NCBI RefSeq assembly: GCF_000091665.1
Contig: NC_001732.1
Span: forward strand, 6,486-38,485
Length of the DNA stretch: 32,000 bases
Reading direction: 5' to 3'
Origin: Methanocaldococcus jannaschii DSM 2661
GTDB taxonomy: Archaea > AGJL01 > Methanococci > Methanococcales > Methanocaldococcaceae
The notes under the pieces: model-generated
Told to the model about the DNA's origin: nothing
The model's input: the letters and a program-made list of their open reading frames with translations, nothing else
Databases searched by the model: none
In this document: piece after piece, positions 1 through 32,000 of the stretch
How the letters are laid out: each line of letters starts with the position of its first letter
How positions within the stretch are numbered: the stretch's first letter is position 1
Made by a program: the position numbers and the translations under genes

Positions 1-903
1 CCTACATCTTGTTCCATCATAATACTCGATATAGATTCTTTTTTTATCTTCAGAATTTGCAATTTTATCAGCACACTCTACAAGTTTTTCTTCAATTTTT
101 TTCAAATATTCCAACCCAGAAATTTGTTTTTTATTCTCCTTACACTCATATTTTACAGTAAGTGCAGCATATACTAAAAATGACTTTTGAACTGAAGAAT
201 TCTCACCAATACCAAGTAATTTTGCCAAATGCTCTTCAGGAACCAATATTGGATTCAATTTTGCAGGTAGAATATGAGTATTCCTCATTTTCACGTATTC
301 TCCATGCGGATCAACTATTACAATATTCATTTTTCCCTTATCCTTTTCAAACAATTCTTGGACTAACACGGCTATAGTATTTGATTTTCCAGCCCCAGTC
401 ATTGCCAATACAGCAAAATGCCTTGAACAAAGCTCTTTTGCATTTAATTTCACTTTTGTTGAAGACCTTACCTTTAAATAACCTACTTCAATACTACCAT
501 TTGAAAATATTTTAGCTAACAAATCATCCTTAGTCAAATAAACATTCTGAGGCACATTTATTGGATATACGTTAGATTCAATACTTCCACTTTCATTATT
601 AATTACTCCCAAAATTTTTGCACTCGCTAAAAATTTAGAAGAATTATTTAACATTTCTTCAGAATATATAACACCCCTAATCTTAGCTAACTCACTAGCA
701 TCTTCCGATTTATCACCAATTAGAGCATTAACAGAAACAATCTTGGTAATTTTTGAAAGAAGATAGTCCCCATGTGTATTTTTTGTAATGACAAACTCTC
801 CCTTCTTAATCTTGTCAATAACCTGGTTCTCAATTACAAACTCAAATTCATTAACATTTTTTGAAGCTACAACAGTCCCAACAACTACACTGTTTATAAC
901 CAT
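1..903 (-). CDS. HerA/DUF87-type ATPase, N-terminal 301 codons; the rest lies beyond the left window edge
   Basis: Own translation of the minus strand from ATG (reverse complement of 901-903): MVINSVVVGTVVASKNVNEFEF... Walker A RHFAVLAMTGAGKSNT (about nt 379-405) is followed by NIVIVDPHGEY, the HerA-type motif pair. The frame stays open to nt 1. It is absent from the ORF track because no stop lies in the window. Confidence 0.8.
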   Translation of the reverse strand, partial: MVINSVVVGTVVASKNVNEFEFVIENQVIDKIKKGEFVITKNTHGDYLLSKITKIVSVNALIGDKSEDASELAKIRGVIYSEEMLNNSSKFLASAKILGVINNESGSIESNVYPINVPQNVYLTKDDLLAKIFSNGSIEVGYLKVRSSTKVKLNAKELCSRHFAVLAMTGAGKSNTIAVLVQELFEKDKGKMNIVIVDPHGEYVKMRNTHILPAKLNPILVPEEHLAKLLGIGENSSVQKSFLVYAALTVKYECKENKKQISGLEYLKKIEEKLVECADKIANSEDKKRIYIEYYDGTRCR

Positions 904-935
904 CACCCAACTGTTGTGCGTTTGTCTGCGTTAGT

Positions 936-961
936 ATGTATATACAAACTTCTATATATAC
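936..961. promoter_or_regulatory. Divergent promoter region with two TATA-like boxes between the HerA-like and AbrB-like genes
   Basis: atgtatatac (936-945) and ctatatatac (952-961) lie in the 142-nt gap between divergent starts at 903 and 1046. Assignment rests only on resemblance to archaeal TATA boxes. Confidence 0.3.
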
Positions 962-1045
962 TTTTCGATATCTAATAGTGCAGAATAAAGTTTAATAGTA
1001 CCTAAGGATTCTAGTATTATCATAGCCATAAAACAGGGTGAATGT

Positions 1046-1255
1046 ATGAAAGTGTATGATATTAGAAAAATACAAAAGCGTGTTACAAAATCCAGAGGAA
1101 AAACCTACTATACCTATTATATTAACCTCCCAGCTGAATGGATTGAAGATGCAAATTTAAAAGAAGGAGATAAAGTTGAGATATCTGGAGATAAAGATAA
1201 GCTATGTTTAAAAGTCGTGTATAGACAAAAAGATGAAAATAATAAAAAACAATAA
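1046..1255 (+). CDS. AbrB/MazE/SpoVT-fold small DNA-binding protein (regulator or antitoxin-like)
   Basis: GGGTGA lies 4 nt before the ATG. YYINLPAEWIEDANLKEGDKVEISGDKDKLCLKV matches the swapped-hairpin pattern (IPk..ve.lglkeGD.v.i..d.d.i.i). Confidence 0.65.
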   Translation: MKVYDIRKIQKRVTKSRGKTYYTYYINLPAEWIEDANLKEGDKVEISGDKDKLCLKVVYRQKDENNKKQ

Positions 1256-1294
1256 AATAAGCATACACATCAACATTAAAGGGTGAAAATATGA

Positions 1295-1621
1295 ATGAAT
1301 TATATGAAATTTATGTGGAATTCAGAAGATGGGTTTATTGTTGAAGAACAACATAAAGAAGAAATTCCATTTGAAGACTGGATTGTCAACACCGTAGAAC
1401 AACTTAAAAATTTACAATATACTAGATATACTTTTGAAGAACTTACCCCCAAGACAAAAAATTTAGAAGCATACAACAAATTATTGGAAATCTTAAAAAA
1501 ACATACAAATATGGACATAGAAAATAACGTAAAAAGAATTTATCATTGCATTGCTGAAAATAATAACTACAAATATGAAATTGCCTTTTATATAGTAATA
1601 AGTAAAAATTGGAATGAATAA
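1295..1621 (+). CDS. Hypothetical protein, 108 aa, second gene of the operon
   Basis: Long ORF on the operon strand, 39 nt after the AbrB-like gene, with GGGTGA upstream. No motif recognised. Confidence 0.5.
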   Translation: MNYMKFMWNSEDGFIVEEQHKEEIPFEDWIVNTVEQLKNLQYTRYTFEELTPKTKNLEAYNKLLEILKKHTNMDIENNVKRIYHCIAENNNYKYEIAFYIVISKNWNE

Positions 1622-1672
1622 AGAAACATAAAAACCAATTCTATGCATATCCATTTATTTAGGTGTCAATGT

Positions 1673-2677
1673 ATGATTGAAACCATCCACATCAAAAATT
1701 TTAGAGGTATTAGAGAGCTTAAATTGGAAAATTTGGGACAGATAAATATAATTGCTGGGAAGAATAATGCTTCAAAATCAAGTATCTTAGAAGCTTTGGC
1801 ATTGTTTTTAAGTGCAAAGGAGGGGTTTTCATTATTTATAAAAATTTTAAGGGAGATATTACTTTGGAGAGGATGGTATGGTGAAAAAAGTATTTATGAT
1901 TTGTTCTATAAAAATTCTAAAGAACTTGAAGTAAGTGTTAAGTTCTTAAATCAAGATTTTGCAAATTTAACCCTAAAAAATTCTAATCAAAGTTTTGCAA
2001 ATAAAAATATTGCAGTAGAACTTAAATCTGATAAAAATTCTTGGAGTGGACGTTTTGATTCACATTTAATACATCCAGATTATATATCATCAATATTAAC
2101 CTCTGCAGAGGCTACACAAAGTAATTTTGAATTTATAACATCCTTAACATTAATAAAGTTTGGATATATTGAGAGCATATACTCTCAAGCCTATGAGACT
2201 CAAGTTTTACAGGATGCTATAAGATTGCTTAGAGAAGCATACCCAGAAGTTAAAAGTCTAAGCCCTCTCCAAAAGTATAACAAGTGGATAATTCATGTTT
2301 AAACTGAATATGGAGTTTATCCATACTATGTAATGGGAGAAGGGTTTAAAAGTGCTTTAATAATTGCATTATTAACCTCTATACTAAAAAATGGTTATCT
2401 TTTGATAGATTCAGCTGAAGCCTTTCATCACCCCTCCTCACTTGAAATTACTTCACAAATGCTTACAAAATCTGTAAAGAATAATAACGTTCAAGTATTT
2501 TTAACCACTCACAGCCTTGAATTGATAGACTTCCTCCTTGAACATGCCAGTAAAGAAGGTATAGAGGGCAGATTAATCTACATGCGTAGAGATGGGGAAA
2601 ATTTAATTAGCAGTATGGAATCCTTTGAAAATGTTAGGGAAATGAGAGAAACTCTCGGAATTGATTTAAGGGGGTAA
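1673..2677 (+). pseudogene. ABC/OLD-type (RecF/SMC-like) ATPase interrupted by an in-frame TAA at 2300-2302
   Basis: ORFs 1643..2302 and 2333..2677 share one frame and are separated only by TAA. The likely start is ATG 1673 (AGGTG upstream). N-terminal half: IKNFRGIRELKLENLGQINIIAGKNNASKSSILEAL. C-terminal half: GEGFKSALIIALL, LLIDSAEAFHHP, VFLTTHSLE. Confidence 0.7.
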
Positions 2678-2679
2678 TC

Positions 2680-3405
2680 ATGAGGATTTTATTACTTGAG
2701 GGAATTACGGATGTTGCATTCTTCATTCCAATATTAAAGAAATTATATGGTTTTTCAGAAATTAGTTGTGATGGTATTATTAGAGCAGAAAAAATGGGAG
2801 ATATATCAAAACCAATATGTTTAGAGAATGAAGATGTTAAGTTGATAGTTTTCCACTCTGGAGGAAAATCAAAACAAAAACATGCTTTGACAGCAATGCT
2901 TACGGCTATTAAAATGGGTTATTTATCTAATATTAAAATCTTGGGCATTGCAAGGGATATAGACCAAGAGCATGATGTCAAAAACTGGACAAAGAGTATA
3001 ATAAAAAATGCTGGATTTGAAGTTAAAGAGGGTGACAAATTTTTGATTATAGAGGATTTAAACTTAAAAATAGCTGTTTTGGGTATTGCTAATTATGATG
3101 AGGATGATTTTAACATCCCATCATTTGAACTAAAAAGAGAACTCGAGGCAGTAATTACTGATATGGCTAAAGAAATCAGCATCATAGAAAAATTCAAAAA
3201 CTCTTTAGAATCATTAAGTAACGATGCTGAAAGAAGATTAAAGCCAAAAGACATAACGCACGTTTTAGCCATTGCTAAAAATTTTGACGGAGACTCCATG
3301 TCTGGCTTATATAGGAAATTTATTGAAGAGCAGATAAATAATAAAAATAAAGTGAACTTTTTATTAACACTAATATGTATTCTACCATGCCTCACCATCT
3401 TTTAA
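2680..3405 (+). CDS. Toprim-like protein (OLD/AriB/RloB-like nuclease partner of the ATPase)
   Basis: The start lies 2 nt after the ATPase stop, with GGGGGT upstream. MRILLLEGITDVAFF supplies the conserved Glu and ILGIARDIDQEHD about 85 residues later supplies the DxD, which is Toprim spacing. Confidence 0.55.
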   Translation: MRILLLEGITDVAFFIPILKKLYGFSEISCDGIIRAEKMGDISKPICLENEDVKLIVFHSGGKSKQKHALTAMLTAIKMGYLSNIKILGIARDIDQEHDVKNWTKSIIKNAGFEVKEGDKFLIIEDLNLKIAVLGIANYDEDDFNIPSFELKRELEAVITDMAKEISIIEKFKNSLESLSNDAERRLKPKDITHVLAIAKNFDGDSMSGLYRKFIEEQINNKNKVNFLLTLICILPCLTIF

Positions 3406-3674
3406 CTCTTTTAAACATTTTGATAAAGATTTATGACATCTTTTACATCCTTTACTTCGACAACATCCTCCTCAATCTTAAAAATCTGCACAATTACCTC
3501 AATGTTCAATATTTGGACTTTTATTTTTTGAGATTCCTAAAAAAACTCTAAGGATTGTGCTTATTTTAAAAACACTAACAGGGTGAAAATAAAAAGTTGC
3601 AACTAAAAATAAGGAATGTTTTATTAGAATATTTAAAATTAAATAAACACGTTTTGAGAGTTTGTAATCTAACA

Positions 3675-3700
3675 GTGAATTGACTTCAAAGTCAATTCAC
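3675..3700. repeat. Palindrome family copy P1 (GTGAATTGACTT-CA-AAGTCAATTCAC)
   Basis: Perfect 12+12 nt inverted arms around a CA centre, read directly. Confidence 0.95.
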
Positions 3701-3767
3701 AAAAAAGACTCTCCATTTAGAATTACATTATAAAAGTCTCTAAAAATAGTGATATGATAAAATAAAC

Positions 3768-3887
3768 TTATTTAACTTTTACTGTTTTCTTTTGCATGTT
3801 TTTGCTAAGTCGGCAGTTTCTTTATCTATTTCCAAAGCTAAATTCTCTAATATCCTCAAGCAAAGTATTCTGCTGCAGCCCTACTAG
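3768..3887 (-). pseudogene. Internally deleted relic of an archaeal histone gene
   Basis: Aligns by eye to the intact histone gene at 29732-29935 (ttattt...aacttttactgtttt...gtattctgctgcagccctacta). About 24 nt near the 3' end and the whole 5' third are missing. The upstream block ttaaaacctacaaaaatattac is retained at 3896-3932. Confidence 0.6.
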
Positions 3888-4201
3888 CTTATTCATTAAA
3901 ACCTACAAAAATATTACCATTTTTGCATATATGCTGGATAAAAGTTGCTCTATCACTTAAAAGTTGCAGTTTTTTAATTGAAAGTTTTAAAGTTCTGATA
4001 ATAGAAATTCAAACATTAAAAATAGTATGTTGGATAAAACCATATAAAAACTATTTTTCCATTGAAATCACAATTTTTTCATGATACACAAAAGTTTAAA
4101 TACTTTTGTTTTGATAAAATTTTGAAAAAAATATTTATACTCGAAATTTTAAAGAAATAAGTATGTATAATCTCAGTTAAAAATTACTGAGGGTGATAAA
4201 T

Positions 4202-6001
4202 ATGTGTTATAATTTTGAAAATGTTAAAAAAGCTTATGAGGATCAACTTAAAAACTATATAAAAAATAGTTTAATTCCTAACCTCTCCTCACATGCAAAT
4301 AATGAAGTAGTTAAAATTTCAATGAAAAAACTGGCTAACTTGGGTTTTGGATATTTAGTGGATAGTACATTATCAAGTATAACTGGATATTATAAAGTTA
4401 GAGATTGGATTGAAGAATTATTAAAAGAGGAATTACAGAAATCTGGAGAAAATAAATGTTGTAATATAGTATTATGTGATTATCCAGAAGAGTTTGAGAT
4501 TAGCATGAGGGAAATTCCTTATTATGTTAATAAGGTTGTAAAATTTAATGGTGTTATTATTTCAGCATCATATCCTTGTGTTCTTTCTAAAAAACACTTA
4601 TATATATGCCCTAAATGTGGAAGGATAAAAGAAGTTTATTTTAGTGAATTATTTTGGGATGATAAGGTTTTTTGTGAATTTTGTGGAGGAAAGATGGAAT
4701 TTGCAAATGTGATGGATTATGAAAATTTTCAGGAATTAGTAGTCCAAGATTTATCTGATGAGAGTGAGTATTATGGTATTGAAAAAAACCCAATAGTTTG
4801 GTACTGTGGTGCAAAACCATATTATTTTGGACATGTGAAAATTACGGGAATTGTAAGGGAAGTTCCCAGAAGCTCAAAAAGTCGTATTTATGAGTTGATA
4901 GTTCAAGCTATAAATGTTGAAAAATTGGGAGTTGAAAAATCTCTAATAAATTTAACTGAAGAAGATGTTAAAAATATTAAGAAAGTTGCAAAGAGGGGAG
5001 ATATTATTGACATATTGGCTGATATATTGATCCCACCACTCCTCTGTGATGATGCGATTGTTAGAAAAGCCATACTTATACAGCAAATAGCCCCATATTT
5101 AGAGGACATAGGCAAGATTAACATTCTACTAGTAACGGAAGTTGGTATTGACAAGACAGCCATTCTAAAGAGAATTGGGAATATTCCTGGAAATAATTTT
5201 ATAAACATAGCGGCGTTGAAGGAGGAGGAATTAGCCACACCTTATGATAAAAGAAGTAATATACTGGGAAAATTTTATACTGTATGTGGAGGTGTAATTC
5301 CAAGGACTCTTGGAGTATTATGTATTGATGATTTTAACGAGAACAATAAATTAAGTACAAAATTATCTGAAGCTTTTGAGAGGAATGTTCTTACAACTAA
5401 TAAGGGTTCATTTTATTGCGTTCCCGCTGAGTGTAGTTTCTTATGTGCATGCTATCCTAAAACGAAATTTAGAAAGTTTGATCAAAAGAAAAGTATTATA
5501 AAACAGATAGGGATTTCGTCAATTTTATTAAAAAATTTTGATTTAATATTTCCAATTAGGGATATTCCCGACAAGGATAGGGATGAAGAGGTGGCAAAAT
5601 ACATTTTTCTAAAGTATATAAACTCAGATAATGAAGAAATTGAAGGATATGATTATGTATTTGTAGATGTTGGTGGAGAAAAAATAAAAATTGATTTTGA
5701 ATTTTTAAAAAAATATGTTGTTTACTCAAGACAAATAACTCCAAAAATAACTGATGAAGTCATAGAAAAAATTTCAAACTGGTATGATGAAATGAGGAAA
5801 AATCATTATATCACTGCAAAACAATTAAATACTGTTATAAAACTTAGTATAGCAGTAGCAAGGGCAAAATTAAAAGAGTGTGTTGATGAAGATGATGTCA
5901 AAGAGGCAATAGATATAATAATGCACTATTTAAAACAAGTTGTTTATAATCCAAAAAAGGGAATTATTGATGTTATTTTGTTGTATAAAAACAAAACATA
6001 A
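4202..6001 (+). CDS. mcm: MCM-family AAA+ protein with degenerate catalytic motifs
   Basis: GGGTGA lies 5 nt before ATG 4202; the ORF track starts at GTG 4193 inside the RBS. The C4 zinc ribbon is CPKC...CEFC (4607-4684). INILLVTEVGIDKTAILK, GVLCIDDFNE, NVLTTNKGSFYCVPAECSFLCACYP, NFDLIFPIRDIPDKDRDEEVAKYI and ITAKQLNTVIKLSIAVARAKL are colinear with the MCM core. Confidence 0.8.
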   Translation: MCYNFENVKKAYEDQLKNYIKNSLIPNLSSHANNEVVKISMKKLANLGFGYLVDSTLSSITGYYKVRDWIEELLKEELQKSGENKCCNIVLCDYPEEFEISMREIPYYVNKVVKFNGVIISASYPCVLSKKHLYICPKCGRIKEVYFSELFWDDKVFCEFCGGKMEFANVMDYENFQELVVQDLSDESEYYGIEKNPIVWYCGAKPYYFGHVKITGIVREVPRSSKSRIYELIVQAINVEKLGVEKSLINLTEEDVKNIKKVAKRGDIIDILADILIPPLLCDDAIVRKAILIQQIAPYLEDIGKINILLVTEVGIDKTAILKRIGNIPGNNFINIAALKEEELATPYDKRSNILGKFYTVCGGVIPRTLGVLCIDDFNENNKLSTKLSEAFERNVLTTNKGSFYCVPAECSFLCACYPKTKFRKFDQKKSIIKQIGISSILLKNFDLIFPIRDIPDKDRDEEVAKYIFLKYINSDNEEIEGYDYVFVDVGGEKIKIDFEFLKKYVVYSRQITPKITDEVIEKISNWYDEMRKNHYITAKQLNTVIKLSIAVARAKLKECVDEDDVKEAIDIIMHYLKQVVYNPKKGIIDVILLYKNKT

Positions 6002-6028
6002 AAAGTATAGGAGATAAAAATTGGAGAT

Positions 6029-6067
6029 ACATTTTTAATCTGGAATGCCATAAAGAAAGTATTGTAA
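6029..6067 (+). pseudogene. Relic of the 3' end of an 'archaeal ATPase' paralogue
   Basis: Translates TFLIWNAIKKVL*, compared with the ends of the intact paralogues ([24 protein letters not shown]...). It is followed by a stretch resembling the vapC 3' end (ttcttttcaaatcaaaatt). Confidence 0.5.
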
Positions 6068-6215
6068 ATTAACAATGCTCCAGCCTCTTTATTCTTTTCA
6101 AATCAAAATTATAACATTCTAAAGCTTTATTATATTCTTTAAACAGAGACAAAGAAGTCATCTAATTTGTATAATAATCCAGTATCAAGGGAATTTTTAT
6201 TGATTTAGAGTTGGT

Positions 6216-7454
6216 CTATTTGAGTACTTTTAATATTGTCTTTTGTTCTTCGTTAGTAATGTTTTCTAAAATCTTTTTTATCAATTCTTTTTCTTCATTT
6301 TCAACTTCAAAATACATATTACTAAGAATATATACAAAATCTTCTAAGAGTTTTGAATTTTTTTGGCTAATTTTGTATATAGATTTTAGAATAATATCTC
6401 TATGTATATGAATGTTTAGTAAATCGTGTAAAAAAGAAATATCATTGTAAGCTAACACGTAATTGCATATTACATTTATAAGTTGGTTGTACATTGTTTT
6501 TGAAATTCTCCCACTGTTTAAAAGATTTATTACTATATTTTTAATAGTCCATGATGGATGATCTATAAAAAAACTTAAAGCTTTGGCTTTGATACTAAAA
6601 CTATCATCATATATCATTTTTGCAATTTTTAGCTGTATAAGTTCTTTAGATTCTTTGTCAATATCCTGCAAACTAAGATATTTTCTAGCAAGTTCAATAT
6701 ATACAATTTTTGCTTCAAAATTATAGCCTAAGTCAATATTATTACTTTTTTGAAGAATGTCTAAATTATACTCTTCTCGTAAAGTTTTTGTAGAAATATT
6801 GTTTTTTAGGCAAATATTACAGATTGTGTTAAGAATTTCTAGTGATAATACTTTAAAACGTTCACGTGTTGCAAAAGTGTTACAAAACTTTTTGTATTCC
6901 TCTAAACGATAATATTCATTAATTAATAACTCTAGGTGCTCTTTTTCTGCAAAGCTTGTAAATACTCTCAATATTAGAATCCTATATGTTAAATCTTTTA
7001 AAACATCAACTTCAAAAATCTCTTCATTATCAATTTTTAGATATTGTGATGTAATTATTTTAATTATTTTCTTTATGGAATATTTTCTTAGTTCTACATC
7101 CTTTTCTATAATTCTCCTAAGCTCTAGCATTGCTTGAACTTTAAGACCTCTATGGGCATATTTTAAAAACTTGAATAATGCATCTACTTTCTTTTCTGAG
7201 TTTTCTTTTAGTAATATAAGTCCTAAAATAACTCGTTGTATTTCCACACCATACTTATGCACATAATGACTGTTAGGATGAGTTTTAGATCTAATTATTG
7301 TCCTATGTGGTTTTATAAATTCTATAAAATCATCATATATTTTATCTGGAATAAAGATACTCTCCTTCAATAAAACTCTAAAAATTTGACGAGAATCAAT
7401 GCCAAGTTTAGATTTTTTGAGCTGGGCTATAACCCCATCATAATCTAACTTCAC
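6216..7454 (-). CDS. Hypothetical protein, 412 aa, predicted helical, no motif recognised
   Basis: Long ORF with a GTG start preceded by GGTGGG. Convergent with the MCM-like gene. Confidence 0.6.
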   Translation of the reverse strand: MKLDYDGVIAQLKKSKLGIDSRQIFRVLLKESIFIPDKIYDDFIEFIKPHRTIIRSKTHPNSHYVHKYGVEIQRVILGLILLKENSEKKVDALFKFLKYAHRGLKVQAMLELRRIIEKDVELRKYSIKKIIKIITSQYLKIDNEEIFEVDVLKDLTYRILILRVFTSFAEKEHLELLINEYYRLEEYKKFCNTFATRERFKVLSLEILNTICNICLKNNISTKTLREEYNLDILQKSNNIDLGYNFEAKIVYIELARKYLSLQDIDKESKELIQLKIAKMIYDDSFSIKAKALSFFIDHPSWTIKNIVINLLNSGRISKTMYNQLINVICNYVLAYNDISFLHDLLNIHIHRDIILKSIYKISQKNSKLLEDFVYILSNMYFEVENEEKELIKKILENITNEEQKTILKVLK

Positions 7455-7840
7455 AATCCCACCATAAGTAGTTCCAACTTATAGTGATTTATTAGTTTAT
7501 TTTACGAAGAATATCGAACTTAATATAAATGAACGAAACTCTCCCCTCCCATAAAGAACGTTTAAAACCTTTCATTTATCATCAACAATCGTTATTTAAA
7601 TCTACTATTATTTAGAAAATCAGTTAGAGGATACTTTTAATATTCCATTCAAACATTGAAAATAATCATTTCAAACAATTCTCCCATTTATGGCTGCTAT
7701 TACAAGCCCATATTTTAATATTCTGCTAACAATATTATTGATAAAGTTAAACTGTATCTCAAAAAACTAATGGTAAAATTTGAAAATAAAGATACAAACT
7801 TTTAAATAATTTTGTTTTATAATTTTTAATTGGTGGTATT

Positions 7841-8945
7841 ATGAAATTTTTCAACAGGGAGAAAGAGATTAATGAGATACTTCGAATTTTAAATAGAGAG
7901 CCAGACGATATTTATTTTATATATGGACCCTTAAACAGTGGAAAAACTACTTTAATAAATCACATAATAAACAATGAATTAAAAAAATCCAATAAAAAAT
8001 ATGCTGTCTTTTATGTTAATTTCAGAGAGTATGATATTTACATCAATGGATAATTTTGTTGAGGCATTGTTTGAAATAGACGAAAATTCGAAAGAAAAGA
8101 AGATAAAATCATACATAGAGAGTTTTACAAAGGGAGTTAATGATATTATAAACTTATACTATGGGATAAAGATTCCAGAGCCAATATTGGATAAGTTTTT
8201 TGGAGAAAAAGAAAAGGGGGGATTGGTTTTTAAGTTTATTAGAGATTTATTTATGAGTTTGAATAAGAAGGGAGTTCAGCCAGTATTCATTTTAGATGAA
8301 TTGCAGATGATTAAAGATATTGTTATGAATGGAGGAAAGCCATTATTAAAAAGCTTATTCCAATTTTTGGTTTCTTTAACAAAGGAGAGGCACATAGCAC
8401 ATGTTTTTTGCCTAAGTTCAGATAGTTTGTTTATTGAGTATGTTTATAATGCTGGAGAGTTAGAAGGAAGGGCGAAATATCTATTGGTTGATGATTTTGA
8501 TAAAGAAACTTCCTTAAAATTTATGGACTTTTTAGCAGTAGAAGGAAATATTAACTTAACTAATGAAGATAAAGAGTTAATTTATTCTTATGTTGGGGGA
8601 AAGGCAAAGGACATAAAGTATGTTATTGAAGAAAGTAAGTTTAAAGACTTAAGAGAGGTTTTGGACTTTATGTTAAAAGATGAGGTTTCCAAATTGAGAA
8701 AATTATTGGTTAAGATAAAAACTAAAAAGATTGCAGAAGTTGAGTATGAAAATGTTGTTAAAGCATTAAAATTATTTAAAGACAATTATGAAATCAACGA
8801 ATACCTTATGGACGAGAATACAAAAGAATTCTTAATTAAAAGGAATATCTTATTCTTAAACCCCGTAGAGGAGATTTTAAAGCCACAAAGTTATTTAGTT
8901 TGGAACGCAATAAAAAGAGTATTACAAAATATAAACGATTTTTAA
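7841..8945 (+). pseudogene. 'Archaeal ATPase' family P-loop NTPase, frameshifted near 8030-8045
   Basis: ORF 7841..8053 ([14 protein letters not shown]...GPLNSGKTTL...FYVNFRE) and ORF 8001..8945 (...[17 protein letters not shown]...FILDELQ...) together align end to end with the intact neighbour 8962..10059. The frame changes after FYVNFR at the (ag)3 run. Confidence 0.75.
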
Positions 8946-8961
8946 AATTATTGGTGGGATT

Positions 8962-10059
8962 ATGAAATTCTTCAATAGGGAAAAAGAAATTAATGAAATT
9001 CTTTTAATCTTAGAAGAAGAACCAAATAATATTTATTTTATTTATGGTCCTTTAAATAGTGGAAAATCAACCCTAATAAGAGAAGTTATAACTAATAGAT
9101 TAGACAAGTCAAAATACATACCATTTTTTATTGATTTTAGAACGAGAAATATTTTAAACGTTGATAATTTTATTGAATGCTTGTTTGAAGTGGATGAAAA
9201 ATCAAAAATAGACGATTTTAGGGAATATGCCAAATCATTAGCTGATTTGTTGGTTAAAGGTAGTGAAGAGATTAGCAAATACTACTTGGGTATGCCTATT
9301 AAAGTGCCAAAACCATTCTTTGATAGAATTTTTAGTAAAAGAGATAAATCAGCAGATGTCTATCAATATATTGAATATTTATTTGCTAAATTAAATGAGA
9401 AAGGTAAAAAGCCAATTTTAATATTTGATGAATTACAGATGATTAGGGAGATAACTTTAAACGGGAATAGGTTACTATTGTGGAGTTTATTCCAGTTCTT
9501 AGTTGCCTTAACTAAAGTTCAACATCTATGCCATGTTTTCTGCTTAAGTTCTGATAGTTTGTTTATTGAATACATCTACGGAAAAGCTGAATTAAAGGGG
9601 GGAGTTGATTATATCTTAGTTGATGATTTTGATAAGAAAACTGCCTTAAAGTTTATGGATTTTTTAGCCAAACAAAAGAATATTAATCTAACTAATGAGG
9701 ATAAGGAGCTAATTTATTCTTATGTTGGTGGAAAGGCAAAGTATATTTATGATGTTATTGTCAAGTTAAAAGCTGTTAAAGATTTGAAATATATTTTAGA
9801 GACAAAACTTGAAGAGGAGCGGAATCACTTGGAAGAATTATTGGAGAAGGTTGAAGAAGATTATGAAGGCATAAATTATGATGAAGTCTTAGAAGCATTG
9901 AAATTGTTTAAAGATAATTATGAACTTCCAAAAAGTAAGATAAAAAGGAAAATTAGGATATTTTTAATTAAAGAGAATATTTTATTCTTAAATCCACAAA
10001 AAGGAACTTTAAAGCCACAAAGTTATTTGGTTTGGAATGCTATAAAGAGAATGTTGTAA
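8962..10059 (+). CDS. 'Archaeal ATPase' family P-loop NTPase (STAND-like, probable C-terminal winged helix)
   Basis: GGTGGG RBS. Walker [11 protein letters not shown], Walker B ILIFDELQ. Tandem paralogue of 7841-8945 and paralogue of 22690-23709. Confidence 0.85.
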
Positions 10060-10060
10060 A

Positions 10061-10112
10061 TTAAGTTATTTCAATAAAATCTACTTTTTCAAAGTCAAAA
10101 TCAAGGGTAGTG
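10061..10112 (-). pseudogene. Relic of a vapC (PIN) 3' end
   Basis: The minus strand reads ...LDFDFEKVDFIEIT*, compared with the intact VapC C-terminus FDSDFEKVDFIEIIKE* (30663-). It sits in the same convergent position 1 nt after an ATPase stop. Confidence 0.5.
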
Positions 10113-10116
10113 AGTT

Positions 10117-10329
10117 ATGAGCATTCTCATTTCTAATAAACAATTCAATCATGGGTTAAAGGATGAATTTGCTACTAAAAAGGATTTAGAATTGTTAGAA
10201 GAGAGGATTTTGAGATATGTTGATAATAAGTTCAATCAATTGGATAAAAAAATTGATAGGACTTTTTATTTACTTGTCTTCTTTATTATACTGTGGGTAT
10301 CTCGGGAGGCATTTTTTTATTTGATATAA
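10117..10329 (+). CDS. Small coiled-coil protein with C-terminal hydrophobic segment
   Basis: 70-aa ORF with KKDLELLEERILRYVDNKFNQLDKKIDR followed by FYLLVFFIILWV. It starts at the breakpoint of the vapC relic. Confidence 0.45.
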   Translation: MSILISNKQFNHGLKDEFATKKDLELLEERILRYVDNKFNQLDKKIDRTFYLLVFFIILWVSREAFFYLI

Positions 10330-10330
10330 T

Positions 10331-10415
10331 CCGAACGCCTCCCTCATCGACACCCGCTCCCCTTTACGGGGACAGACCCCCTACTGCCCCGATAGGGACA
10401 GCTAGGAAGTAGCCT
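10331..10415. ncRNA. GC-rich island with two tandem CCCC...GGGGACAG hairpins; candidate structured RNA or 3' element
   Basis: ccgaacgcctccctcatcgacacccgctcccctttacggggacagaccccctactgccccgatagggacagctaggaagtagcc stands out against AT-rich flanks. The hairpins are tcccc-tttac-gggga and ctgcccc-gata-gggacag. Confidence 0.25.
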
Positions 10416-10445
10416 TAAACTTTAATAATACTTATTATTGATAAA

Positions 10446-10754
10446 GTATTATACGTTCATACATATAAAAAATGTGAGAAAAATGAGAAAATAAAATATG
10501 TAATTTAAATTGTTAAGATTTAATAGTTTAAACGTGTGAAAAATGCTTGTTTTTAGAACATTGTATAATGTATTATGTAAATTATCTTTGGATATAATTA
10601 AAAATGTAAGAAAACCATTGAGATTTGGTGTAAAAGAGGGATAGATTGATTATATTGAAAAAAGTTTATGTTGTAAAGTGTATATTCATAATTGGTTTTT
10701 ACTAATGGACAAAATTATACAGTTTAAAATTTAAGTTTATAAATTAGTATTATT
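10446..10754 (+). repeat. Left copy of ~309-bp direct repeat
   Basis: The ends align nearly perfectly with 12770-13078 (gttcatacatataaaaaa..gagaaaaatgagaaaataaaa..atgtaatttaaatt ... aaaaccattgagattt..gtgtaaaag...agattgattatatt..aaaaagtttatgtt..taaagtgta...acaaaattatacagtttaaaatttaagtttataaattagtattatt). The centre is diverged. Confidence 0.85.
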
Positions 10755-10829
10755 CTCTTTTAGAATTTCTGCTATATGTTTAAAGCAGTTTTTCAATATT
10801 TATAATATAATTAAATCGTATGTTTGAAG

Positions 10830-10851
10830 TGGACTTTAGCCCCAAAGTCCA
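10830..10851. repeat. Hairpin tggacttt-agcccc-aaagtcca, related to the GACTT..AAGTC core of the palindrome family
   Basis: 8-bp perfect arms read directly. Confidence 0.7.
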
Positions 10852-10894
10852 ACAATGGTTAAAAATTTTCGGACACCATGCCAAAACATAGAGC

Positions 10895-10987
10895 AGATGC
10901 CACTGCAGTATATACAATATTATAATATTATATTATCAATGGCATACAGTGGCATCTCCAGAGAAGTGTAAATCCAATATGCCACTG
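10895..10987. promoter_or_regulatory. Origin-like element: AGATGCCACTG / CAGTGGCATCT inverted repeat around a 41-nt almost pure A/T spacer, plus a third ATGCCACTG
   Basis: AGATGCCACTG lies at 10895-10905 and its exact complement at 10947-10957. The spacer is cagtatatacaatattataatattatattatcaatggcata. ATGCCACTG recurs at 10979-10987. Confidence 0.4.
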
Positions 10988-11088
10988 AATATATAAAAGA
11001 AAACTATAATAATCCCTATTTTCAAAAAATAACTGTCATTACATAGCCTTGTTTGGTGAAAACACAGAAAAATTTGTAGTGATGTGTT

Positions 11089-11235
11089 ATGGGTATTATA
11101 GGTTTTGTTAATGCATTAGCTAACGTCTTTATACTACTTATATTAGGTATGGTAGGTATTTTTATTTTTGCATGGTTTTTGTTTTGCAGAGAAGATGAAG
11201 AGACAATTAGAAAAATAAAAGAAGATGATTGGTGA
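11089..11235 (+). CDS. Possible 48-aa single-pass membrane protein
   Basis: Own translation: MGIIGFVNALANVFILLILGMVGIFIFAWFLFCREDEETIRKIKEDDW*. This is one clean TM helix plus a charged tail. It is below the ORF-track size cutoff and the RBS is weak. Confidence 0.3.
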   Translation: MGIIGFVNALANVFILLILGMVGIFIFAWFLFCREDEETIRKIKEDDW

Positions 11236-11837
11236 AAGTGTGAAGTTATTAAAGATTTTTCTATTTGTTTTGTTTTGTAGTTAGAGTAGTTCTAAGTTGT
11301 GGTTGTATTGGAGATGAATGCACTCCACACCCATAGGCACTATAAGCGCGTTGAAAAGATGAATACAGTTTGTTCATGGAATGTGATAAAATTCATTAAA
11401 AATGAGTTTAAAACAATTCTTCACAATTCTTTAGGAGGATACTATGAGGTTGGTAAACTCTTTATTATAGCAGTGGCAACAAAACAGAAACAACCCTAAC
11501 TCTTTTATTAAGAATACCAACACCACCAAAACATCACCCAAAGCACCCTTATGAATAAAATGAACATCACACGAGAATCCACTCCCCTAACACTCTTTTT
11601 ACCCAACACCTTAACAACATTCATGAAACACCACACACAAACAAATCCTAAAATCAAAACATGCCACTGTATAAAACTATTGATAATAATTAATAATATA
11701 AAAATTATCAAACTTAATACTACCAAAACAAATAAAATAAATTCCCACCACAAAACAAAACAAACAAATATTATAATCACCAAACAATATAAAAACAATA
11801 ATATTATGTAAATTCCCATTAGGGAAAAGGTGAAAAC

Positions 11838-12282
11838 ATGCTCAAAAAACTATTTGGAAAAGACGATGAAAAAACAGACGAACGAATTAAAAAATTAGAA
11901 AACAGAATAGAAAAAATAGAATTAGAGTTAAAAACCATAAAAAACACAAGTTCATACCCACAAATTATAAGAATAGAAAAAGAACTCCAACAAATAATAA
12001 AAACAGACATTGACAAACTAACAACCCTATACATCAAACTCCAACCCAAACCCAACACCATAGAACAAACAAAAAATCATACAAATACTAAAACACGAAC
12101 AACCCCTACAATCATCAAAAATAGTAGAAAAACTAAAACCAAACATAAAATCAAAAGGAACAATCTACCAAGCCCTAAAACAACTACAAAAAGAGAAAAA
12201 AATAACAAAAGCCACAGTCAAAGAAAATGGTAAAAGAAAAGTATACTACAAACTCACAGATGAAAACACTGATATAACATAG
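11838..12282 (+). pseudogene. Coiled-coil plus winged-helix DNA-binding protein split by a +1 frame change near 12064-12080
   Basis: A strong RBS (AAGGTGA) precedes ATG 11838. The N-terminal part is coiled coil (ERIKKLENRIEKIELELKTIK...). After about codon 75 the tracked frame becomes low-complexity, whereas the +1 frame is open 12064-12282 and reads KIIQILKHEQPLQSSKIVEKLKPNIKSKGTIYQALKQLQKEKKITKATVKENGKRKVYYKLTDEN*. Confidence 0.6.
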
Positions 12283-12324
12283 AAAACATCCCTAATCCTA
12301 ATTGTTAAAAACATTAATTATCAA

Positions 12325-12364
12325 GGGAGGTTGCCACACTTTTTAAAAAGTGTGGCAACCTCCC
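12325..12364. repeat. Perfect 40-nt palindrome GGGAGGTTGCCACACTTTTT|AAAAAGTGTGGCAACCTCCC
   Basis: Checked base by base: 20+20 nt with no mismatch. It lies 42 nt after the wHTH frame stop. Confidence 0.95.
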
Positions 12365-12651
12365 AAATATTCCTATAAGAAACAAAATTTACCATAAAGT
12401 AATAAAAACCCCATAAACTTATTTTCCTATAGGATAAATGCCATTGACTATTAGAAAAACAACACTCTTTTATGCCACTGCTAACACACAATAAATTTCC
12501 ACATTCTATACACAATAAAGTGTTTTTAACCGTAATTTTCAACATTGGACTAACCACTCTAACAGAAATGTGAAATACCCCACACACTTCCAAGACATGA
12601 AACGCCCCTTATTTTTCAATTTTTCAATTGTATTTACTAACATTCACAAAA

Positions 12652-12687
12652 GAGGAACAGCCAATTTTTAAAAATTGGCTGTTCCTC
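12652..12687. repeat. Perfect 36-nt palindrome GAGGAACAGCCAATTTTT|AAAAATTGGCTGTTCCTC
   Basis: Checked base by base: 18+18 nt with no mismatch. It shares the TTTTTAAAAA centre with the 12325 palindrome. Confidence 0.95.
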
Positions 12688-12769
12688 CAACACCATAAAA
12701 ATGCAGACAACAAACCAAAAACCCATTAAGCAACATACTGAGATTGAATTATTACAACCTATAAAAATA

Positions 12770-13078
12770 GTGTTATATGTTCATACATATAAAAAACATG
12801 AGAAAAATGAGAAAATAAAAGATGTAATTTAAATTATTGTAATTTTTCTATTTTTGTGAGTAAATTGTGTTTAGTTTAAGAAGTATTCCCCACTTATTAT
12901 GTAAGTGGATTATTTACTCCACTAAAAATGTAATAAAACCATTGAGATTTAGTGTAAAAGATGAATAGATTGATTATATTAAAAAAAGTTTATGTTATAA
13001 AGTGTACCTTGATAATCAGTTTTCACCAATAGACAAAATTATACAGTTTAAAATTTAAGTTTATAAATTAGTATTATT
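12770..13078 (+). repeat. Right copy of ~309-bp direct repeat
   Basis: See 10446-10754. Confidence 0.85.
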
Positions 13079-13103
13079 GAAAACTAAATAATAAATTATG
13101 TGT

Positions 13104-13349
13104 TTAAATATTTATTGTTTTTAGTATTTGTTCAAATTCTGTGTATTTGATTTTGACTGGGAATAATAGTACGTTTCCAAAAAAGTTATTTTTATATTTC
13201 AATCCTTTAATGTTATATACCATGCTAATGTATTCTAAGATTGTATCAACAATGCTATCATTTAAGTCTCCCAATACAATTCCATAATAAGTTTTCCAGT
13301 AATCAGCAATATCATCTTCTTTTAAAGGATTAAAAAGTGATTTACCCAT
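13104..13349 (-). CDS. Hypothetical protein, 81 aa
   Basis: The ORF has normal amino-acid composition (MGKSLFNPLKEDDIADYWKTYYGIVLGDLNDSIVDTILEY...). A degraded copy of its 5' part lies at about 21300-21400. A palindrome copy sits 2 nt upstream of the start. Confidence 0.5.
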   Translation of the reverse strand: MGKSLFNPLKEDDIADYWKTYYGIVLGDLNDSIVDTILEYISMVYNIKGLKYKNNFFGNVLLFPVKIKYTEFEQILKTINI

Positions 13350-13351
13350 AT

Positions 13352-13375
13352 TGAATTGACTTTGAAGTCAATTCA
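13352..13375. repeat. Palindrome family copy P2 (TG centre, i.e. P1 in opposite orientation)
   Basis: tgaattgactt-tg-aagtcaattca, with perfect 11-bp arms. Confidence 0.95.
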
Positions 13376-13429
13376 CGATTATGGAAATAGTGAAACAGTG
13401 TTAGAATAAAACAAAAAGGGTAAATAAAC

Positions 13430-13633
13430 TTATTTCTTCAAAGCTAGTTTTACGTCTTCGACTTTTACTGTTTTTCTCTTTGCCATGTTTTGCCAAGTCA
13501 ACAGCTTCTTTAGCTATTTCCAAAGCTAAATCTTCTATAGCCTCAGCAAAGTATTCCGCTGCAGCCCTACTAACTCTCTCAGCCCCATCCTTTTTTAATA
13601 TCCTTACAAACGGTGCAACTGAAGCTCAGCCAT
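13430..13633 (-). pseudogene. Archaeal histone gene with two compensating frameshifts (-1 near codon 5, +1 near codon 50)
   Basis: It has the same 204-nt length as the intact histone gene (29732-29935) and keeps RBS, ATG and TAA. My alignment shows actgaagctc versus actggaagctc (1 nt lost) and 67 versus 66 nt between ctttgc and gtattc (1 nt gained). The central 45 codons ([43 protein letters not shown]) are out of frame with both ends. Confidence 0.8.
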
Positions 13634-13699
13634 AACACCACCCAAAAAAACTTATACTCAAAAATTATCAATTAAAACCTACAAAAATATTACTATTTT

Positions 13700-13990
13700 T
13701 GTACATATACACCTCCCAATATTATAATATTCTACAATACAATAATTACATAATACCACAATACAATAATCCAAAATCATGCTAAAGAAAAATCCAATAA
13801 AACCCAAAAGAATAACATGATTACATAATAAAACAATACAACAATTAATTAATAACATAATAAAAATAAAAACTTGTTAAAATTATAATATTTTAAACTA
13901 ACTAAAAAGAAAATAAAAATATAAAAATTAAAAGAGGGGGAGAGCCCGAGAGGGGAAGGGGAGAAAATGAGAAAAGTGGAAATACTATAA
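13700..13990. repeat. Arm 1 of a long inverted repeat (partner 31640-32000) with GC-rich polypurine core
   Basis: The reverse complement of 31640-31760 aligns with 13850-13985 (ataaaaataaaaacttgt..aaatt ... aaaattaaaagagggggagagcccgagaggggaaggggagaaaatgagaaaag). Core: 13934-13962. Confidence 0.7.
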
Positions 13991-14174
13991 ATAGAATATG
14001 AAACTGTCAGTTTAACTTTTATCAATAATATAGGTAAAAAATAGTAAAATATGAGGCTCACGATAGTGGCTATAAAGGAGAGAATCGTGGAAAAGAAGTA
14101 TTCAGATTAAGAAATTGCGTAGAAATCCTTCTTATTGCTTAAACGAAGAATTAAAGCATTCTATAACAGATTTC

Positions 14175-14262
14175 TTAATAATAGTAGATTCAATACGGTA
14201 ATTAGCTGGATAAAAAGCTTCATGATGTTCTATAATTGGATGCAATTGTTAACTTGACAACC
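14175..14262. repeat. Left copy of ~90-bp direct repeat flanking the helical-repeat gene pair
   Basis: ttaataatagtagattcaatacggtaattagctggataaaaagcttcatgatgttct...gttaacttgaca aligns with 15674-15763. The minus strand of both copies reads like a decayed protein C-terminus ([16 protein letters not shown] / HEVFNPANNSIKFTIL). Confidence 0.65.
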
Positions 14263-14396
14263 TCTAATAGAATAACCCTACCATCAAGTATTTTACCAGT
14301 ATTTTTTAGATTTTAAAGGTAAAAGATTTCTTTGGTGTTAAAATAGATTAGGAGTATAGAAAAGTTGATTATTTGGTTAATCCGTAGGTGATTTTT

Positions 14397-15023
14397 ATGT
14401 TTCATAGTGGAGCTATGGAGTTGCTTAAAATTGCAGAGAAGTTGTATGACAAAGATTCAGAGAAAGCTGTTGAAGTATATGATAAAGCAATTAAAAAGGC
14501 TGAAAGGATTTATGATGATTATGCTAAAGCCGTTATTTTGTCCAATATAGCCAAATCTCTATATAGCAGAGGTTTAACTAACAAGGTTATTGAAGTATAC
14601 AATAAAGCCATAAAAATAGCAGAGGAGAGTAGTAAAAGAGACGTAATACTATCAAAAATTATTGAAAATTTATGTAGTAATAGGTTGATAGATAAAGCGT
14701 TGGAGGTTGTGAATAAGATATCTGATGATTCTTCTAAGGCTATAGCATTATCTGAGATAGCAAAAGCTCAATACAATATAGGAATGCATGATGAAGCCCT
14801 TAAGAATTATGATAAGGCAATTTTTATAACTGAGGGTGTTTTTGATGATGAGATTAAATCTTCAATACTGTTTGAAATATCCAGAGATTTTTATAACTAT
14901 GGACTAGTAGATAAAGCATTTGAAGTTATTGGAAAGATACCTTACTCTAAGTATAGGTTCAGGTTGTTAGATAAAATGGCAGAAGATTTGCATAAGAATA
15001 TTAAATATATACATGGAGAGTAA
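14397..15023 (+). CDS. Helical-repeat (TPR-like) protein
   Basis: AGGTGA lies 5 nt before ATG 14397; the track starts at GTG 14388 inside the RBS. It has a repeated ~38-aa unit of the type A..V..KI.DD..KA.ALS.IAK..Y..G..D.A. Confidence 0.7.
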   Translation: MFHSGAMELLKIAEKLYDKDSEKAVEVYDKAIKKAERIYDDYAKAVILSNIAKSLYSRGLTNKVIEVYNKAIKIAEESSKRDVILSKIIENLCSNRLIDKALEVVNKISDDSSKAIALSEIAKAQYNIGMHDEALKNYDKAIFITEGVFDDEIKSSILFEISRDFYNYGLVDKAFEVIGKIPYSKYRFRLLDKMAEDLHKNIKYIHGE

Positions 15024-15537
15024 AGAGTTTGATGATGATAAAATTAAGATAATATCAATGACTCCAAAGAGTGAAAAATCTGATAAGATAGTAATGCAGA
15101 TTGTGGAGGAGTTTATTAATAGTTTTCCAGATGATAGATATAAGTTTAGAGTGTTGTTGAAAGTTGCAGAGCTGATTTGTAAGAATGGCTTATGTAATGA
15201 AGCATTTTTAATACTTGACAAGATTCCAGATTCCTATTATAAATCTTCAGCACTATATAAAATGGCAGACATATTATATAGAAATAAGGAACATGATAGA
15301 TTAATACAGATTGCAGAAAAGATACCTGATGACTATAAAAAATCAGAAGTCTTATTAAAGGTTGTAGAGCTATTATGCGAAAGTGGAAAATATGATGAGG
15401 CAATAAACATAGCTGAAAAAATACCTGACAATTATTATAAATCAGAAGCATTATTTAAAATAGCAGAAACCCTAAGCAACAAAGGATATTACGACAAAGC
15501 AGTTGAAATTGCTGAAAAAATTCCAGACAATTTTTAG
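15013..15537 (+). CDS. Helical-repeat (TPR-like) protein, C-terminally truncated within a repeat
   Basis: The start overlaps the previous stop by 11 nt (ATGGAGAGTAA). Near-identical units occur: IAEKIPDDYKKSEVLLKVVELLCESGKYDEAINIAEKIPDNYYKSEALFKIAETLSNKGYYDKAVEIAEKIPDNF*. The ORF ends in mid-unit. Confidence 0.7.
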   Translation: MESKEFDDDKIKIISMTPKSEKSDKIVMQIVEEFINSFPDDRYKFRVLLKVAELICKNGLCNEAFLILDKIPDSYYKSSALYKMADILYRNKEHDRLIQIAEKIPDDYKKSEVLLKVVELLCESGKYDEAINIAEKIPDNYYKSEALFKIAETLSNKGYYDKAVEIAEKIPDNF

Positions 15538-15673
15538 AAGAAAAATTATATCCAAGGAATGTTAATAATTCATCTTCTATTAATTCTAGTGGTTATTTTC
15601 AATATATTGCACACATAGGAGTTTATGAATATGAAACAGGTAATTACCTCGATACCATATTATTCGTAAGATT

Positions 15674-15763
15674 TTAATAAAATAGTAAATTTGATACTGT
15701 TGTTAGCTGGATTAAATACTTCATGATACTCTAAATGAGGTGAAGTTACTAACTTGACGATCT
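15674..15763. repeat. Right copy of ~90-bp direct repeat flanking the helical-repeat gene pair
   Basis: See 14175-14262. Confidence 0.65.
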
Positions 15764-16000
15764 TTTTTATTAATATGCAAGCATTATATTATAATATTTG
15801 TAGATTTTTGTATTTAGTTTCAGAAAAATTTTTAAGAGACCCAACACATTTTCCTAAAAAAGAAAGATTTATATACCCAACATCGTTCCAAAATTTCTTT
15901 AGAAATTAGCATTGGCGATAGATATGCCATACGACATTAAATGTGGAGAGGCATATAACATTTCATACCAATTGTAGAAAAGAATAGTATATTAATTTCT

Positions 16001-16314
16001 AATCGTACTCGTATTTTAAATAACTTGATCAAAATGTGTAATTTGAATATAAAACCAAAAACTGAAGATGATTATAAACGATTCCTATATGATTACTCAA
16101 ATCAATGTGGAGTAGATTTCAGAAAAGTAGATGTGGGAATAAAATTTTTCAAAAATATGCTGGATATAAAGTAAAAGATTACGGCAGTTCTTGGAAATAT
16201 TCAGAGTTAGATAATCCTAACTACACAATACAAGATGCGTGCAGAGATTTACTCAAAAATAATGGAGTGAAGTACCTAATTAACAACAGGGCATTAAAGG
16301 TATCTTTGAAATAA
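16001..16314 (+). pseudogene. Frameshifted C-terminal fragment of a paralogue of the 432-aa HhH-GPD-like protein
   Basis: One frame reads FLYDYSNQCGVDFRKVDVGIKFFKNMLDIK* (compare FLYEYSKKCKLDQRYVEMGMWFFNSKVAKYY). The tracked ORF 16105..16314 reads NPNYTIQDACRDLLKNNGVKYLINNRALKVSL (compare CKYTIQEACKDLIKRL...IRYIGNNQFEINI). Confidence 0.6.
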
Positions 16315-16364
16315 CATTATTTGATGTGATTAAAAAGAATTAAGATTGTATTTTAGGTGGCAGT

Positions 16365-16808
16365 ATGGGAAAATGTAGGCATAATGGAGAGGTTAGTATT
16401 TTTGGCGTAAGACCAGCAAGTTTTCCTTACTTTCCATTTAATTTAATGGATAGGATTGGAGGGTTTGTAATATTGGATGAGTTGTGGTTAAGGAGGTGGT
16501 GTGAGATTATAGAATATCCGATGAAAATTCCAACTTTATACGTGCCAATTGAGGATTATGGTATTCCTACAGTTGAGGATATGGATTTGATTGTTGATTT
16601 TATAAAGTATCATGTTTCTAATGGGAGAGAAGTCGTTGTCTCTTGTATCGGTGGACATGGAAGAACTGGAACTGTTTTGGCTATTTGGGCTGGTTTAAAT
16701 GGCGTTGAAAATCCAATAGAATATGTTAGAGAATGTTACTGTGAGTGTGCGGTTGAGACAGAAGAACAAGAGGAGTTTGTAATGGAGTATTTGAAAAAGA
16801 GATTATGA
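16365..16808 (+). CDS. Cys-based protein phosphatase (dual-specificity/PTP fold, CX5R)
   Basis: AGGTGG RBS. The active-site signature is VVVSCIGGHGRTGTV (C-X5-R-T, nt 16644-16664). An upstream acid loop PIEDYGIP is present. Confidence 0.85.
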   Translation: MGKCRHNGEVSIFGVRPASFPYFPFNLMDRIGGFVILDELWLRRWCEIIEYPMKIPTLYVPIEDYGIPTVEDMDLIVDFIKYHVSNGREVVVSCIGGHGRTGTVLAIWAGLNGVENPIEYVRECYCECAVETEEQEEFVMEYLKKRL

Positions 16809-16809
16809 A

Positions 16810-18108
16810 TTAAAAGAAGATTATATCTAAGAGTTCATCATATATTTCTATTTCACCTTTAAGGATGAGGTCGATAAGTTCATCTTCACTAACGATAATG
16901 ATTTTACCGTTAATATTGATTTCAAATTGATTATTTCCAATGTATCTTATGTTCGTGTTGTTGATAGCTTTTCTTAATCTTTTAATTAAGTCTTTACATG
17001 CTTCTTGTATTGTGTATTTACATAACCTCCTATTGTAATACTTTGCAACTTTGCTGTTAAAGAACCACATACCCATTTCTACATATCTTTGGTCTAATTT
17101 GCATTTCTTTGAATATTCATAGAGGAATATTTTATATGGATAAAGAGTTTTAAAATCATTGCTATCTATTTTTGCATTTTTACGAAGTTTTTGAATACAT
17201 CTACATTCTGTATAATCAAATTTCTCTAAAACTTCATTAATGTCAAAATTATAATTTAATTTACATTTACATTTAACTAATTCCTCAATGACTTTTTTAA
17301 CTACTCTATCAATAGGCTTGTATAACAAATCCCTGCAATCTCCATATAACATCAAATTGTGAATAATTGAAATATCTCTAAGGAATAGACAAGCTATTTT
17401 ATCTCCAACTCCTCTAATTCTAATTAAAAAGTTGTATGCGTCGTAGATATTTCCATTTCTTAATAAATTAAGTAGATAAGACACTAATGAAGCTGTTATT
17501 TGAGTATTACTAATAATGTATAATAAACCACATTTATTTGTGGTAGTTGAATTTATGTTACAACTCGGATTTATATTGTATCTTGGGTCTAAAGTGTCAC
17601 TTGTATAGAAGCCCAATCCTAACATTCTTAGATTATTTTCATAGCAATTGCATATATTACTAATCCAAGTATTGTTATGTAAATTGAAATTTCTATCTAT
17701 GCAAACTGCCCCAATAAATCCATGGATTCTTACTCTTATGGAGCTATAACTACTCCCAAAAGGTCTCATATAAGCATAATTTGAAATAAACAATTGCAAT
17801 GATTCACTTAAATCATTTAAATGATTTGGGAATATTATCTCCCAAAATGCTTTTAATTCTAGTGCTTCATGTAACCTTCCGACATCTTCAAAGAATTTAA
17901 ACCATGCACAGATACAATCTTTATTAGCATATTCTCCAGAACAATAATTTTTTCTTAATACTTTAAGTATATCTTCAACTTCTTTTTCTATATTTTTTCT
18001 CTCTTTAATAACTGGGATAAAGAACTTTTTAATAATATCTCTTGCTAATGGACAGTTTCTAATCCTGTTGATAAATTGCTGAACTACCATCCCCACTCCT
18101 CTCCACAT
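16810..18108 (-). CDS. Cys-rich protein with HhH-GPD-like (DNA glycosylase-like) motif
   Basis: LIRIRGVGDKIACLFLRDISII...LLYKPIDRVVKKV resembles the helix-hairpin-helix GVG.K.A plus downstream P.D..V..V of endonuclease III/OGG-type glycosylases. The true start may be ATG 18090 (MVVQQF), after GGAGAGGAGTGGGG. Its stop is 1 nt from the phosphatase stop. Confidence 0.45.
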   Translation of the reverse strand: MWRGVGMVVQQFINRIRNCPLARDIIKKFFIPVIKERKNIEKEVEDILKVLRKNYCSGEYANKDCICAWFKFFEDVGRLHEALELKAFWEIIFPNHLNDLSESLQLFISNYAYMRPFGSSYSSIRVRIHGFIGAVCIDRNFNLHNNTWISNICNCYENNLRMLGLGFYTSDTLDPRYNINPSCNINSTTTNKCGLLYIISNTQITASLVSYLLNLLRNGNIYDAYNFLIRIRGVGDKIACLFLRDISIIHNLMLYGDCRDLLYKPIDRVVKKVIEELVKCKCKLNYNFDINEVLEKFDYTECRCIQKLRKNAKIDSNDFKTLYPYKIFLYEYSKKCKLDQRYVEMGMWFFNSKVAKYYNRRLCKYTIQEACKDLIKRLRKAINNTNIRYIGNNQFEININGKIIIVSEDELIDLILKGEIEIYDELLDIIFF

Positions 18109-18289
18109 CTTTCAAATATAAATGTACTGCAGTTCTTAAATATAAATTAATATAAATTTTATAAATATTTACACTAAAAGCTCTGCTAATATTTTAACCT
18201 CTATTGAGTTTCTATTTTCCTTAACAGAAATCAAATCCATACTAAGTGTTTATTATTAGCAACAATTCCTATAGGTGTAGTTTCTCTTC

Positions 18290-18605
18290 TTCAAATTTTT
18301 GGTAATATATTTTTAATTACATTGAAATCAAATATATGTACATACTCCTTTTCCACATCTTAATATTACAATATTATCAATTCTCGAATTTTCCTTCCTG
18401 TTTTTAAATCGATATAAATATGACGTCTTCCATTACATTTTAACATCACACGATTATCTTTTATAGATATTGACTCTATATCCCACTCAGTTTTGAACTC
18501 CCAAATTTTATCTCCAGTTTTTAGATTAATGGCAGAGATACATCTTCTTCCACATTCTAATACTGCAATACCACCTCTAATAGATAAACTTCTTAATTCT
18601 AACAT
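18290..18605 (-). pseudogene. Decayed PQQ-like beta-propeller blades (includes the 79-aa ORF 18366..18605)
   Basis: The 79-aa ORF has two blades (INLKTGDKIWEFKTEWDIESISIKDNRVML...). Downstream in another frame the sequence reads DNIVILRCGKGVCTYI*FQCN*KYIT, which parallels the end of the 827-aa protein (DNIVISGCKRGHVYALDFNIIKNYSI). Confidence 0.5.
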
Positions 18606-18647
18606 CTTAACACCATTATCTCTACTGATGTTGAATTAATTTTTGAA

Positions 18648-21119
18648 TCATAATACTTGTTTGATTTTTTGTATTATTGAGTAGTTTTTAATTATATTGA
18701 AATCAAGGGCATAAACATGTCCTCTTTTACATCCTGATATTACAATATTGTCTTTGATGGACAAATCTAACACTGCACTTTCTGTTTTAAACTTCCATAT
18801 TTCCTCACCAGTGTTAATATCAAGAGCATAAAGATAATTATCACATCCTAATAATACAGCATCATTTTTAATAGACAAACCATTCACATCCCCATCTGTC
18901 TTAAATGCCCATAAATTCTCCCCTGCATTAATATCAAGAGCATAGACACATTCTCGATTACATCCCAATATTACAATATCATCTTTAATAGATAATCTTA
19001 ATACAGACCCTACTACCTTAAATCTTTCCATCTTCTCTCCTGTATTAATATCAAGAAGATAAACATAACCTCCCCTACATCCCAACAATACATTATCCTT
19101 TTTAATAGATAAACTCTTTACCTCTCCTTCTGCCTTAAACCTCCATAGTTCTCTACCAGTGTCAATATCAAGAGCGTAAAGATAATTATCACATCCAAAT
19201 AGCAAAATGTCATTTTTTATGGATAAATTCCGTATGGATTTTCCTGATTTTGCTTTAAACTCCCATAACATATTTCCTGCATTAATATCAAGGGCAAGTA
19301 TATATCCTTTTTTACATCCCAACACAACAATATCGTCTTTAATAGATAAACTCCTTACATCATGCTTTATCTTAGACCTCCATATTTCTCTTCCTGTATT
19401 AATATCAAGAGCATAAGCATACCCTTCCTCCAATATTTTTCCATTTTTCAACATGACAATGCTCTCAAATATATTTCCACATCCTAATACAACAATATCA
19501 TCTTTAATAGACAAACCCCATACTGTATCCTCTGCCTTGAATTCCCATAATTTCTTACCAGTTTTAATATCAATGGCATAAACATGTCCCGAAACACATC
19601 CTAATATTACAATATCACCTTTAATAGATAATAACCTTACACCCCCCTCTGCCCTAAACTCCCACAATAACTCATCTACTCTTTTAATCCCTAAAATATC
19701 CAATATAAACTTACCAACATTAATTGCTAACTCATCATTTGAGTTATTTACCAATTCAATTAACTTATTCATATAATAATTAAATACAGCCCTATTTTCA
19801 TTGAAAATGTTTTTAAATCTGCTGTATATTTCTTTATAGTTTGATGTGTTTAAATTATCTATCTCTTGTTTTAGGATTTTGTCAATTTTTTCTGGCCTCA
19901 TGTCATCTACATTATCTCCTTTAAATTTTGTAATTGTTAATACTTCTGTAAATCTTTCTTTGTATCGTATGTTAAATTCATCTTCAAACTCTACAACAAT
20001 ATCTATCGGTAGTTTTCCTTTAACTTTTGGATTTATAAAAAGGTTAATGACTTTTGTGTCTCTTCCTCTAATTTTTATCGGCTCTATGTCTTTAAATAAA
20101 ATATCTTCTTCGTTTATTATTGAAATTTTCGATATTGTTATATCTTTTAATGATTTGTTTGTTATTTGTATTGGTAGTTCATCCCATTCATTCAAATTAA
20201 GTGATTTTTTTAATAGGGTTAAATCTATCTTTACTATTTCTTTCATTATATTAGTTAGTTGTGGCCTAACTCTTTGTATTTTTGAATACAGGTTAGTATC
20301 AAGGGCATAGACACACCCCCACATGTCTGCCAATATAGTAACATCCCCACTTATCAATAAATCACTTACATGCCACTCTCCACCAAACTCTAATATTTTC
20401 TCACCTGTTTTAATATCAAGGACATAAAAATATTCACACCCATATTCATCCTCACATCTCAATATTATTTTATCATCTTTGATAGATAACTCCCATACAC
20501 ACCACTCTGCTTCAAACTCCCACAATTTACCTCCTGTCCTAACATCAATAGCATAAATGTATTTATCCCCATCACCCAATATAACAATATTATCTTTGAG
20601 AGAAAAACCCCACATACGCTCTCCTACCTTGGACTCCCATATTTTATCCCCAGTCATAACATCAAGAACGCAAACATGCCCACCTCTATATTCCAACATT
20701 ACAATATTATCTTTGATGAATAAACTATCTACATTGTGCTCTACTTTATATTCCCATATTTTATTCCCTGTCTTAATATCAAGGGCAAAAAGATGGTTAC
20801 TACACCCTAATATTATAATATTATCTTTGATATCTTTGATGGACAAATCCCATACACTCCCCCCTGCCTTAAACTCCCATATTATGCTATCTTTTAAAAT
20901 ACATAACATAAACTTATCAATTTCAAGTGATAACTCATTATCATCTAAATTTTTCATTAACTCAATTAATTTATCCACGTAATAATTAAATATATCTCTA
21001 TTTTTGCTAAAAACATTTTTAAATTTGTCATATATTTCTTTATAGTTTGATACGTTTAAATTATCTATCTCTTGTCTAATGTTTTCAACTCCATTGATTT
21101 TATTTTCTACAAAAACCAT
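18648..21119 (-). CDS. PQQ-like beta-propeller repeat protein with internal tandem duplication
   Basis: GGTGA precedes ATG 21119 (the track starts at 21131). There are many ~40-aa units such as DI.TGK.LWEFKAE..V..LSIKDDIVVLGC..G.VYALD. A helical module occurs twice (EIDNLNVSNYKEIYDKFKNVFSKNRDIFNYYVDKLIEL / EIDNLNTSNYKEIYSRFKNIFNENRAVFNYYMNKLIEL). No signal peptide was seen. Confidence 0.8.
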   Translation of the reverse strand: MVFVENKINGVENIRQEIDNLNVSNYKEIYDKFKNVFSKNRDIFNYYVDKLIELMKNLDDNELSLEIDKFMLCILKDSIIWEFKAGGSVWDLSIKDIKDNIIILGCSNHLFALDIKTGNKIWEYKVEHNVDSLFIKDNIVMLEYRGGHVCVLDVMTGDKIWESKVGERMWGFSLKDNIVILGDGDKYIYAIDVRTGGKLWEFEAEWCVWELSIKDDKIILRCEDEYGCEYFYVLDIKTGEKILEFGGEWHVSDLLISGDVTILADMWGCVYALDTNLYSKIQRVRPQLTNIMKEIVKIDLTLLKKSLNLNEWDELPIQITNKSLKDITISKISIINEEDILFKDIEPIKIRGRDTKVINLFINPKVKGKLPIDIVVEFEDEFNIRYKERFTEVLTITKFKGDNVDDMRPEKIDKILKQEIDNLNTSNYKEIYSRFKNIFNENRAVFNYYMNKLIELVNNSNDELAINVGKFILDILGIKRVDELLWEFRAEGGVRLLSIKGDIVILGCVSGHVYAIDIKTGKKLWEFKAEDTVWGLSIKDDIVVLGCGNIFESIVMLKNGKILEEGYAYALDINTGREIWRSKIKHDVRSLSIKDDIVVLGCKKGYILALDINAGNMLWEFKAKSGKSIRNLSIKNDILLFGCDNYLYALDIDTGRELWRFKAEGEVKSLSIKKDNVLLGCRGGYVYLLDINTGEKMERFKVVGSVLRLSIKDDIVILGCNRECVYALDINAGENLWAFKTDGDVNGLSIKNDAVLLGCDNYLYALDINTGEEIWKFKTESAVLDLSIKDNIVISGCKRGHVYALDFNIIKNYSIIQKIKQVL

Positions 21120-21405
21120 TCTCATCACCAAAAAAACTTTTATTTATTTCAAAATTTTTCTAATAACACACCATTCAATTATCGAAATTAGATTAATAAT
21201 TCCATTACAAGTGTCTCTAACACTTCACCATATTTTTATTATAATTTCATTATACCTTAATAGCATATTAAATTCAATAACCCAACTTTAATTTTGCACT
21301 TATTAAGATTTGTAACATTATCAATGCCCCCTACCATAATTCCATAATGAGTTTTTGGAGGTTTCACTAAAAGAAGTAATCTACAGCATTCTTTAATTAT
21401 ATGTC

Positions 21406-21429
21406 TGAATTGACTTTAAAGTCCATTCA
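21406..21429. repeat. Palindrome family copy P3 (TA centre, one arm mismatch)
   Basis: tgaattgactt-ta-aagtccattca, ending 154 nt upstream of the parA start. Confidence 0.85.
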
Positions 21430-21583
21430 TCCCTTAACATTCCTTATAAAGAAATACTCTATAAAAGTTTATTATTACATTATTGCATTAAACAGTTAAA
21501 CATATAACCAATAATTTAAATATGAAATAATGTAATGCCATAATACTGTAATAAAATAATAGAATATCTAATGGTGAGAGTTT

Positions 21584-22363
21584 ATGGTTGTAATTTCAAT
21601 TGCAAATCAAAAAGGGGGTGTTGGAAAAACAACAATAGCATTAAACCTATCATTTACACTTGCAGAAAAGGGGTATGATACTTTAGTAATCGATTTAGAC
21701 CCACAATTCAACTTATCCTTTGGAATTTTGGGAATGAAATTATTAGATTATGCTGATAAAAATATTGGAATACTATTATCAAAAAATTCTGTTAAGAAGA
21801 AAGAAATTGAAGAGTCTATTATAAAAATTAATGATAAGTTAGATTTAATCCCCTCCCACTTGCAGCTTTCTGCTGTAGAAAAAATGTTAGTTAATGCTTA
21901 TGCAAGGGAAATGAAGTTGAAAAATATCATTAACCAAATCAAAGAAAATTATGACTACATAATAATTGATAATGCCCCATCATTAGGACTATTTTTAATA
22001 AATTCATTAGTGGCATCTGATTATATTATCATCCCATGTGAGCCAAGTTATTTTAGTATTGCAGGAGTTCAACTAATGTTAGATACTGTTGAGGAAATAA
22101 AAGAATCAAACTTGAATCCAAAACTTAAAGTTTTAGGGTTTATTTTCAACAAGTACTCTAAACAATCAAAAATTCCACAAAAGAGGTTAGAACAGTTAAA
22201 ACAACTCTATCCTAACATTCCAGTAATTGGAGTAATTCCAAGAACTATTACTGTTGAAAAGGCAGAACGTGAGGGAAAACCTGTGTTTAAATTTGATGCT
22301 AATAATCCTGCAAGTGTTGCATTCTCAGAACTTGCTGAGTGGGTGATAGAAAATGTCAAATGA
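21584..22363 (+). CDS. parA: ParA/Soj/MinD-family partition ATPase
   Basis: GGTGAG RBS. Deviant Walker A NQKGGVGKTT (21605-21634), DLDPQ, and IIIDNAP Walker B. Confidence 0.92.
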   Translation: MVVISIANQKGGVGKTTIALNLSFTLAEKGYDTLVIDLDPQFNLSFGILGMKLLDYADKNIGILLSKNSVKKKEIEESIIKINDKLDLIPSHLQLSAVEKMLVNAYAREMKLKNIINQIKENYDYIIIDNAPSLGLFLINSLVASDYIIIPCEPSYFSIAGVQLMLDTVEEIKESNLNPKLKVLGFIFNKYSKQSKIPQKRLEQLKQLYPNIPVIGVIPRTITVEKAEREGKPVFKFDANNPASVAFSELAEWVIENVK

Positions 22364-22685
22364 TGATTTGAATGCATTAAAAAAATTAAAAGAAATTAGT
22401 TCTGGGACAGTAAAACAGATAACTTCACTACCAAAAAAAGAACCACAAGAAGAAAAAATGTCAAAAACTCTAAGGATAAAAAACACTACTCATGAAAAAA
22501 TTATTGAAATGTATGGGAAAAAAGTTGGTAGCCAAGGAGAAGTTGTAGATAAGGGTGTTGCAGTCCTCTATGCATTATGGAAAATACTTCCAGAAGAACA
22601 ATTTAAAAGGGTTGTTAAACTGGCTGAAGAAGATAGGTTTGAAGAATTTGCTGATAGGTTGGGTATTGAAATAAAAGAAGAATAA
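22353..22685 (+). CDS. Probable ribbon-helix-helix centromere-binding partner of ParA
   Basis: It overlaps parA by 11 nt. After an acidic N-terminal tail, KTLRIKNTTHEKIIEMYGKKVGSQGEVVDKGVAVLYALW fits a strand-helix-helix pattern. The function is inferred from position. Confidence 0.5.
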   Translation: MSNDDLNALKKLKEISSGTVKQITSLPKKEPQEEKMSKTLRIKNTTHEKIIEMYGKKVGSQGEVVDKGVAVLYALWKILPEEQFKRVVKLAEEDRFEEFADRLGIEIKEE

Positions 22686-22689
22686 ATAA

Positions 22690-23709
22690 TTATTGCATTG
22701 CATTTATAATCTCCTTTATAGCATGCCATTCGATAATAGATGTCGGTTTGATTATTCCATTTATCACATCATAAAACAATATTTCATTCTCAATTAGGAA
22801 TTTTAAATATTTCATTTCCTCTTTTTTAACTTCCTTATCATAGGAGATTTTTATCTTGTCCTTGAATTTAGATAAAACATTATAAAGCCCCTCCTCATCT
22901 AAATCGGTTGTATCTATAAGGTATTTTAGCCCATCTTTTTCAACATTAATCCACTGTTTTATAGTTTGTTCAACAGATAAACCTAACTTCTTATTATTTA
23001 TCAGTTGAGAAATCTCATAAGGCAATGATAAATAGTCTAAAGCATAATTAATCTCTTCTTCGCTAAAACCTTCTTCTTTTAAAATATTCCTTATAGTTCC
23101 TTTTCTTAACCAGTCAATTAAATAATACTCAGAGGCATTTTTTAATGTTGAATTCCTATAGATTTCATCAATAAATAATGTATCAGAAGTTAAGCATATA
23201 ACATGGCATAAATGTTCCATTTTAGTTAGAGAGACGAATAAGTTAAACAATTCGTTTAATAATGACTTTCCTCCATTAAAATAAATATTCTTCAACTTTT
23301 GTAACTCATCAATTATTAAAACTGGCTTTTTTCCTTCTTCAACAACTGCGTTAATACTCTCATTTATCTTAGCAAAGACATCATTTAGGCATAAGTTATT
23401 AAAGTCAAAATTCTCTTCAATTCCAAACTTACAAACTCCCAAGTTAAGTTCTAACTTATTTAATAGATATTTTTTATCCGACTTTTCAAAAAATACTCTT
23501 AAAAACTCATCCCTTGTTGGTGTTGCATATTTTCTTAAATTATAATAGAAAAACACTATATTACTGTTTTCTAACTCCTTAATAACTCTCCTCATTACCG
23601 TAGATTTACCAGATGATTTAGGACCATAAACAAAAAGGATAGAATTAGGTTCTAACTGACAGTAGGTTTTTAGATAGTTGAGTTCTTTCTCTCTATCATA
23701 GAATTTCAT
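22690..23709 (-). CDS. 'Archaeal ATPase' family P-loop NTPase, third paralogue
   Basis: GGGTGA lies 4 nt before ATG 23709 (MKFYDREKELNYL). Walker A GPKSSGKSTV, Walker B VLIIDELQ. Confidence 0.85.
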   Translation of the reverse strand: MKFYDREKELNYLKTYCQLEPNSILFVYGPKSSGKSTVMRRVIKELENSNIVFFYYNLRKYATPTRDEFLRVFFEKSDKKYLLNKLELNLGVCKFGIEENFDFNNLCLNDVFAKINESINAVVEEGKKPVLIIDELQKLKNIYFNGGKSLLNELFNLFVSLTKMEHLCHVICLTSDTLFIDEIYRNSTLKNASEYYLIDWLRKGTIRNILKEEGFSEEEINYALDYLSLPYEISQLINNKKLGLSVEQTIKQWINVEKDGLKYLIDTTDLDEEGLYNVLSKFKDKIKISYDKEVKKEEMKYLKFLIENEILFYDVINGIIKPTSIIEWHAIKEIINAMQ

Positions 23710-24036
23710 AATTTCACCCAAATAAACTCTTTATTTTAATTAAAAATATTATTTTAGAGTATTTAAAAGTTGAACATGCCATATTACATTAGCTGTGAAT
23801 CTAAAGTTGAAAATTAACCTTTACTGTCTTTATGACATCATAACCACACTACCTATTGTATTATTTTATTACATCATAATTTAATTGCATTATAACATAA
23901 TAACATTATTCCATAATTCTTTATACAATAATTATTTAACAATGGCATTAAACAATTACTTAAAAATTTAAATACACAAAACAACATTGCAATATTGCAA
24001 TAATAAAATAATTCATTAACTAAAAATAATAAAGTG

Positions 24037-24062
24037 GTGAATTGACTTTGAAGTCAATTCAC
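24037..24062. repeat. Palindrome family copy P4 (TG centre, full 12+12)
   Basis: gtgaattgactt-tg-aagtcaattcac, 20 nt downstream of the stop of the 162-aa gene. Confidence 0.95.
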
Positions 24063-24082
24063 AGTTATAGATAAATAATGAC

Positions 24083-24571
24083 CTAAAGCTTCTCCAAATC
24101 CAATGGAACATATTTTACAATATAAGCCTTATTTACAATAACAACATCTCCCTTTCCAACATCAACCAAGACAGTATAAGGGTCCTTACAACAGCATTTG
24201 CCCTCCAACACTTCACCATTAGCCAAATGCAACCTAACCTTATGATTATGGCAAAAGAATAAAACATAATCTTTTCTCTCTTGAGTACTAACACACGTTT
24301 CCCTAACCCTCTTTGGCTGCTTTTTACCTTTGCCCTGTTTTTTCTGGCCAGTTTGTTTTTTACCATTATTTTTAGATTTTTGACTTTCCAACTTTTTAAG
24401 CTCTTTTTCAATCTCTTCTAAATGCTTACTTTTAACGTGTTTCCTAACAACCTTAGCATCAGCATTAGTATAATCACAAAAAGGACATTTATAAAAACCA
24501 ATATCATTCTTTTGAAGCTCTAACTTCTCAACATACTCATCAACATTCACAATCTCACCTAGAATATCCAA
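24083..24571 (-). CDS. C2H2 zinc finger, basic linker and Hfq/Sm-like domain protein
   Basis: YKCPFCDYTNADAKVVRKHVKSKH is C-X2-C-X12-H-X4-H. The linker is K/G/Q-rich (KSKNNGKKQTGQKKQGKGKKQPKR). VRLHLANGEVLEGKCCCKDPYTVLVDVGKGDVVIVNKAYIVKYVP parallels the Hfq Sm1/Sm2 pattern (V.L.L.NG..L.G.....D.F.VLL......V.YKHAIS..VP). The start is uncertain: TTG 24571 or GTG 24550. Confidence 0.6.
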   Translation of the reverse strand: MDILGEIVNVDEYVEKLELQKNDIGFYKCPFCDYTNADAKVVRKHVKSKHLEEIEKELKKLESQKSKNNGKKQTGQKKQGKGKKQPKRVRETCVSTQERKDYVLFFCHNHKVRLHLANGEVLEGKCCCKDPYTVLVDVGKGDVVIVNKAYIVKYVPLDLEKL

Positions 24572-25045
24572 AATTTGAAAAATAGCAAAATGTCAAATGC
24601 AATGTATTCCCCCATACTATCAATATGTAAAGTAATCCATATTTAAAACTATCCTAAGCCTAGTAACAAACACAAAGAATGCAAATAAAAAGAAAAGATG
24701 AAAAATGTGACATTTAGCACATTAAATGCCATTGTTATAAAATAAACAAAGACAAAACTTTCCTCCCTAGCAATTTTGAGTTAAGAGAGACAACCAACCT
24801 GCAGCAATTTTTGAGAATTTTAGTAAAGGGAATTATCCCTTACATAATACACGCAAAAAGTGCAATCTTGTTGCGGAAATTCATTCTTACTTTTAAATTT
24901 ATTATCTATTTGTTTGCATAAGATTTAAATGTATTGTTATATCTATTAATTTTTGCTAATGTTTATTAATAAAATATTTAAATATATTGATTAATATTAT
25001 AAAACTCTTAAAATTCATCATCACTTTTTTGTATTGTTGTTTTAA

Positions 25046-28000
25046 TTAGGTAATCCGCAGCAATCCAGGTTTTGGCTCGTATATTACCCCCAACTTTTTC
25101 AACTTTTCTAATGCTTTATAGAATACTTCTTCAACAAACTTCAATTTTTCAACAATTAGTTCATATAATTCCATTTCTAATATTTCCCCTCCATTTTCTT
25201 CAATTTTCTTTTCAATAACTTTTTCACACTTTTCAACACTGTTAGAGTTAATATTTTGTTTTATAATCTCATATAGCGTTTTAAACTCTTTGTTAAGTTC
25301 TTTTATTTCAACTACTGCATTTTCCCCCAGTTTTTTTACTCCTCTAATTACACAATTAAATATTGCTCTTATCAATCTTCTAACTTCATCCAAGGTTAGA
25401 GTGAATCCACATTCTTCTTTTATAACCTCTATTAATTCTCTAATTTTGAATTTTTGTCTTTCAATGGCAAAATCTCTAACTTTTATTAACACTTTTGCAA
25501 CTAATGACCTTAACCCTAACTTTCTCCTATCTAATCTCTCATCATCTTCTCCTACTACAATATTCCATACTGCTCTTATAATCCTTTGAATCTTACCCCA
25601 TTTTGATGGAGGGCATAAGAATGTTTTTAGAATTAGCTCTTCTATAATTCTTGCCAATGTTGAGAGTTTATCCTTATGTTCCTCTAACAATTTCAAATCA
25701 ATATGGTAAATTTTCTTTGTTTTTCTATCTTCATTTTCATTAATTTCTTTAACAATTTTCTTATACTCGTTAATTTCTTCTAAGCATTTTTTAATAGTAT
25801 TTTCATCTAAGTTCGATTTTTTATCATCATCTTTTCCTTTATTCAACATTAGGTTATACACTTCTATAACTTCTGGAATATTATAAACATCTTTTAACAC
25901 GTTTATACTCCTGTTAATCCTTTTTGAGTGTTTTTTTATTAATTGTGGAGTGTATTCATCCCTACAATCTTTAAATTTCTTATAATTATTATATTCCAAG
26001 GCATTTTTGATTTCATTCACTCCATATTCTTTAAATGCAATAATTATATGTTTTGCACTAACTTTTTCAAGATATTCGAGATAATTATATTTTAAGAACT
26101 TATCCAGCTTACTTTCTTTTAACTCTTTTATTGTTTTAATTGCAAACTCATAGCCAGTAGTTTTTTCTAAATACTCTTTTAGTAATTTATAATCTCTTGT
26201 AATATGGGCCTCTAATAGACTATTATAAATGTGTGCTATTTCATCTTCATCTAAAACCCAATCCTTCTTTTCCTCATCATAATATATTGCATTTTGAATT
26301 TGAGAAATCAACACTTTCTTATAATTTTTATCCAATTCTTTTAAAACTTCAATATCCGTTTCTAAATACTCTTTTAATAGTTTATAATTTTCCTTAAACA
26401 TTTCAATCATTGCATTATAATCAATAATCATTGGCTCTTCTTCTCTTTCTTTAAAAGGTGCTGTGACAATTAACTCTCCCCCACCATTCCTACATCTGGC
26501 AATAAACTGTCTAATGGTGGTAGCACTCTTACAATACAATGCCCATACCAAATCAACATGATTTTTAATATTAACTCCCTCAGAAATGACTCTTGTGGCT
26601 AAAATTAACCCCTCTTCTGGTACTTTTTCTTCATTAATAATCATTTTACTTGCCTTGTCAATTCCAACAGTCTCTCTTGTTATAACGTAAATTGGCTTGT
26701 TAAAACCATACAATTCTAAAGTATATTTTATATTCTCAATCATTTTCTTATTATCAACTAAAACTACAGCATTTTTTATCCATCCCTGTCTAAACATTAG
26801 TAGGATGTATTCACAAAACTCTCCAATAATATTTTTTGCAATATGGATAGAACATCTTTCAAATAATTTTTTCTCATCTTTAAATTCCACTTCTATAACT
26901 GGATAGTTATTCAAATTAATTAACTCTGGAGTTGCAGTTAGTAAGACACAACCTCCAGCCCTGTCTATACACTTTTTTACCCCTGTTATTGCCCTTTTTC
27001 TAAACTCTTTTTGGATTACTAAATCATGTGCTTCATCTATTGCCAATAGAATATCCTCTTCATTAGCAACTTGAATTTTCTCCCCTTTATAAGTGTCATA
27101 ACATAAATCATTAAGCATATTTTCAACTTGGTCGTAGGTCCCAATGGTCAAATAATGAATAGTATTCTTATCCAATTTTTTCCCATCTTCATAATACATT
27201 GGAACTACTACTCCATCAGCGTGTAATCCTGCCCCTACTTGTAAAACTTGTATTTTATATGGGAATGCCACTGCTATAGCATGTTTTTTAAATACCTCTT
27301 TAATTTCTCTTGTATTTCTTGTTAGAGTATAAGTTTTCCCCCTTCCAGTGTCTGCTTTAAGAAATACTGGAACTCCTTGTTCAATAGATAATTGGTATGC
27401 TTTTATTATAGCCTCTTTTGGTAAGTATCCTTCTGCTTCTATCTTTATTGTTTCTCTATCGAGTAGTTCATTCATTATCTCTCTAACAGTCCTATAAGTG
27501 GATGGCTTTGGATTAATATTGTGTAATTTTAAAAATTCTATTATTTTATCCCTAAATTCTTTAATCATCCATAATCCTGCTAATGCAATAAATCTCATAT
27601 TTGGATCGTGGAAATCTACCATTACTGCATTATATCCCTCATTAATGTAAATAGAACAGTCAGGATTTTTCCCATCATCAAAGAATAAACTCCATAAGTC
27701 TAATCTGGTTCCATTTTTACCATATTTATAATCAATTCCCAAGTAGGAGAGGAGTTTTTCAATCCATCTTTTACCCAATTTTTTAGTTAATTTATCTTGT
27801 ATAGTATATAACCATTTGTAAATTCTTTTATTTATATCTTGCAATATAGTTTTATTAAGATTTGGTTTTTTTATTAATCTATTAATTGTTGTGGTAATGT
27901 TGTTTAATCCTCGCTTATTGTATAATTCTTCTCTTTTTTCATTGAATAATACTTCAAATTCTTTATAATTTTCAATAATTCCAAACTTCTCATACAATAT

Positions 28001-28864
28001 TATTGGAGTTAACAATTTTTCAATATCTTCTTCATCTGTCAACTGGGCTATTGTAACACATGGTCTTGGACTACCATATTTTTCCTTATAATTGTAAGTT
28101 CCTACCAGCCTATCAACTCTTGCCAAATCATACATTGCAATATCTGCCCCTAAATCTTCAGCAATCATTCTTAGTAGTATTAATTCTTCTTCTAAAATAG
28201 GTCTTTCAGGATATAATATGAATCTTAATCCTCCCCCAGTAAATGCCACTTTATGTGGAAGTATATCCTTCTCTACGAATTTTGATAAATATTTAATCAA
28301 TTTTTCCATAATTTCTTCTTCTGTAGGCATTTTGTTTGTCTTCCACTCTTCAACGTCAAAATCAAATGCAATATAACTCCAAGCAGTGGCAGCTCCCGCA
28401 TCCCCTCTTTTTTCCTTTCTTGGGGCAATTCCGACATAAACCCCATCTAATCTTCTTTTCTTTTGTTTTTTAATATACTCATACTGTTTTTTTATTAATT
28501 TTATGATTTCTTCAGTTTTTTCTAAAATATTATCAACGTGTAAATCTGAAATATCTATGAAAAATTGTTTTTTACCCTTAAATTTTCCTAAAAATCTAAT
28601 TTCTAAATACTTAAACTGTTTTACTAATTTTTTCAAAATTTTTTCTAAATGAGTTTCTCCAAGATATACTGAAAATTCTTCTTTATGTTTGACAATCAAA
28701 AATAGCAACTGTGCAATGTGTAATTTTAAATCAGATTCTAAAATATCATCTGAGATATTGTAAATTCCACTAACATTTATTTGATACTTATCAAAAATAG
28801 CTTTTACAGTTTGATCATCCCAATACCGCAAACTTTTTATACTATTAGATAGTATATTATTCAT
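25046..28864 (-). CDS. Archaeo-eukaryotic primase (AEP) domain, SF2 DEAH helicase and C-terminal winged helix; candidate plasmid replicase
   Basis: GGTGA lies 8 nt before the ATG. The AEP motifs are SYIAFDFDVEEW, AFTGGGLRF and DLARVDRLVGTYNYK (about nt 28055-28447). The helicase motifs are FLKADTGRGKTY, LLAIDEAHDL, LLTATP, VISEGVNI and QFIARCRNGG (about nt 26465-27397). The C-terminus is ALEKLKKLGVIYEPKPGLLRIT. Confidence 0.7.
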   Translation of the reverse strand: MNNILSNSIKSLRYWDDQTVKAIFDKYQINVSGIYNISDDILESDLKLHIAQLLFLIVKHKEEFSVYLGETHLEKILKKLVKQFKYLEIRFLGKFKGKKQFFIDISDLHVDNILEKTEEIIKLIKKQYEYIKKQKKRRLDGVYVGIAPRKEKRGDAGAATAWSYIAFDFDVEEWKTNKMPTEEEIMEKLIKYLSKFVEKDILPHKVAFTGGGLRFILYPERPILEEELILLRMIAEDLGADIAMYDLARVDRLVGTYNYKEKYGSPRPCVTIAQLTDEEDIEKLLTPIILYEKFGIIENYKEFEVLFNEKREELYNKRGLNNITTTINRLIKKPNLNKTILQDINKRIYKWLYTIQDKLTKKLGKRWIEKLLSYLGIDYKYGKNGTRLDLWSLFFDDGKNPDCSIYINEGYNAVMVDFHDPNMRFIALAGLWMIKEFRDKIIEFLKLHNINPKPSTYRTVREIMNELLDRETIKIEAEGYLPKEAIIKAYQLSIEQGVPVFLKADTGRGKTYTLTRNTREIKEVFKKHAIAVAFPYKIQVLQVGAGLHADGVVVPMYYEDGKKLDKNTIHYLTIGTYDQVENMLNDLCYDTYKGEKIQVANEEDILLAIDEAHDLVIQKEFRKRAITGVKKCIDRAGGCVLLTATPELINLNNYPVIEVEFKDEKKLFERCSIHIAKNIIGEFCEYILLMFRQGWIKNAVVLVDNKKMIENIKYTLELYGFNKPIYVITRETVGIDKASKMIINEEKVPEEGLILATRVISEGVNIKNHVDLVWALYCKSATTIRQFIARCRNGGGELIVTAPFKEREEEPMIIDYNAMIEMFKENYKLLKEYLETDIEVLKELDKNYKKVLISQIQNAIYYDEEKKDWVLDEDEIAHIYNSLLEAHITRDYKLLKEYLEKTTGYEFAIKTIKELKESKLDKFLKYNYLEYLEKVSAKHIIIAFKEYGVNEIKNALEYNNYKKFKDCRDEYTPQLIKKHSKRINRSINVLKDVYNIPEVIEVYNLMLNKGKDDDKKSNLDENTIKKCLEEINEYKKIVKEINENEDRKTKKIYHIDLKLLEEHKDKLSTLARIIEELILKTFLCPPSKWGKIQRIIRAVWNIVVGEDDERLDRRKLGLRSLVAKVLIKVRDFAIERQKFKIRELIEVIKEECGFTLTLDEVRRLIRAIFNCVIRGVKKLGENAVVEIKELNKEFKTLYEIIKQNINSNSVEKCEKVIEKKIEENGGEILEMELYELIVEKLKFVEEVFYKALEKLKKLGVIYEPKPGLLRIT

Positions 28865-29077
28865 TGGTCACTCACCTTACTGTGGGTAGTATATATTCAT
28901 TGGTCACATCTCTTGGTCATACACCTCGACCATGCCTACACTAAATACTCCCTAATGTTGCAATACCTTAACATATAATGCAATACAATACTGAGCTCTT
29001 TTGATACAATCTATGTAATTTAAAGAGTATAAGAAACATTTTCAGGGGGCGACCATTTCTATATTATTTTTTGAAGT

Positions 29078-29246
29078 ATATAAACTTTTAGTTATTTTTT
29101 GAATTTGTATATTTGGATTTATATCATATAACTTTTTCTGAAAATTTTTCCTGACATATCTATTAGGTAGTTAGTATATATATATTTTTCGGATTTTTGC
29201 ATGTTTTTACACTTTATCTTCTAATTTTATAACTAAAAGTTTATAT
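29078..29246. repeat. 18-bp perfect inverted repeat pair (29078-29095 and 29229-29246) in the AT-rich gap next to the replicase gene
   Basis: ATATAAACTTTTAGTTAT and ATAACTAAAAGTTTATAT are exact reverse complements, separated by 133 nt. Confidence 0.9.
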
Positions 29247-29624
29247 TTTTCAAATAAAAAGGTTTATATACTATGAAATCATAGTATTGCTTGATTACAA
29301 AATTATTTTTTTGATAATAATGCCTATTTTTTCTTAATTCGTTGTGTGGTTGATAAAATTGTTAGCAGCATTTATGTTTTATATTTTAAAAAGAAAAGCA
29401 TTAAATCTACATTTATTGTTATTATCTTATTTTTTGTGTCTTTTTTATCTTCTGTAAACTCTTATAAATCTCTTATATAGTATTATAATTATTCTATAAA
29501 AATATGTGGATTAAGTTGGGTAAGAAAAATGTGCGAAATAGGGGCTAAAATAATATTAAAACATTAATGTCTTTTGTCTAGTGTTACATTTTTAGTTACG
29601 TCTTTAACCACTTTTATTAGTACA

Positions 29625-29650
29625 GTGAATTGGCGTTGAATTCAATTTAC
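29625..29650. repeat. Palindrome family copy P5 (degenerate)
   Basis: gtgaattggcgttgaattcaatttac, in the same position relative to the histone gene as P1 and P2. Confidence 0.6.
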
Positions 29651-29731
29651 AAAAGAGACATTCTATATATATAATTTACTTATAATTATATTCAAAAATA
29701 GTGTTATAATAAACAAATGGATAAAATGGGC

Positions 29732-29935
29732 TTATTTCTTTAAAGCTAATTTTATATCTTCAACTTTTACTGTTTTTCTCTTTGCGTGCTTAGCTAAATC
29801 AACTGCTTCCTTAGCAATTTCTAATGCAATTTCTTCAAATGCCTCTGCTAAGTATTCTGCTGCAGCCCTACTAACTCTTTCAGCTCCAACTTTTTTCAAG
29901 ATTCTCTCAAATGGTGCAACTGGAAGCTCAGTCAC
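29732..29935 (-). CDS. Archaeal histone (HMf family)
   Basis: [67 protein letters not shown] is a 67-aa single histone fold. GTG start after GAGGTAG. Confidence 0.92.
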
Positions 29936-30199
29936 AACACTACCTCTTTGTATATGTAGAGTGTAGAAGCTCTAATAACCTACAAAGTGGGAGTTCAAAT
30001 TTGCTAAACTTTAAGCTCCCTTAATGGAAACTCGAAACTAAAATAAGTAAAACCATAATACAATAATACAATCATTCAATAATATCATAAAATCATAATT
30101 TAGTAATGCAATAATCCAATAACTCCACAATAACATAATAAAATAACTTTGAGTTTCCACTAAAAGAAATTCAAAGGTGGGGTTAATAAATTTCTTATA

Positions 30200-30223
30200 T
30201 GAATTGACTTCAAAGTCAATTCA
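30200..30223. repeat. Palindrome family copy P6 (CA centre)
   Basis: tgaattgactt-ca-aagtcaattca followed by caaaaaaga, as in P1. Confidence 0.95.
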
Positions 30224-30550
30224 CAAAAAAGAAATGTCACCCATCACATCATAAACACATCCACCGACATACTAATCAAAATTTAATTATTGAATTATTA
30301 AATTAAACAATAACATAATAACATAATTATTACATTATGTTATTATTTAAAATAACCATAAAACTCCAGATAGTATTATTGGGTCCTCGTAAAAATATAG
30401 TCGTTCAATTGAACCATAATATTGCTAATATTGGTCATTCTACTGAACCAATATATAAATGTTTTTTATCATTAGTTAGGGTTCAAATTGGCAACTTCAC
30501 CTTATTTATATAGTATTTCATGAAAATGTAGTAATTTTCAAACTACTATT

Positions 30551-30574
30551 TGAATTAACTTTAAAATCAGTTAA
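30551..30574. repeat. Palindrome family copy P8 (degenerate), at the breakpoint of the ATPase relic
   Basis: tgaattaactttaaaatcagttaa has 4 differences from the consensus. Confidence 0.45.
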
Positions 30575-30661
30575 AAGAAATATTTTATTCTTAATCCTAT
30601 TGAGGGAACTTTAAAACCACAAAGTTATTTGGTTTGGAATGCAATAAAAAGAGTACTGTAA
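30575..30661 (+). pseudogene. Relic of the last ~28 codons of an 'archaeal ATPase' paralogue
   Basis: Reads [27 protein letters not shown], nearly identical to the end of 8962..10059 ([27 protein letters not shown]). No upstream part is present. Confidence 0.75.
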
Positions 30662-30662
30662 A

Positions 30663-31124
30663 TTATTCTTTAATTATCTCAATAAAATCTACTTTTTCAA
30701 AGTCAGAATCAAAGGTAGCTAATTTATTTATCCTATAATATTTACAAGTGGCTATTATGATTGCATCGTTTGTTAAAAGGTTGTATTTTTTACCTATTTC
30801 AGGAGCTAATTTTAAAACTTCCCAATTTGTATCTAATATTTTTAAGTAGTTCATTTTAATCATTTTATCAATTTTTTCTCTAACTTCTTCATATACCCAA
30901 GAATATCTATTTAAATTCTTTTTTAAATCATAAACTCCTCTAATTCCATCTTCTAATGCTATATGAAATGTCACTTTAAACATTGTTTCAGAAAAGACTA
31001 TTGGATTTATGCATAACATAAAACCATCATTTATTAGTTTAGATAATAATTTATGAGCTTTTTCATCTCCAATAAATAATCCAACCATGACTGAAGAATC
31101 AATAAAAACATTAGAAGGACTCAT
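30663..31124 (-). CDS. vapC: PIN-domain ribonuclease toxin VapC
   Basis: The acidic PIN residues sit in VFIDSSV, FSETM, LLTNDAIIIA and ATFDSDF. The gene overlaps the upstream small gene by 14 nt. Confidence 0.85.
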   Translation of the reverse strand: MSPSNVFIDSSVMVGLFIGDEKAHKLLSKLINDGFMLCINPIVFSETMFKVTFHIALEDGIRGVYDLKKNLNRYSWVYEEVREKIDKMIKMNYLKILDTNWEVLKLAPEIGKKYNLLTNDAIIIATCKYYRINKLATFDSDFEKVDFIEIIKE

Positions 31125-31308
31125 AATATGCCTCTTTTAATTTTTTATAATCGATATCTTTACACTTTTTTATTATCATAGATTTTAAAAACTCTTCTAC
31201 ATCATCATTAACAATTTTAATTTTTAATCTCTTTTTACCCTTTATTTTTAATGGTTTTAATGGTTTTAAAACTCCATCTTCGTAAATAACTTCAATAATT
31301 TCTGACAT
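31111..31308 (-). CDS. vapB: VapB-type antitoxin (AF2212/DUF104-like)
   Basis: MSEIIEVIYEDGVLKPLKPLKIKGKKRLKIKI matches the IEAIYENGVLKPLEPL pattern. GGTGAT lies 4 nt before ATG 31308; the track's GTG 31317 lies inside the RBS. Confidence 0.75.
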   Translation of the reverse strand: MSEIIEVIYEDGVLKPLKPLKIKGKKRLKIKIVNDDVEEFLKSMIIKKCKDIDYKKLKEAYYESF

Positions 31309-31540
31309 ATAAATCACCAGAGGCCTTTATTTTTCTATTTTTCTAAGGTAATATTTAAACCTTCTTTCGAAGTGTATATTATTGTTTTTTGAGAATTGAG
31401 AAAAGTTTAATTTGACAGTTTCTTAAATGATAGACAGAGAGTATATGATAATTATATATTTAACTTTTTATTATTTTATACTCTTCGTTTATACTCCCTT
31501 ATCTTGGTTTCTGAACGTGCAGCATTTTTAGGCTGCCACC

Positions 31541-31564
31541 TGAATTGACTTTAAAGTCAATGCA
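31541..31564. repeat. Palindrome family copy P7 (TA centre, one arm mismatch)
   Basis: tgaattgactt-ta-aagtcaatgca. Confidence 0.85.
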
Positions 31565-31639
31565 CTCTCTTTCTAACGATGAATATATAACATATAAACA
31601 GAGAAATAATACTACTAAAACATCTATATTTAAAGGTGG

Positions 31640-32000
31640 TGCTTACATTTTTCTTATTTTTCTCCCCCTCCCTCTCGGGCTCTCCCCTCCCCCTCTTTTT
31701 AATTTTTCTATTTTAAAATTTAAATTAATATAATTATTAATTTGACAATTTGACAAGTTTTTTTATTTTTTATTATTGTTTTATTTTGATTGTATTTTTT
31801 GTTTTTGTTTGTTTTTATCCTATTTTTTTGCTTGTTTTGTTTTCTTTTGTTTTTTGTTTGATTGTATTTTGCATCGGTATTTTGTATTTTCTTTAGTAGG
31901 AGTTTGTATTATGTTTTTATTGTATTGTTGGATTATGTTGTCATGTTATTATTGTATTATTTAGTTATTGTATTATAATTTGTATTTTGTATTTCCTTAA
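31640..32000. repeat. Arm 2 of the long inverted repeat (partner 13700-13990); runs to the window edge
   Basis: The core ctccccctccctctcgggctctcccctccccctc (31662-31696) is the complement of the polypurine core at 13934-13962. A T+G-rich, C-poor tract follows. Confidence 0.7.

Follow-up and report, generated by a model that had tools for sequence, protein, structure and literature searches.

A decaying ABC ATPase-DUF3226 gene pair on the large extrachromosomal element of Methanocaldococcus jannaschii

Results

Gene content of the locus

The window analyzed here, a stretch of 32,000 nucleotides, belongs to the large extrachromosomal element of Methanocaldococcus jannaschii DSM 2661, a replicon that was sequenced in 1996 and on which MJECL09 to MJECL12 were already annotated. 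The genes in question are these and an AbrB-like gene (Table 1). The initial annotation, made from the letters of the sequence, had described four ORFs on one strand. The ORFs of the AbrB-like gene, MJECL09 and MJECL12 are indeed present, and the intervals of 39, 51 and 2 nt hold when ATG 1673 is taken as the start of the ATPase gene (the annotated start of MJECL10 is 1643). However, the ATPase gene is split by a TAA codon, giving five same-strand ORFs with one broken gene rather than four intact genes. Shine-Dalgarno-like motifs of the GGTGA/AGGTG type were detected by a pattern scan upstream of four starts, as had been described; one of these is an AGGTG 8 nt before ATG 1673. The peptide motifs quoted in the initial annotation are likewise present in the translations.

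Table 1 Features of the locus (coordinates within the 32,000-nt window).
Feature	Coordinates	Strand	Basis or remark
5' part of HerA-type ATPase gene	1..903	-	start ATG 903-901, runs past window start
AbrB/MazE/SpoVT-fold DNA-binding protein, 69 aa, WP_064496991	1046..1255	+	Pfam MazE_antitoxin
MJECL09, 108-aa lineage-restricted orphan	1295..1621	+	no family in Pfam, NCBIfam, PADLOC
TATA-like octamer TTTATATA, inside MJECL09 3' end	1587..1594	+	pattern scan
MJECL10, ABC ATPase N-terminal fragment, 209 aa	1673..2302	+	AAA_15; Walker A GKNNASKSS
Premature in-frame TAA	2300..2302	+	translation; alignment with intact homologues
MJECL11, ABC ATPase C-terminal fragment, 114 aa	2333..2677	+	GEGFKS, Walker B LLIDSAEAFHHP, H-loop TTHS
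MJECL12, DUF3226 protein, 241 aa	2680..3405	+	Pfam DUF3226; PDB 2P62

A megablast search of positions 1000-3500 against the PLSDB plasmids gave no match, and the window contains no RNA family recognized by Rfam at gathering thresholds. A bacterial promoter and terminator scan yielded what is expected from shuffled sequence, the scan model being bacterial and not applicable to archaea. Literature searches for DUF3226, PDC-M38 and MJECL09-12 gave no match in the searchable library, and one for WtpA/B/C gave nearly all papers on other subjects.

The ABC ATPase and the break in its gene

When the two fragments are joined, the ATPase matches the Pfam families AAA_15 (E = 6e-18, profile positions 1-374 of 374) and AAA_21 (E = 3e-14, 1-304 of 304), both above the cut-offs, as well as the PADLOC models PDC-M38A (5e-38), AbiLi (5e-35), AriA (1e-18) and Old/GajA (about 1e-15). 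It is, thus, an ABC ATPase of the OLD/AbiL/PARIS type within the AAA_15/AAA_21 group, in line with the ABC-type ATPase initially proposed. Each fragment is recognizable alone: MJECL10, named 'AAA family ATPase' by NCBI, matches AAA_15 (2e-13), AbiLi (8e-20) and PDC-M38A (2e-17), and MJECL11 matches the C-terminal ends of the PDC-M38A (2.5e-17) and AbiLi (1e-15) profiles. All four motifs (GKNNASKSS, GEGFKS, LLIDSAEAFHHP and TTHS) are present. The catalytic Glu that follows the Walker B Asp is absent in this clade, where the motif reads LLIDSAE; LIDE is retained in two of the more distant relatives. MJECL10 also carries a hypervariable middle domain: two loci (L012 and L005) are about 40% identical over approximately residues 91-180, with flanking proteins at 96-98%, and the family alignment agrees.

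The stop codon at 2300-2302 separates a half with Walker A from a half with the signature motif, Walker B and H-loop. It aligns with a Glu in two intact homologues, L005 and L006 (IIHV*TEYGV vs. IHVET.YGV), and this Glu is conserved across 32 sequences of the family ('Vet..gvyPYY.MGeGFK'), which fits mutation of codon 210 from GAA to TAA. Sequencing error is an unlikely source, because the identical stop occurs in independent Logan assemblies (L001-L004) and the public annotation has the split ATPase as two genes, MJECL10 and MJECL11. Recoding is unlikely as well, since the codon is TAA, neither TGA (selenocysteine) nor TAG. No Shine-Dalgarno-like motif precedes ATG 2333, no other in-frame start from which the C-terminal fragment could be made lies between 2303 and 2332, and ten conserved residues located directly before the signature motif (TEYGVYPYYV) fall in neither fragment. 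Among 30-odd intact relatives, the ATPase is a single ORF in all.

The DUF3226 protein

MJECL12 matches Pfam DUF3226 (PF11536; E = 1e-18, 68 bits, cut-off 27) and PDB entry 2P62 (PH0156; 1.4e-33 over residues 2-238); the crystal structure of this family member has been available since 2007 with no function attached to it. The Pfam similarities of the locus (AAA_15, AAA_21, DUF3226 and MazE_antitoxin) are all far beyond chance, and the profile searches broadly bore out the families proposed for these proteins. The N-domain of MJECL12 displays a Toprim-like pattern (E7, T10-D11 and R92-D93-x-D95), of which E7, D93 and D95 are invariant among 9 sequences, and MJECL12 keeps the catalytic-type residues in these columns. 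In a model of this domain (pLDDT 87), which superposes on 2P62 with a TM score of 0.75, E7 follows the strand at residues 2-6 (strand 1), and D93 and D95 follow the strand at 87-92 (strand 3). The C-domain is helical, strongly conserved and contains the family-invariant segment RRLKPKD..H.LAIAK..DGDSMSGLYRK.

The initial annotation had called this gene a Toprim gene. The DUF3226 match, the Glu...DxD arrangement and weak profile matches in relatives are consistent with that claim; the structure comparison did not bear it out. Profile PF20469 (OLD-like_TOPRIM) matches 5 of 9 DUF3226 relatives, over residues 4-34 only (best E = 8e-5; one match just above the cut-off, 23.5 vs. 23.2). Among the same relatives, one PDC-M38B model of PADLOC matches 6 of 9 and another gives the best E-value (2e-7), followed by weaker matches to Mad4, a DUF4276-type Toprim (1e-4), AriB (0.002, in 1 of 9) and Old (0.004). 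DUF4276/Mad4 has been described as a Toprim with Glu...DxD (PMC12065111). MJECL12 itself matched no Toprim or PADLOC model, so that the proposed PADLOC search supported the ATPase (PDC-M38A/AbiLi) and, for its partner, gave matches in relatives only. Foldseek searches of two models against PDB, and of BFVD, retrieved 2P62 and generic alpha/beta folds (GTPases, nucleoside phosphorylases) but no Toprim structure. Since these searches neither confirm nor exclude the fold, the Toprim assignment rests on the weak profile matches and motif placement. MJECL12 is a member of the DUF3226/PH0156 family whose N-domain has a Toprim-like Glu...DxD, and this family may be regarded as supplying the nuclease-like partner for an ATPase of the OLD/AbiL type. 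No relative turned up when viral contigs were scanned with the DUF3226 profile.

Upstream genes and a possible promoter

The assignment of the first gene as an AbrB/MazE-fold DNA-binding protein stands: the match to Pfam PF04014 (MazE_antitoxin; E = 5e-7, 30 bits) exceeds the gathering score of 24.7, and the score with TIGR01439 (26.3) is just below the cut-off of 28.3. In a related plasmid, L016, the protein is 98.6% identical (dN/dS 0.02) and the gene keeps its place adjoining herA; it appears to be a plasmid-backbone gene under strong constraint. MJECL09 is, as stated initially, an orphan. A word search of 5.8 billion proteins returned two matches and a search of 1.84 billion representatives returned four, three of which are close plasmid relatives or fragments; the fourth, a 307-aa protein with 39% identity, is of marginal significance (E = 8e-4). 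A resemblance of MJECL09 to AbiLii at 0.018 was treated as chance. In L016, the N-terminal part of MJECL09 is interrupted by a stop, and its frame is disrupted there as well.

Both AbrB and MJECL09 are absent from every ATPase-DUF3226 locus outside the plasmid lineage. Thus, of the conserved neighborhood that the initial annotation proposed to look for, the ATPase-DUF3226 pair is found and the two upstream genes are not; judged from these distributions, AbrB and MJECL09 are plasmid-lineage neighbors, probably part of the plasmid backbone, rather than components of the cassette, and the claim of a four-gene operon does not hold. The HerA-type gene (HAS-barrel/DUF87), which is divergently transcribed as described, is a neighbor outside the cassette; in an identical locus (L001) its product has 519 aa (HAS-barrel, DUF87 and HerA_C) and is followed by NurA.

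A perfect archaeal TATA-like octamer, TTTATATA, precedes the start of the ATPase gene by some 80 nt and might possibly serve as the cassette's own promoter. In the closest intact relative, L015, the pair is located behind a non-coding, TATA-containing leader and is accompanied by neither AbrB nor MJECL09.

Adjacency in relatives and the tungstate transporter operon

The ATPase and DUF3226 genes are adjacent in all of the approximately 19 lineages examined, as expected from the proposed pairing of an ATPase with a Toprim-type gene; in intact relatives, the DUF3226 gene lies 1-24 nt downstream of the ATPase gene. In 16 distinct loci, the order is wtpB-ATPase-DUF3226-wtpC, within a tungstate ABC transporter operon whose WtpA, WtpB and WtpC products each pass the respective NCBIfam equivalog cut-off. 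Represented among these loci are Thermococcus eurythermalis, a genome of the T. litoralis type, Pyrococcus sp. NA2, metagenomic contigs and a contig labelled Archaeoglobus sp. by GTDB. In two of the loci (L019 and L021), the ATPase gene as called and the end of wtpB share 28 nt. The three lineages with the pair outside wtp, L015 among them, are all of the low-GC Methanocaldococcus type, and two of the three are decayed. More distant cassettes, L022 and L023, are found at unrelated places; the resemblance of the L022 partner to DUF3226 was at chance level and was discounted. The neighborhoods seen are wtpABC operons, not defense islands; in L012, toxin-antitoxin genes follow the operon.

The wtpABC position of the intact relatives is unlike that of typical defense cassettes.

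Decay of the cassette

The cassette at 1673-3405 is decaying on the M. jannaschii plasmid. Besides the stop in the ATPase gene, the last approximately 20 residues of MJECL12 are non-ancestral, with no homology to L015 or L016 after about nt 3347. In M. jannaschii Logan assemblies, a deletion of one T at about 3124 frameshifts the DUF3226 gene; the intact 241-aa MJECL12 is the commoner variant in public assemblies. The related plasmid (L016-18, three assemblies) has a frameshift in the ATPase gene at about residue 224 and two in the DUF3226 gene, and the lesions in both genes differ from those of M. jannaschii. The dN/dS values range from 0.08 to 0.42 and are below 0.5 for the ATPase fragments, indicating that most of the divergence accumulated under constraint and that the inactivations are, therefore, recent. 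On this pattern of lesions, the cassette on the M. jannaschii plasmid is very probably inactive.

Comparison with known systems

The best full-length match of the joined ATPase is PDC-M38, which shares the two-gene A-then-B layout and is also the most frequent PADLOC match among DUF3226 relatives; however, MJECL12 matches no PDC-M38B model. PDC-M38 is a PADLOC candidate system only, and no paper on it was found in the searchable library. What sets the archaeal clade apart from it is a separate Pfam family (DUF3226), a distinctive conserved C-domain, the lack of the usual Glu in Walker B and a fixed location within wtpABC. AbiL of lactococcal plasmids is likewise a plasmid-borne pair of an ATPase and a small partner, and residues 1-322 of the ATPase align with positions 1-330 of 340 of the AbiLi profile, but no DUF3226 member matches AbiLii at E up to 10.

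In PARIS, a proposed OLD class 4, the AriA ATPase scaffold restrains the AriB Toprim nuclease (PMC11464382, PMC10568477). As in the cassette, ATPase and Toprim are encoded in separate genes, and the AriA match extends over two partial stretches; however, the partner here is DUF3226 and not the family of the PADLOC AriB model, Walker B reads DSAE instead of the usual Asp-Glu, and AriA and AriB were not matched jointly, MJECL12 having no AriB match. OLD classes 1-3 (P2 Old, GajA and the retron Eco8 effector) also join an ABC ATPase head to a Toprim-type Glu...DxD partner domain, but as a fused protein, whereas two genes are present in all cassette loci. The first ~50 residues of the ATPase are covered by the Old and GajA models, a similarity limited to motif regions, and Foldseek linked none of the models to OLD or GajA structures. 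No named two-gene system is matched in both components by the cassette, the DUF3226 members having no AbiLii match and a single one to AriB.

PH0156 of Pyrococcus horikoshii is a whole-length homolog of MJECL12, which lacks the native C-terminal ~20 residues; the 2P62 entry comes from structural genomics and has no function assigned. Cran1, a class 5 OLD-family ATPase of Sulfolobales, has a conserved non-defense neighborhood and a reported housekeeping role (PMC12796447). As an archaeal OLD-type ATPase-nuclease, it provides a precedent for the wtp-embedded clade, likened by description only; unlike the cassette, Cran1 is a fused protein with a membrane-protein partner and a function in the cell cycle.

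Discussion

The region 1673-3405 probably holds an autonomous cassette of two genes, an ATPase gene (A) and a DUF3226 gene (B), in a copy that is decaying; in its make-up it resembles the pairs of ATPase and nuclease with which bacteria counter viruses. If the cassette works like PARIS, Septu, Gabija and Menshen, its ATPase would form an oligomer that binds the nuclease-like DUF3226 partner, holds it in check and releases or activates it upon a signal sensed through the variable middle domain; nuclease activity under ATPase control, and any role in defense, would follow from that analogy. Because Walker B lacks the Glu, an analogy driven by ATP hydrolysis may not hold.

A compact, functional defense operon of the OLD/PARIS type, plasmid-borne and with AbrB and the 108-aa protein as extra components, as proposed initially, now seems very improbable. 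Shared strand, short gaps, Shine-Dalgarno-like motifs and the lack of a long T-run terminator between the genes would suit such an operon, the ATPase and Toprim-like homologies are real, and the order AbrB-MJECL09-ATPase-DUF3226 is kept in L016. However, the ATPase is broken and the 3' end of the DUF3226 gene replaced, and in L016 it is AbrB that is preserved while the other three genes are all disrupted; the intact kin reside in the wtp operon, and AbrB and the orphan MJECL09 are missing from the 16 wtp-embedded loci as well as from L015. The two upstream genes could alternatively form a unit of their own, independent of the ATPase pair (for instance, a MazE-type antitoxin and an unrecognized toxin, or a plasmid regulator and its target), a suggestion that derives from the MazE/AbrB fold, the 39-nt gap, the retention of both genes in two plasmids and the low dN/dS of AbrB. 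This, too, is unlikely: MJECL09 is disrupted in L016 where AbrB remains strongly constrained, so AbrB has a role with no need for MJECL09, which resembles no toxin family, and AbrB also keeps its place beside herA. It is still harder to credit that MJECL10 and MJECL11 reassemble into an ATPase that controls an active MJECL12. The break does fall between structural halves, near the junction at which the related plasmid is broken, NCBI annotates both halves as proteins, the dN/dS of the fragments is low, and MJECL12 keeps E7, D93 and D95; but the residues encoded by neither fragment, the lack of a Shine-Dalgarno-like motif before ATG 2333 and the single ORF of all intact relatives argue against reassembly. 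The low dN/dS is also expected if inactivation is recent, and in the related plasmid the DUF3226 gene is in three pieces, so that the junction-proximal break there is plainly decay.

A less likely alternative is that the cassette family is a tungstate-uptake accessory, or an addiction module fixed in the operon that might, for instance, regulate or stabilize wtp expression, rather than a defense system; the plasmid copy would then be a useless, misplaced relic, which would explain its decay. The 16 wtp-embedded loci, the 28-nt overlaps with wtpB and the confinement of the non-wtp lineages, two of them decayed, to the Methanocaldococcus type point in this direction, and Cran1 is a precedent for a non-defense archaeal OLD-family ATPase. 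In contrast, a nuclease-like partner together with a hypervariable, apparently recombining middle domain fits a conflict system better, L022 and L023 occupy unrelated places, L015 lies outside wtp, and we know of no role in ABC import for proteins of the ATPase/DUF3226 type.

As regards the window, the outcome chiefly corrects the earlier picture: what looked like a defense operon is a cassette of two genes, broken, that adjoins two unrelated plasmid genes. With little confidence, we suggest that the ATPase-DUF3226 clade has become a fixed, co-expressed part of wtp in hyperthermophilic Euryarchaeota, with a non-defense role, from which the plasmid copy escaped. Such a novel role might consist in operon addiction or in the control of wtp expression by a nuclease, and the escaped M. 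jannaschii version might be decaying because the wtp role is missing. With the wtp-locked pair, genetics could be used to ask whether immune-type modules of ATPase and Toprim have been recruited to archaeal housekeeping operons, as Cran1 suggests for another OLD class. The hypervariable middle domain and the Walker B motif without the catalytic Glu provide further experimental handles.

Disruption of the ATPase gene

The initial annotation described window positions 1046-3405 as an OLD- or PARIS-like candidate defence operon of four genes. The sequence and its translations bear out the intergenic distances (39, 51 and 2 nt), the SD-like motifs and the peptides that were quoted; the in-frame TAA at 2300-2302 was overlooked, so the ATPase is not a single ORF. 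Exact protein look-ups returned MJECL09 (108 aa), MJECL10, MJECL11 and MJECL12, together with a later-annotated AbrB/MazE/SpoVT protein. The ATPase is already split into two genes in the public annotation, and an NCBI protein of Methanocaldococcus jannaschii matches its 209-aa N-terminal half at 100% identity. These identities place the window on the large extrachromosomal element of M. jannaschii DSM 2661. The TAA occupies a column conserved in the 32-sequence family alignment, with Glu at this position, within IHVET.YGVYPYYVMGEGFKS, in both intact homologues aligned, and is thus explained by a single GAA to TAA change. Sequencing error is unlikely, as a contig from an independent Logan assembly (L001) shows no difference from the window across 2.5 kb, TAA included; in this contig, NurA lies past HerA. 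The ORF and start scan detected no in-frame start between the TAA and the ATG at 2333, and a pattern scan detected no SD-like motif ahead of this ATG; thus, ten conserved residues preceding the signature motif are lost.

Features of the window (empty cells: no entry)
Feature	Position	Strand	Basis or remark
HerA gene	start at 903	-	translation
AbrB-like, 69 aa	1046-1255	+	ORF scan
MJECL09 (orf108), 108 aa	1295-1621	+	ORF scan
Perfect TTTATATA	1587-1594		pattern scan
ATPase N-half, 209 aa	1673-2302	+	ORF scan
Walker A, GKNNASKSS	1757-1783	+	motif in ATPase N-half
ATPase C-half, 114 aa	2333-2677	+	ORF scan
Walker B, LLIDSAEAFHHP	2394-2429	+	motif in ATPase C-half
MJECL12, 241 aa	2680-3405	+	ORF scan
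ORF, 411 aa	6216-7454	-	no Pfam match at 1e-4
Archaeal ATPase paralogue 1	8001-8945		PF01637 + MJ1010-like C-domain; profile match from position 78 only
Archaeal ATPase paralogue 2	8962-10059		PF01637 + MJ1010-like C-domain
ORF, 431 aa	16810-18108	-	no Pfam match at 1e-4
PQQ/beta-propeller protein, 826 aa	18648-21131	-
ParA/MinD-type ATPase	21584-22363
Archaeal ATPase paralogue 3	22690-23721	-	PF01637 + MJ1010-like C-domain
1271-aa protein	25046-28864	-	weak ResIII helicase match only

Extent and decay of the cassette

In every locus with enough flanking sequence, the DUF3226 gene lies directly 3' of a single-ORF ATPase (319-384 aa). Among the loci compared, homologues of AbrB and orf108 are confined to the M. 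jannaschii plasmid and the related plasmid L016. By database searches, orf108 is an apparent orphan: two matches turned up in a word search of 5.8 billion proteins, and a full HMMER scan across 1.84 billion representatives gave four, of which three are near relatives or fragments and the other is a marginal match at 39%. The TTTATATA element could, by its sequence, be the cassette promoter. By gene neighbourhood, the unit is two genes rather than the four proposed initially. Upstream of L015, the closest intact pair at 82% identity, there is a 187-nt non-coding, TATA-containing leader.

The related plasmid (L016-L018), found in three independent metagenome assemblies, retains HerA, AbrB, an orf108 remnant, the ATPase and DUF3226, with 76-99% protein identity to the window except for orf108 (63%). 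AbrB is 98.6% identical (dN/dS 0.02, window plasmid vs. L016). The related plasmid carries a frameshift at about residue 224 of the ATPase, two frameshifts in DUF3226 and a stop in orf108; these lesions differ from those of the window, indicating independent decay. Pairwise dN/dS of the cassette fragments (0.08-0.42) is similar to that of HerA (0.31), so most divergence predates the inactivations. An MCM gene, only 27% identical and on the opposite strand compared to the window, lies 3' of the cassette and adjoins an archaeal histone gene (L016:6831-7034, also L017 and L018).

MJECL12 occurs in public assemblies in 241-aa and 150-aa forms, the latter resulting, in four Logan assemblies of M. 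jannaschii from one sequencing project (L001-L004; ERR97657xx), from the loss of 1 nt, a T, within the T-run near 3124 (window ~3122-3126). Past residue ~222 (window ~3347-3405), it lacks homology to the C-termini of its closest relatives, L015 and L016; this comparison indicates that the native C-terminal ~20 residues are replaced, and the segment looks like a rearrangement breakpoint. The window's copy of the cassette is, most likely, an inactive relic.

Intact pairs within the tungstate transporter operon

At 16 distinct loci (L005, L006/7, L009/28, L010, L011/32, L012-14, L019-20, L021, L025-L027, L029-L031, L033-36), the intact pair is located between permease and ABC ATPase genes, with the binding-protein gene upstream. 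WtpA, WtpB and WtpC form the tungstate transporter, and the flanking proteins of the two loci tested (L012 and L006) exceed the curated NCBIfam equivalog cut-offs for all three. The order is invariant (16/16, always between wtpB and wtpC), cultured Thermococcus and Pyrococcus genomes included. Among these loci are those of Thermococcus eurythermalis (CP008887), a T. litoralis-type genome, Pyrococcus sp. NA2 (CP002670), several Thermococcus and Thermococci MAGs, hydrothermal metagenome contigs (ATPases 71-72% identical to that of the window), and a short contig labelled Archaeoglobus sp. by GTDB, whose near-identical metagenome counterpart L027 reaches the wtpC start. Gaps here measure a few bases; in L019 and L021, the ATPase gene as called runs 28 nt into the end of wtpB. 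Only three lineages, all low-GC (28-30%) and Methanocaldococcus-type, lie outside wtp: the window plasmid, the L016-18 plasmid and L015. More distant cassettes (ATPase identity 28-30%) occupy other, non-wtp places.

Directly 3' of wtpC, the T. litoralis-type loci carry IS200/IS605 elements (TnpB at L035:7196-8404 and L036:3056-4675; Y1 transposase also in L036). Genes for a ParE toxin and a nucleotidyltransferase/HEPN toxin-antitoxin directly follow another pair-bearing operon (L012:10717-11728).

Protein families and possible function

The initial assignment of the ATPase as an ABC-type relative of OLD and PARIS ATPases is borne out: joined, the halves match AAA_15 and AAA_21 (Pfam) end to end and, in PADLOC, PDC-M38A (5e-38), AbiLi (5e-35) and AriA (1e-18), with Old and GajA models matching the N-terminal region only (about 1e-15). 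Walker B is LLIDSAEAFHHP clade-wide, without the Glu that usually follows the Asp; LIDE is retained in two of the more distant relatives, and the window's subclade has Ser for Gly ahead of the Walker A Lys. Judging from these motifs, the ATPase may bind ATP and yet be a slow hydrolase. L012 (7001-8059) and L005 (471-1484) share 96-98% identity in WtpB, DUF3226, WtpC and both ATPase ends, but only ~40%, with indels, over roughly ATPase residues 91-180, the same region as the least conserved stretch in the family alignment (residues 81-140). Such divergence suggests that the middle domain, with a possible role in recognition, specificity or sensing, has been swapped or evolves fast.

MJECL12 belongs to Pfam DUF3226 (E 1e-18), with whole-length homology to PH0156 of Pyrococcus horikoshii (PDB 2P62; 1.4e-33). 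Nine DUF3226 members share invariant E7, G8, T10, D11, R92, D93 and D95 and a strongly conserved C-terminal block, RRLKPKD..H.LAIAK..DGDSMSGLYRK. The Toprim assignment has partial support across the family: E7, D93 and D95 are invariant, and relatives give weak hits to PDC-M38B (6/9, best 2e-7), OLD-like_TOPRIM PF20469 (5/9, best 8e-5; residues 4-34 only, one above cut-off), Mad4 (5/9, best 1e-4), Old (2/9, best 0.004) and AriB (1/9, best 0.002), whereas in profile searches MJECL12 alone matched no Toprim or PADLOC model. Mad4/DUF4276 is described as a Toprim member with a Glu...DxD signature (PMC12065111).

Most likely, the ancestral cassette was a pair of the PARIS/AbiL/PDC-M38 kind, in which a Toprim-like effector would be controlled by the ATPase; among ATPase + Toprim pairs, the DUF3226 partner, the DSAE Walker B and the wtp embedding mark it as a variant. 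The family may serve for defence, form an addiction module or have a role linked to wtp, and the evidence is divided: conflict is suggested by the nuclease-like partner and by the variability of the ATPase domain, whereas the rigid place in the operon suggests another role, for which Cran1 is a published precedent as a non-defence archaeal OLD-type ATPase (PMC12796447).

The window genes already carry annotations, a structure has been solved for the Pfam family DUF3226, and ATPases of this class are well known. In the literature library searched, no paper mentions DUF3226, PDC-M38 or these genes, or describes the pair between wtpB and wtpC, so the link to wtp may not yet have been described, subscription journals aside. 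The cassette copy in the window is degenerate; the wtp-operon finding is open to testing.

Elsewhere in the window, archaeal ATPase paralogue 1 may be N-terminally truncated. Between MJECL12 and the MCM gene, ~790 nt are non-coding (3406-4192) and contain short direct repeats as well as a 12-nt palindrome without mismatches (3675-3686/3689-3700); the stretch may have a regulatory or origin-related function.

Follow-up and report, generated by a model that had tools for sequence, protein, structure and literature searches.

What is a single palindromic sequence doing when it recurs between the genes of an archaeal plasmid? The question arises in the window, the whole 32,000-nt stretch of the large extrachromosomal element (ECE) of Methanocaldococcus jannaschii that was analysed, where an earlier note had pointed to dispersed palindromes as either parS-like centromere sites or recombination junctions. 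The family is real. In a window search allowing up to 3 mismatches, six copies with 0-1 mismatch were found against 0.00 expected in 100 dinucleotide shuffles, the comparison with shuffled sequence that the note had called for, and two additional copies are decayed, with 4 mismatches each. The consensus is (G)TGAATTGACTT-YR-AAGTCAATTCA(C), 24-26 bp in length. The copies, to which no strand is assigned, and the extension of one of them are located as follows:

3676-3699, no strand: palindrome with 0 mismatches and centre CA, lengthened by G/C at 3675/3700 to 12+2+12 (3675..3700); downstream of a minus-strand histone relic (3769-3886) and 270 nt downstream of a DUF3226 gene
3700..3708, plus strand: extension CAAAAAAGA, which together with the palindrome makes up one copy of a 33-bp repeat
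13352-13375, no strand: palindrome with 0 mismatches and centre TG; 55 nt downstream of a frameshifted histone pseudogene; the ATG of an 81-aa ORF follows 2 nt later
21406-21429, no strand: palindrome with 1 mismatch and centre TA; between the divergent parA and beta-propeller genes, with 39 nt separating it from the conserved par upstream module
24038-24061, no strand: palindrome with 0 mismatches and centre TG, 12+2+12 when 24037/24062 are included; 21 nt past the stop of a 162-aa zinc-finger gene
29626-29649, no strand: decayed palindrome, which follows the intact histone gene at a distance of 82 nt
30200-30223, no strand: palindrome with 0 mismatches and centre CA, plus a 9-bp extension to 30232; at the upstream boundary of the histone cassette
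30551-30574, no strand: decayed palindrome, 89 nt downstream of a PIN gene
31541-31564, no strand: palindrome with 1 mismatch and centre TA; 224 nt upstream of an AF2212-like/PIN operon

All eight window copies fall outside coding sequence, which occupies about 71% of the window (P about 5e-5), and the palindromes are the window's sole exact dispersed repeats of at least 24 bp. Their typical place is 0-100 nt past a stop codon, between transcription units. Three further copies lie on the same replicon 2.0-2.7 kb upstream of the window (L052 positions 6233, 6648 and 6955), where they separate nurA, a 46-aa gene and a 116-aa gene. The neighbourhoods described in the earlier note hold up: each of the three histone copies, two of which are pseudogenes, is followed 55-82 nt downstream by a palindrome; one abuts the start of the 81-aa ORF; the copies at 21406 and 24037 bracket the block encoding ParA, a 110-aa protein and an ATPase; and the 30551 copy adjoins the 5' breakpoint of an ATPase_2 3'-end relic (30571-30718), the homology of which begins at 30571/30574. 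The hairpin at 10830-10851, which had been listed as a relative, has only the GACTT/AAGTC core in common and a 6-8-nt spacer, and belongs to a separate family.

The family is restricted to the ECE-type plasmid lineage. Approximately 20 vent-metagenome contigs that are 72-96% identical to the ECE bear the palindrome, and ECE-like contigs hold 39 distinct copies. Beyond such contigs, 185,579 genomes plus metagenomes gave just single-copy core matches with random outer positions. No palindrome occurs in the 20.7 kb of the M. jannaschii chromosome that were examined, in 14.6 kb of the related plasmid lineage L183, or, at up to 5 mismatches, in 11.4 kb of the related lineage L181. Where present, the palindrome is conserved well above its flanks, with 382 of 396 arm positions identical in orthologous comparisons (96.5%) against 973 of 1197 positions in homologous flanks (81%; Fisher p = 3e-16). 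The orthologue of the 3675..3700 copy in L160 has identical arms between flanks that are 88-90% identical. The central dinucleotide varies across copies (TA 16, CA 13, TG 9), and 53 of the 78 half-sites have a G at position -1. Decay is seen in the copies at 29626, 30551 and L202 8692, so selection is not uniform; the 29626 copy is a decayed orthologue with a perfect counterpart in L115.

Comparison with these relatives also gives good support to the second proposal, recombination junctions at cassette edges. Rearrangement junctions, and indels consisting of a cassette plus one palindrome, map onto the palindrome to the nucleotide, and re-joining, inversion and insertion of gene blocks all fall exactly at it. 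One flank alone is common in 11 of 20 orthologous comparisons. For 13352-13375 this is the histone-side flank in L074, L094 and L156, and 31541-31564 has one orthologous flank in L167. New joints combine the left flank of 24038 with the right flank of 13352 (L094), the left flank of 3676 with the par module (L063), and the left flank of 30200 with the inverted left flank of 3676 (L089 and L143). The site 24037..24062 is a point of cassette insertion in relatives, L167 and L152 holding a cassette of ~1.1 kb between two palindromes; a 307-bp unit with the 46-aa gene is a further indel of this kind. Where both flanks are contiguous in relatives the gap is either 24 bp (filled) or a whole cassette, and an empty site was never seen. 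Mutual homology of the three histone copies extends through the 3' UTR and ends at the palindrome. As to breakpoints in relatives, which the earlier note had proposed to look for, the palindrome is present in 15 of 29 synteny breaks and in 0 of 11 collinear joins, figures that are inflated because the contigs were found via the palindrome itself and several are redundant. About half of the breaks are without a palindrome, and recombination is thus not confined to it.

The best explanation, held tentatively and at somewhat short of an even chance, is that the palindrome is a lineage-specific conserved duplex-DNA element at module ends, which acts as a crossover point for the modules of ECE-type plasmids. 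It resembles a conserved linker through which modules are reshuffled more than a plasmid partition site. The 22 arm positions would be kept constant by a putative dimeric protein that reads double-stranded DNA, with GTGAATTGACTT as the likely symmetric half-site and a central YR dinucleotide that would be free. Exchange itself could proceed without a dedicated enzyme. The palindromes are the only exact repeats of at least 24 bp on the replicon, and any two copies can, by symmetry, be read equally as a direct and as an inverted pair. The observed deletions, inversions and cassette swaps would then follow from ordinary short-homology recombination between copies on one plasmid or on plasmids that share a cell. 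Candidate day-to-day roles of the putative protein binding are insulation of modules or a roadblock, plasmid organisation, or recombination itself. Against this explanation, all 22 positions are nearly invariant, which is beyond the requirement of most protein sites.

A linker of this kind has precedents. In lambdoid phages, according to Botstein's modular theory, short conserved sequences at module boundaries act as crossover points, and there too modules are swapped among relatives. Lambdoid linkers are heterogeneous and form no single palindrome family, whereas one identical palindrome marks each boundary here. Work by Stedman et al. in 2000 and by Greve et al. in 2004 is said to have described recombination motifs, TAAACTGGGGAGTTTA, in Sulfolobus conjugative plasmids of the pNOB8/pING family. 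Those motifs reportedly share with the palindrome a short dyad symmetry, many dispersed copies on archaeal plasmids, a position bordering both variable regions and deletion or rearrangement variants, and the lack of a demonstrated dedicated enzyme. They differ in belonging to Sulfolobales, another phylum than Methanococcales, and in having an unrelated sequence; the palindrome here is also longer and perfect (24-26 bp), and the evidence for it comes from metagenomic relatives whereas that for Sulfolobus comes from laboratory plasmid variants.

The shuffling could instead be the work of a dedicated site-specific recombinase with the palindrome as its core site, in an integron-like or shufflon-like cassette system, but this is improbable. 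The site could be laid out as 12-2-12, as in hix/gix of serine invertases, or as 9-bp arms around a 6-bp TTYRAA overlap for a tyrosine recombinase, and a cassette (genes plus one palindrome) would leave as a circle and re-enter at any other copy. Consistent with this are the cassette indels precisely at single palindromes, joints of both the inversion and the deletion type, the 12+2+12 architecture and the frequent G at -1. In addition, two palindrome-bearing relatives, L074 and Ga0256838_1000521, encode a 225-aa tyrosine recombinase with an HTH_7 partner, and the M. jannaschii chromosome encodes a 65% identical paralogue of this recombinase. However, 41 kb of the ECE were examined and contain no recombinase gene, and integrase and palindrome do not co-vary: L183 has the integrase and no palindrome, and L202 has no good copy within 7 kb of its integrase gene. 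The variable centres would bar many pairings by serine or tyrosine recombinases. Like the hix, gix and cix sites of serine DNA invertases, the palindrome has 26 bp with two inverted 12-bp half-sites and a 2-bp centre, but those sites form a single inverted pair flanking a switch segment; here many copies are dispersed, the centre dinucleotide varies and a serine recombinase gene was not found. The attC sites of integrons, among them the homogeneous VCR repeats found in Vibrio super-integrons, likewise place an inverted repeat, imperfect to perfect, at the 3' end of each cassette, produce indels of cassette plus repeat and are homogeneous in sequence within one platform. They are, however, 57-141 bp long with R''/L''-L'/R' boxes and extrahelical bases, and an adjacent IntI acts on them in the form of folded single strands; none of these traits is seen here. 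Nor do the cassettes share the unidirectional, promoterless nature of integron cassettes, as they lie in both directions and apparently have their own promoters.

An equally doubtful alternative places the function in RNA, the palindrome being a bidirectional hairpin at mRNA 3' ends (for termination, protection from 3' exonucleases or processing) that is copied with each cassette. Gene positions would fit: of 25 copies, 19 are faced by the 3' end of a gene, mostly within ~100 nt of the stop codon, and 9 lie between convergent genes. The free energy of the hairpin is -13 kcal/mol at 37 °C, and a terminator scan picked out the 24038 copy, which has a T-rich run after it. At the growth temperature of 85 °C, however, the hairpin is predicted to be open in its minimum-energy state (free energy at least 0), while two GC-rich palindromes of the same replicon are still at -10 and -5 kcal/mol. 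Of 27 cases, 10 have a run of five or more T after the palindrome and 8 have one before it, which is no terminator architecture. A single sequence is kept in all copies, and variants are lone unpaired changes with no compensatory pairs. Six copies, among them the one upstream of parA in two lineages, are found in divergent or upstream regions, and Rfam gave no match for the palindrome. The predicted melting, the T-tracts and the missing compensatory changes favour a protein site in duplex DNA over an RNA terminator, as the earlier note had argued.

Its other suggestion, a parS-like centromere, fares less well. As dispersed centromere or operator sites (parS-like or KorB-operator-like), the palindromes would be linked to ParA by a bound protein, possibly with global control of transcription; we consider this quite unlikely. 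The replicon does encode ParA and a small 110-aa partner, the homologues of which are confined to this plasmid lineage, a distribution as narrow as that of the palindrome, and in two lineages parA has a copy upstream of it. The set of at least 11 palindromes, perfectly conserved and dispersed over a ~58-kb plasmid, also recalls RK2 (IncP), in which the KorB operator OB is a 13-bp palindrome in 12 copies, and the dispersed centromere palindromes of the phage-plasmid N15: in each case about a dozen conserved palindromes lie between operons of a ParA-encoding plasmid of ~60 kb. Unlike in RK2 and N15, there is no ParB or KorB homologue in the window, and the ParA partner is small, RHH-like and has its own conserved repeat array. 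This 115-bp region (21468-21583), with ATTACATTAT/ATAATGTAAT repeats, lies upstream of parA in all three lineages and has the form expected of a type Ib centromere/operator, whereas the palindrome is outside it on a variable edge, with a distal flank that differs by lineage. Moreover, L181 has the same operon and the 115-bp region in front of it, with ParA and partner at 82-84% identity and an identical predicted DNA-reading strand (KTLRIKN), yet no palindrome in its 11.4 kb at up to 5 mismatches. TATA-like boxes are not enriched beside the copies (15% vs 11%).

Just as unlikely is a selfish or neutral mini-repeat, REP-like or MITE-like, in tolerant intergenic DNA, its link with rearrangement a by-product of dispersal: the palindrome is extragenic, multi-copy and partly decayed, appears as an add-on when L181 and L183 are considered, and one relative carries a TnpB element, but no empty sites, target-site duplication, GTAG-type head or Y1/RAYT transposase gene were seen, and the excess of arm over flank identity requires selection or ongoing replacement. 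Bacterial REP/BIME elements are similarly extragenic, palindromic, multi-copy and frequent at gene 3' ends. They are, however, imperfect, chromosomal, present in tens to hundreds of copies, equipped with a conserved tetranucleotide head and linked to RAYT transposases, in contrast to the perfect, plasmid-only palindrome without RAYT. A final observation concerns assembly: 3676-3708 and 30200-30232 form an exact 33-bp direct repeat, at which De Bruijn assemblies (k=31) either break or join both loci in a chimera.

A search for TGAATTGACTT-NN-AAGTCAATTCA, an inverted repeat of 24-26 bp in which two arms of 11-12 bp enclose a variable central dinucleotide, returned six matches in the window at up to three mismatches, where 0.00 are expected by chance. 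These are six of the copies listed in the earlier note (starting at 3676, 13352, 21406, 24038, 30200 and 31541). Two others, at 29626 and 30551, are decayed, with four mismatches apiece. The palindrome contains no bulges, and two copies are perfect at 12+2+12 (3675-3700 and 24037-24062). Apart from these palindromes the window has no exact dispersed repeat of 24 bp or longer, and an identical 33-bp direct repeat (3676-3708 and 30200-30232) includes two of them. Coding sequence makes up about 71% of the window, and all eight copies fall outside it (P ~5e-5). Three further copies lie upstream of the window (6233, 6648 and 6955 on L052, a contig of the same replicon), and stand between nurA, a gene of 46 aa and a gene of 116 aa; two palindrome copies provide the TGA stop codon of the 116-aa gene. 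Pfam annotation gives the window a plasmid-like gene set:

4193-6001, MCM helicase
21584-22363, ParA, with a 110-aa partner
29732-29935, histone
within the window, three ATPase_2/MJ1010-type ATPases
within the window, a 1272-aa helicase
within the window, an AF2212-like/PIN pair
within the window, an AbrB-like protein

Upstream of the window, herA-nurA and a gene with an MJECL01_C domain are found on contigs that also bear the window's proteins. Judged by this family name and the MJECL locus tags, and with contigs of an M. jannaschii assembly matching at 100% identity, the replicon is almost certainly the large extrachromosomal element (ECE) of M. jannaschii. The placement of the palindromes relative to genes described from the sequence (downstream of histone copies, around the parA block, against a start codon and at the end of an ATPase relic) holds throughout. 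The three histone genes counted there are one intact gene, that listed here, and two pseudogenes, one frameshifted at 13430-13640 and one a relic at 3769-3886 (- strand). For 25 copies both neighbouring genes are called, and the pair is convergent at 9 of them, co-directional at 10 and divergent at 6; the distance from a stop codon to the palindrome is short (-3 to about 100 nt), that from a start codon is usually longer, and TATA-like boxes are not enriched beside the copies. An AAA_15 ATPase is apparently split into two reading frames (1643-2302 and 2333-2677) next to a DUF3226 gene, a pairing that by appearance is a candidate OLD/Gabija-type defence pair. One ATPase_2 gene is apparently split as well (7841-8053 and 8001-8945), its N-terminal 70 codons lying in a different frame, and an ATPase_2 3'-end relic (30571-30718, 84% identical to 9970-10110) begins at a decayed palindrome and overlaps the 3' end of the PIN gene region.

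The palindrome family is real and specific to one plasmid lineage. A scan with its 20-bp core of a collection with one genome per species, in which the ECE is absent or masked, gave 45 single matches in unrelated bacteria, which is chance level, and their four outer positions agree only as chance predicts; no Methanocaldococcus genome of this collection matched. For the M. jannaschii chromosome the search covered a 20.7-kb sample, which has no copy; PLSDB contains no relative and IMG/VR gave a single, unrelated match. The metagenome scan returned 112 loci, of which about 20 are AT-rich contigs with 72-96% identity to the ECE; on these the 24-mer is complete, with 0-1 mismatch, and often present more than once. 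Altogether, 39 distinct copies are present in the plasmid lineage, with the central dinucleotides TA (16), CA (13) and TG (9). Of the 78 half-sites, 53 have G at position -1, and the unit is therefore 12+2+12; beyond this position the flanks of the 39 copies are not conserved. Literature searches found no earlier description of the motif.

The palindrome is also held constant while its surroundings diverge. Identity across 20 orthologous comparisons is 96.5% (382/396) for the 22 arm positions and 81.3% (973/1197) for the adjoining homologous 50-nt flanks, a difference with a Fisher p of 3e-16 from pairs that are not fully independent. Such constancy would suggest recognition of the duplex by a dimeric protein. 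The arm variants that do occur are single, uncompensated changes, with both arms keeping the same sequence, and thus give no covariation signal for an RNA stem.

Palindromes lie at the ends of modules, at points where modules have been re-joined, inverted, inserted or lost. The alternative of recombination junctions, raised in the earlier note beside that of centromere sites, is well supported: only one flank is homologous in 11 of the 20 orthologous comparisons. In L094, one of the ECE-like vent-metagenome contigs, the left flank of the 24038 copy is fused to the right flank of the 13352 copy; in L063 and L131 the neighbourhood of 3676 is joined to the par module; and in L089 and L143 the left flank of 30200 is joined to that of 3676, the latter being inverted. 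A palindrome in L120, L162 and L163 separates the 3' end of a phosphatase gene (16781) from a gene that lies 22 kb distant in the ECE, which itself has no copy at either place. Insertion and loss follow the same borders. The ECE order nurA-palindrome-46-aa gene-palindrome-116-aa gene corresponds to nurA-palindrome-116-aa gene in L097, a 307-bp indel of the whole cassette with one palindrome, and at the place of the lone 24038 copy of the ECE, L167 and L152 have two palindromes enclosing a cassette of about 1.1 kb. All indels found were of whole units and none was of the palindrome alone, nor did a check for MITE-like insertion find an empty site. The three histone copies are homologous over the gene and the 3' UTR, up to the palindrome, where the homology ends. 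Overall, a palindrome is present in 15 of 29 synteny breaks and in none of 11 collinear joins, a count inflated by ascertainment and redundant contigs and in which half of the breaks have no palindrome. Contig L046, in which 3676 is joined to 30200, is the only candidate for a plasmid variant that has recombined at the motif in culture, and is most likely a k=31 assembly chimera. In this contig of a public assembly the 33-bp repeat connects the PIN region with the DUF3226 region, other assembly runs break exactly at 3705 and 30203, and contigs near it point to low-coverage DNA data with coverage gaps. As the 33 bp common to both loci exceed the k-mer used, these circumstances together mean that the join needs no real rearrangement.

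The favoured reading is that recombination between copies reshuffles the modules, most simply through short homology, since any two copies are at once direct and inverted repeats of each other. Nearest in kind are the dispersed recombination motifs known from Sulfolobus conjugative plasmids, and the linkers between modules in lambdoid phages; the pNOB8/pING-type motifs are likewise short, dyad-symmetric, multi-copy and located at the borders of rearranged segments. Mosaicism is striking in the plasmids and viruses of hyperthermophilic archaea, and the sequences at which their modules are exchanged have rarely been defined. Here, a single exact palindrome of 24-26 bp delimits the replication, partition, histone, toxin-antitoxin and defence modules and is the crossover point in environmental relatives, which offers a handle on this mosaicism. 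Genetic tools for M. jannaschii are still few, so that vector design could draw on a cassette-insertion site that its plasmid possesses naturally.

A dedicated recombinase is a less likely agent of this reshuffling. Integron attC sites are 57-141 bp long with R''-L''/L'-R' boxes and extrahelical bases, none of which the palindrome has, and integrons combine an adjacent IntI and attI with unidirectional promoterless cassettes, whereas the genes here have mixed orientations and the 41 kb of ECE examined encode no integrase. The likeness to integrons is confined to the indels, in which a gene cassette goes with a single repeat (the 307-bp unit with the 46-aa gene, and the ~1.1-kb unit of L167/L152). 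The hix and gix sites share the 12-2-12 inverted half-sites but need a cognate serine recombinase and identical partner centres; here TA, CA and TG centres are mixed, and no resolvase catalytic domain was found among the annotated proteins. REP/RAYT elements, which are imperfect palindromes, are similarly extragenic and multi-copy (39 copies in this lineage), but possess a 5' tetranucleotide head and a Y1 (RAYT) transposase; the palindrome has no conserved head and the annotated proteins include no Y1 transposase.

A 225-aa tyrosine recombinase with an HTH_7 partner is encoded on L074 and on the contig of L063/L085, M. jannaschii has a homologue of 65% identity in its chromosome, and homologues occur in further Methanococcales. 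Operons of such a small recombinase (223-229 aa) with HTH_7 are common to ECE-like plasmids and to the chromosomes of M. jannaschii, M. fervens, Methanothermococcus and Methanotorris:

L074, 4358-5537, recombinase/HTH_7 operon
L183, 3912-5115, recombinase/HTH_7 operon
L186, 10001-11174, recombinase/HTH_7 operon
L202, 1225-2404, recombinase/HTH_7 operon

The L074 recombinase was rejected as the palindrome's enzyme, as it does not co-occur with palindromes: L183 has the recombinase without the palindrome, L202 has no good copy near the recombinase gene, and the gene is absent from the 41 kb of ECE examined. That ECE-type plasmids carry a dedicated cassette-exchange system, with the 26-bp palindrome as recombinase core site, possibly a small tyrosine recombinase with an HTH_7 partner as its enzyme, and the replication, partition, histone, toxin-antitoxin and defence modules as mobile cassettes, appears improbable. 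If true, it would be an archaeal duplex-DNA analogue of the integron in plasmids of hyperthermophilic methanogens. The 116-aa protein bracketed by palindromes (L052 6254-6604), which has a winged-helix-like C-terminus, was rejected as the binder since its Thermococcus homologues have no flanking palindromes. These homologues, 63-65% identical and located on Thermococcus mobile elements (L189, L191), are evidence that genes have flowed between plasmids of the Methanococcales and the Thermococcales. A TnpB-type gene (Cas12f1-like TNB domain, MJ0013 family; L063 2315-3637, the same as L202 9919-11241) is encoded by one of the relatives that carry the palindrome, at a distance of 1.8 kb from the closest copy. 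The hairpin at 10830-10851 (TGGACTTTAGCCCCAAAGTCCAAC), described from the sequence as related, belongs to a different family from the 24-mer. It resembles a palindrome, TTAGACTTTTGCACAAAAGTCCAAC (L186 11258-11285), that closely follows the recombinase/HTH_7 operon in the M. jannaschii chromosome; the two have a GACTTT...AAAGTCCAAC pattern in common.

The proposal that the palindromes are parS-like centromere sites bound by a partner of ParA is weakened by the par region itself. The contig L181 encodes ParA and partner at 82-84% identity, with an identical KTLRIKN strand, but its 11.4 kb contain no palindrome even at five mismatches. Upstream of parA there is a single palindrome, and the adjacent array is built of a different repeat, ATTACATTAT/ATAATGTAAT. 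By alignment of upstream regions, a block of about 115 bp (21468-21583) is conserved in the ECE, L063 and L181; the ATTACATTAT/ATAATGTAAT repeats sit within it, whereas the palindrome lies outside, beside different DNA in each lineage. At no more than one mismatch the decamer has 35 matches against 16 expected, with clusters also upstream of an ATPase_2 gene (23868-23909) and at 30303-30350 and a further site at 3722-3731. This array is likely the better candidate for a centromere or operator of the ParA partner, and the search for the par centromere should be redirected to it at 21468-21583. The 110-aa partner has seven homologues only, all close (82-96% identity), and profile searches gave no Pfam or PDB match; it is a putative ribbon-helix-helix protein by its strand-helix-helix pattern, and its AlphaFold model is of low confidence and unreliable (pLDDT 48).

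An RNA terminator hairpin is likewise weakened as an explanation. The stem has a predicted energy of -13 kcal/mol at 37 °C; at 85 °C the minimum-energy state is the open chain (ensemble free energy -1.1 kcal/mol), in agreement with the suggestion that it is weak as RNA at hyperthermophile temperature. Among 27 cases, a run of at least five T stands after the palindrome in 10 and before it in 8, showing no positional pattern, and Rfam contains no match for it; the promoter and terminator scan used a bacterial model and has no bearing on an archaeon. The window also contains two perfect GC-rich palindromes, 40 and 36 bp long (12325-12364 and 12652-12687), which are predicted to retain -10.1 and -5.2 kcal/mol at 85 °C. 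Both are inside a segment of about 2 kb between 310-bp direct repeats (10445-10754 and 12769-13078; 81% identical), and the whole (10445-13078) could be an origin, a terminator pair or an inserted element.

Follow-up and report, generated by a model that had tools for sequence, protein, structure and literature searches.

Direct repeats on a Methanocaldococcus jannaschii plasmid are copies of a conserved non-coding module and probably lie in a partly decayed control region

The segment at 10446-13078 of the window (the whole 32-kb stretch of DNA analysed here) is bounded by direct repeats, and raises the question of whether it is an inserted element or part of the plasmid itself. A preliminary description took it for a captured small plasmid or virus remnant that the repeats would allow to excise, and named replication/control DNA of the whole replicon as a fallback. 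The comparative evidence favours the fallback. On balance, the segment is probably part of a ~4-kb rearranged, partly decayed plasmid control region (~10330-14390) and not an inserted element. The individual features listed in that description are all present where it placed them, far beyond chance, and it is their interpretation that changes.

The window belongs to a large extrachromosomal element (plasmid) of the Methanocaldococcus jannaschii type, a 58-kb double-stranded plasmid with 28% G+C. Its 131-aa ORF was named 'hypothetical protein [Methanocaldococcus jannaschii]' in a protein search, and the other encoded proteins include MCM, ParA, PF01637 ATPases, and a 1272-aa helicase (Pfam). 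The region around the segment is a 4-kb gene-poor stretch, rich in cis-elements and pseudogenes. The features are listed in Table 1. We know of no experimental work on the replication or control of M. jannaschii extrachromosomal elements. To our knowledge, the Methanococcales are the archaeal order with the least-understood replication initiation, with no canonical Orc1/Cdc6 recognised and no replication origin mapped.

Table 1. Features of the segment and its surroundings, in window coordinates.
Feature	Position	Strand	Remark
GC-rich island (~63% G+C), candidate short structured RNA	10330..10415	-	directly left of module A
Module copy A (left repeat), type-A core, non-coding	10440..10756	+	nhmmer E 9e-82
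Conserved leftward-facing TATA-like box of module A (TTTATATG / TTTTTATA)	10462..10471	-	positional conservation, 5/5 copies
Hairpin TGGACTTT-AGCCCC-AAAGTCCA, 8-bp stem, 6-nt loop	10830..10851	.	arms match dispersed palindrome AATTGACTTTGAAGTCAATT
ATGCCACTG site cluster	10895..10987	+ sites 10897, 10979; - sites 10937, 10947	includes inverted pair
48-aa hydrophobic ORF, putative	11089..11235	+	ORF list
66-aa ORF, putative	11299..11499	+	ORF list
A/C-rich, G-poor tract (amino/keto skew)	11451..12760	+	ends at left edge of module B
Coiled-coil + PadR-like winged-helix gene, disrupted	11838..12282	+	5-nt deletion near 12066/12067
Perfect 40-nt palindrome, T5A5 centre	12325..12364	.	43 nt past wHTH stop codon
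Two direct ATGCCAYTG sites	12438..12480	+	34 nt apart, start to start
Perfect 36-nt palindrome, T5A5 centre	12652..12687	.	
Module copy B (right repeat), type-B core (CCACT..AGTGG..CCACT)	12764..13080	+	nhmmer E 3e-83; collinear with L001 984-1302
81-aa ORF, convergent with module B	13104..13349	-	
Copy of dispersed palindrome GAATTGACTTTGAAGTCAATTC	13351..13377	.	
Archaeal histone pseudogene, two frameshifts	13401..13640	-	inverted relative to L001 and L063
Second A/C-rich tract, ACAATAAT-like repeats	13601..13950	+	outside the segment

The two repeats are offset by 2324 nucleotides and are 80.5% identical over 318 nucleotides as a pair (BLAST, E 3e-76). The first ~70 nucleotides are ~91-93% identical between copies, and 10599-10754 is 91% identical to 12923-13078. 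Described earlier as near-identical at both ends, the repeats are indeed direct and have similar ends (88-94%), but the middle ~85 nucleotides are only ~50% identical and essentially unrelated. No third copy was found within the 32-kb window by repeat and nhmmer profile searches.

Each repeat is a copy of a ~320-bp module of which five copies are known: the two in the window, and one each in contigs L001 (984-1302), L015 (3060-3383, the same as in L017), and L063 (8029-8337). These related vent plasmids carry a single copy near a replication gene, a count that for L063 covers ~23 kb of 59 kb. Module copy A aligns over its full length with L015 3066-3381 (77% identity) and L063 8025-8340 (75% identity). 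The module lies 2.2 kb upstream of the rep start in L001, 0.78 kb upstream of an 89% identical rep in L063, and 0.54 kb downstream of a 744-aa Rep-like gene in L015, where it sits beside ten GGTTAAAA iterons. It is thus 0.5-2.2 kb from rep in all three relatives; the window modules are 12-15 kb from rep. In L015, the module is the only sequence in common with the window (tblastx). A metagenome scan for the module matched two contigs, scans of viral sequences matched none, and no module lies near the homologue of the 744-aa Rep (Rep744) in M. vulcanius.

The 85-bp core of the module exists in two types, A and B, and the window holds one of each. Type A is found in the left window copy, L015, and L063. 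Core identity is 61-75% within type A and 71% within type B, and 40-50% between types. Both types keep three words, a-b-c, that are mutually complementary (ATAAT/ATTAT/ATAAT in A, CCACT/AGTGG/CCACT in B), and the core hairpin has 4-5 compensatory pairs between types, a count based on two independent types. The type-A stems are pure A/T and, as RNA, would not hold at 85 °C. The type-specific core may serve as a binding or pairing determinant.

The module ends resemble each other more closely among copies from one host lineage than among copies of one type. Their identity is 88-94% between the two window copies and 83-96% between L001 and L015, and contigs of the L001 and L015 types derive from the same samples. 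This clustering by host lineage suggests gene conversion between copies, in which case the likeness of the ends would be secondary and not an integration scar. Since the repeats appear to be old, partly homogenised copies of a conserved plasmid module, the DNA between them is probably control region rather than a mobile insertion.

The TATA-like box TTTATATG/TTTTTATA is the sole TWTATATA match (at most one mismatch) kept in all five module copies, at alignment columns 60-70, in registers two nucleotides apart. Both the M. jannaschii TATA consensus TWTATATA and the position of the box relative to the start were taken from PMC2699501. TATA-like octamers are common in DNA of 72% A+T, and the promoter assignment therefore rests on positional conservation in five related copies. 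With a transcript 5' end ~23-24 nt downstream of the box, as expected for an archaeal BRE/TATA promoter, transcription start sites are predicted at about 10438-10441(-) and 12762-12765(-), at the left edges of the modules. A leftward transcript from the module edge would enter stable hairpin-forming sequence within ~20-110 nt: the GC island at copy A, the 36-nt palindrome at copy B and in L001, and a ATGCCACTG hairpin in L015. No conserved rightward promoter was found in the five copies compared; TTTATAAA is present in the window copies only. The module may thus function as a cis-acting, promoter-bearing control region, a duplicated part of the plasmid backbone whose conserved TATA box faces outward and which may double as an origin. 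A plain promoter model does not account for the extreme strand skew beside type-B modules.

Collinearity with L001 does not respect the segment. L001 237-843 corresponds to window 11678-12284, and L001 883-1593 to window 12639-13376. Synteny therefore starts inside the segment and crosses the right repeat, and the segment is not a discrete unit. The left flank of L001 matches the parA upstream region (window 21480-21681) and its right flank the rep upstream region (window 28707-29121). Comparison with L001 revealed no empty site and no break exactly at the repeat boundaries; synteny breaks elsewhere. Approximately 38 short contigs from other assemblies were fetched via the 131-aa, 81-aa, or 70-aa ORF of the window, and all matches at 99-100% identity are collinear with it. 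Among these assembled contigs, no collapsed or circular-junction form was found, only the unexcised order, and no aligned contig joins the unique left flank to the unique right flank across a single repeat. The interior was said to have no recognisable integrase, and Pfam agrees: among interior ORFs, it yields only the PadR-like regulator, with no integrase, recombinase, or rep. No target-site duplication was found at the segment.

The interior appears to be decaying, as suggested by a broken wHTH gene, a neighbouring histone pseudogene, and a left interior block with no relatives. The coiled-coil/wHTH gene of the preliminary description is real and uses A/C-rich codons, but it is split by a frameshift in the window. 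The coiled-coil ORF spans 11838-12233 and the wHTH frame runs to 12282; the two are joined only after frameshift repair. In the alignment with L001, the window has a 5-nt deletion, and no intact frame exists in the window. The truncated 131-aa ORF recurs on 16 contigs from other assemblies. Residues 81-142 of the repaired protein match Pfam PadR (PF03551) with 35.2 bits against a cut-off of 27 (E 1.3e-8). An intact orthologue (P0001) is 146 aa long with 79% identity, and in its AlphaFold2 model (pLDDT 80.7) a wing of two strands comes after three helices. The best Foldseek matches of the model are YodB, AdcR, LmrR, and PadR (E 2e-3 to 2e-2). By Pfam threshold and modelled fold, the product is predicted to be a PadR-family winged helix-turn-helix protein. 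The dN/dS between the two known copies is ~1.2. The histone pseudogene sequence is identical in contigs from at least 20 samples.

Three smaller ORFs were considered. The 48-aa ORF is present as a putative gene, as the preliminary description had it. Neither Pfam (at gathering score) nor PHROG gave a match for it, and the sole similar protein (P0011) comes from the same locus, read with homopolymer errors. No homologue of the 66-aa ORF was found in Pfam or PHROG. The 3' ~105 nt of the 81-aa ORF (13098-13200) are 97-98% identical to L001, where the ORF has no ATG start.

The tract in which G is scarce on the plus strand, reported earlier, is real. From 11700 to 11799 there is no G at all, and 11451-12350 consists of A 52%, C 21%, G 8%, and T 19%. 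The tract has a GC skew of -0.47 and an AT skew of +0.43. The wider claim of foreign composition was only partly sustained by a windowed skew check: G+C is the same as in the flanks, and what differs is an amino/keto skew over about half of the segment, which recurs at 13601-13950. Third codon positions are affected, and the skew at synonymous sites indicates that it is mutational. The orthologous tract of L001 (176-1050) likewise ends at its module, and skew of the opposite sign is found ~0.8 kb to the right of that module. No skewed tract lies to the left of the type-A copies (window left, L015, L063). The A/C-rich composition is conserved in the wHTH block, since the orthologue shares it, and does not mark a recent insertion bounded by the repeats. 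Cumulative GC skew is dominated by gene orientation.

Several short sites lie among these features. The hairpin with arms TGGACTTT/AAAGTCCA was found as described, and so was the inverted repeat, formed by AGATGCCACTG (10895-10905) and CAGTGGCATCT (10947-10957) around a spacer of 41 nt that consists almost entirely of A/T in its central ~30 nt. The accompanying ATGCCACTG motif is enriched, with six exact copies in the window versus 0.1 expected. Five of the six are inside the segment, and with one mismatch allowed there are eight sites, all within 10897-12480. The pair CAGTGGCATCTC...ATGCCACTG is similar to L015 3385-3420. In L015, sites of the ATGCCACTG type are located where ORFs start or close by, as operators or hairpins would be, and no cluster was found near the L063 module.

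The two reported palindromes of 36-40 nt are the only perfect long ones in the 32 kb. The 40-nt palindrome sits in a 354-nt stretch (12285-12638) that is absent from L001, and the 36-nt palindrome is 97% conserved there, with flanks at 79-87%. Both are most likely bidirectional stop/hairpin elements between convergent transcription units. Against Rfam the palindromes gave chance-level matches only (E up to 1), and no covariance model matched at gathering score anywhere in the 32 kb. The GC island folds at -37.9 kcal/mol (z -1.98) on the minus strand versus -23.5 on the plus strand. It has no tRNA or Rfam match and was found only in M. jannaschii-identical contigs.

Two of the competing explanations invoke mobility. 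A captured small plasmid, virus remnant, or mobile cassette, lying between the repeats or creating them and lost by recombination between them, would fit their direct orientation and spacing, the aberrant composition of part of the interior, and the absence there of any demonstrably intact gene (a frameshift splits the wHTH gene, and neither the 48-aa nor the 66-aa ORF has a homologue). None of the fetched loci holds a relative of the left interior block (10755-11677), which could therefore be an acquisition. Weighing against this are the repeat cores, which belong to two old types with orthologues elsewhere, the collinearity of the right repeat and right interior half with L001 well past the segment end, the intact arrangement in other assemblies, and the points already given on integrase, rep, target-site duplication, and composition. 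The captured remnant is largely refuted by the two module types and by the L001 collinearity, and a captured element bounded by excision repeats was rejected, as the module is single-copy in three other replicons and synteny crosses the repeat. We consider the cassette reading in general very improbable. Alternatively, the module itself could be a non-autonomous MITE- or PATE-like element with its transposase encoded elsewhere, and such mobility would explain its presence in otherwise unrelated replicons. In every copy homology stops abruptly at the same positions, L015 has nothing else in common with the window, 13-nt inverted termini (TTAGCAGTGGCAT...ATGCCACTGCTAA) enclose the L015 module and the hairpins beside it, and GTATTAT occurs at both module ends. 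However, no such inverted termini surround either window copy, L001, or L063, and GTATTAT is no target duplication, since all copies keep it within the element. The known copies number just five, with none beyond two in the 32-kb window, the metagenome scan gave just two contigs, and the hairpin pattern occurs in viral contigs at chance level. A mobile module is very unlikely.

The remaining explanations assign the module a different function. It could be a present or former small protein gene with a promoter, frame +0 giving a 33-61-aa peptide (an amphipathic N-terminal segment followed by RKPLRFGVK) and the two cores being alleles of the N-terminus. This frame is open for at least 34 codons in all five copies, with 1-2 stops per 66 codons versus 6-7 expected (P 0.004-0.04 per copy). 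A start codon occurs in four of the five copies, and a terminal TAA or TGA likewise in four; the L063 3' end has diverged and its frame ends elsewhere. Against a gene, pN is about equal to pS in all within-type pairs except for window left/L063 (ratio 0.53; out-of-frame control 0.60), and changes are spread evenly over codon positions. The long form lacks a start codon in L001, the internal stop differs in position between copies, and no Pfam or PHROG family is matched. A small gene is improbable. As a replication origin or copy-control region, the module would act together with the ATGCCACTG inverted repeats: its leftward promoter would give a primer or activator RNA, its core would set incompatibility, and the skewed tract would be a deamination footprint. 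The leading strand would run leftward and the displaced minus strand would undergo C to T and A to G changes in a long-lived D-loop or R-loop, by analogy with deamination on the vertebrate mitochondrial heavy strand. Consistent with this are the proximity to rep genes in three replicons, the ten iterons abutting the L015 module, the window's inverted site pair around a mostly A/T spacer with eight clustered sites, and a skew of mutational character that stops exactly at the left edge of module B, and likewise in L001, where its sign is reversed farther right. Two copies per replicon would be odd for an origin, however, and type-A copies have no skewed tract to their left. Runs of T5-T7 abound on the minus strand of the tract and are expected to halt archaeal RNA polymerase. 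The M. vulcanius Rep744 homologue has no module nearby, L063 has no ATGCCACTG cluster by its module, the L015 sites are operator- or hairpin-like, no Orc1/Cdc6 gene was identified, and the cumulative skew follows gene orientation. We regard an origin or copy-control role as possible, if unlikely. A more specific version is doubtful: an undescribed, host-machinery-dependent unit of Methanocaldococcus plasmids with transcription-primed, strand-displacing synthesis, in which the outward promoter would be the primer source, selection would keep the cores apart as incompatibility or specificity determinants as the ends are homogenised, and the G-depleted 1.3-kb tract would be a D-loop/R-loop deamination scar formed at 85 °C.

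The preferred reading, a rearranged plasmid control region, removes the false lead of a mobile cassette and puts in its place a concrete object, a sharply bounded non-coding module. The module occurs in at least four replicons, of which two have unrelated Rep proteins, and combines a conserved promoter-like box with a two-type core. It is a compact candidate fragment for Methanocaldococcus shuttle vectors. The immediate gain is modest unless the origin reading is true. Its transcription-primed, strand-displacing version would mean a mitochondrial- or ColE1-like replication mode in this archaeal order. The unusually strong local skew could also report single-stranded DNA exposure at high temperature.

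Known systems offer partial parallels. The wHTH C-terminal domain matches Pfam PadR and resembles PadR, LmrR, YodB, and MarR in fold. AspA is reportedly a PadR-like centromere-binding protein of the partition system of the Sulfolobus plasmid pNOB8. A comparable setting is suggested by L001, in which the wHTH gene is head-to-head with parA, and by the perfect palindromes that adjoin the window gene. Unlike PadR regulators and AspA, the wHTH protein has an N-terminal two-helix coiled coil and its gene is inactivated in M. jannaschii; AspA has no detectable sequence relation to it and is absent among the fold matches listed.

Archaeal origins (reviewed in PMC4010727) can have an A/T-rich unwinding element between inverted ORB or mini-ORB boxes, adjacent to orc1/cdc6. 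The window has ATGCCACTG...CAGTGGCAT inverted around the 41-nt mostly A/T spacer at 10895-10957, with more copies nearby. The window sites are 9-mers in contrast to ORBs of ~22-36 bp, and in L015 the sites form close, hairpin-like pairs, located where ORFs start and downstream of a gene. No orc1/cdc6 was found among the window ORFs scanned against Pfam; the nearest replication gene is MCM, 4.4 kb away. The CAGTGG core of the window sites may resemble the ORB core.

In vertebrate mitochondrial DNA, deamination of the displaced heavy strand leaves the light strand rich in A+C and poor in G. The window tract is skewed in the same direction and to a similar magnitude, third codon positions included, but its skew is confined to a 1.3-kb and a 0.35-kb tract of a 58-kb double-stranded plasmid.

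Plasmids may also carry non-coding replication or copy-control regions, such as ColE1 RNA II/RNA I and R1 CopA/CopT. These differ from the module, which is known from DNA alone, has pure A/T type-A stems in a host growing at 85 °C, occurs as two types on one replicon in an archaeal TATA/BRE host, and varies in placement relative to rep (upstream in L001 and L063, downstream in L015). Like them, the module is a few hundred base pairs of non-coding DNA near rep with a putative promoter reading into hairpin-forming sequence, and its short core differs between otherwise similar plasmids and could set specificity.

The 28% G+C window includes ORFs for an MCM helicase, a ParA ATPase, several PF01637 archaeal ATPases, a PIN-domain protein, and a 1272-aa helicase-type protein (the rep gene). 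Its 131-aa ORF is identical to the database protein 'hypothetical protein [Methanocaldococcus jannaschii]'. From this gene content and the identical 131-aa protein, the window is part of an M. jannaschii-type large extrachromosomal element (ECE). An 827-aa ORF composed of at least 11 tandem units of ~117 nucleotides (61-75% identity) encodes a repeat protein.

The two direct repeats of the segment, W-left and W-right, lie at a constant offset of 2324 nucleotides and align by BLAST with 80.5% identity over 318 nucleotides (E 3e-76). All features in the preliminary description are present; it gave the repeats as ~309 bp long and near-identical at both ends. The first ~70 nucleotides are about 91-93% and the last 156 nucleotides 91% identical, but the central ~85 nucleotides are only ~50% identical. 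Both repeats are copies of a module that is alignable over ~320 bp in all five copies and has sharp edges at identical positions. The other copies are on L001 (a contig from hydrothermal metagenomes), L015/L017 (the 22-kb contig Ga0256836_1000444), and L063 (the 59-kb ECE-like contig ERZ27262685 k141_758499). The L015 copy was found with a degenerate DNA pattern taken from the repeat, and the L063 copy was reached by a search with the 1272-aa protein. A profile of four copies detected no further copy in the window or the other loci. Searches of PLSDB (plasmids) and INPHARED (phages) gave no similar DNA. A scan of the genome collection with a repeat 22-mer gave no match and did not return the source replicon itself; a scan based on P0001, the intact orthologue of the winged helix-turn-helix (wHTH) gene, gave 512 pattern matches and 0 confirmed relatives.

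By tblastx, the module is the sole part that L015 shares with the window, and L015 belongs to a different element from the window ECE. It encodes a 744-aa Rep-like protein and a small tyrosine recombinase, and between the Rep-like gene and the module it carries ten GGTTAAAA iterons (0.9 expected). This array is likely the origin of the unrelated L015 element; the window shows no enrichment of the iteron motif. An integrated element in the M. vulcanius M7 chromosome has a 46%-identical homologue of the Rep-like protein, carries histone, RelB/ParE, and tyrosine integrase genes, and adjoins a class-I aminoacyl-tRNA synthetase gene. Both the module and ATGCCACTG are missing from this element, and the module was rejected as a trait of this Rep family.

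The 85-bp module core can be sorted into two types, A (W-left, L015, and L063) and B (W-right and L001). Core identity is 61-75% within type A, 71% within type B, and 40-50% between types, which is background for A/T-rich DNA of this kind. The module ends cluster by host lineage (W-left/W-right 88-94%, L001/L015 83-96%). L001-type and L015-type contigs have samples 3300026382, ERZ27262631, and SRR7968106 in common. From the type and lineage pattern and these shared samples, A and B thus co-occur in two independent lineages, and in both the ends have been homogenised with the cores still distinct. The inferred cause is gene conversion, or else co-evolution with a factor specific to each lineage; under either cause, the likeness of the window's repeat ends is secondary. 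W-right, L001, and L063 carry a TGTGTTTAAATATTTATTG box and a GACTTT-type palindrome on the downstream side of the module, and degenerate forms of both follow W-left; the ancestral unit was therefore longer than the present repeat. A ~105-nucleotide block covering the 3' end of the 81-aa ORF shares 97-98% identity with L001, against ~79-87% for adjacent DNA, and a 40-nucleotide piece of it is also retained beside the L063 module. This suggests nucleotide-level constraint or recent exchange.

The segment had been read as a captured, excisable element, a remnant of a small plasmid or virus; this reading is not supported. L001 positions 237-843 correspond to window 11678-12284 (the wHTH gene and 160 nucleotides upstream, 87% identity), and L001 883-1593 to window 12639-13376 (module B together with the 36-nucleotide palindrome and the region of the 81-aa ORF). 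On its left flank, L001 matches the DNA upstream of parA (window 21480-21681, reversed), and at its right end it matches the start of the 1272-aa gene with the DNA upstream of that gene (window 28707-29121, reversed). Collinearity therefore starts within the segment and passes through the right repeat, and this synteny contradicts a discrete cassette. The cores of the two repeats also differ. None of the fetched loci contains a relative of the left interior (10755-11677), and 354 nucleotides containing the 40-nucleotide palindrome (12285-12638) are missing from L001. Contigs from other assemblies with the 131-aa, 81-aa, and 70-aa ORFs (16, 10, and 12, respectively) all have the window order at 99-100% identity, and some of them cover the left flank through module A into the interior, and the interior through module B into the right flank. 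Only this intact order was seen. These short contigs, which are assemblies and not reads, include no collapsed or circular form and give an excised form no support, limited as that evidence is by their length. As noted earlier, no integrase is recognisable; the interior ORFs include no integrase, rep gene, or transposase.

The fallback reading, DNA for the control or replication of the replicon, is favoured. In three of three relatives, 0.5-2.2 kb separate the module from a replication gene; in L063, the type A copy is 0.78 kb upstream of rep and lies downstream of a histone gene that is intact. In M. jannaschii, the modules are 12-15 kb from the 1272-aa gene and the histone gene is inverted relative to L001 and L063, an arrangement that fits a rearranged backbone.

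The coiled-coil/wHTH gene is present and its codon usage is odd, as described, but it is split, and only repair of a frameshift joins the coiled-coil ORF to the wHTH frame in one protein. The repaired protein matches Pfam PadR with 35.2 bits (cut-off, 27 bits), and a search with it identified P0001 (146 aa, 79% identity) on contigs L001-L006 from hydrothermal metagenomes. In the AlphaFold2 model of P0001 (pLDDT 80.7), a winged helix comes after two long helices, and the best structural matches of the model are YodB, AdcR, LmrR, and PadR proteins (E-values 2e-3 to 2e-2). The M. jannaschii gene has a 5-nucleotide deletion between short repeats near 12066/12067, a lesion that rules against a programmed frameshift at the A-run. 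Since the truncated ORF is on 16 contigs, the lesion is no sequencing error. Between the window and L001 versions, dN/dS is about 1.2 (7.7 synonymous and 37.3 non-synonymous differences), which indicates relaxed constraint. A coiled-coil wHTH protein of L015 was rejected as a homologue of the window's; it shows no BLASTP similarity and is alike only in architecture and its M[LF][KR]KLF start.

The window has three histone loci, two identified by nucleotide repeats and one by Pfam on a repaired translation. The last has two frameshifts, has the same sequence in at least 20 samples, and is 90% identical at the nucleotide level to its closest intact relative, the L063 gene; it is a pseudogene. 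Sequencing error was rejected for both the wHTH and histone frameshifts given the identical sequence on contigs from other assemblies, where '86-aa histone' gene calls run across an in-frame TGA. The ORF of the proposed 48-aa membrane peptide exists, but neither it nor a 66-aa ORF has an independent homologue; the sole match of the 48-aa peptide is the same locus with homopolymer errors, and it was rejected as a conserved gene. Minus-strand hydrophobic ORFs of 103 and 80 aa in the G-poor tract were discounted as membrane genes because indels and stops disrupt the L001 counterpart, and because long ORFs on the antisense strand are to be expected wherever A is rare. The region appears to be decaying. 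Elsewhere in the window, consecutive ORFs of 219, 114, and 241 aa resemble fragments of one ATPase and Toprim (OLD-like) gene and may thus be a further case of gene fragmentation; L063 has a single 931-aa OLD-like gene in similar surroundings.

The hairpin is present as described, and the inverted repeat is the pair AGATGCCACTG/CAGTGGCATCT with a 41-nucleotide, largely A/T spacer. The two perfect palindromes (40 and 36 nucleotides) are unique of their kind in 32 kb. The ATGCCACTG iterons have six copies against 0.1 expected, five of them inside the segment; with one mismatch allowed, there are eight sites. In L015, ATGCCACTG sites form tight inverted pairs on either side of the module, and a third pair lies 25 nucleotides past a gene end and ~100 nucleotides ahead of the likely coiled-coil wHTH start. 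The right half-sites of these pairs fall on ATG codons of long ORFs. One window pair has the extended sequence CAGTGGCATCTC in common with L015. L001 and L063 have no ATGCCACTG clusters, though the wHTH gene is intact in L001; the sites are thus tied neither to the wHTH protein nor to the module itself, and binding of this protein to ATGCCACTG is unsupported. Operators, RNA hairpins, and origin boxes are all possible identities of the sites. A CAGTGGCAT-N-ATGCCACTG hairpin was rejected as a widespread element, its 30 viral-contig matches being single, compositionally unrelated, and at chance level.

A dispersed 20-nucleotide palindrome, AATTGACTTT(G/A)AAGTCAATT (AATTGACTTTGAAGTCAATT), has six intergenic sites in the window (15 strand-hits against 0.1 expected), five in L063, and two in L001, and is absent from L017 and L065. 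Its neighbours are histone genes, parA, and modules, and in the ECE family it probably serves as an operator or a centromere-like site. Between a 70-aa MJ0349-family gene and module A is an 86-nucleotide island of ~63% G+C, seen only in M. jannaschii-identical contigs. Its minus-strand RNA folds markedly better. It contains no tRNA and no Rfam match, and a tRNA or att-site remnant was rejected.

Positions of features in the window and comparison loci
Feature	Sequence	Coordinates	Strand
Module copy W-left (A)	window	10440-10756	
Module copy W-right (B)	window	12764-13080	
Predicted leftward starts	window	10438-10441, 12762-12765	minus
Stop-poor frame	window	10543-10644, 12867-12968	
Stop-poor frame	L015	3175-3324	
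Stop-poor frame	L063	8109-8327	
G+C-rich island	window	10330-10415	
Hairpin	window	10830-10851	
ATGCCACTG sites, one mismatch	window	10897-12480	
CAGTGGCATCTC pair	window	10947-10987	
ATGCCACTG pairs	L015	3007-3037, 3385-3420, 4895-4925	
GGTTAAAA iterons	L015	2562-2948 (= L017 5055-5441)	
G-poor tract	window	11451-12350	
131-aa ORF	window	11838-12233	
40-nt palindrome	window	12325-12364	
36-nt palindrome	window	12652-12687	
Conserved block	window	13098-13200	
Histone pseudogene	window	13401-13640	minus
Intact histone gene	L063	6072-6275	
A/C-rich tracts	window	13601-13950, 30041-30143	
Dispersed palindrome	window	3678-3697, 13354-13373, 21408-21427, 24040-24059, 30202-30221, 31543-31562	
OLD-like ORFs	window	1643-3405	
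827-aa ORF	window	18435-20838	minus
Integrated element (L020)	M. vulcanius M7	543092-565479	

The G-poor tract is real, with A 52%, C 21%, G 8%, and T 19%, and one 100-nucleotide window of it has zero G. Third-position T in the coiled-coil/wHTH gene is 7-15%, against 31-48% in 22 other window ORFs. The foreign composition proposed earlier stands as an amino/keto strand skew, but there is no G+C difference, only about half of the segment is affected, and the skew recurs in the first of the A/C-rich tracts. Like the mitochondrial light strand, the tract is A+C-rich and G-poor. Synonymous sites and non-coding flanks are both skewed, so the cause is mutational and not protein-driven. The orthologous L001 block (176-1050) has kept the skew, which in both sequences ends at the left edge of the type B module; L001 has the opposite skew ~0.8 kb right of the module. 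Type A copies have no such tract, and L063 and L065 have short A/C-rich tracts upstream of rep. The A/C-rich tracts of the window are composed of ACAATAAT/ACATAATA-like repeats and lie upstream of histone loci, and similar motifs occur reversed at window 21480-21580 and, in L001, upstream of parA.

The TATA scan used TWTATATA, the M. jannaschii consensus (PMC2699501). One element is common to all five module copies at essentially the same alignment position, a minus-strand TTTATATG or TTTTTATA close to the left end; a rightward TATA, TTTATAAA, is present in the window copies only. With the TATA box taken at about -30 to -23, starts are predicted at the left conservation edge. Leftward transcripts would meet stable hairpin-forming sequence within about 20-110 nucleotides: the 63% G+C island (copy A), the 36-nucleotide palindrome (copy B and L001), or a CAGAGGCAT-N13-ATGCCACTG hairpin (L015). 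The core has a three-part complementarity, CCACT/AGTGG/CCACT in type B and ATAAT/ATTAT/ATAAT in type A, with four to five pairs altered on both sides between the types. Because A/T-only type A stems would be unstable as RNA at 85 C, a role of the core at the DNA level through protein binding is at least as likely. A consensus RNA fold of the whole module is weak (-19 and -12 kcal/mol), with covariation confined to the central hairpins, and was rejected; known RNA families gave no match. A stop-poor frame in all five copies yields 33-72-aa ORFs with the common motif RKPLRFGVK. Its substitutions have no coding signature, and a small module-encoded peptide was rejected, stops being depleted yet dN/dS and periodicity signals absent.

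Ranked first is a promoter-bearing cis-control module of the plasmid backbone. The main rival is an origin or primer promoter, and its transcription-primed form is underlain by one explanation of the skew: deamination of a minus strand that is often single-stranded would yield the A+C-rich, G-poor pattern. The alternative explanation of the skew is a foreign origin of the wHTH block. Substitution counts between the window and L001, from these two sequences, are roughly symmetric save for C/T (8 against 1).

As a cis-control module, the region would be an uncharacterised candidate in a familiar class, the plasmid non-coding control regions. Its two unusual properties are the two core types with concerted ends and the strong local amino/keto skew.

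Follow-up and report, generated by a model that had tools for sequence, protein, structure and literature searches.

Methanocaldococcus is the main in vitro model for archaeal transcription. Lrs14 and proteins of the TrmB family repress through archaeal operators that overlap the BRE and TATA elements or the start site, and TFB-RF1 and Ptr2 activate promoters whose BRE is weak. The ORB/mini-ORB elements of archaeal replication origins have the consensus core TTCCAGTGGAAAC, and bacterial iteron plasmids of the RepA/pi type present an arrangement of origin and rep operator. In M. jannaschii, the TATA consensus is TWTATATA and the BRE comprises the 9 nt that precede the TATA box (PMC2699501). The archaeal origin plan combines an A/T-rich region, inverted boxes and an initiator gene, with winged-helix initiators such as WhiP among the known examples (PMC4010727). 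In plasmid partition, the winged-helix protein AspA of Sulfolobus pNOB8 binds to a palindrome that precedes its gene, and spreads; both AspA and SegB are small archaeal winged-helix proteins that autoregulate as well as nucleate partition complexes (PMC5120986).

We analysed a window of 32,000 nt from Methanocaldococcus jannaschii DSM 2661 (contig NC_001732.1, positions 6,486 to 38,485), in which a 9-mer, ATGCCACTG, recurs near the gene of a small winged helix-turn-helix (wHTH) protein. As in the archaeal operators that overlap BRE and TATA, a short site is set against TATA in the BRE slot, partner sites lie near a predicted start and a wHTH regulator is encoded nearby. Here, however, the word is an asymmetric 9-mer without a dyad that occurs alone, in tandem or in facing pairs spaced by 12-41 bp, and it fills the whole BRE slot at several unrelated promoters of a plasmid family. 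With archaeal oriC/ORB regions (Orc1/Cdc6 and WhiP pairs; PMC4010727), the locus shares inverted words flanking an A/T-rich stretch by a winged-helix gene, but the window has neither ORB/mini-ORB elements nor an adjacent Orc1/Cdc6 gene, and the spacer appears too short and ordinary, the spacing varying from 12 to 41 bp among relatives. Bacterial iteron plasmids likewise have a repeated word as an inverted pair at a promoter, extra copies, and a neighbouring gene for a winged-helix DNA binder; the present locus differs in that no regular direct-iteron array is seen, the protein has 146 aa and a single winged helix, MCM and primase-helicase are encoded far away, and the wHTH gene appears dispensable in this element. 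The pNOB8 AspA/centromere and SegB sites (PMC5120986) resemble it in combining a small dimeric winged-helix protein with sites upstream of its own gene, and a ParA gene is the neighbour in relatives L011-L014, whereas here there is no operon with ParA/ParB, the array lies 10 kb from ParA and no 23-bp palindrome is present.

A repeated 9-mer in a mosaic cassette

The repetition of ATGCCACTG is real and much too frequent for chance. Six exact copies occur in the window (10897, 10979, 11661, 12472 and 27265 on the plus strand, 10947 on the minus strand) against 0.10 expected, and none of 100 dinucleotide-preserving shuffles reached six; a second-order Markov model gave an expectation of 0.09 (Poisson p=7e-10). 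The initial annotation had guessed at well below one copy per window and had judged five clustered copies within 1.6 kb unlikely to be chance, and both statements held once the k-mer enrichment was calculated with shuffles and the Markov model. Allowing at most one mismatch, 18 copies were counted versus 2.9 expected, and the word ranked second in over-representation among the 9-mer families of the window. Five of the six exact copies fall inside 1584 bp, for which the chance with random sites is 1.4e-4. In degenerate form, the word is ATGCCAYTG. The copy at 27265 lies inside the primase-helicase coding sequence (codons IAVA) and is probably a coding coincidence, as is probably the copy at 11471, which falls in a possible small ORF; this near-copy and the one at 12438, both listed previously, are present.

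The sites sit in a mosaic cassette of ~2 kb (10755-12759) flanked by direct repeats of ~320 bp. Its features, in window coordinates, are as follows.

10436-10754, plus strand: left copy of the ~320-bp direct repeat, of families D12 and D17, 75-91% identical and spaced by 2324 bp
10895-10905, plus strand: site 1, AGATGCCACTG, left arm of the inverted repeat; the 11-mer is kept in L215
10906-10936, no strand: 31-bp A/T-rich stretch separating the facing sites and holding two opposed TATA-like boxes
10909-10916, plus strand: TATA-like TATATACA, 3 nt after site 1, 7/8 to TWTATATA
10936-10929, minus strand: TATA-like ATAATATA, 6/8 to TWTATATA
10937-10945, minus strand: site 2, variant ATGCCATTG (the plus strand reads CAATGGCAT), in tandem with site 3 at a 10-bp period
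10947-10957, minus strand: site 3, AGATGCCACTG (the plus strand reads CAGTGGCATCT), right arm of the exact 11-bp inverted repeat
10979-10995, plus strand: site 4, ATGCCACTG followed directly by AATATATA, in the BRE slot beside TATA (7/8, offset 0), facing the 48-aa ORF
11089-11235, plus strand: 48-aa ORF for a single-pass membrane peptide, downstream of site 4, a gene call in independent contigs
11314-11499, plus strand: 61-aa ORF of uncertain status, no Pfam match, with near-copy CAGTGGCAA inside at 11471-11479
11661-11677, plus strand: site 5, ATGCCACTG plus TATAAAAC, 177 nt upstream of the wHTH gene
11838-12282, plus strand: coiled-coil and PadR-like winged-helix (wHTH) gene, broken by a 5-bp deletion at about 12066-12080
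12325-12364, no strand: perfect palindrome with 18-bp stem, GGGAGGTTGCCACACTTT/AAAGTGTGGCAACCTCCC, just past the wHTH stop (z = -9.8)
12438-12446, plus strand: site 6, variant ATGCCATTG, from the one-mismatch scan
12472-12480, plus strand: site 7, exact copy of ATGCCACTG
12652-12687, no strand: second perfect palindrome, GAGGAACAGCCAATTTTT/AAAAATTGGCTGTTCCTC (z = -9.9), kept 3' of the wHTH gene in L011
12760-13078, plus strand: right copy of the ~320-bp direct repeat, pairing with the left copy

The 11-bp inverted repeat is exact, and the coordinates and sequences first given for it are correct. Its arms are indeed separated by 41 nt, cagtatatacaatattataatattatattatcaatggcata, but the description of this spacer as A/T was only partly right: it is 83% A+T and has the variant site CAATGGCAT inside, so that the nearest facing sites are 31 bp apart. 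The window as a whole is 72% A+T, and about 10% of its 41-mers are equally A+T-rich. Sites 1-4 run in the orientations + - - + with centre-to-centre spacings of 40, 10 and 32 bp, and the other copies lie 0.7-1.5 kb off.

The left direct repeat has a GAAAAAAGTTTATGT that resembles a promoter and a AAAACCATTGAGATTT block that is conserved, and further copies of the ~320-bp repeat occur in L011 and L017. The palindrome at 12325-12364, which falls within a 354-bp segment that L011 is without, is likely a bidirectional terminator or a binding site. A folding test showed no significant structure in the GC-rich island at 10330-10415 or the hairpin at 10831-10850. At gathering thresholds, searches for tRNAs and Rfam families had no match, and relaxing to E≤1 added only noise, giving no support to an attachment site or ncRNA; an IS/MITE terminal-repeat reading of the inverted repeat was also rejected, as there is no transposase and no matching distal repeat.

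Predicted promoter layout of the sites

The position of the word relative to TATA boxes was assessed in 22 non-coding sites from the window, L012, L215 and L017. In five of the 22, the base right after the 9-mer opens a TWTATATA match of 7/8 or better (offset 0; window 10979, L215 298, L017 5724, and L012 2950 and 3198), against a background of 0.7% per position (binomial p=4e-7, or 1.4e-5 without one homologous pair). With window 10897, where the TATA lies at offset 3, the total near a good TATA is only 6/22. Given a TATA box at the next base and a BRE of 9 nt, the 9-mer exactly fills the BRE slot. The arrangement at site 4 is kept in L215 at 298-314. Several of these units look towards genes: the 48-aa ORF lies ahead of window 10979, 101 nt past the 9-mer, a coiled-coil/winged-helix ORF follows 78 nt downstream of L215 298, and L017 5724 faces a histone gene 350 nt away. 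A 29-nt block, TTAATGCCATTGTTAAATAATTATTGTAT, conserved between the window (23948, minus strand) and L017 (17898, plus strand), faces an MJ1010-like ATPase gene in both, and the two TATA-linked L012 sites aim at the 3' end of a histone gene, with no obvious ORF ahead. Partner sites in opposite orientation lie 21-41 bp off, at or near the predicted transcription start. Site 2 appears to coincide with the start predicted for the promoter that runs rightward from site 1, a geometry that follows from a TATA box spanning -31 to -24 (PMC2699501).

Occurrence of site clusters in relatives

L012/L013, which were retrieved via the wHTH protein and independently of the motif, carry four sites within 300 bp in a non-homologous sequence context. 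L215, found by a motif-conditioned scan, has a cluster of 71% identity that immediately precedes a distant wHTH-like ORF, and inverted sites around an A/T-rich stretch are common to it and the window. In L267, whose wHTH protein is 43% identical, seven ATGCCA cores occur against 0.5 expected. No 9-mer cluster was found in 87 kb of related plasmid and integrated-element DNA that has MCM or primase-helicase genes and no wHTH gene; the 22.9 kb covered of the 89%-identical relative lack it. Clusters occurred in 3/4 cases with the wHTH gene and 0/6 without it (Fisher p=0.03), a co-occurrence drawn from few, short contigs. L011 has the wHTH gene and no cluster in 3.6 kb, its wHTH promoter region being without the 9-mer, and in L017 three single sites lie in non-coding DNA, with no wHTH gene within 22.9 kb of a 59-kb contig. 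Among more distant wHTH homologues, that of L268 adjoins 1 kb of iteron-rich non-coding DNA. The order ATPase, repeat cluster, membrane peptide and wHTH recurs on the complete 9.8-kb plasmid L270, on which a 41-aa membrane-peptide ORF, analogous to the 48-aa ORF, precedes the wHTH homologue.

Wider searches returned few relatives. PLSDB offered no annotated relative, matching neither 10300-14400 at the DNA level nor the primase-helicase at the protein level, the viral contigs held no relatives of the primase-helicase or the wHTH protein, and the species-representative genomes held none of the wHTH protein. In the latter genomes, the only match of the primase-helicase profile was a 39%-identical integrated copy in the chromosome of Methanothermococcus sp. 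Ax23, from which the motif is absent. Loose motif-pair scans of viral and metagenome sequences yielded mostly chance matches; after filtering on G+C and copy number, only L215 was related among the matches listed. L022-L261, apart from L215, were disregarded as chance matches, and L168, an AT-rich motif-pair match, was unrelated. The use of MCM to anchor the region of synteny in the 59-kb relative was rejected, as that contig has no close MCM; the MCM-bearing contigs taken in its place lack the cluster.

The winged-helix protein

The 5-bp deletion splits the wHTH gene of the window into a 131-aa ORF and an out-of-frame wHTH half. The gene is whole in relatives, and the intact 146-aa homologue P0001 is 79% identical to the window protein. 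Since 11 contigs on record carry the truncated 131-aa product, the intact protein appears dispensable for the persistence of the element. The reconstructed window protein matched Pfam PadR (PF03551) at 35.2 bits (cut-off 27; 1.3e-8), whereas P0001 scored 22.2 bits for PadR, under the cut-off, and passed for HTH_11 (31.6 vs 25). With a structural model of the protein, the best Foldseek matches were YodB, AdcR, PadR and LmrR, with E values of 2e-3 to 2e-2 for PadR, LmrR and YodB. In this model, two long helices (3-37, 40-67) precede the winged helix-turn-helix and the end is a beta wing (E121-138). By its Pfam and Foldseek matches, the reconstructed wHTH domain may be PadR-like (compare the LmrR and PadR structures), but the window protein has ~70 N-terminal residues, forming the two long helices, and the C-terminal helix that serves as the dimer interface in PadR proteins is absent from the model. 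The family is small, with 12 representatives among 1.84 billion proteins. On its Pfam match and modelled fold, the protein is a plausible site-specific regulator. A paralogous relationship to the C-terminal winged helix of the primase-helicase was rejected (pairwise E 0.01-0.03, generic likeness only).

Interpretation as operators

From its sequence features, we read the array with moderate confidence as operators over BRE and transcription start positions that are probably bound by the cassette's own wHTH protein. An operator cluster was one of the two readings offered in the initial annotation, and it is supported by the abutment of TATA at the BRE position, the small ORFs that the sites face and the clusters that recur beside the wHTH gene in independent contexts. 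The ATGCCAYTG words would be recognition sites of a sequence-specific DNA-binding protein that governs transcription of the mobile cassette, the most likely binder being the cassette-encoded coiled-coil/PadR-like wHTH protein. Bound to its sites, this protein would compete with TFB/TBP at BRE and TATA and with RNA polymerase at the start site, causing repression; alternatively, the 9-mer would make a poor BRE, so that the bound protein might recruit the basal factors and cause activation. The array would set the expression of the 48-aa membrane-peptide ORF and of the wHTH gene, and the site upstream of the latter suggests autoregulation. Other plasmid genes with single sites may also be controlled, namely an ATPase gene and, in a relative, a histone gene. 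With the regulator of the window carrying a 5-bp deletion, the circuit could be decaying, or it could be served in trans or by rare frameshifting. Observations that speak against operators are the small share of sites near a good TATA (6/22), the two L012 sites that aim at the 3' end of a histone gene, the absence from L011 of a cluster and of the 9-mer in its wHTH promoter region, and the iteron-rich DNA by the wHTH homologue in L268, which would equally fit a role in replication or partition.

The sites might also be operators or promoter elements for another factor, either a host Methanocaldococcus regulator or a different plasmid protein, with the wHTH protein as a bystander. That the sites of the window are intact and perfect despite the local wHTH frameshift counts against an operator role for the cassette's own protein and in favour of another factor, which the single sites of L017, with no wHTH gene in 22.9 kb, and the wHTH gene without a cluster in L011 also favour. 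However, clusters accompany wHTH homologues in the window, L012/L013 and L215 and, with a diverged core, in L267, and the absence of the gene from L017 covers only 22.9 kb of a 59-kb contig. We consider another factor unlikely.

The origin reading

Comparably doubtful is the other option of the initial annotation, a replication origin or copy-control locus, in which the facing sites would bind an origin-recognition protein and the 31-41-bp A/T stretch would melt and load MCM or the primase-helicase. Candidate binders would be the neighbouring Orc-like MJ1010-type ATPase, the primase-helicase by way of its C-terminal winged helix, or the small wHTH protein. An A/T-rich stretch with inverted sites on its flanks is conserved in the window and L215, which fits such a role, and so does the likeness to the archaeal plan of A/T-rich region, inverted boxes and initiator gene, in which initiators of the winged-helix type, WhiP for one, are included (PMC4010727). 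At the 40-bp scale, the spacer belongs to the least stable 1.6% of stretches, but the locus ranks at 54-86% for instability at 60-200 bp, and long easily melted stretches lie elsewhere, at 13.7-13.9, 24.9 and 29.0-29.7 kb, the last by the primase-helicase gene. The facing pairs of L012, only 12 and 21 bp apart, would be too short for unwinding. The iteron-rich DNA beside the L268 homologue and the recurrent gene order on L270 also favour an origin, whereas the cluster is unlinked to MCM or primase-helicase genes in any relative; in the window, the MCM gene ends 4.9 kb from the array and the primase-helicase gene is 14 kb away.

Other properties expected of an origin were sought at the array. 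The suggestion that the CAGTGG core recalls mini-ORB elements did not survive, as there is no significant similarity and CAGTGG alone is shared with the consensus; at up to three mismatches, the mini-ORB consensus matched eight times in the window against 8.6 expected, and none of these matches lies in 10895-10987. GC/AT skew was uninformative, since the coding strand switches at each point where its sign flips. No Orc1/Cdc6, WhiP or Cdt1-like gene adjoins the array, its neighbours being the MJ1010-type ATPase gene and the frameshifted PadR-like gene. Sites 1-4 do not form the three or more direct repeats in regular helical phasing of iteron-type origins, and in place of an adjacent essential initiator gene, the array is adjoined only by an inactivated DNA-binding gene, in an element known from 11 contigs. 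The locus is, moreover, a mosaic cassette bracketed by repeats, and TATA adjacency at five different promoters would be unexpected for pure origin boxes. The analysis instead points to better origin candidates in the long, repeat-bearing A/T-rich stretch that precedes the primase-helicase gene and in the iteron-rich DNA by distant wHTH homologues.

Further alternatives

Quite unlikely, in our assessment, is a role of the 9-mer as a BRE substitute, whereby promoters of a class peculiar to mobile elements would have ATGCCAYTG read in the BRE slot by the plasmid-encoded wHTH protein, which, rather than TFB-BRE contacts, would give promoter recognition and direction, and facing pairs around opposed TATA boxes would be switchable bidirectional promoters. 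If true, this would amount to a sigma-like, self-encoded promoter specificity for an archaeal plasmid family.

We regard as very unlikely that the array is a plasmid centromere, with the wHTH protein as an AspA-like, centromere-binding adaptor for the plasmid ParA. The archaeal precedents AspA and SegB (PMC5120986) make such a role conceivable, the clusters have sites in mixed orientation, and the long coiled-coil of the protein could oligomerise. The wHTH gene is head-to-head with a ParA gene in L011-L014; however, in L011/L012, where the two are divergent, the intergenic DNA lacks a 9-mer cluster, and neither these relatives nor the window have an array directly upstream of and co-oriented with a parA operon. 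The ParA gene of the window (21584-22363) is 10 kb off and has its own downstream 110-aa partner gene, no ParA gene is adjacent in L215 and L267, which are short contigs, and the wHTH gene of the window is broken. A centromere role alone would also leave the single sites at BRE positions of unrelated promoters unexplained. Arrays of the octamer ATAATACA are a possible other seat of a partition complex.

That the sites are cassette junctions, at which a site-specific recombinase shuffles modules among mosaic plasmids, is highly improbable: the motif and TATA unit at 11661-11677 borders the homology with L011, which starts at 11678, the base right after it, L017 5724 lies just outside a block homologous to window 30224-29974, and 320-bp direct repeats flank the cassette, but the junctions number only two, promoter regions are frequent mosaic junctions anyway, no recombinase gene was recognised in or beside the cassette, and the fixed TATA adjacency would go unexplained.

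Implications for extrachromosomal elements of methanogens

Judged from sequence, ATGCCACTG probably acts like a protein-binding site that forms part of small promoters in a mobile gene cassette of an archaeal plasmid, and the array is probably no origin. The analysis thereby removes a tempting but weak origin call. Should the array nevertheless prove to be a replicator, which the evidence makes unlikely, no earlier origin would have been defined for a replicon of a lineage that lacks canonical Orc1/Cdc6. To our knowledge, almost nothing is known about gene control, replication and segregation of the extrachromosomal elements of hyperthermophilic methanogens. The defined 9-bp site in the BRE slot and its candidate binder, represented by the intact homologue P0001, would form a pair suited to the M. 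jannaschii RNAP/TBP/TFB system.

Enrichment and clustering of the 9-mer

The 11-bp inverted repeat, the copies of the 9-mer ATGCCACTG (an ATGCCAYTG-type word) and the near-copies listed in the initial annotation were all recovered, and the proposed enrichment and clustering beyond chance were borne out by counting. The 9-mer occurs 6 times in the window against 0.10 expected, a count equalled in 0 of 100 shuffles, and 18 times when at most one mismatch is allowed (2.9 expected). In an unbiased k-mer survey of the window it ranked second among over-represented 9-mer families (Markov expectation, 0.09), and 5 of the 6 copies lie inside 1584 bp (probability 1.4e-4 under random placement). Copies at 27265 and 11471 fall within reading frames, GCA GTG GCA encoding Ala-Val-Ala, and are probably coincidental. 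The repeat arms are present as described, but the "spacer" between them itself holds an additional variant site, so that the local plan across 10895-10987 is → 31 bp ← ← 23 bp →. The five clustered copies sit in a cassette of ~2 kb bracketed by direct repeats.

Features of the cassette and its borders
10436-10754: direct repeat of ~320 bp
10755-12759: cassette segment
10895-10987: four-site array, first feature in the cassette
10937-10945: variant site CAATGGCAT, inside the "spacer", a single turn of the helix away from the right arm
after the array: 48-aa membrane-peptide ORF
after the 48-aa ORF: 61-aa ORF, doubtful
11661-11677: site with a TATA-like box, after the 61-aa ORF
after this site: winged-helix (wHTH) gene, with its halves in two frames
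distal part, after the wHTH gene: two perfect palindromes, then two further sites
12760-13078: direct repeat of ~320 bp

The ~320-bp element, with two copies in the window, is also present once each in L011 (~981-1297; a contig with the wHTH gene) and L017 (~8007-8378; 22.9 kb of a 59-kb contig), in differing neighbourhoods. Within it, AAAACCATTGAGATTT forms conserved blocks and GAAAAAAGTTTATGT looks like a canonical promoter; its ATTGAGATTT is found again in L267, a contig with a wHTH homologue. The element could be a site of frequent recombination or a small gene.

Adjacency of the sites to TATA boxes

The M. jannaschii TATA box (consensus TWTATATA) lies at -31 to -24, and the TFB-recognition element (BRE) comprises the nine positions directly upstream (PMC2699501). 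Among 22 non-coding sites from the window, L012, L215 and L017, 5 are followed from the immediately adjoining base by a match to TWTATATA of at least 7/8, and a sixth has one three bases on; given a background of 0.7% per position in non-coding DNA of the window, p = 4e-7, or 1.4e-5 with one homologous pair dropped. With the match beginning at the adjoining base, the 9-mer exactly fills the BRE slot across otherwise unrelated contexts; it is unlike the host BRE preferences (A, C, C and G at -40 to -37). Predicted starts, set 31 nt from the first base of the TATA box, land inside or beside partner sites of opposite orientation: 10940 within site 10937-10945 and 10905 within site 10897-10905 in the window, and 3158 just beside site 3160-3168 in L012. 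Because of this coincidence, the inverted repeat resembles a pair of opposed core promoters that interleave, one site lying at the BRE and another at the putative start of each.

Site 10979 with AATATATA points at the 48-aa ORF, its equivalent in L215 points at a wHTH-like ORF, and in L017 as in the window a conserved 29-nt block with ATGCCATTG points at an ATPase gene. As a separate observation, in the region 24726-24890, ATGCCATTG and TTATAAAATA lie 320 bp downstream of the primase-helicase gene. The DNA that comes next is comparatively rich in G+C and is conserved in L017 (~13100-13240; the site there is ATGCCATAG). This could be a 3′ regulatory element or the gene of a small RNA.

The winged-helix gene and its relatives

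Joined, the two frames of the window wHTH gene encode a 148-aa protein, 99% of which aligns at 79% identity with P0001, an intact 146-aa homologue from vent metagenomes. In the window gene 5 bp are missing from a CAAAA repeat near 12070, and this frameshift is real, because the truncated 131-aa product is recorded in 11 contigs. The reconstructed protein scores above the Pfam PadR threshold, and the AlphaFold model of P0001 (pLDDT 80.6) consists of two long N-terminal helices and then a winged helix-turn-helix, with the repressors YodB, AdcR, PadR and LmrR as best structural matches. The family is very small (12 representatives among 1.84 billion proteins).

The gene and its 340-bp leader (11500-12300, + strand) contain 53% A, 21.5% C, 18% T and 7% G. 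This extreme coding-strand G depletion (GC skew -0.46) is opposite to all other window genes, in which G exceeds C on the coding strand. A+C-rich leaders are also found upstream of wHTH homologues in relatives (L011 240-840; L271 4200-4400).

Clusters of the 9-mer are conserved among related contigs and co-occur with the wHTH gene. Contigs retrieved by the wHTH protein (L011-L016) have the order ParA (divergent) – wHTH – palindrome – 320-bp element – 81-aa gene – 25-bp palindrome – 268-aa gene – histone. The cassette is a mosaic, since their homology to the window begins at 11678, the base after ATGCCACTG+TATAAAAC, and they lack a 354-bp segment bearing sites 12438 and 12472 along with the first palindrome. 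L012 and L013, retrieved independently of the motif, carry 4-5 ATGCCAYTG/ATGCCACAG sites downstream of the histone gene, all inside 250 bp of DNA otherwise unrelated to the window, and two facing pairs among them are separated by just 12 and 21 bp. A metagenome scan for motif pairs gave mostly chance matches, L215 being the related one among the matches listed. [quoted passage not shown] Around the wHTH gene of L267 (43% identity) there are 7 ATGCCA cores against 0.5 expected. No 9-mer cluster was found in 87 kb of related sequence that carries MCM or primase-helicase genes and lacks a wHTH gene, including the 22.9 kb of L017, whose primase-helicase is 89% identical.

Gene content and other repeats

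The window (A+T, 72%) contains the Pfam families MJ0349 and MJ1010-like, the nearest named relatives of its MCM are from Methanocaldococcus, and near-identical pieces are present in hydrothermal-vent assemblies, which together indicate an extrachromosomal Methanocaldococcus element. The window presumably resembles the large element of M. jannaschii.

Principal genes of the window
4193-6001: MCM helicase
21584-22363: ParA ATPase
25046-28864, - strand: primase-helicase-like protein, 1272 aa
three genes: MJ1010-type "archaeal ATPases"
one each: histone gene and PIN toxin gene

One MJ1010-type ATPase paralogue (7841-8945) also appears to be frameshifted, because the N-terminus of the gene at 8001-8945 is not in frame and is encoded by a separate 70-aa ORF (7841-8053). 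A histone pseudogene (13401-13640, - strand), broken in frame to a 40-aa ORF remnant, matches the intact gene (29732-29935) at 79% DNA identity and the L017 histone at 90%. Most direct-repeat families of the window derive from ~39-aa (117-nt) repeats, resembling beta-propeller/PQQ-type blades, in an 827-aa protein (18648-21131, - strand). A G+C-rich island of ~85 bp (10330-10415), in DNA of 28% G+C and immediately following an MJ0349-family 70-aa gene, matched nothing in Rfam and did not fold significantly (z = -1.1 and -1.9).

A 25-bp palindrome, TGAATTGACTTYRAAGTCAATTCAC, heads the over-represented word families of the window, its 10-mer core having 10 copies against 0.08 expected. It lies 3 nt ahead of the start codon of the 81-aa gene, elsewhere just past stop codons of other genes, and in L017 some 9 nt beyond the predicted start of a motif+TATA promoter. 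Probably the plasmid family has in it a second shared operator or terminator system.

Copies of the palindrome TGAATTGACTTYRAAGTCAATTCAC
Window: 3676-3700, 13352-13376, 21406-21430, 24038-24062, 29626-29650, 30200-30224, 30551-30575, 31541-31565
L011: 2905-2930
L017: 5773-5797
L269 (contig): ~618-643

Octamer arrays ATAATACA/TTGTATTA of up to 9 tandem copies (30055-30146 and 31904-31976) are inverted around a PIN/AF2212-like toxin-antitoxin pair, and related arrays (13712-13866, 21497-21573 and 23847-23923) flank the ParA-110aa-ATPase block. They could be centromere-like or regulatory iterons.

Alternative roles and proposed function

The initial annotation had proposed a replication origin or an operator cluster; BRE/TATA adjacency favours the latter. 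An origin at 10895-10987 is unlikely. The suggested likeness to mini-ORB elements did not hold, the consensus being neither enriched nor matched in the array, and the spacer is unstable at the 40-bp scale only, the locus being average or worse at 60-200 bp. The long tracts that melt easily are elsewhere in the window, in particular ahead of the primase-helicase gene (29.0-29.7 kb). GC skew reverses at every switch of coding strand and has several local peaks, that near 11 kb among them, no replication gene adjoins the array, and the sole neighbouring DNA-binding gene (wHTH) is inactivated. We retain some weight for an origin because origins can contain promoters as well, and because wHTH kin adjoin repeat-rich DNA in L268 (36% identity), where 1 kb of iteron-rich non-coding DNA precedes the gene, and in L270. 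The latter is a complete 9.8-kb plasmid whose order, primase – ATPase – short repeats – 41-aa membrane peptide – wHTH, echoes the ATPase … array – 48-aa peptide … wHTH of the window. A ParA-linked centromere role is a little less likely still, with ParA next to the wHTH gene in L011-L014 and the precedent of AspA (PMC5120986) in its favour.

A better positional candidate for an origin, and for replication-gene autoregulation, is 28865-29700, a long non-coding and very A/T-rich region upstream of the primase-helicase gene that is among the least stable 200-bp stretches. It contains GTGACCAATGAA-like words iterated 3-4 times, one across the start codon, which are conserved in L011, and a 32-nt inverted repeat (29064-29095/29229-29260). 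The ORF-free L268 1-1017 likewise looks more origin- or centromere-like than the window array, with at least three iteron families (GTTATCGGT, five in tandem; GTTAGTAGT, six; TGTAGTTGA/TGCAGTTGA, six) and a 100-bp direct repeat.

An operator array is the most economical reading. The 9-bp recognition sites would occupy the BRE and the start site in small promoters of a mobile cassette, and their predicted reader is probably the cassette's own coiled-coil/PadR-like winged-helix protein; we infer both this binder and the sign of regulation. The array would belong to the known class of archaeal operators overlapping the core promoter, within which an asymmetric 9-mer in place of the BRE at several promoters of one plasmid family would be unusual.

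Follow-up and report, generated by a model that had tools for sequence, protein, structure and literature searches.

Canonical PadR-type repressors possess an N-terminal wHTH (winged-helix) domain followed by a C-terminal dimerisation helix. In Sso10a, a winged helix is joined to an antiparallel coiled coil, and AspA of pNOB8 is a small wHTH protein of an archaeal plasmid. Genes split by a frameshift may still be expressed in archaea: the fucA1 gene of S. solfataricus (Saccharolobus) undergoes programmed -1 frameshifting at an A-AAA-AAT heptamer (PMC1616953, PMC8211752). The fucA1 frameshift is strain-specific, with about 10% read-through in vitro, and relatives exhibit full-length genes (PMC8211752).

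The window studied here (the whole stretch of DNA that was analysed, 32,000 nucleotides) belongs to a 58,407-bp secondary contig of 28.2% GC; the other contigs of the genome measure 1,664,970 and 16,550 bp. The window is AT-rich and encodes MCM, several archaeal ATPase_2 genes, ParA and a histone. An earlier reading of one of its ORFs, made without any database search (hereafter the sequence-only reading), had proposed a single ancestral gene, made of a coiled-coil part and a wHTH domain and broken by a frameshift. The intact orthologue and the family of the same layout described below bear this out, and the locus is probably a young pseudogene, put out of frame, from an uncharacterised family of plasmid regulators in Methanococcales.

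The called ORF and the domain in its +1 frame

The called ORF, 11838..12233 on the forward strand, corresponds to 131 aa, and its translation loses its sense past about codon 79. A ribosome-binding site (RBS) is found 5 nt 5' of the ATG. Together with a TATA-like element it forms a block that is also kept in the intact allele (DNA alignment A2) and that may act as a promoter. The +1 frame stays open over positions 12064-12282 (72 codons and a TAG), its upstream limit being the TAG at 12061-12063, and holds no ATG, GTG or TTG over this length. An A6 run lies at 12071-12076. The coordinates of both frames, the RBS, the A6 run and the missing start had all been put forward in the sequence-only reading, and the sequence and its translation confirm them. 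The coding strand consists of 53% A and 7% G at this gene, so that open frames, however long, are weak evidence alone, and the case rests on homology. The out-of-frame tail (12075..12233) has no homologue; P0004, the intact orthologue, uses the other frame across the same DNA.

A skew of the same kind (53-58% A, 7% G) is common to the three alleles compared in this study (window 11500-12300 on the forward strand, L006:237-843 and L020:1-538). The depletion of G is thus a trait of the sequence of the gene family, not of replicon decay.

A 53-aa public protein cluster (P0007) corresponds to the +1 frame at 12115-12282 of the forward strand, with its start called at an ATA codon. We rejected a separate start for the wHTH domain, given the lack of the three start codons named above and the fact that a product beginning at this ATA would miss helix 1. 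P0007 is a spurious gene call.

Table 1. Features of the locus and its surroundings, and distant members of the family (window positions unless a contig is named)
Feature	Position	Strand	Remarks
Putative promoter and RBS	11787..11833	+	TATA-like ATATAAAA at 11787-11794, then GGTGA at 11829-11833
N-terminal half, frame 0, codons 1-79	11838..12074	+	Pairs with residues 1-78 of P0004; helical hairpin or coiled-coil part of the ancestral gene
Lesion site GAACAAACAAAAAATC	12063..12078	+	Both other alleles 5 bases longer; gap at columns 295-299 of alignment A4, in the window allele only
Out-of-frame tail of the 131-aa ORF	12075..12233	+	52 K/T/R-rich low-complexity codons and stop (translation)
wHTH domain, +1 frame	12076..12282	+	68 codons and TAG, without its own start; matches Pfam PadR and PDB PadR chains
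Perfect 40-nt palindrome	12325..12364		42 nt past the stop of the wHTH frame; unique in the genome
Perfect 36-nt palindrome	12652..12687		T5/A5 centre; 35/36 conserved about 55 nt past the stop of the intact allele
9-mer ATGCCACTG	10897, 10947 (-), 10979, 11661, 12472, 27265		Copies in the window
Histone-fold gene copy	13431..13640	-	Two frameshifts, -1 at codon 5 and +1 near codon 50; alignment A5 with two intact copies and three-frame translation
Distant family member L041	G022:C2 (8285 bp), 7217-7975		Profile E-value range 1e-8 to 1e-11
Distant family member L042	G014:C2 (10704 bp), 10162-10671	-	Profile E-value range 1e-8 to 1e-11
Distant family member L043	G023:C2 (7732 bp), 3626-3994	-	Profile E-value range 1e-8 to 1e-11

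The +1 peptide exhibits a clear match to the Pfam PadR model (PF03551; 37.4 bits, E-value = 2.6e-09) above the gathering cut-off of 27, with weaker matches to other wHTH models. By sequence it also matches solved PadR chains (5h20, E-value = 4e-4), and its identity with P0004, over the C-terminal half of that protein, is 78-80%. The presence of a wHTH domain in the +1 frame, as claimed in the sequence-only reading, is thereby upheld. The read-through product P0003, a conceptual sequence in which AATC is taken as one step, scores 35.2 bits against PF03551 (cut-off 27). The search for intact orthologues proposed in the same reading returned P0004, a full-length protein of 146 aa encoded by six vent-type metagenome contigs and exhibiting 78% identity to P0003 over 99% coverage. 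P0004 reads TIEQTKQKIIQILK / ...PNTIEQTKQKIIQILK... uninterrupted over the junction, so that the orthologue conserves the +1 frame rather than that of the called ORF. P0004 itself scores 22.2 bits against PadR, under the cut-off of 27, yet 31.6 bits against HTH_11, over the cut-off of 25, so that the placement in one subfamily of the wHTH clan is less than firm. Another protein, P0008, scores 20.6 bits against PadR (cut-off 27).

The AlphaFold model of P0004 (mean pLDDT 80.6) starts with two long helices, at residues 3-37 and 40-67, followed by a short linker. These helices agree with the coiled-coil N-terminus predicted by the sequence-only reading. The C-terminus then forms a canonical wHTH, with helices at 74-87, 93-100 and 105-117 and a wing at 121-138 (strands 121-128 and 131-138), that is, the three-helix bundle and beta-hairpin wing of the winged-helix superfamily. 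A Foldseek search with this model gave a probability of 1.00 to the wHTH domains of YodB, PadR, MarR and LmrR, superposed at 1.3-2 A over 63-72 columns. No solved chain spanning the whole hairpin-wHTH architecture was found by Foldseek, and none of the curated Pfam and NCBIfam models extends over the full length.

An exhaustive HMMER search with P0004 identified five more full-length relatives of 128-154 aa, with 27-43% identity, all aligned over both halves. The consensus residues of the family (TIY.ALK.L.KEKKITK and KRKVYYKL) are all retained in the window. With a profile of the family, related ORFs were further found in other Methanococcales genomes, on small secondary contigs of 7.7, 8.3 and 10.7 kb that are probably plasmids (Table 1). 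These sequences define a small uncharacterised family, with an N-terminal helical hairpin and a C-terminal PadR-like wHTH, distributed among Methanococcales accessory replicons and vent metagenomes. A single-protein search of the genomes of 40 relatives yielded one weak match (G011, E-value = 0.004). The metagenome scan for further alleles returned only the known intact contig, pattern scans of genome contigs and of viral contigs gave no further alleles or homologues, and DNA and protein searches of PLSDB gave no match. Nothing specific to this gene was found in the literature, nor any proteomic evidence for its product.

Two observations on individual members of the family may be added. The sequence L042 has a GC content of 46%, far over the 27-31% of the other replicons examined. 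P0006, the relative with 43% identity, has a convergent neighbour (L021:777-1106, reverse strand) coding for a 109-aa PadR/HxlR/MarR-like protein, so that a second small wHTH gene accompanies P0006.

A derived 5-nt loss and its possible meanings

At the junction of the two frames, the window allele is 5 nt shorter than the intact allele, with GAACAAACAAAAAATC in place of GAACAAACAAAACAAAAAATC. The lost nucleotides correspond to one CAAAA unit of a short direct repeat, of which the intact allele has two CAAAA-like units and the window one, and the A6 run is the product of this deletion. The sequence-only reading had assumed the insertion of a single nucleotide in a homopolymer; this part of it does not hold, although the resulting frame is the same. 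The remaining indels between the two alleles, of 3 nt and 6 nt, are both in frame. A third allele, L020, known from one metagenome contig of 538 nt from a vent, keeps the 5 nt deleted in the window. It exhibits 5 extra nucleotides (CAACT-like) located 25 nt upstream, within a CCCAA-rich linker; as a result, the coiled-coil ORF of L020 is only 75 codons long, and the wHTH is found in the -1 frame. A protein search with the 75-aa product retrieved itself alone. Since each indel is found in a single allele of the three-way alignment, the two are independent derived events, and the independent +5-nt frameshift of the third allele suggests that the gene is dispensable.

This disruption is truly present in the DNA. 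The exact 131-aa product occurs on 16 contigs of other assemblies (ENA, JGI, Logan), with identical DNA across the region, and three RNA-seq runs of this organism gave contigs that span positions 11807-12354 with 0 mismatches and 0 gaps. An error of sequencing or assembly in the reference, with an intact true gene behind it, would be a natural suspicion, as frameshifts in A-rich low-complexity DNA are a classic class of error and a second frameshifted gene lies 1.2 kb off. The recurrence of the same sequence in independently assembled contigs and in the RNA-run contigs nevertheless excludes the mis-called A-run that the sequence-only reading had considered, and a difference of 5 nt from the intact allele is not a homopolymer miscount. 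We hold an error to be extremely improbable. As the samples of the 16 contigs may all hold one type strain (e.g. mock-community DNA), this evidence bears on error and not on natural fixation of the lesion.

The gene is still transcribed. The RNA-run contigs begin at 11754, 11807 and 11831, past a drop in coverage at 11743-11806, and break at 12354-12359, at the perfect 40-nt palindrome. Perfect palindromes break k-mer assemblies too, so that these breaks are perhaps artefacts, not proof of a transcript 3' end.

The pattern of the alleles might also be read as a contingency (phase-variable) switch, in which CCCAA/CAAAA units of the linker would reversibly gain or lose 5 nt and turn the regulator ON or OFF within populations. 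Two of the three known alleles are indeed independently frameshifted, by exactly +5 and -5 nt, at most 25 nt apart in the same low-complexity linker, and each change amounts to one repeat-like unit. However, the tracts comprise only two or three imperfect units and are not long tandem tracts. Known contingency loci with high switching rates have far longer repeat tracts. Moreover, all contigs with the window allele are identical at the site, without length variants (contigs would hide minority variants), the +5 allele is represented by the single metagenome contig, and the decay of neighbouring genes (see below) points to general erosion rather than to a dedicated switch. We thus consider such a switch very unlikely.

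Between the window and the intact allele, the pairwise dN/dS amounts to 3.4 in the N-terminal half and to 0.82 in the wHTH half, values obtained from tiny counts in sequences of extreme composition. On these very few substitutions, neither half exhibits a sign of purifying selection. The wHTH frame contains no further stop or indel, and almost no substitutions are specific to the window after its split from the third allele. With few or no wHTH substitutions specific to the window lineage, the lesion appears to be young, which would explain why the domain still looks perfect. An undamaged wHTH frame fits a very recent loss, and it fits equally a domain still in use.

The latter case would call for leaky or programmed recoding. 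Some ribosomes would slip +1 on A-AAA-A, with tRNA-Lys moving from 12072-74 to 12073-75, or RNA polymerase would drop one A of the A6 run, and a little functional hairpin-wHTH protein would be made, minus the KQ of helix 1. Several features would be compatible with this. The whole wHTH is restored solely by a +1 or -2 shift at the run, where the AAA at 12072-74 re-pairs perfectly as 12073-75 (a permissive feature only); the productive stretch, between the TAG at 12061-63 and the beginning of helix 1, is short but open; transcription and the RBS are kept, and the wHTH frame is undamaged. The S. solfataricus fucA1 gene, with a strain-specific frameshift at A-AAA-AAT that is read through, provides a precedent (PMC8211752). 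Against recoding, the shift is not conserved: P0004 and the five distant relatives are single ORFs, and in the third allele the break lies elsewhere and shifts the frame the opposite way. The A site has neither a stop nor a rare codon, the next frame-0 codon being AAT (37 per 1000), and the 100 nt that follow have next to no predicted structure (-1.7 kcal/mol, z = -0.47). A6 runs number 2066 in the long ORFs of the chromosome, and the run at 12071-12076 is therefore not special. The fucA1 heptamer serves -1 frameshifting, a dead end here, and the RNA consensus at the run is unedited at the level of assembled contigs, which hide rare slippage variants. Expression through +1 slippage, which the sequence-only reading had offered as an option, has thus found no supporting signal, and we regard recoding as unlikely. 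We also considered frameshifting in the -1 direction, as in fucA1, and rejected it: a -1 slip meets a stop after 5 codons.

Both processes might finally act together. The hairpin-wHTH regulator would then be switched or throttled at its linker, through reversible +5/-5 slipped-strand changes and through low-level +1 slippage on the newly formed A-AAA-AAT, the latter giving a trace of full-length repressor. We judge this combination decidedly unlikely. If true, it would be a +1 counterpart of fucA1 in a hyperthermophilic methanogen, and a leaky +1 shift or a ±5-nt switch would represent a rare example of archaeal recoding or phase variation in a well-studied model methanogen; nothing here favours it.

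Palindromes of the replicon and decay of the neighbouring genes

In the contigs carrying the intact allele, the gene lies beside a divergent parA homologue (L006:1-186, aligned with window 21480-21681), from which about 300 nt of intergenic sequence separate it, and is followed downstream by a 268-aa gene and then by an intact histone gene. In the window, parA is located at 21584-22363, 9 kb from the hairpin-wHTH gene, which indicates a rearrangement. The adjacency in the intact contigs hints at a link between the regulator and the partition locus, and on this ground P0004 is a reasonable candidate for a protein of plasmid regulation or maintenance.

No part of this genome contains a homologue of the 268-aa gene. 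The histone-fold gene copy next to the locus carries two frameshifts (Table 1) in comparison with the intact copies at about 29733-29946 of the window and on contig L006. With the histone frameshifted and the 268-aa gene lost, the syntenic block around the hairpin-wHTH gene is decayed. The first and last segments of the broken histone copy share a frame, and the copy is inverted with respect to the intact contigs.

Two consecutive ORFs in another part of the window (1643-2302 and 2333-2677, forward strand) together make up a split AAA_15/OLD-type ATPase, interrupted by a stop and a gap of 30 nt. The N-terminal part covers profile positions 1-110 and the C-terminal part positions 302-374. This is probably another disrupted gene of the same replicon.

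The DNA downstream of the gene contains two perfect palindromes (Table 1). The 40-nt one belongs to a stretch of about 355 nt (12285-12638) that is absent beside the intact allele and unique in the genome. The 36-nt one is 97% identical to that of the intact allele, against about 79% for its flanks. The sequence-only reading had proposed the protein as a candidate binder of these palindromes. Given their position about 40-55 nt after a stop and the T5/A5 centre, they would suit 3'-end or terminator elements no less well than operators.

The 58-kb contig has 6 copies of the 9-mer ATGCCACTG, four of which fall at 10.9-11.7 kb of the window, around the hairpin-wHTH gene; the 1.66-Mb chromosome has only 8. 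One copy (12472) is also held by the 355-nt stretch mentioned above, and the motif is found downstream of the histone gene in the intact-allele contigs L007 and L008 as well. The direct repeats bounding a 2.6-kb segment are present in the window.

A probable pseudogene and its known counterparts

The observations are best accounted for by a young frameshift pseudogene. The ancestral gene encoded about 146 aa, starting with an antiparallel helical hairpin and ending with a PadR-like winged helix, the two joined by a short linker rich in P, K and N. The hairpin was probably the dimerisation module, and the dimer may have bound the replicon at a repeated or palindromic DNA site. The distribution of the family on plasmids and the adjacency to parA suggest a regulatory role or one in plasmid maintenance. 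The loss of one CAAAA unit at the first wHTH helix, presumably by strand slippage, moved the domain to the +1 frame. The transcript would now specify the hairpin followed by a 52-residue basic nonsense tail, without the wHTH, and the function would thus have been lost. The retention of the putative promoter, the RBS and transcription counts against the pseudogene, as does the A-AAA-AAT sequence that allows +1 re-pairing of the P-site tRNA-Lys. For annotation, half of the 131-aa call is nonsense, and the locus is better recorded as a frameshifted hairpin-wHTH regulator gene.

The wHTH of this family resembles that of PadR-type repressors (PF03551; 5h20, 3l7w, LmrR 3f8b, YodB 5hs7) by its three helices, its beta-hairpin wing and a basic K-R-K motif. 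In contrast, the canonical PadR order is reversed: in the P0004 model the hairpin (residues 3-67) comes first and the wHTH (74-138) last, which sets the family apart from the PadR architecture. Sso10a and AspA are similarly small archaeal DNA-binding proteins, combining a wHTH with a helical dimerisation module, and the setting of the window family is plasmid-borne, as is that of AspA. The domain order of Sso10a differs from that of the window family. Neither protein is among the top 50 PDB matches, by sequence or by Foldseek.

The likeness to fucA1 lies in an archaeal gene split at the same heptamer and in the same phase (ACA AAA AAT here), with uninterrupted relatives. The difference is that fucA1 uses a -1 shift and possesses flanking rare codons and a putative stem-loop, whereas the window gene needs a +1 or -2 shift and has neither. 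Compared with ordinary frameshift pseudogenes, the sole atypical point of the window gene is a second allele independently frameshifted in the same 25-nt linker. With the frameshift pseudogenes of decaying accessory replicons it shares a derived lesion, broken or lost neighbours and persisting transcription, as well as, on the very few substitutions counted, no sign of purifying selection.

Follow-up and report, generated by a model that had tools for sequence, protein, structure and literature searches.

Two long perfect palindromes with a T5A5 center behind a winged-helix gene of a Methanocaldococcus jannaschii plasmid: possible leaky transcription boundaries

The DNA analyzed here (hereafter the window, 32,000 nt) corresponds to positions 6486-38485 of a 58-kb element of Methanocaldococcus jannaschii DSM 2661 (NC_001732.1) with a GC content of ~28%. 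Among its genes are those for an MCM helicase (4193-6001), two PF01637 "archaeal ATPase" proteins (8001-10059), and ParA (21584-22363). A winged-helix gene, whose stop codon is at 12280-12282, is followed by a perfect palindrome (pal1) that begins 42 nt later, a second perfect palindrome (pal2) 287 nt further, and a 310-bp repeat (repeat B) 81 nt past pal2, an order that bears out the initial annotation, which had placed the palindromes downstream of this gene. The features of the locus are as follows, in window coordinates:

11838-12282, + strand: winged-helix gene, encoding a coiled-coil plus winged-helix (PadR / HTH_11-type) protein
12285-12638, no strand: segment that does not align with metagenomic relatives, in which 39 nt stand here
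12321-12593, - strand: ORF of 90 codons that reads through pal1, most likely not a gene
12325-12364, no strand: pal1, a 40-nt perfect palindrome with 15-nt arms (GGGAGG + TTGCCACAC) around TTTTTAAAAA
12340-12349, no strand: T5A5 center of pal1, with T5 also on the minus strand
12371-12434, no strand: imperfect inverted repeat adjoining pal1
12438-12480, + strand: two iteron copies, ATGCCATTG at 12438 and ATGCCACTG at 12472
12652-12687, no strand: pal2, a 36-nt perfect palindrome with 13-nt arms around TTTTTAAAAA
12665-12674, no strand: T5A5 center of pal2, with a homologue in metagenomic contig L011 at 908-912
12769-13078, no strand: repeat B, ~81% identical to repeat A at 10445-10754

Base composition across this region is strongly asymmetric, with an A+C-rich + strand that has only 103 G in 1261 nt (approximately 11500-12760). 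The winged-helix gene is +1 frameshifted near an A-run (12071-12076), and the identical frameshift is found in 8 of 8 independent assemblies. Its read-through product matches PadR and HTH_11 above Pfam cut-offs, and an intact 146-aa homologue with 78% identity is encoded on six hydrothermal-vent metagenome contigs (L011-L016; positions 396-836 in L011). The agreement of assemblies, together with the intact homologue, indicates a true pseudogene or a recoded gene and not a sequencing error. The minus-strand ORF that spans pal1 was suspected in the initial annotation of being spurious, and we agree, as we found no homologue of it and the ORF itself is not among the called proteins of a 15-billion-protein collection.

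The interval between the palindromes (12365-12651) is predicted to fold more stably as RNA than shuffled sequences, with a z of -3.8 for the minus strand and -1.6 for the + strand, and much of the minus-strand excess is owed to the imperfect hairpin at 12371-12434. A minus-strand noncoding RNA in this interval is possible on the basis of predicted folding. A search of Rfam 15 yielded no match to the locus at gathering thresholds and only generic hairpin matches below threshold. Farther upstream, an 85-nt GC-rich hairpin island (10330-10415) without an Rfam match separates the stop of ORF 10117-10329 from repeat A, and stands before repeat A as pal2 stands before repeat B. A 78-nt stretch with a small GC hairpin (10798-10875) is 78% identical to chromosomal positions 690337-690414 (contig C1), which adjoin a match to a tyrosine integrase (C1:691024-691497); by sequence resemblance, it may be an attachment or control sequence shared with an integrated element.

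Both palindromes are real and extreme for this genome. They occur exactly at 12325-12364 and 12652-12687 with zero mismatches, as first reported, and 8 independent public assemblies are 100% identical across both, which argues that they are not assembly errors. In a scan of the whole genome (1.74 Mb; three contigs of 1,664,970, 58,407, and 16,550 bp), pal1 and pal2 rank first and second among all perfect palindromes. The third longest is 32 nt with a GC fraction of 0.12, and pal1 and pal2 are the only long perfect palindromes with a GC fraction above 0.25. Base composition predicts 2.2e-5 palindromes of at least 40 nt and 2.7e-4 of at least 36 nt per genome, and the longest palindrome did not exceed 24 nt in any of 100 Markov simulations of the 58-kb element. 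Pal1 and pal2 also head a genome scan for perfect-stem hairpins in which loops of up to 14 nt were allowed. Elsewhere, the chromosome carries dispersed families of hairpins with 11-13-bp stems (for example, C1 at 131386, 549506, 730063, 619063, and 1150416); these families, TGAACGCCTTCC...GGAAGGCGTTCA and GCATTGCTTCC...GGAAGCAATGC, are unrelated to pal1 and pal2.

The two palindromes had been described as unrelated in sequence and built on the same plan, and both descriptions are supported. Their centers, 325 bp apart, share the identical 10 nt TTTTTAAAAA, and their inner 18-nt half-sites agree at 11 of 18 positions, including GAGG at the outer end (CCTC on the other side). Conversely, the flanks of pal1 and pal2 have no significant similarity to each other (z 0.4), so the palindromes are unrelated as far as this can be tested, and palindromy stops at their ends. 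An origin of the pair as diverged duplicates was considered and draws no support from the flanks; similarity is not significant flank to flank, nor between either flank and the spacer of the relative. The likeness of the first arm to the iteron of the element is also confirmed. The TTGCCAC in the arm of pal1 equals the first 7 nt of iteron copy TTGCCACTG (minus strand, first base 11479).

Comparison with the metagenomic relatives separates the two palindromes. DNA identity between the host element and the relatives is 87% over the gene and 79% downstream, and repeat B, an A/T-rich module, is conserved after pal2 in both. In the relatives, the pal2 homologue begins 58 nt past the stop of the intact gene and is conserved at 35 of 36 positions in L011-L015, where a single A in the left arm has become an unpaired C, and at 34 of 34 in L016, which shows no change up to the end of the contig. 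At most one difference in 36 nt has a probability of ~3e-3 given a flank divergence of 21%. In contrast, the segment that holds pal1, the imperfect hairpin, and two units of an iteron and a TATA-like box (315-354 nt within 12285-12638, with breakpoints that are approximate owing to low-complexity DNA) is missing from L011-L016. Therefore, pal2 is conserved and pal1 is dispensable. The initial annotation had raised absence from related plasmids as evidence against a function; in these close relatives, pal1 is missing and pal2 is kept. Despite this difference, the first feature after the gene is a T5A5-centered palindrome in both elements, pal1 in the host and the pal2 homologue in the relatives. 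We conclude that the palindromes are under some constraint.

A DNA homologue of 11300-12900 is absent from 40 Methanococcales genomes, the C-terminal part of the winged-helix protein has no match in 39 other Methanococcales genomes, PLSDB has no match by DNA or protein, and the cores of pal1 and pal2 are unmatched in IMG/VR. A scan of JGI metagenomes matched a single contig, which is already among the known relatives. More distant homologues of the gene, with 35-43% identity (including those on L077, L078, L080, and L081), have no comparable palindrome downstream. The gene is thus accompanied by a palindrome, pal2 alone, at 78% protein identity, and by no comparable one in the 35-43% homologues.

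The relatives also differ from the host element in the arrangement of surrounding modules. In L011, the N-terminus of a ParA-type protein with a Walker-A motif is encoded divergently (1-98, minus strand) ∼300 nt upstream of the winged-helix gene, whereas ParA on the host plasmid (21584-22363) sits 9 kb from that gene, indicating that modules have been shuffled. A segment with a histone gene is inverted between the window (13349-13700) and L011 (2553-2931), and a copy of a palindrome of the family GTGAATTGAC...GTCAATTCAC is at the breakpoint of this segment in both. This family may mark recombination or module boundaries.

We examined the locus for signals and products of transcription. The + strand lacks any run of at least four T from 11800, before the start codon, to the center of pal1, and its first such run after the start codon is the T5 of that center (12340-12344); an absence of T-runs over 500 nt of a T-poor strand is not significant alone (∼0.9 expected, an estimate). 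Three further T5 runs follow on the + strand between pal1 and pal2. In L011, the center of the pal2 homologue is the only T5 of the + strand between 380 and 1100. RNA hairpins at 85 °C have predicted energies of -10 kcal/mol for pal1 and -5 kcal/mol for pal2, with the center of the latter predicted to open into a 12-nt loop. The + strand tails, AAATATT after pal1 and CAACACC after pal2, have no U-run straight after the stem, TTTT follows the stem on the minus strand of pal2 only, and a scan for the consensus terminator called neither pal1 nor pal2.

Evidence from RNA consists of unstranded assembler contigs of RNA-seq runs, in which breaks exactly at the palindromes are an effect of k-mer assembly and are without meaning. 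In run X1, the gene has a contig depth of 89, the stretch between the palindromes 82, and the sequence past pal2 29; in run X2, the corresponding values are 50, 28, and ∼0. In run X5, there is nothing over the gene or the interval and a 148-nt contig extends from inside pal2 to 12802. These profiles suggest that pal1 is crossed by RNA with little loss and that pal2 is at the boundary of some RNA species. As the contigs are strandless, the step at pal2 could equally be the start of a transcript.

We suggest, with a probability of roughly 0.4 and thus tentatively, that pal1 and pal2 are leaky two-way boundary elements of the winged-helix transcription unit, each with an oligo-T on either strand inside a hairpin that is stable at 85 °C. 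The TTTTTAAAAA center would offer an oligo-T tract, a stop signal for archaeal RNA polymerase, on both strands, and this signal would be met by transcription from the gene and by antisense transcription from the promoter-rich repeat B. By virtue of the GC-containing arms, read-through RNA would fold into an 18-20-bp hairpin able to withstand 85 °C, and this hairpin could set RNA ends and shield them; on the minus strand, rich in T and G, U-rich sequence would follow it. Termination would be leaky, especially at pal1. This proposal builds on where the palindromes stand with respect to the gene in two related elements, on the pattern of T-runs, on the predicted stability of the hairpins, and on the RNA step at pal2. 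That polymerase actually stops there, on which strand it would do so, and that the arms matter at the level of RNA is what we infer.

The arrangement of both elements, with a T5A5 palindrome directly after the gene although the palindromes are different ones, is in favor of the boundary reading. The succession of gene 10117-10329, GC-rich hairpin island, and repeat A also parallels that of winged-helix gene, palindrome, and repeat B. Further points in favor are the dependence of archaeal termination on short U-rich tracts (PMC7515710), the TTTT that follows pal2 on the minus strand, and the bacterial palindromes at gene ends described below. Against it, the T5 is inside the hairpin and not after it, which implies that a polymerase halting there would not yet have made the hairpin. 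RNA depth is nearly flat across pal1 (89 to 82 in run X1), and the hairpin scan found the design used by no other gene in the genome. Moreover, perfect Watson-Crick symmetry through the center is not needed for an RNA hairpin. In genome-wide maps of archaeal 3' ends, U-tracts are not preceded by a hairpin (PMC7515710), and known archaeal termination therefore leaves the arms of pal1 and pal2 unexplained. The bidirectional hairpin terminators, one of three possible roles listed at the outset, gain positional support. The T5 of the center is the first T-run in host and relative and RNA steps down at pal2, but the implied layout of a stem and then a T-run is absent, save for the T4 on the minus strand of pal2, and RNA crosses pal1.

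Alternatively, the palindromes could be recognized as DNA. They may be dyad-symmetric sites for dimeric proteins encoded by the element, such as operators, silencers, or partition-type sites, a reading that we consider nearly as probable as the boundary reading, with which it is not mutually exclusive. Under it, the iteron of the cassette would recur in pal1 as an inverted pair made perfect, and pal2 would be a second class of site, perhaps for the adjacent coiled-coil winged-helix protein. The iteron is a 9-mer, [AT]TGCCA[CT]TG, that clusters at 10897-12480, mostly 0-3 nt 5' of a TATA-like box, in agreement with a link to promoters; such a box is immediately 3' of ATGCCATTG and the nearest A/T box to ATGCCACTG is ∼10 nt off. 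In pal1, the TTGCCAC core of the iteron abuts the A/T center on both strands, repeating the syntax of iteron and TATA box. The probability of finding this core in the arm by chance is ∼1e-3 (an estimate from base composition), and inverted iteron pairs around A/T spacers also occur at 10897-10957 and, in L012, at 3002-3035 and 3161-3200. The symmetry that is perfect through the center, the conservation of pal2 at 35 of 36 positions in flanks that are 79% identical (P ∼3e-3), and the neighboring protein's scores above Pfam cut-offs for PadR and HTH_11 are likewise as expected of protein sites, and in both elements, a gene for a DNA-binding protein adjoins a palindrome, with ParA divergently upstream in the relatives. 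Other features fit poorly. The arms differ, which would call for two proteins or for a single one that recognizes chiefly GAGG and the center, and 36-40 bp is long for a single dimer. The sites come after the gene instead of at its promoter, the relatives do without pal1, and the distant homologues of the gene (L077, L078, L080, and L081) are without a comparable palindrome downstream. Still, with the sequence of pal2 conserved and an iteron core in the arm of pal1, the operator listed in the initial annotation is plausible. We also observed that the inverted iteron pairs of L012 are placed differently than those of the host, after the histone gene.

Proximity of iterons to TATA-like boxes, at 0-3 nt, raises a third reading in which each palindrome is a symmetric bidirectional archaeal promoter, with T5A5 as a two-way TATA box and the arms as elements for recognition by factors; the arm of pal1 would be the iteron that precedes the other TATA boxes of the cassette. 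Pal1 has this same syntax on both strands, and each palindrome is flanked by RNA to its left and right. Despite these points, we regard promoters as improbable here. Promoters of host tRNA genes, which are strong ones, read CCGAAAAG + TTTATATA and T5A5 is in 0 of 36, the arms have no purine-rich element (BRE) next to the center, and depth to the right of pal2 falls and does not rise. The contig of run X5 begins inside pal2, ∼40 nt upstream of the predicted rightward start. Short ORFs at the start sites predicted for pal2, which would be leaderless (ATGs at 12701 on the + strand and 12643 on the minus strand), were set aside because they are not conserved in the relative. A role in replication, as cruciform or hairpin DNA structures or as ORB-like initiator sites of the origin of the element, is no more probable than promoters. 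The region is downstream of genes of the ATPase_2 (Cdc6-like) family and amid iterons, and iterons, A/T-rich repeats, and two PF01637 ATPase genes all fall within 4 kb. The reverse complement of the iteron presumably resembles the mini-ORB core, and an A/T center with GC arms favors extrusion of a cruciform. PF01637 is among the domains reported in MJ0774, the proposed initiator of Methanococcales (PMC4009838). Nevertheless, the A/T center is merely 10 bp compared to the unwinding element of tens of bp in an ORB/DUE-type origin, the nearest ATPase_2 gene ends 2.3 kb away, and maxima of GC and purine skew are at the switch of gene orientation ∼4 kb off and not at the palindromes. A Pfam scan of 26 window ORFs and one ORF of a relative identified no rolling-circle or HUH-type gene. 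Plasmids of hyperthermophiles are generally relaxed or positively supercoiled, which disfavors cruciforms. The suggestion of a cruciform-forming origin or nick site in the initial annotation consequently gains no support, given a dispensable pal1 that the relatives lack, a center of this size, and an element on which no rolling-circle or recombinase gene was found.

Recombination is the least probable of the readings weighed here, and we give it very little credence. A site-specific recombinase would act on pal1 and pal2 as its core sites, which would resemble loxP, FRT, or dif and share the same 10-bp crossover region; alternatively, they would be remnants of a mobile insertion. The inverted arms of 13 to 15 bp around a short A/T spacer, the identity of the center in both, the indel of 315-354 nt that includes pal1, and the shuffling of surrounding modules between relatives are all in keeping with such sites. 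Yet the element has no tyrosine or serine recombinase (zero matches to PF00589 and PF00239), the arms of pal1 and pal2 differ, and a symmetric spacer confers no polarity. The relative has a whole pal2 and no hybrid of pal1 and pal2, and the breakpoints of the indel are not at the centers. The segment is single-copy and without terminal inverted repeats. Other kinds of mobile structures were considered separately and rejected. For MITE or IS end hairpins, the genome has just one copy of the 2-kb inner segment, which is unmatched in 40 relatives, and for integron attC sites, IS605 ends, and telomere-resolution sites, there are no conserved core boxes, multiple copies, or hybrid site, and the flanks do not continue the palindromes.

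The boundary and protein-site readings can be combined. The palindromes could represent an undescribed archaeal "insulator" in which a protein bound to the arms and the release signal of the central T5A5 jointly stop RNA polymerase from either side, isolating mobile gene cassettes on plasmids of hyperthermophiles. We think this quite unlikely. Such a mechanism can be likened to the termination of eukaryotic RNA polymerase I at a roadblock plus a T-tract. Between the last T of the center and the outer edge of the far arm there are 18-20 nt, close to the downstream footprint of an RNA polymerase; the match is suggestive only.

The design also occurs outside of archaea. Scanning 185,579 species genomes with the pattern GAGG-N9-T5A5-N9-CCTC yielded 51 matches, including nine 36-nt palindromes, all of them perfect and from unrelated bacteria. 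Six of these nine, and seven of the 10 near-perfect matches that were examined, are 11-30 nt beyond the 3' end of the neighboring ORF. Hence, the plan is not unique, and elsewhere it behaves like a hairpin at the end of a gene. Eight bacterial genomes (L018, L023, L024, L027, L030, L057, L061, and L063) were found to have perfect palindromes of 36-44 nt with GC-rich arms and a T5-6A5-6 center, often 11-30 nt past the 3' end of a gene and often without flanking T-runs. A palindrome with a T5-6A5-6 center may be a widespread design of hairpins.

Archaeal transcription termination is thought to need a U-tract only. A U-tract at the dyad of a long, thermostable, perfectly symmetric hairpin, in a model archaeon for transcription in vitro, would offer a ready natural test of whether termination in archaea can be tuned in either direction by the structure of RNA or DNA or by a protein on the site. 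Such a case would likewise help to show what insulates neighboring cassettes on Methanocaldococcus plasmids. Should pal1 and pal2 instead be ordinary operators, they are candidate targets for an uncharacterized family of plasmid regulators. Either way, the practical value is modest for now.

Like archaeal intrinsic terminators, which use oligo-T or U-tracts and are assisted by aCPSF1, pal1 has a T5 soon after a stop codon, the first such tract on the strand, and its site would be leaky and is followed by consecutive T5 runs. Unlike them, as they show no preceding hairpin (PMC7515710), pal1 and pal2 have their T5 at the center of a perfect palindrome of 36-40 nt, with its mirror image on the opposite strand. 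With bacterial Rho-independent and bidirectional terminators they share a stable, GC-containing stem-loop just past the 3' end of a gene. But the T-run is in the loop, the + strand lacks a U-run immediately past the stem, and the host is archaeal, with a polymerase not known to need hairpins. Similar to operators of winged-helix proteins (MarR/PadR type) and centromere-like sites of plasmids, there is a perfect dyad, an adjacent gene for a dimer-forming winged-helix protein, and conservation in the case of pal2; in contrast to such operators, pal1 and pal2 are twice the usual length, have two different arms, come after the gene rather than at its promoter, and are missing beside more distant homologues of the gene. 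On the same element, they resemble the GTGAATTGAC...GTCAATTCAC family of 24-26-bp palindromes, which also have a center of the TnAn type and are intergenic and at module boundaries. The members of that family, seven or more, all use the same arm sequence, whereas pal1 and pal2 occur once each and are much longer.

Follow-up and report, generated by a model that had tools for sequence, protein, structure and literature searches.

MJECL28, a candidate primase-helicase replication protein of the Methanocaldococcus jannaschii extrachromosomal element ECE1

Described relatives and the MJECL28 reading frame

An AEP domain, a linker domain, an NTPase and a winged helix (WH) make up the standard plan of PrimQH- and pRN1-type Rep proteins (Kazlauskas et al., 2018; PMC5862659), and the product of MJECL28, the biggest gene on the large extrachromosomal element ECE1 (58.4 kb) of Methanocaldococcus jannaschii, resembles PrimQH in its primase, linker, NTPase and candidate C-terminal WH and in being carried on mobile elements. 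Common motifs are the hEhR strand, yfGvaPR, DxD, (S/T)GxGx-, gaD and aRvxRlPGTxNxK. The differences are three: PrimQH takes its name from the Gln or His of its motif II, where MJECL28 has Arg; its NTPase is of DUF927, VirE, RepA, DnaB or MCM type, rather than an SF2 helicase; and its linker is PriCT-1/2 or Zn-binding, neither of which is detectable in MJECL28. When an HMM of the MJECL28-family AEP domain was compared with 16 labelled PrimPol-PV1 representatives, the best scores were those of PrimQH from Methanococcus voltae (WP_013179890.1, 44.7 bits) and Geoglobus (WP_048092202.1, Prim+DUF927, 41.5 bits), followed by PolpTN2 (31.8 bits), with every other representative at <=16 bits or none.

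PolpTN2, the Rep of the Thermococcus plasmid pTN2, also comes from a hyperthermophile, and its motif II (FTGGGLQ) is near-identical to the FTGGGLR of MJECL28, with Gln instead of Arg; unlike MJECL28, it is fused to PriCT-1, PriL-like and WH domains, and its helicase is a separate gene. In the Sulfolobus plasmid pRN1, the Rep protein ORF904 (RepA) similarly begins with an AEP prim-pol and also carries a helicase and a winged helix (PMC2926602), but it belongs to another AEP clade (Prim-Pol proper, PF09250) and has an SF3 helicase; no sequence-level relationship between ORF904 and MJECL28 was detected. Fusions of AEP with SF2 are represented in the survey of Kazlauskas et al. (2018; PMC5862659) only by a group of bacterial All3500 proteins (“Prim+SF2”, e.g., Calothrix WP_019489483.1), in agreement with the description of this pairing as “atypical” in a first-pass annotation of the locus; MJECL28 is absent from the survey's tables. 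The All3500 AEP is of another family, and its representatives score nothing with the MJECL28 HMM; UL9-like pVOG1685/9714 helicases were grouped with All3500 as a comparison for AEP+SF2. The closest solved structures are RepB' of RSF1010 (3h20/3h25) and the cyanophage S-2L PrimPol (6zp9), with Foldseek E=2.4e-6 to 5e-4, both also matched by the family's sequence profile in a PDB profile search; identity is 11-15% and TM about 0.5, and both have other accessory domains and no fused helicase.

M. jannaschii was the first archaeon sequenced. The window (the whole stretch of DNA analysed, 32,000 nucleotides) contains a 1272-aa ORF with an ATG start, at exactly the coordinates given in the first-pass annotation (Table 1) and identical in sequence to MJECL28 (Q60287 / AAC37099.1 / WP_010890075.1; 58,407-bp contig). 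Databases label it only “uncharacterized” or “DEAD/DEAH box helicase”, leaving the primase unlabelled, and no mention of the gene name or accessions was found in the literature searched. All of the peptides picked out earlier are present at their residues: SYIAFDFDVEEW (163-174), FTGGGLRF (208-215), ARVDRLVGTYNYK (248-260), ADTGRGKT (504-511), DEAH (610-613), TATPE (643-647), LATRVISEGVNI (755-766), QFIARCRNGG (786-795) and LEKLKKLGVIYEPKPGLLRIT (1252-1272). The quoted motifs are invariant in homologues down to 29-41% identity.

Domains and conservation

MJECL28 is under purifying selection in every domain but residues 1-84, for which no family match was found. Measured against a vent-metagenome orthologue, dN/dS is 0.19 for the AEP domain; the overall and helicase values from the same comparison are in Table 1.

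Table 1. Positions of MJECL28, its domains and motifs, and flanking features, in window coordinates.
Feature	Position	Strand	Basis
Complete ORF MJECL28, 1272 aa	25046..28864	-	sequence identity; 6-8 homologues; dN/dS 0.16
N-terminal region, residues 1-84	28613..28864	-	dN/dS 0.67; poorly constrained; low AF2 confidence
Predicted AEP primase(-polymerase) domain, residues 85-300, PrimPol-PV1 supergroup, PrimQH-like	27965..28612	-	profile searches, alignment, AF2, Foldseek, family HMM
AEP motif I, D168-x-D170, metal-binding DxD	28355..28363	-	40-sequence alignment
AEP motif II, G210-G-G-L-R214, Arg at His/Gln position	28223..28237	-	alignment
AEP motif III, D241, third catalytic acidic residue	28142..28144	-	invariant in 40 sequences
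AEP “motif IV”, R249-x-x-R252-x-x-G-T-x-N-x-K260	28085..28120	-	40-sequence alignment
Middle domain, residues 301-475	27440..27964	-	family conservation
Predicted SF2 helicase core, residues 476-810	26435..27439	-	Pfam ResIII, family alignment, PDB profile match, dN/dS 0.07
Helicase motif I, ADTGRGKT	27332-27355	-	
Helicase motif Ia, FPYKIQVLQ	within 26435..27439	-	
Helicase motif II, DEAH	27026-27037	-	
Helicase motif III, TATPE	26924-26938	-	
Helicase motif V, LATRVISEGVNI	26567-26602	-	
Helicase motif VI, QFIARCRNGG	26480-26509	-	
Alpha-helical region, residues 811-1075	25640..26434	-	conserved, dN/dS 0.11
C-terminal region, residues 1076-1272	25049..25639	-	PDB profile matches, Pfam, both sub-significant
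Candidate MCM/RPA32-type winged helix, last ~50 residues	25049-25192	-	
MJECL27, C2H2 zinc-finger + Hfq-like protein, directly downstream	24083..24571	-	synteny
Conserved non-coding region upstream of MJECL28	28865..29364	.	conservation

Profile comparison and structure prediction confirm residues 85-300 as an AEP primase domain. None of the Pfam models detects it directly in MJECL28; when the matches of a family profile search were run through Pfam, they proved to include RepB_primase/PriCT/D5_N proteins, and an AlphaFold model built from a 40-sequence alignment has a pLDDT of 94.6. PDB matches to this model at E<=0.01 (Foldseek) are all AEPs (S-2L PrimPol 6zp9, RepB' 3h20/3h25, CAPP 7nqd and LigD-Pol), and there are 60 matches in BFVD at E<=0.001; those listed that carry names are all phage primases, primase-helicases or replication ATPases. 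The AEP fold proposed earlier for residues ~140-270, with a failure of profile or structural analysis named as the observation that would count against it, has thus stood up.

The first-pass annotation also had three AEP motifs in order. Motifs I and II and the “motif IV” string are where it placed them; the third acidic residue is not. It had been sought at D246 of a “D...R..R” string, and the invariant residue is D241 in “GAD”, five residues off. With this correction the AEP metal triad, motif I DxD plus motif III Asp, is present across the 40-sequence alignment, D170 being invariant and D168 nearly so (>=90%). In the same sequences K260 is invariant and R249, R252, G255 and N258 nearly invariant, the R249/R252..G255-T256-x-N258-x-K260 string corresponding to the Arg-containing “motif IV” of PrimPol-PV1 primases, the Arg of which is essential in PolpTN2 (PMC5862659). 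In alignments, motif II lies opposite SGxGxH/Q in relatives and FTGGGLQ in PolpTN2, and G210 and G212 are conserved, but the nucleotide-binding His of sGxGxH is absent: R214 takes the place of His/Gln in every family member. This position also varies (Gln, Tyr) in active PrimPol-PV1 enzymes such as PolpTN2 and RepB' (PMC5862659), and MJECL28 would add Arg to the residues tolerated there.

The middle domain (residues 301-475) is a family-specific module, with an invariant core DDGxNPD..IY..GYN..DFH, in the place occupied by PriCT or a ZnBD in related primases; in one relative (P0028) the same module comes after a Pfam Prim-Pol domain. Searches for PriCT and Zn-ribbon families gave no Pfam match in residues 289-480, and a profile search against PDB found nothing relevant. 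A zf-CHC2 identity was considered and rejected (hhalign against the DnaG CHC2 finger, probability 0.08%).

Sequence comparison confirms residues ~476-810 as a two-lobe SF2 core. Pfam ResIII scores 25.4 bits in MJECL28 against a cut-off of 22.5, and Helicase_C falls below its cut-off, at 12.8 bits in MJECL28 and 18.6-20.7 bits in the relatives P0007/P0008; the helicase profile spans both RecA lobes (positions 19-303) when matched to the DEAD-box protein 1hv8 (E=5.8e-8), with further PDB profile matches to eIF4A, Brr2, Cas3 and RapA. The motifs are collinear, the point on which the SF2 assignment had been staked, and are conserved in the family alignment down to 28% identity. Of the earlier “DEAH-type SF2 helicase”, SF2 survives and DEAH-type does not: motif II is DEAH only in ECE1-type proteins and DESH or DEYH in other members, HA2 and OB_NTP_bind are without match and the PDB matches are generic SF2, so that the DEAH/RHA family is rejected and the helicase is better described as an unclassified DExH SF2 type. 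A 1348-aa protein encoded on IMG/VR viral contigs contains a related SF2 domain (hhalign 98.2%) preceded by an AEP-like N-terminus (BT4734-like, sub-threshold), which suggests a recurring primase + SF2 partnership.

The alpha-helical residues 811-1075 match neither a family nor a PDB entry. For the C-terminal region, the top two PDB profile matches are WH domains (RPA32 9f27, E=0.18; MCM 2ma3, E=0.19), neither significant, and Pfam MCM_WH_arc gives a sub-threshold match in three of six members (best E=0.024). The C-terminal wHTH proposed earlier is therefore plausible, its best matches being WH domains, if weakly supported at E~0.2; the winged helix being without statistical support, origin binding by MJECL28 lacks it too. 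Residues ~1139-1190 may form another WH-like unit.

Occurrence and putative role in replication

A profile search run exhaustively on 1.84 billion representatives recovered full-length relatives in only three 50%-identity clusters, and the comparative evidence is shallow because the family is tiny. Those with known context are all on mobile elements and all from Methanococcales: 35-59-kb vent-metagenome contigs with ECE1 synteny, in which the homologue lies beside ParA; a 7,634-bp Methanothermococcus plasmid, about half of which is taken up by an intact ~1210-aa homologue; and a chromosomal island, where the gene is found between a tyrosine integrase and tRNA-Leu. The conserved partners of MJECL28, ParA and MJECL27, are plasmid backbone. 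None of the three other ORFs tested on the 7.6-kb plasmid matches a Pfam family. ECE1 itself encodes an MCM (MJECL13-like, 4193-6001; 602 aa, without WH), earlier called “degenerate”, a term its intact ATPase core (E=5.8e-56) does not bear out.

As a protein MJECL28 is of a known kind, unusual in its combination, and most likely starts the copying of ECE1 and a few related archaeal plasmids. It is probably the replication initiator-primase-helicase (Rep) of the ECE1 plasmid family, one polypeptide that would serve to recognise or open the plasmid's origin, as well as to unwind DNA and provide the first primer. For the earlier “probable replicase”, context fits, the family being found only on mobile elements; this falls short of proof of the role. 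The putative winged-helix region at the C-terminus, perhaps together with the middle domain, would bring MJECL28 to a cis site or to partners; the DExH SF2 motor would then melt or translocate on DNA with ATP, and the N-terminal AEP domain would make a primer on the exposed strand, using the metal triad D168/D170/D241 and gripping the incoming nucleotide through R214 and R249/R252. The primer would pass to host polymerases. In the 58-kb element, bulk unwinding of the fork would then fall to the MCM that it encodes; on the 7.6-kb plasmid, which is without MCM, it would fall to host MCM or the SF2 motor itself.

Some observations count against a Rep. Replicative helicases are not usually of SF2, motif II is without the His/Gln of characterised relatives, and an MCM with an intact ATPase core could make MJECL28 accessory. 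Such an accessory protein would prime the lagging strand, restart forks or help to tolerate damage (PrimPol-like), with replication started by MCM and some origin-binding protein; this is an unlikely alternative, with some points in its favour: besides the strong MCM of ECE1, several ATPase_2/MJ1010-like proteins are present, monomeric SF2 helicases commonly work in repair or restart, and the candidate WH resembles the protein-interaction WH of MCM and RPA32 rather than a sequence-specific one. Against it, the 7.6-kb plasmid has a full-length homologue and, among the ORFs tested, no MCM or other recognisable replication protein, and the integrated copy adjoins an integrase, like the Rep genes of other Methanococcales elements (PMC6972569).

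Another possibility, an improbable one, is that the His-to-Arg change in motif II has left a dead AEP, serving as a DNA-binding or scaffold module in what would be an origin-binding SF2 helicase like herpesvirus UL9. UL9, a helicase of SF2, works as an origin-binding initiator; tests for likeness to it (Pfam Herpes_ori_bp, PHROG) gave no match for MJECL28. R214 does replace a nucleotide-contacting His, and the domain escapes direct detection by Pfam AEP models, but the catalytic and “motif IV” residues are conserved as described above, the AEP domain is under purifying selection, R214 is itself invariant in the family, Arg can contact phosphates, and active relatives already have Gln or Tyr at this position. 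Slimmer still is the chance of a conflict or establishment protein (defence, anti-defence, or a transfer-associated primase-helicase for incoming DNA, comparable to polyvalent proteins of conjugative elements, in which primase and SF2 domains reportedly occur together): defence-type genes lie nearby (OLD/AAA_15, an MZB+DEAD helicase pair in L001, a PIN toxin-antitoxin), but MJECL28 matches none of the PADLOC defence families, its conserved partners are plasmid backbone, the 7.6-kb plasmid showed no conjugation genes, and the MZB/helicase insertion is without link to MJECL28 because it is absent from the window.

Within the Rep reading, a more far-reaching version is rather doubtful: that the family represents a distinct archaeal way of starting replication, in which an Arg-type AEP is joined to a DExH SF2 motor working as a monomer. 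MJECL28 alone would then open the origin and prime, like a UL9-type helicase with its own primase; its MCM/RPA32-like winged helix would pass the fork to an MCM whose own WH has been lost; and the “DDGxNPD” middle domain would stand in for PriCT or Zn-binding domains as a new module recognising the template or the origin.

The AEP domain ahead of the helicase makes MJECL28 a concrete candidate replicase for ECE1-type plasmids and the 7.6-kb Methanothermococcus plasmid, and the catalogue of primase-helicase fusions now includes an archaeal AEP with a canonical SF2. No new principle is involved: primase-helicase Rep proteins are well known.

Flanking DNA and a candidate minimal replicon

MJECL27 is syntenic in related plasmids, directly downstream, and is therefore probably part of the same module as MJECL28; homologues of this zinc-finger/Hfq-like protein have been reported on pTN2-family plasmids (PMC2926602, PMC3543421). 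On the other side, the conserved non-coding region may hold promoters and/or a cis-acting replication site, and MJECL28 with ~500 bp upstream is a candidate minimal replicon of the kind needed for hyperthermophilic-methanogen shuttle vectors. The upstream region contains an inverted pair of GTTTATATAC motifs (29064-29095 / 29229-29260), which may simply be two TATA-like promoter elements.

The MJECL28 protein and its family

The open reading frame claimed in the first-pass annotation is present on the minus strand, with an ATG start and a product of 1272 aa, and all the peptides quoted there were found in the order and at the positions given. At the ~28% G+C of the window stop codons are frequent, so a 3.8-kb ORF is no chance event. 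Exact-sequence look-up identifies the product as MJECL28 (UniRef100_Q60287, AAC37099.1, WP_010890075.1) of the 58,407-bp extrachromosomal element (ECE1) of Methanocaldococcus jannaschii. Database entries call it "Uncharacterized protein MJECL28" or "DEAD/DEAH box helicase family protein"; its archaeo-eukaryotic primase (AEP) domain carries no annotation in public records. The papers searched do not mention the protein or its accessions; four of them contain the term "MJECL", for other genes, and the sole MJECL gene named in PMC2926602 is MJECL27.

In a word-indexed search of 5.8 billion proteins, six relatives (90-37% identity) came up, every one in Logan or hydrothermal-vent assemblies. With the N-terminal 480 residues as an HMMER profile, an exhaustive search of 1.84 billion cluster representatives gave only three full-length relatives at E<1e-30. 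A scan of one genome per species added two further copies, both in Methanothermococcus sp. Ax23. By these counts the family is very small; as far as seen, its range is limited to Methanococcales. A PLSDB search gave only a distant bacterial helicase, the phage genomes searched gave no match, and neither did a helicase-alignment query in the word-indexed search.

MJECL28 is under purifying selection. Compared with its orthologue on a related vent-metagenome plasmid contig (L001), dN/dS is 0.16 overall: 0.07 in the SF2 core, 0.11 in the helical region (residues 811-1075), 0.12 in the middle domain, 0.16 in the C-terminus, 0.19 in the AEP domain and 0.67 in residues 1-84.

Domain composition

With MJECL28 as a single sequence, no AEP was detected in Pfam, NCBIfam or PDB: ResIII alone exceeded the Pfam threshold, NCBIfam and PDB returned helicase fragments only, and PHROG gave one weak "DNA polymerase/primase" match (E=5e-4). 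The exhaustive profile search returned 36 more matches (E 1.5e-11 to 1e-3), mostly onto residues 130-280. In most of the 20 profile matches scanned, Pfam RepB_primase lies at the aligned position (some below cut-off), followed by PriCT_1, PriCT_2, D5_N, NrS-1 HBD, AAA_25 or HTH/Phage_rep_O; judged by this domain order, they are typical primase-helicase or primase-HTH replication proteins.

The catalytic residues of the AEP domain are conserved. In a 40-sequence alignment of residues 85-300, D170, G210, G212, D241 and K260 are invariant and E88, G145, R149, D168, P203, R249, R252, G255 and N258 nearly so, a pattern that reads as the signature of AEPs: DxD in motif I, (S/T)GxGx- in motif II, D in motif III, and the "motif IV" with Arg known from PrimPol-PV1 enzymes (PMC5862659). 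The best PDB matches of this alignment's profile are AEPs, led by S-2L PrimPol (6zp9, E=0.0011), with Pfu and Pho PriS and RepB' next (E 0.05-0.3). The AlphaFold2 model built from it has a mean pLDDT of 94.6 and a pTM of 0.89; a confident model came only with this domain alignment, whereas residues 1-480 modelled from six sequences reached pLDDT 49. Foldseek against PDB places exclusively AEPs at the top: 6zp9 first (E=2.4e-6), then RepB' (3h20/3h25), CRISPR-associated Prim-Pol (7nqd/7p9j) and LigD polymerase domains and, lower down, ASFV PrimPol, Prim-PolC, and human and Sulfolobus PriS. The model has 60 BFVD matches at E<=0.001 (TM up to 0.67), those listed with names being phage primases, primase-helicases and replication ATPases (DUF927, "Replication protein B", RepB primase, VirE, AAA). 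By this evidence the AEP fold originally proposed for residues ~140-270 stands.

The PrimPol-PV1 supergroup of Kazlauskas et al. (2018; PMC5862659), whose tables do not include MJECL28, comprises PolpTN2, PrimQH, PrimHYQ, All3500, RepB', RepE/RepS and InversePrim. When 16 labelled domain sequences from their supplement were scored with an HMM of the MJECL28 family alone, the archaeal PrimQH pair came first (M. voltae 44.7 bits, Geoglobus 41.5 bits), one PolpTN2 reached 31.8 bits and the remaining matches <=16 bits; All3500, RepB', RepE/RepS and InversePrim among these sequences gave no score. Motif II FTGGGLRF aligns position by position with PolpTN2 FTGGGLQL and PrimQH SGxGxH, so R214 occupies the His/Gln position, for which His, Gln and Tyr have been reported (PMC5862659); on this alignment, Arg is an additional variant. 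R214 is invariant within the MJECL28 family, down to 29% identity. The AEP fold, motifs I, III and IV and the nearest-family scores agree with PrimQH. PrimQH has Gln/His in motif II and a PriCT/ZnBD; MJECL28 has Arg and no detectable PriCT/ZnBD, and its NTPase is an SF2 helicase.

The SF2 motifs of that helicase were confirmed to be collinear and are conserved in members as low as 28% identity: I (A-x-T-G-x-G-K-T), Ia (FPY..Q), a TYDQ element, II (DEAH/DESH/DEYH), III (TAT/SGT), a IV-like VLVD, V (LATRVIxEGxNI) and VI (QFxARxRN). The family profile aligns with DEAD-box structures over both RecA lobes (MJ0669 1hv8, E=5.8e-8; eIF4A, ~1e-5) and more locally with RapA, Brr2/ASCC3, Cas3 and reverse gyrase. 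Pfam ResIII is above cut-off in MJECL28, as are ResIII and/or DEAD in two proteins from the profile search (P0007 and P0008). The first-pass description as a DEAH-type SF2 helicase is right as to SF2 but not as to DEAH-type: motif II varies, no HA2/OB domains, Herpes_ori_bp or PHROG match for the SF2 domain were found in MJECL28, and since no named SF2 family can be assigned, "DEAH-type" amounts to "DExH motif II". The pairing with an AEP was rightly called atypical: the one place where the 2018 survey (PMC5862659) has an SF2-like domain fused to an AEP is a group of All3500 proteins from bacteria. In an IMG/VR scan, two contigs encode a 1348-aa protein with a homologous central SF2 core (hhalign 98.2%, E=4e-14, 270 columns); its N-terminus gave a sub-threshold match to the AEP family BT4734-like_N (E=0.013), 2.1% in hhalign against the AEP alignment, and no PDB match. 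This protein may be a second, independent primase+SF2 fusion, a hint that the SF2 clade has been paired with primases more than once.

Within residues 301-475 the invariant positions read W..L..YL.I.YK..G......S....DG.NPD..IY.N.GYN....DFH. An unrelated 291-aa protein (P0028) carries this module behind a Pfam Prim-Pol (PF09250) domain; the module is thus primase-associated, placed where PriCT/Zn-binding domains usually occur. The pattern S-L-F-F-D-D-G-K-N-P-D-C prompted the idea of a degenerate, zinc-less DnaG-type CHC2 finger, rejected at an hhalign probability of 0.08% and with no PDB match. Proteasome beta5, the sole PDB match of a six-sequence N-terminal profile, was judged spurious as a relative; the middle-domain profile likewise matched the propeptide/N-terminus of yeast beta5 (PRE2) at residues 393-443 (window ~27536-27688; E=0.0067; pattern DD.RNPDC.I.I..G), probably a chance resemblance. 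Residues 811-1075 are helical, without any database match. For the C-terminus the two best PDB profile matches are winged helices (WH), that of RPA32 from P. abyssi (9f27) and that of an archaeal MCM (2ma3), at E=0.18-0.19, with the shared pattern L..(L/K)G.(I/L)(F/Y)EP..G, and Pfam MCM_WH_arc is sub-threshold in three of six family members. A candidate wHTH of the MCM/RPA32 type is plausible here; such domains are often protein-interaction modules.

Genomic setting and proposed function

Vent contigs of 59 kb and 35 kb keep the gene order histone - MJECL28 homologue - MJECL27 homologue - (variable insert) - ATPase_2 - small ORF - ParA, with 88% DNA identity over the block containing MJECL28 (see table). 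MJECL27 always lies immediately 3' of MJECL28 homologues in ECE1-like contigs. Similar ZF/Hfq-like proteins occur on pTN2-family plasmids (PMC2926602, PMC3543421), whose Rep, PolpTN2, is related to MJECL28; MJECL27 is a possible cofactor in the replication module. Further genes in the window encode ParA, histones and a PIN toxin, and there are OLD-like fragments.

Coordinates of features in the window and in related records
Feature	Record	Coordinates	Remark
MJECL28	window	25046..28864	minus strand
MJECL27	window	24083..24571	directly downstream of MJECL28; C2H2 zinc finger, weak Hfq-like C-terminus
Block shared with vent contigs	window	24031-29364	
Plasmid MCM	window	4193-6001	602 aa
ParA	window	21584-22363	
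Paralogous ATPase_2/MJ1010-like genes	window	8001-8945, 8962-10059, 22690-23721	three genes
Split AAA_15/OLD-type ATPase	window	1643-2302, 2333-2677	plus 2680-3405, DUF3226
PIN-domain gene; 68-aa ORF	window	30663-31124; 31111-31317	overlapping
Two of the histone genes	window	13393-13702, 29732-29935	
AT-rich short-repeat clusters	window	13705-13925, 30048-30355	AATA[AC][AC]ATAAT-type
Inverted pair	window	29064-29095 / 29229-29260	
Inverted pair	L001	8682-8703 / 8879-8900	
14-nt repeat	window	28858-28871, 28894-28907	exact
~320-bp direct repeat	window	10436-10754, 12760-13078	2,324 bp apart
Sequence like ~320-bp repeat	L001	8007-8378	
Palindromes	window	12325-12364, 12652-12687	perfect
Tyrosine integrase	L004 (Ax23 chromosome)	8975-9937	
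MJECL28 homologue	L004	9950-13510	
tRNA-Leu	L004	13842-13929	
1348-aa viral-contig protein	L006	8189-12235	IMGVR_UViG_3300044530_003077

The record of the Ax23 plasmid (NZ_CP157523.1) has a 98-bp terminal redundancy, the true circle being 7,634 bp; this duplication splits the Rep-like gene over the record ends and makes it look frameshifted. The plasmid encodes one intact ~1210-aa MJECL28 homologue with all AEP and SF2 motifs, about half of its length; three other ORFs tested gave no Pfam match, and it has no MCM. On the Ax23 chromosome, the homologue directly follows a tyrosine integrase and precedes tRNA-Leu, beyond which lie an IS transposase and then housekeeping genes; the upstream gene has weak, mostly sub-threshold HerA/FtsK-like ATPase matches. 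This locus is the end of an integrated element, and Rep genes adjoining an integrase have been noted in Methanococcales pT26-2-type elements (PMC6972569).

MJECL28 is probably a Rep protein with several functions, of the primase-helicase type; it would work as pRN1 ORF904 and the Rep proteins of the PrimQH/PolpTN2 kind do. Its AEP domain would be active despite the Arg in motif II, its SF2 motor would open or unwind the origin, and the C-terminal WH or the middle domain would direct it to a cis site or a partner; on the large plasmid, MCM would then take over. The primase-helicase plasmid replicase is an established principle and MJECL28 not a new category; the finding is of use to the biology of archaeal plasmids and to vector design, and moderately surprising to specialists. 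Wherever its context is known, the family occurs only on mobile elements. It is unlikely that MJECL28 is an accessory or repair primase-helicase. Less likely again, and about equally so, are a catalytically dead AEP (Arg in motif II, motifs I, III and IV retained) inside a UL9-like initiator and a conflict or establishment protein. MJECL28 matches no PADLOC model; a defence-system role was rejected on the same result and on the lack of conservation of defence-like neighbours.

In the plasmid MCM, P-loop (E=5.8e-56) and lid are strong, the OB domain is weak, and there is neither an MCM_N match nor a C-terminal WH, whereas MJECL28 ends in an MCM-WH-like motif. One ATPase_2/MJ1010-like gene, between ParA and MJECL27, keeps its position in L001 and has weak PADLOC matches (PDC-S01, mad8). 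The split AAA_15/OLD gene, with AbiLi/Gabija/PARIS-like PADLOC matches in its front half, looks like the remains of a defence gene; in L001 an OLD-like protein of 931 aa is encoded in one piece. The PIN-domain gene and the 68-aa ORF upstream of it, adjoining the replication region, are likely a VapBC-type toxin-antitoxin pair.

Non-coding DNA and repeats

About 500 bp 5' of MJECL28 are conserved. Two arms containing GTTTATATAC (32 nt, 88% complementary) form an inverted pair around an AT-rich spacer ~200-400 bp upstream of the start, an arrangement conserved in L001; the GTTTATATAC motifs lie ~135-175 bp from each other in ECE1 as in L001, and the proximal arm is followed by a conserved GGTCGCCCC block. 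Both arms are motifs of the TTTATATA type, and TTTATATA is also the archaeal TATA-box consensus, so they may be promoters instead, and the inverted repeat was not accepted as an origin; the pair may form divergent TATA-box promoters or an origin-like structure. Rfam gave zero matches over the whole window.

The MJECL28 start codon lies within a 14-nt repeat, TATTCATTGGTCAC (coding strand: GTGACCAATGAATA), whose second, identical copy 36 nt upstream opens a 7-codon mini-ORF. The ~320-bp direct repeat (75-91% identity), with a similar sequence in non-coding DNA just 5' of the MJECL28 homologue of L001, may be a non-coding element, either cis-acting or mobile. The AT-rich short-repeat clusters beside the histone genes could be iteron-like or promoter arrays. 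Two perfect palindromes lie in a gene-poor stretch, one of 20+20 nt without a spacer and the other overlapping, with 23-nt arms.
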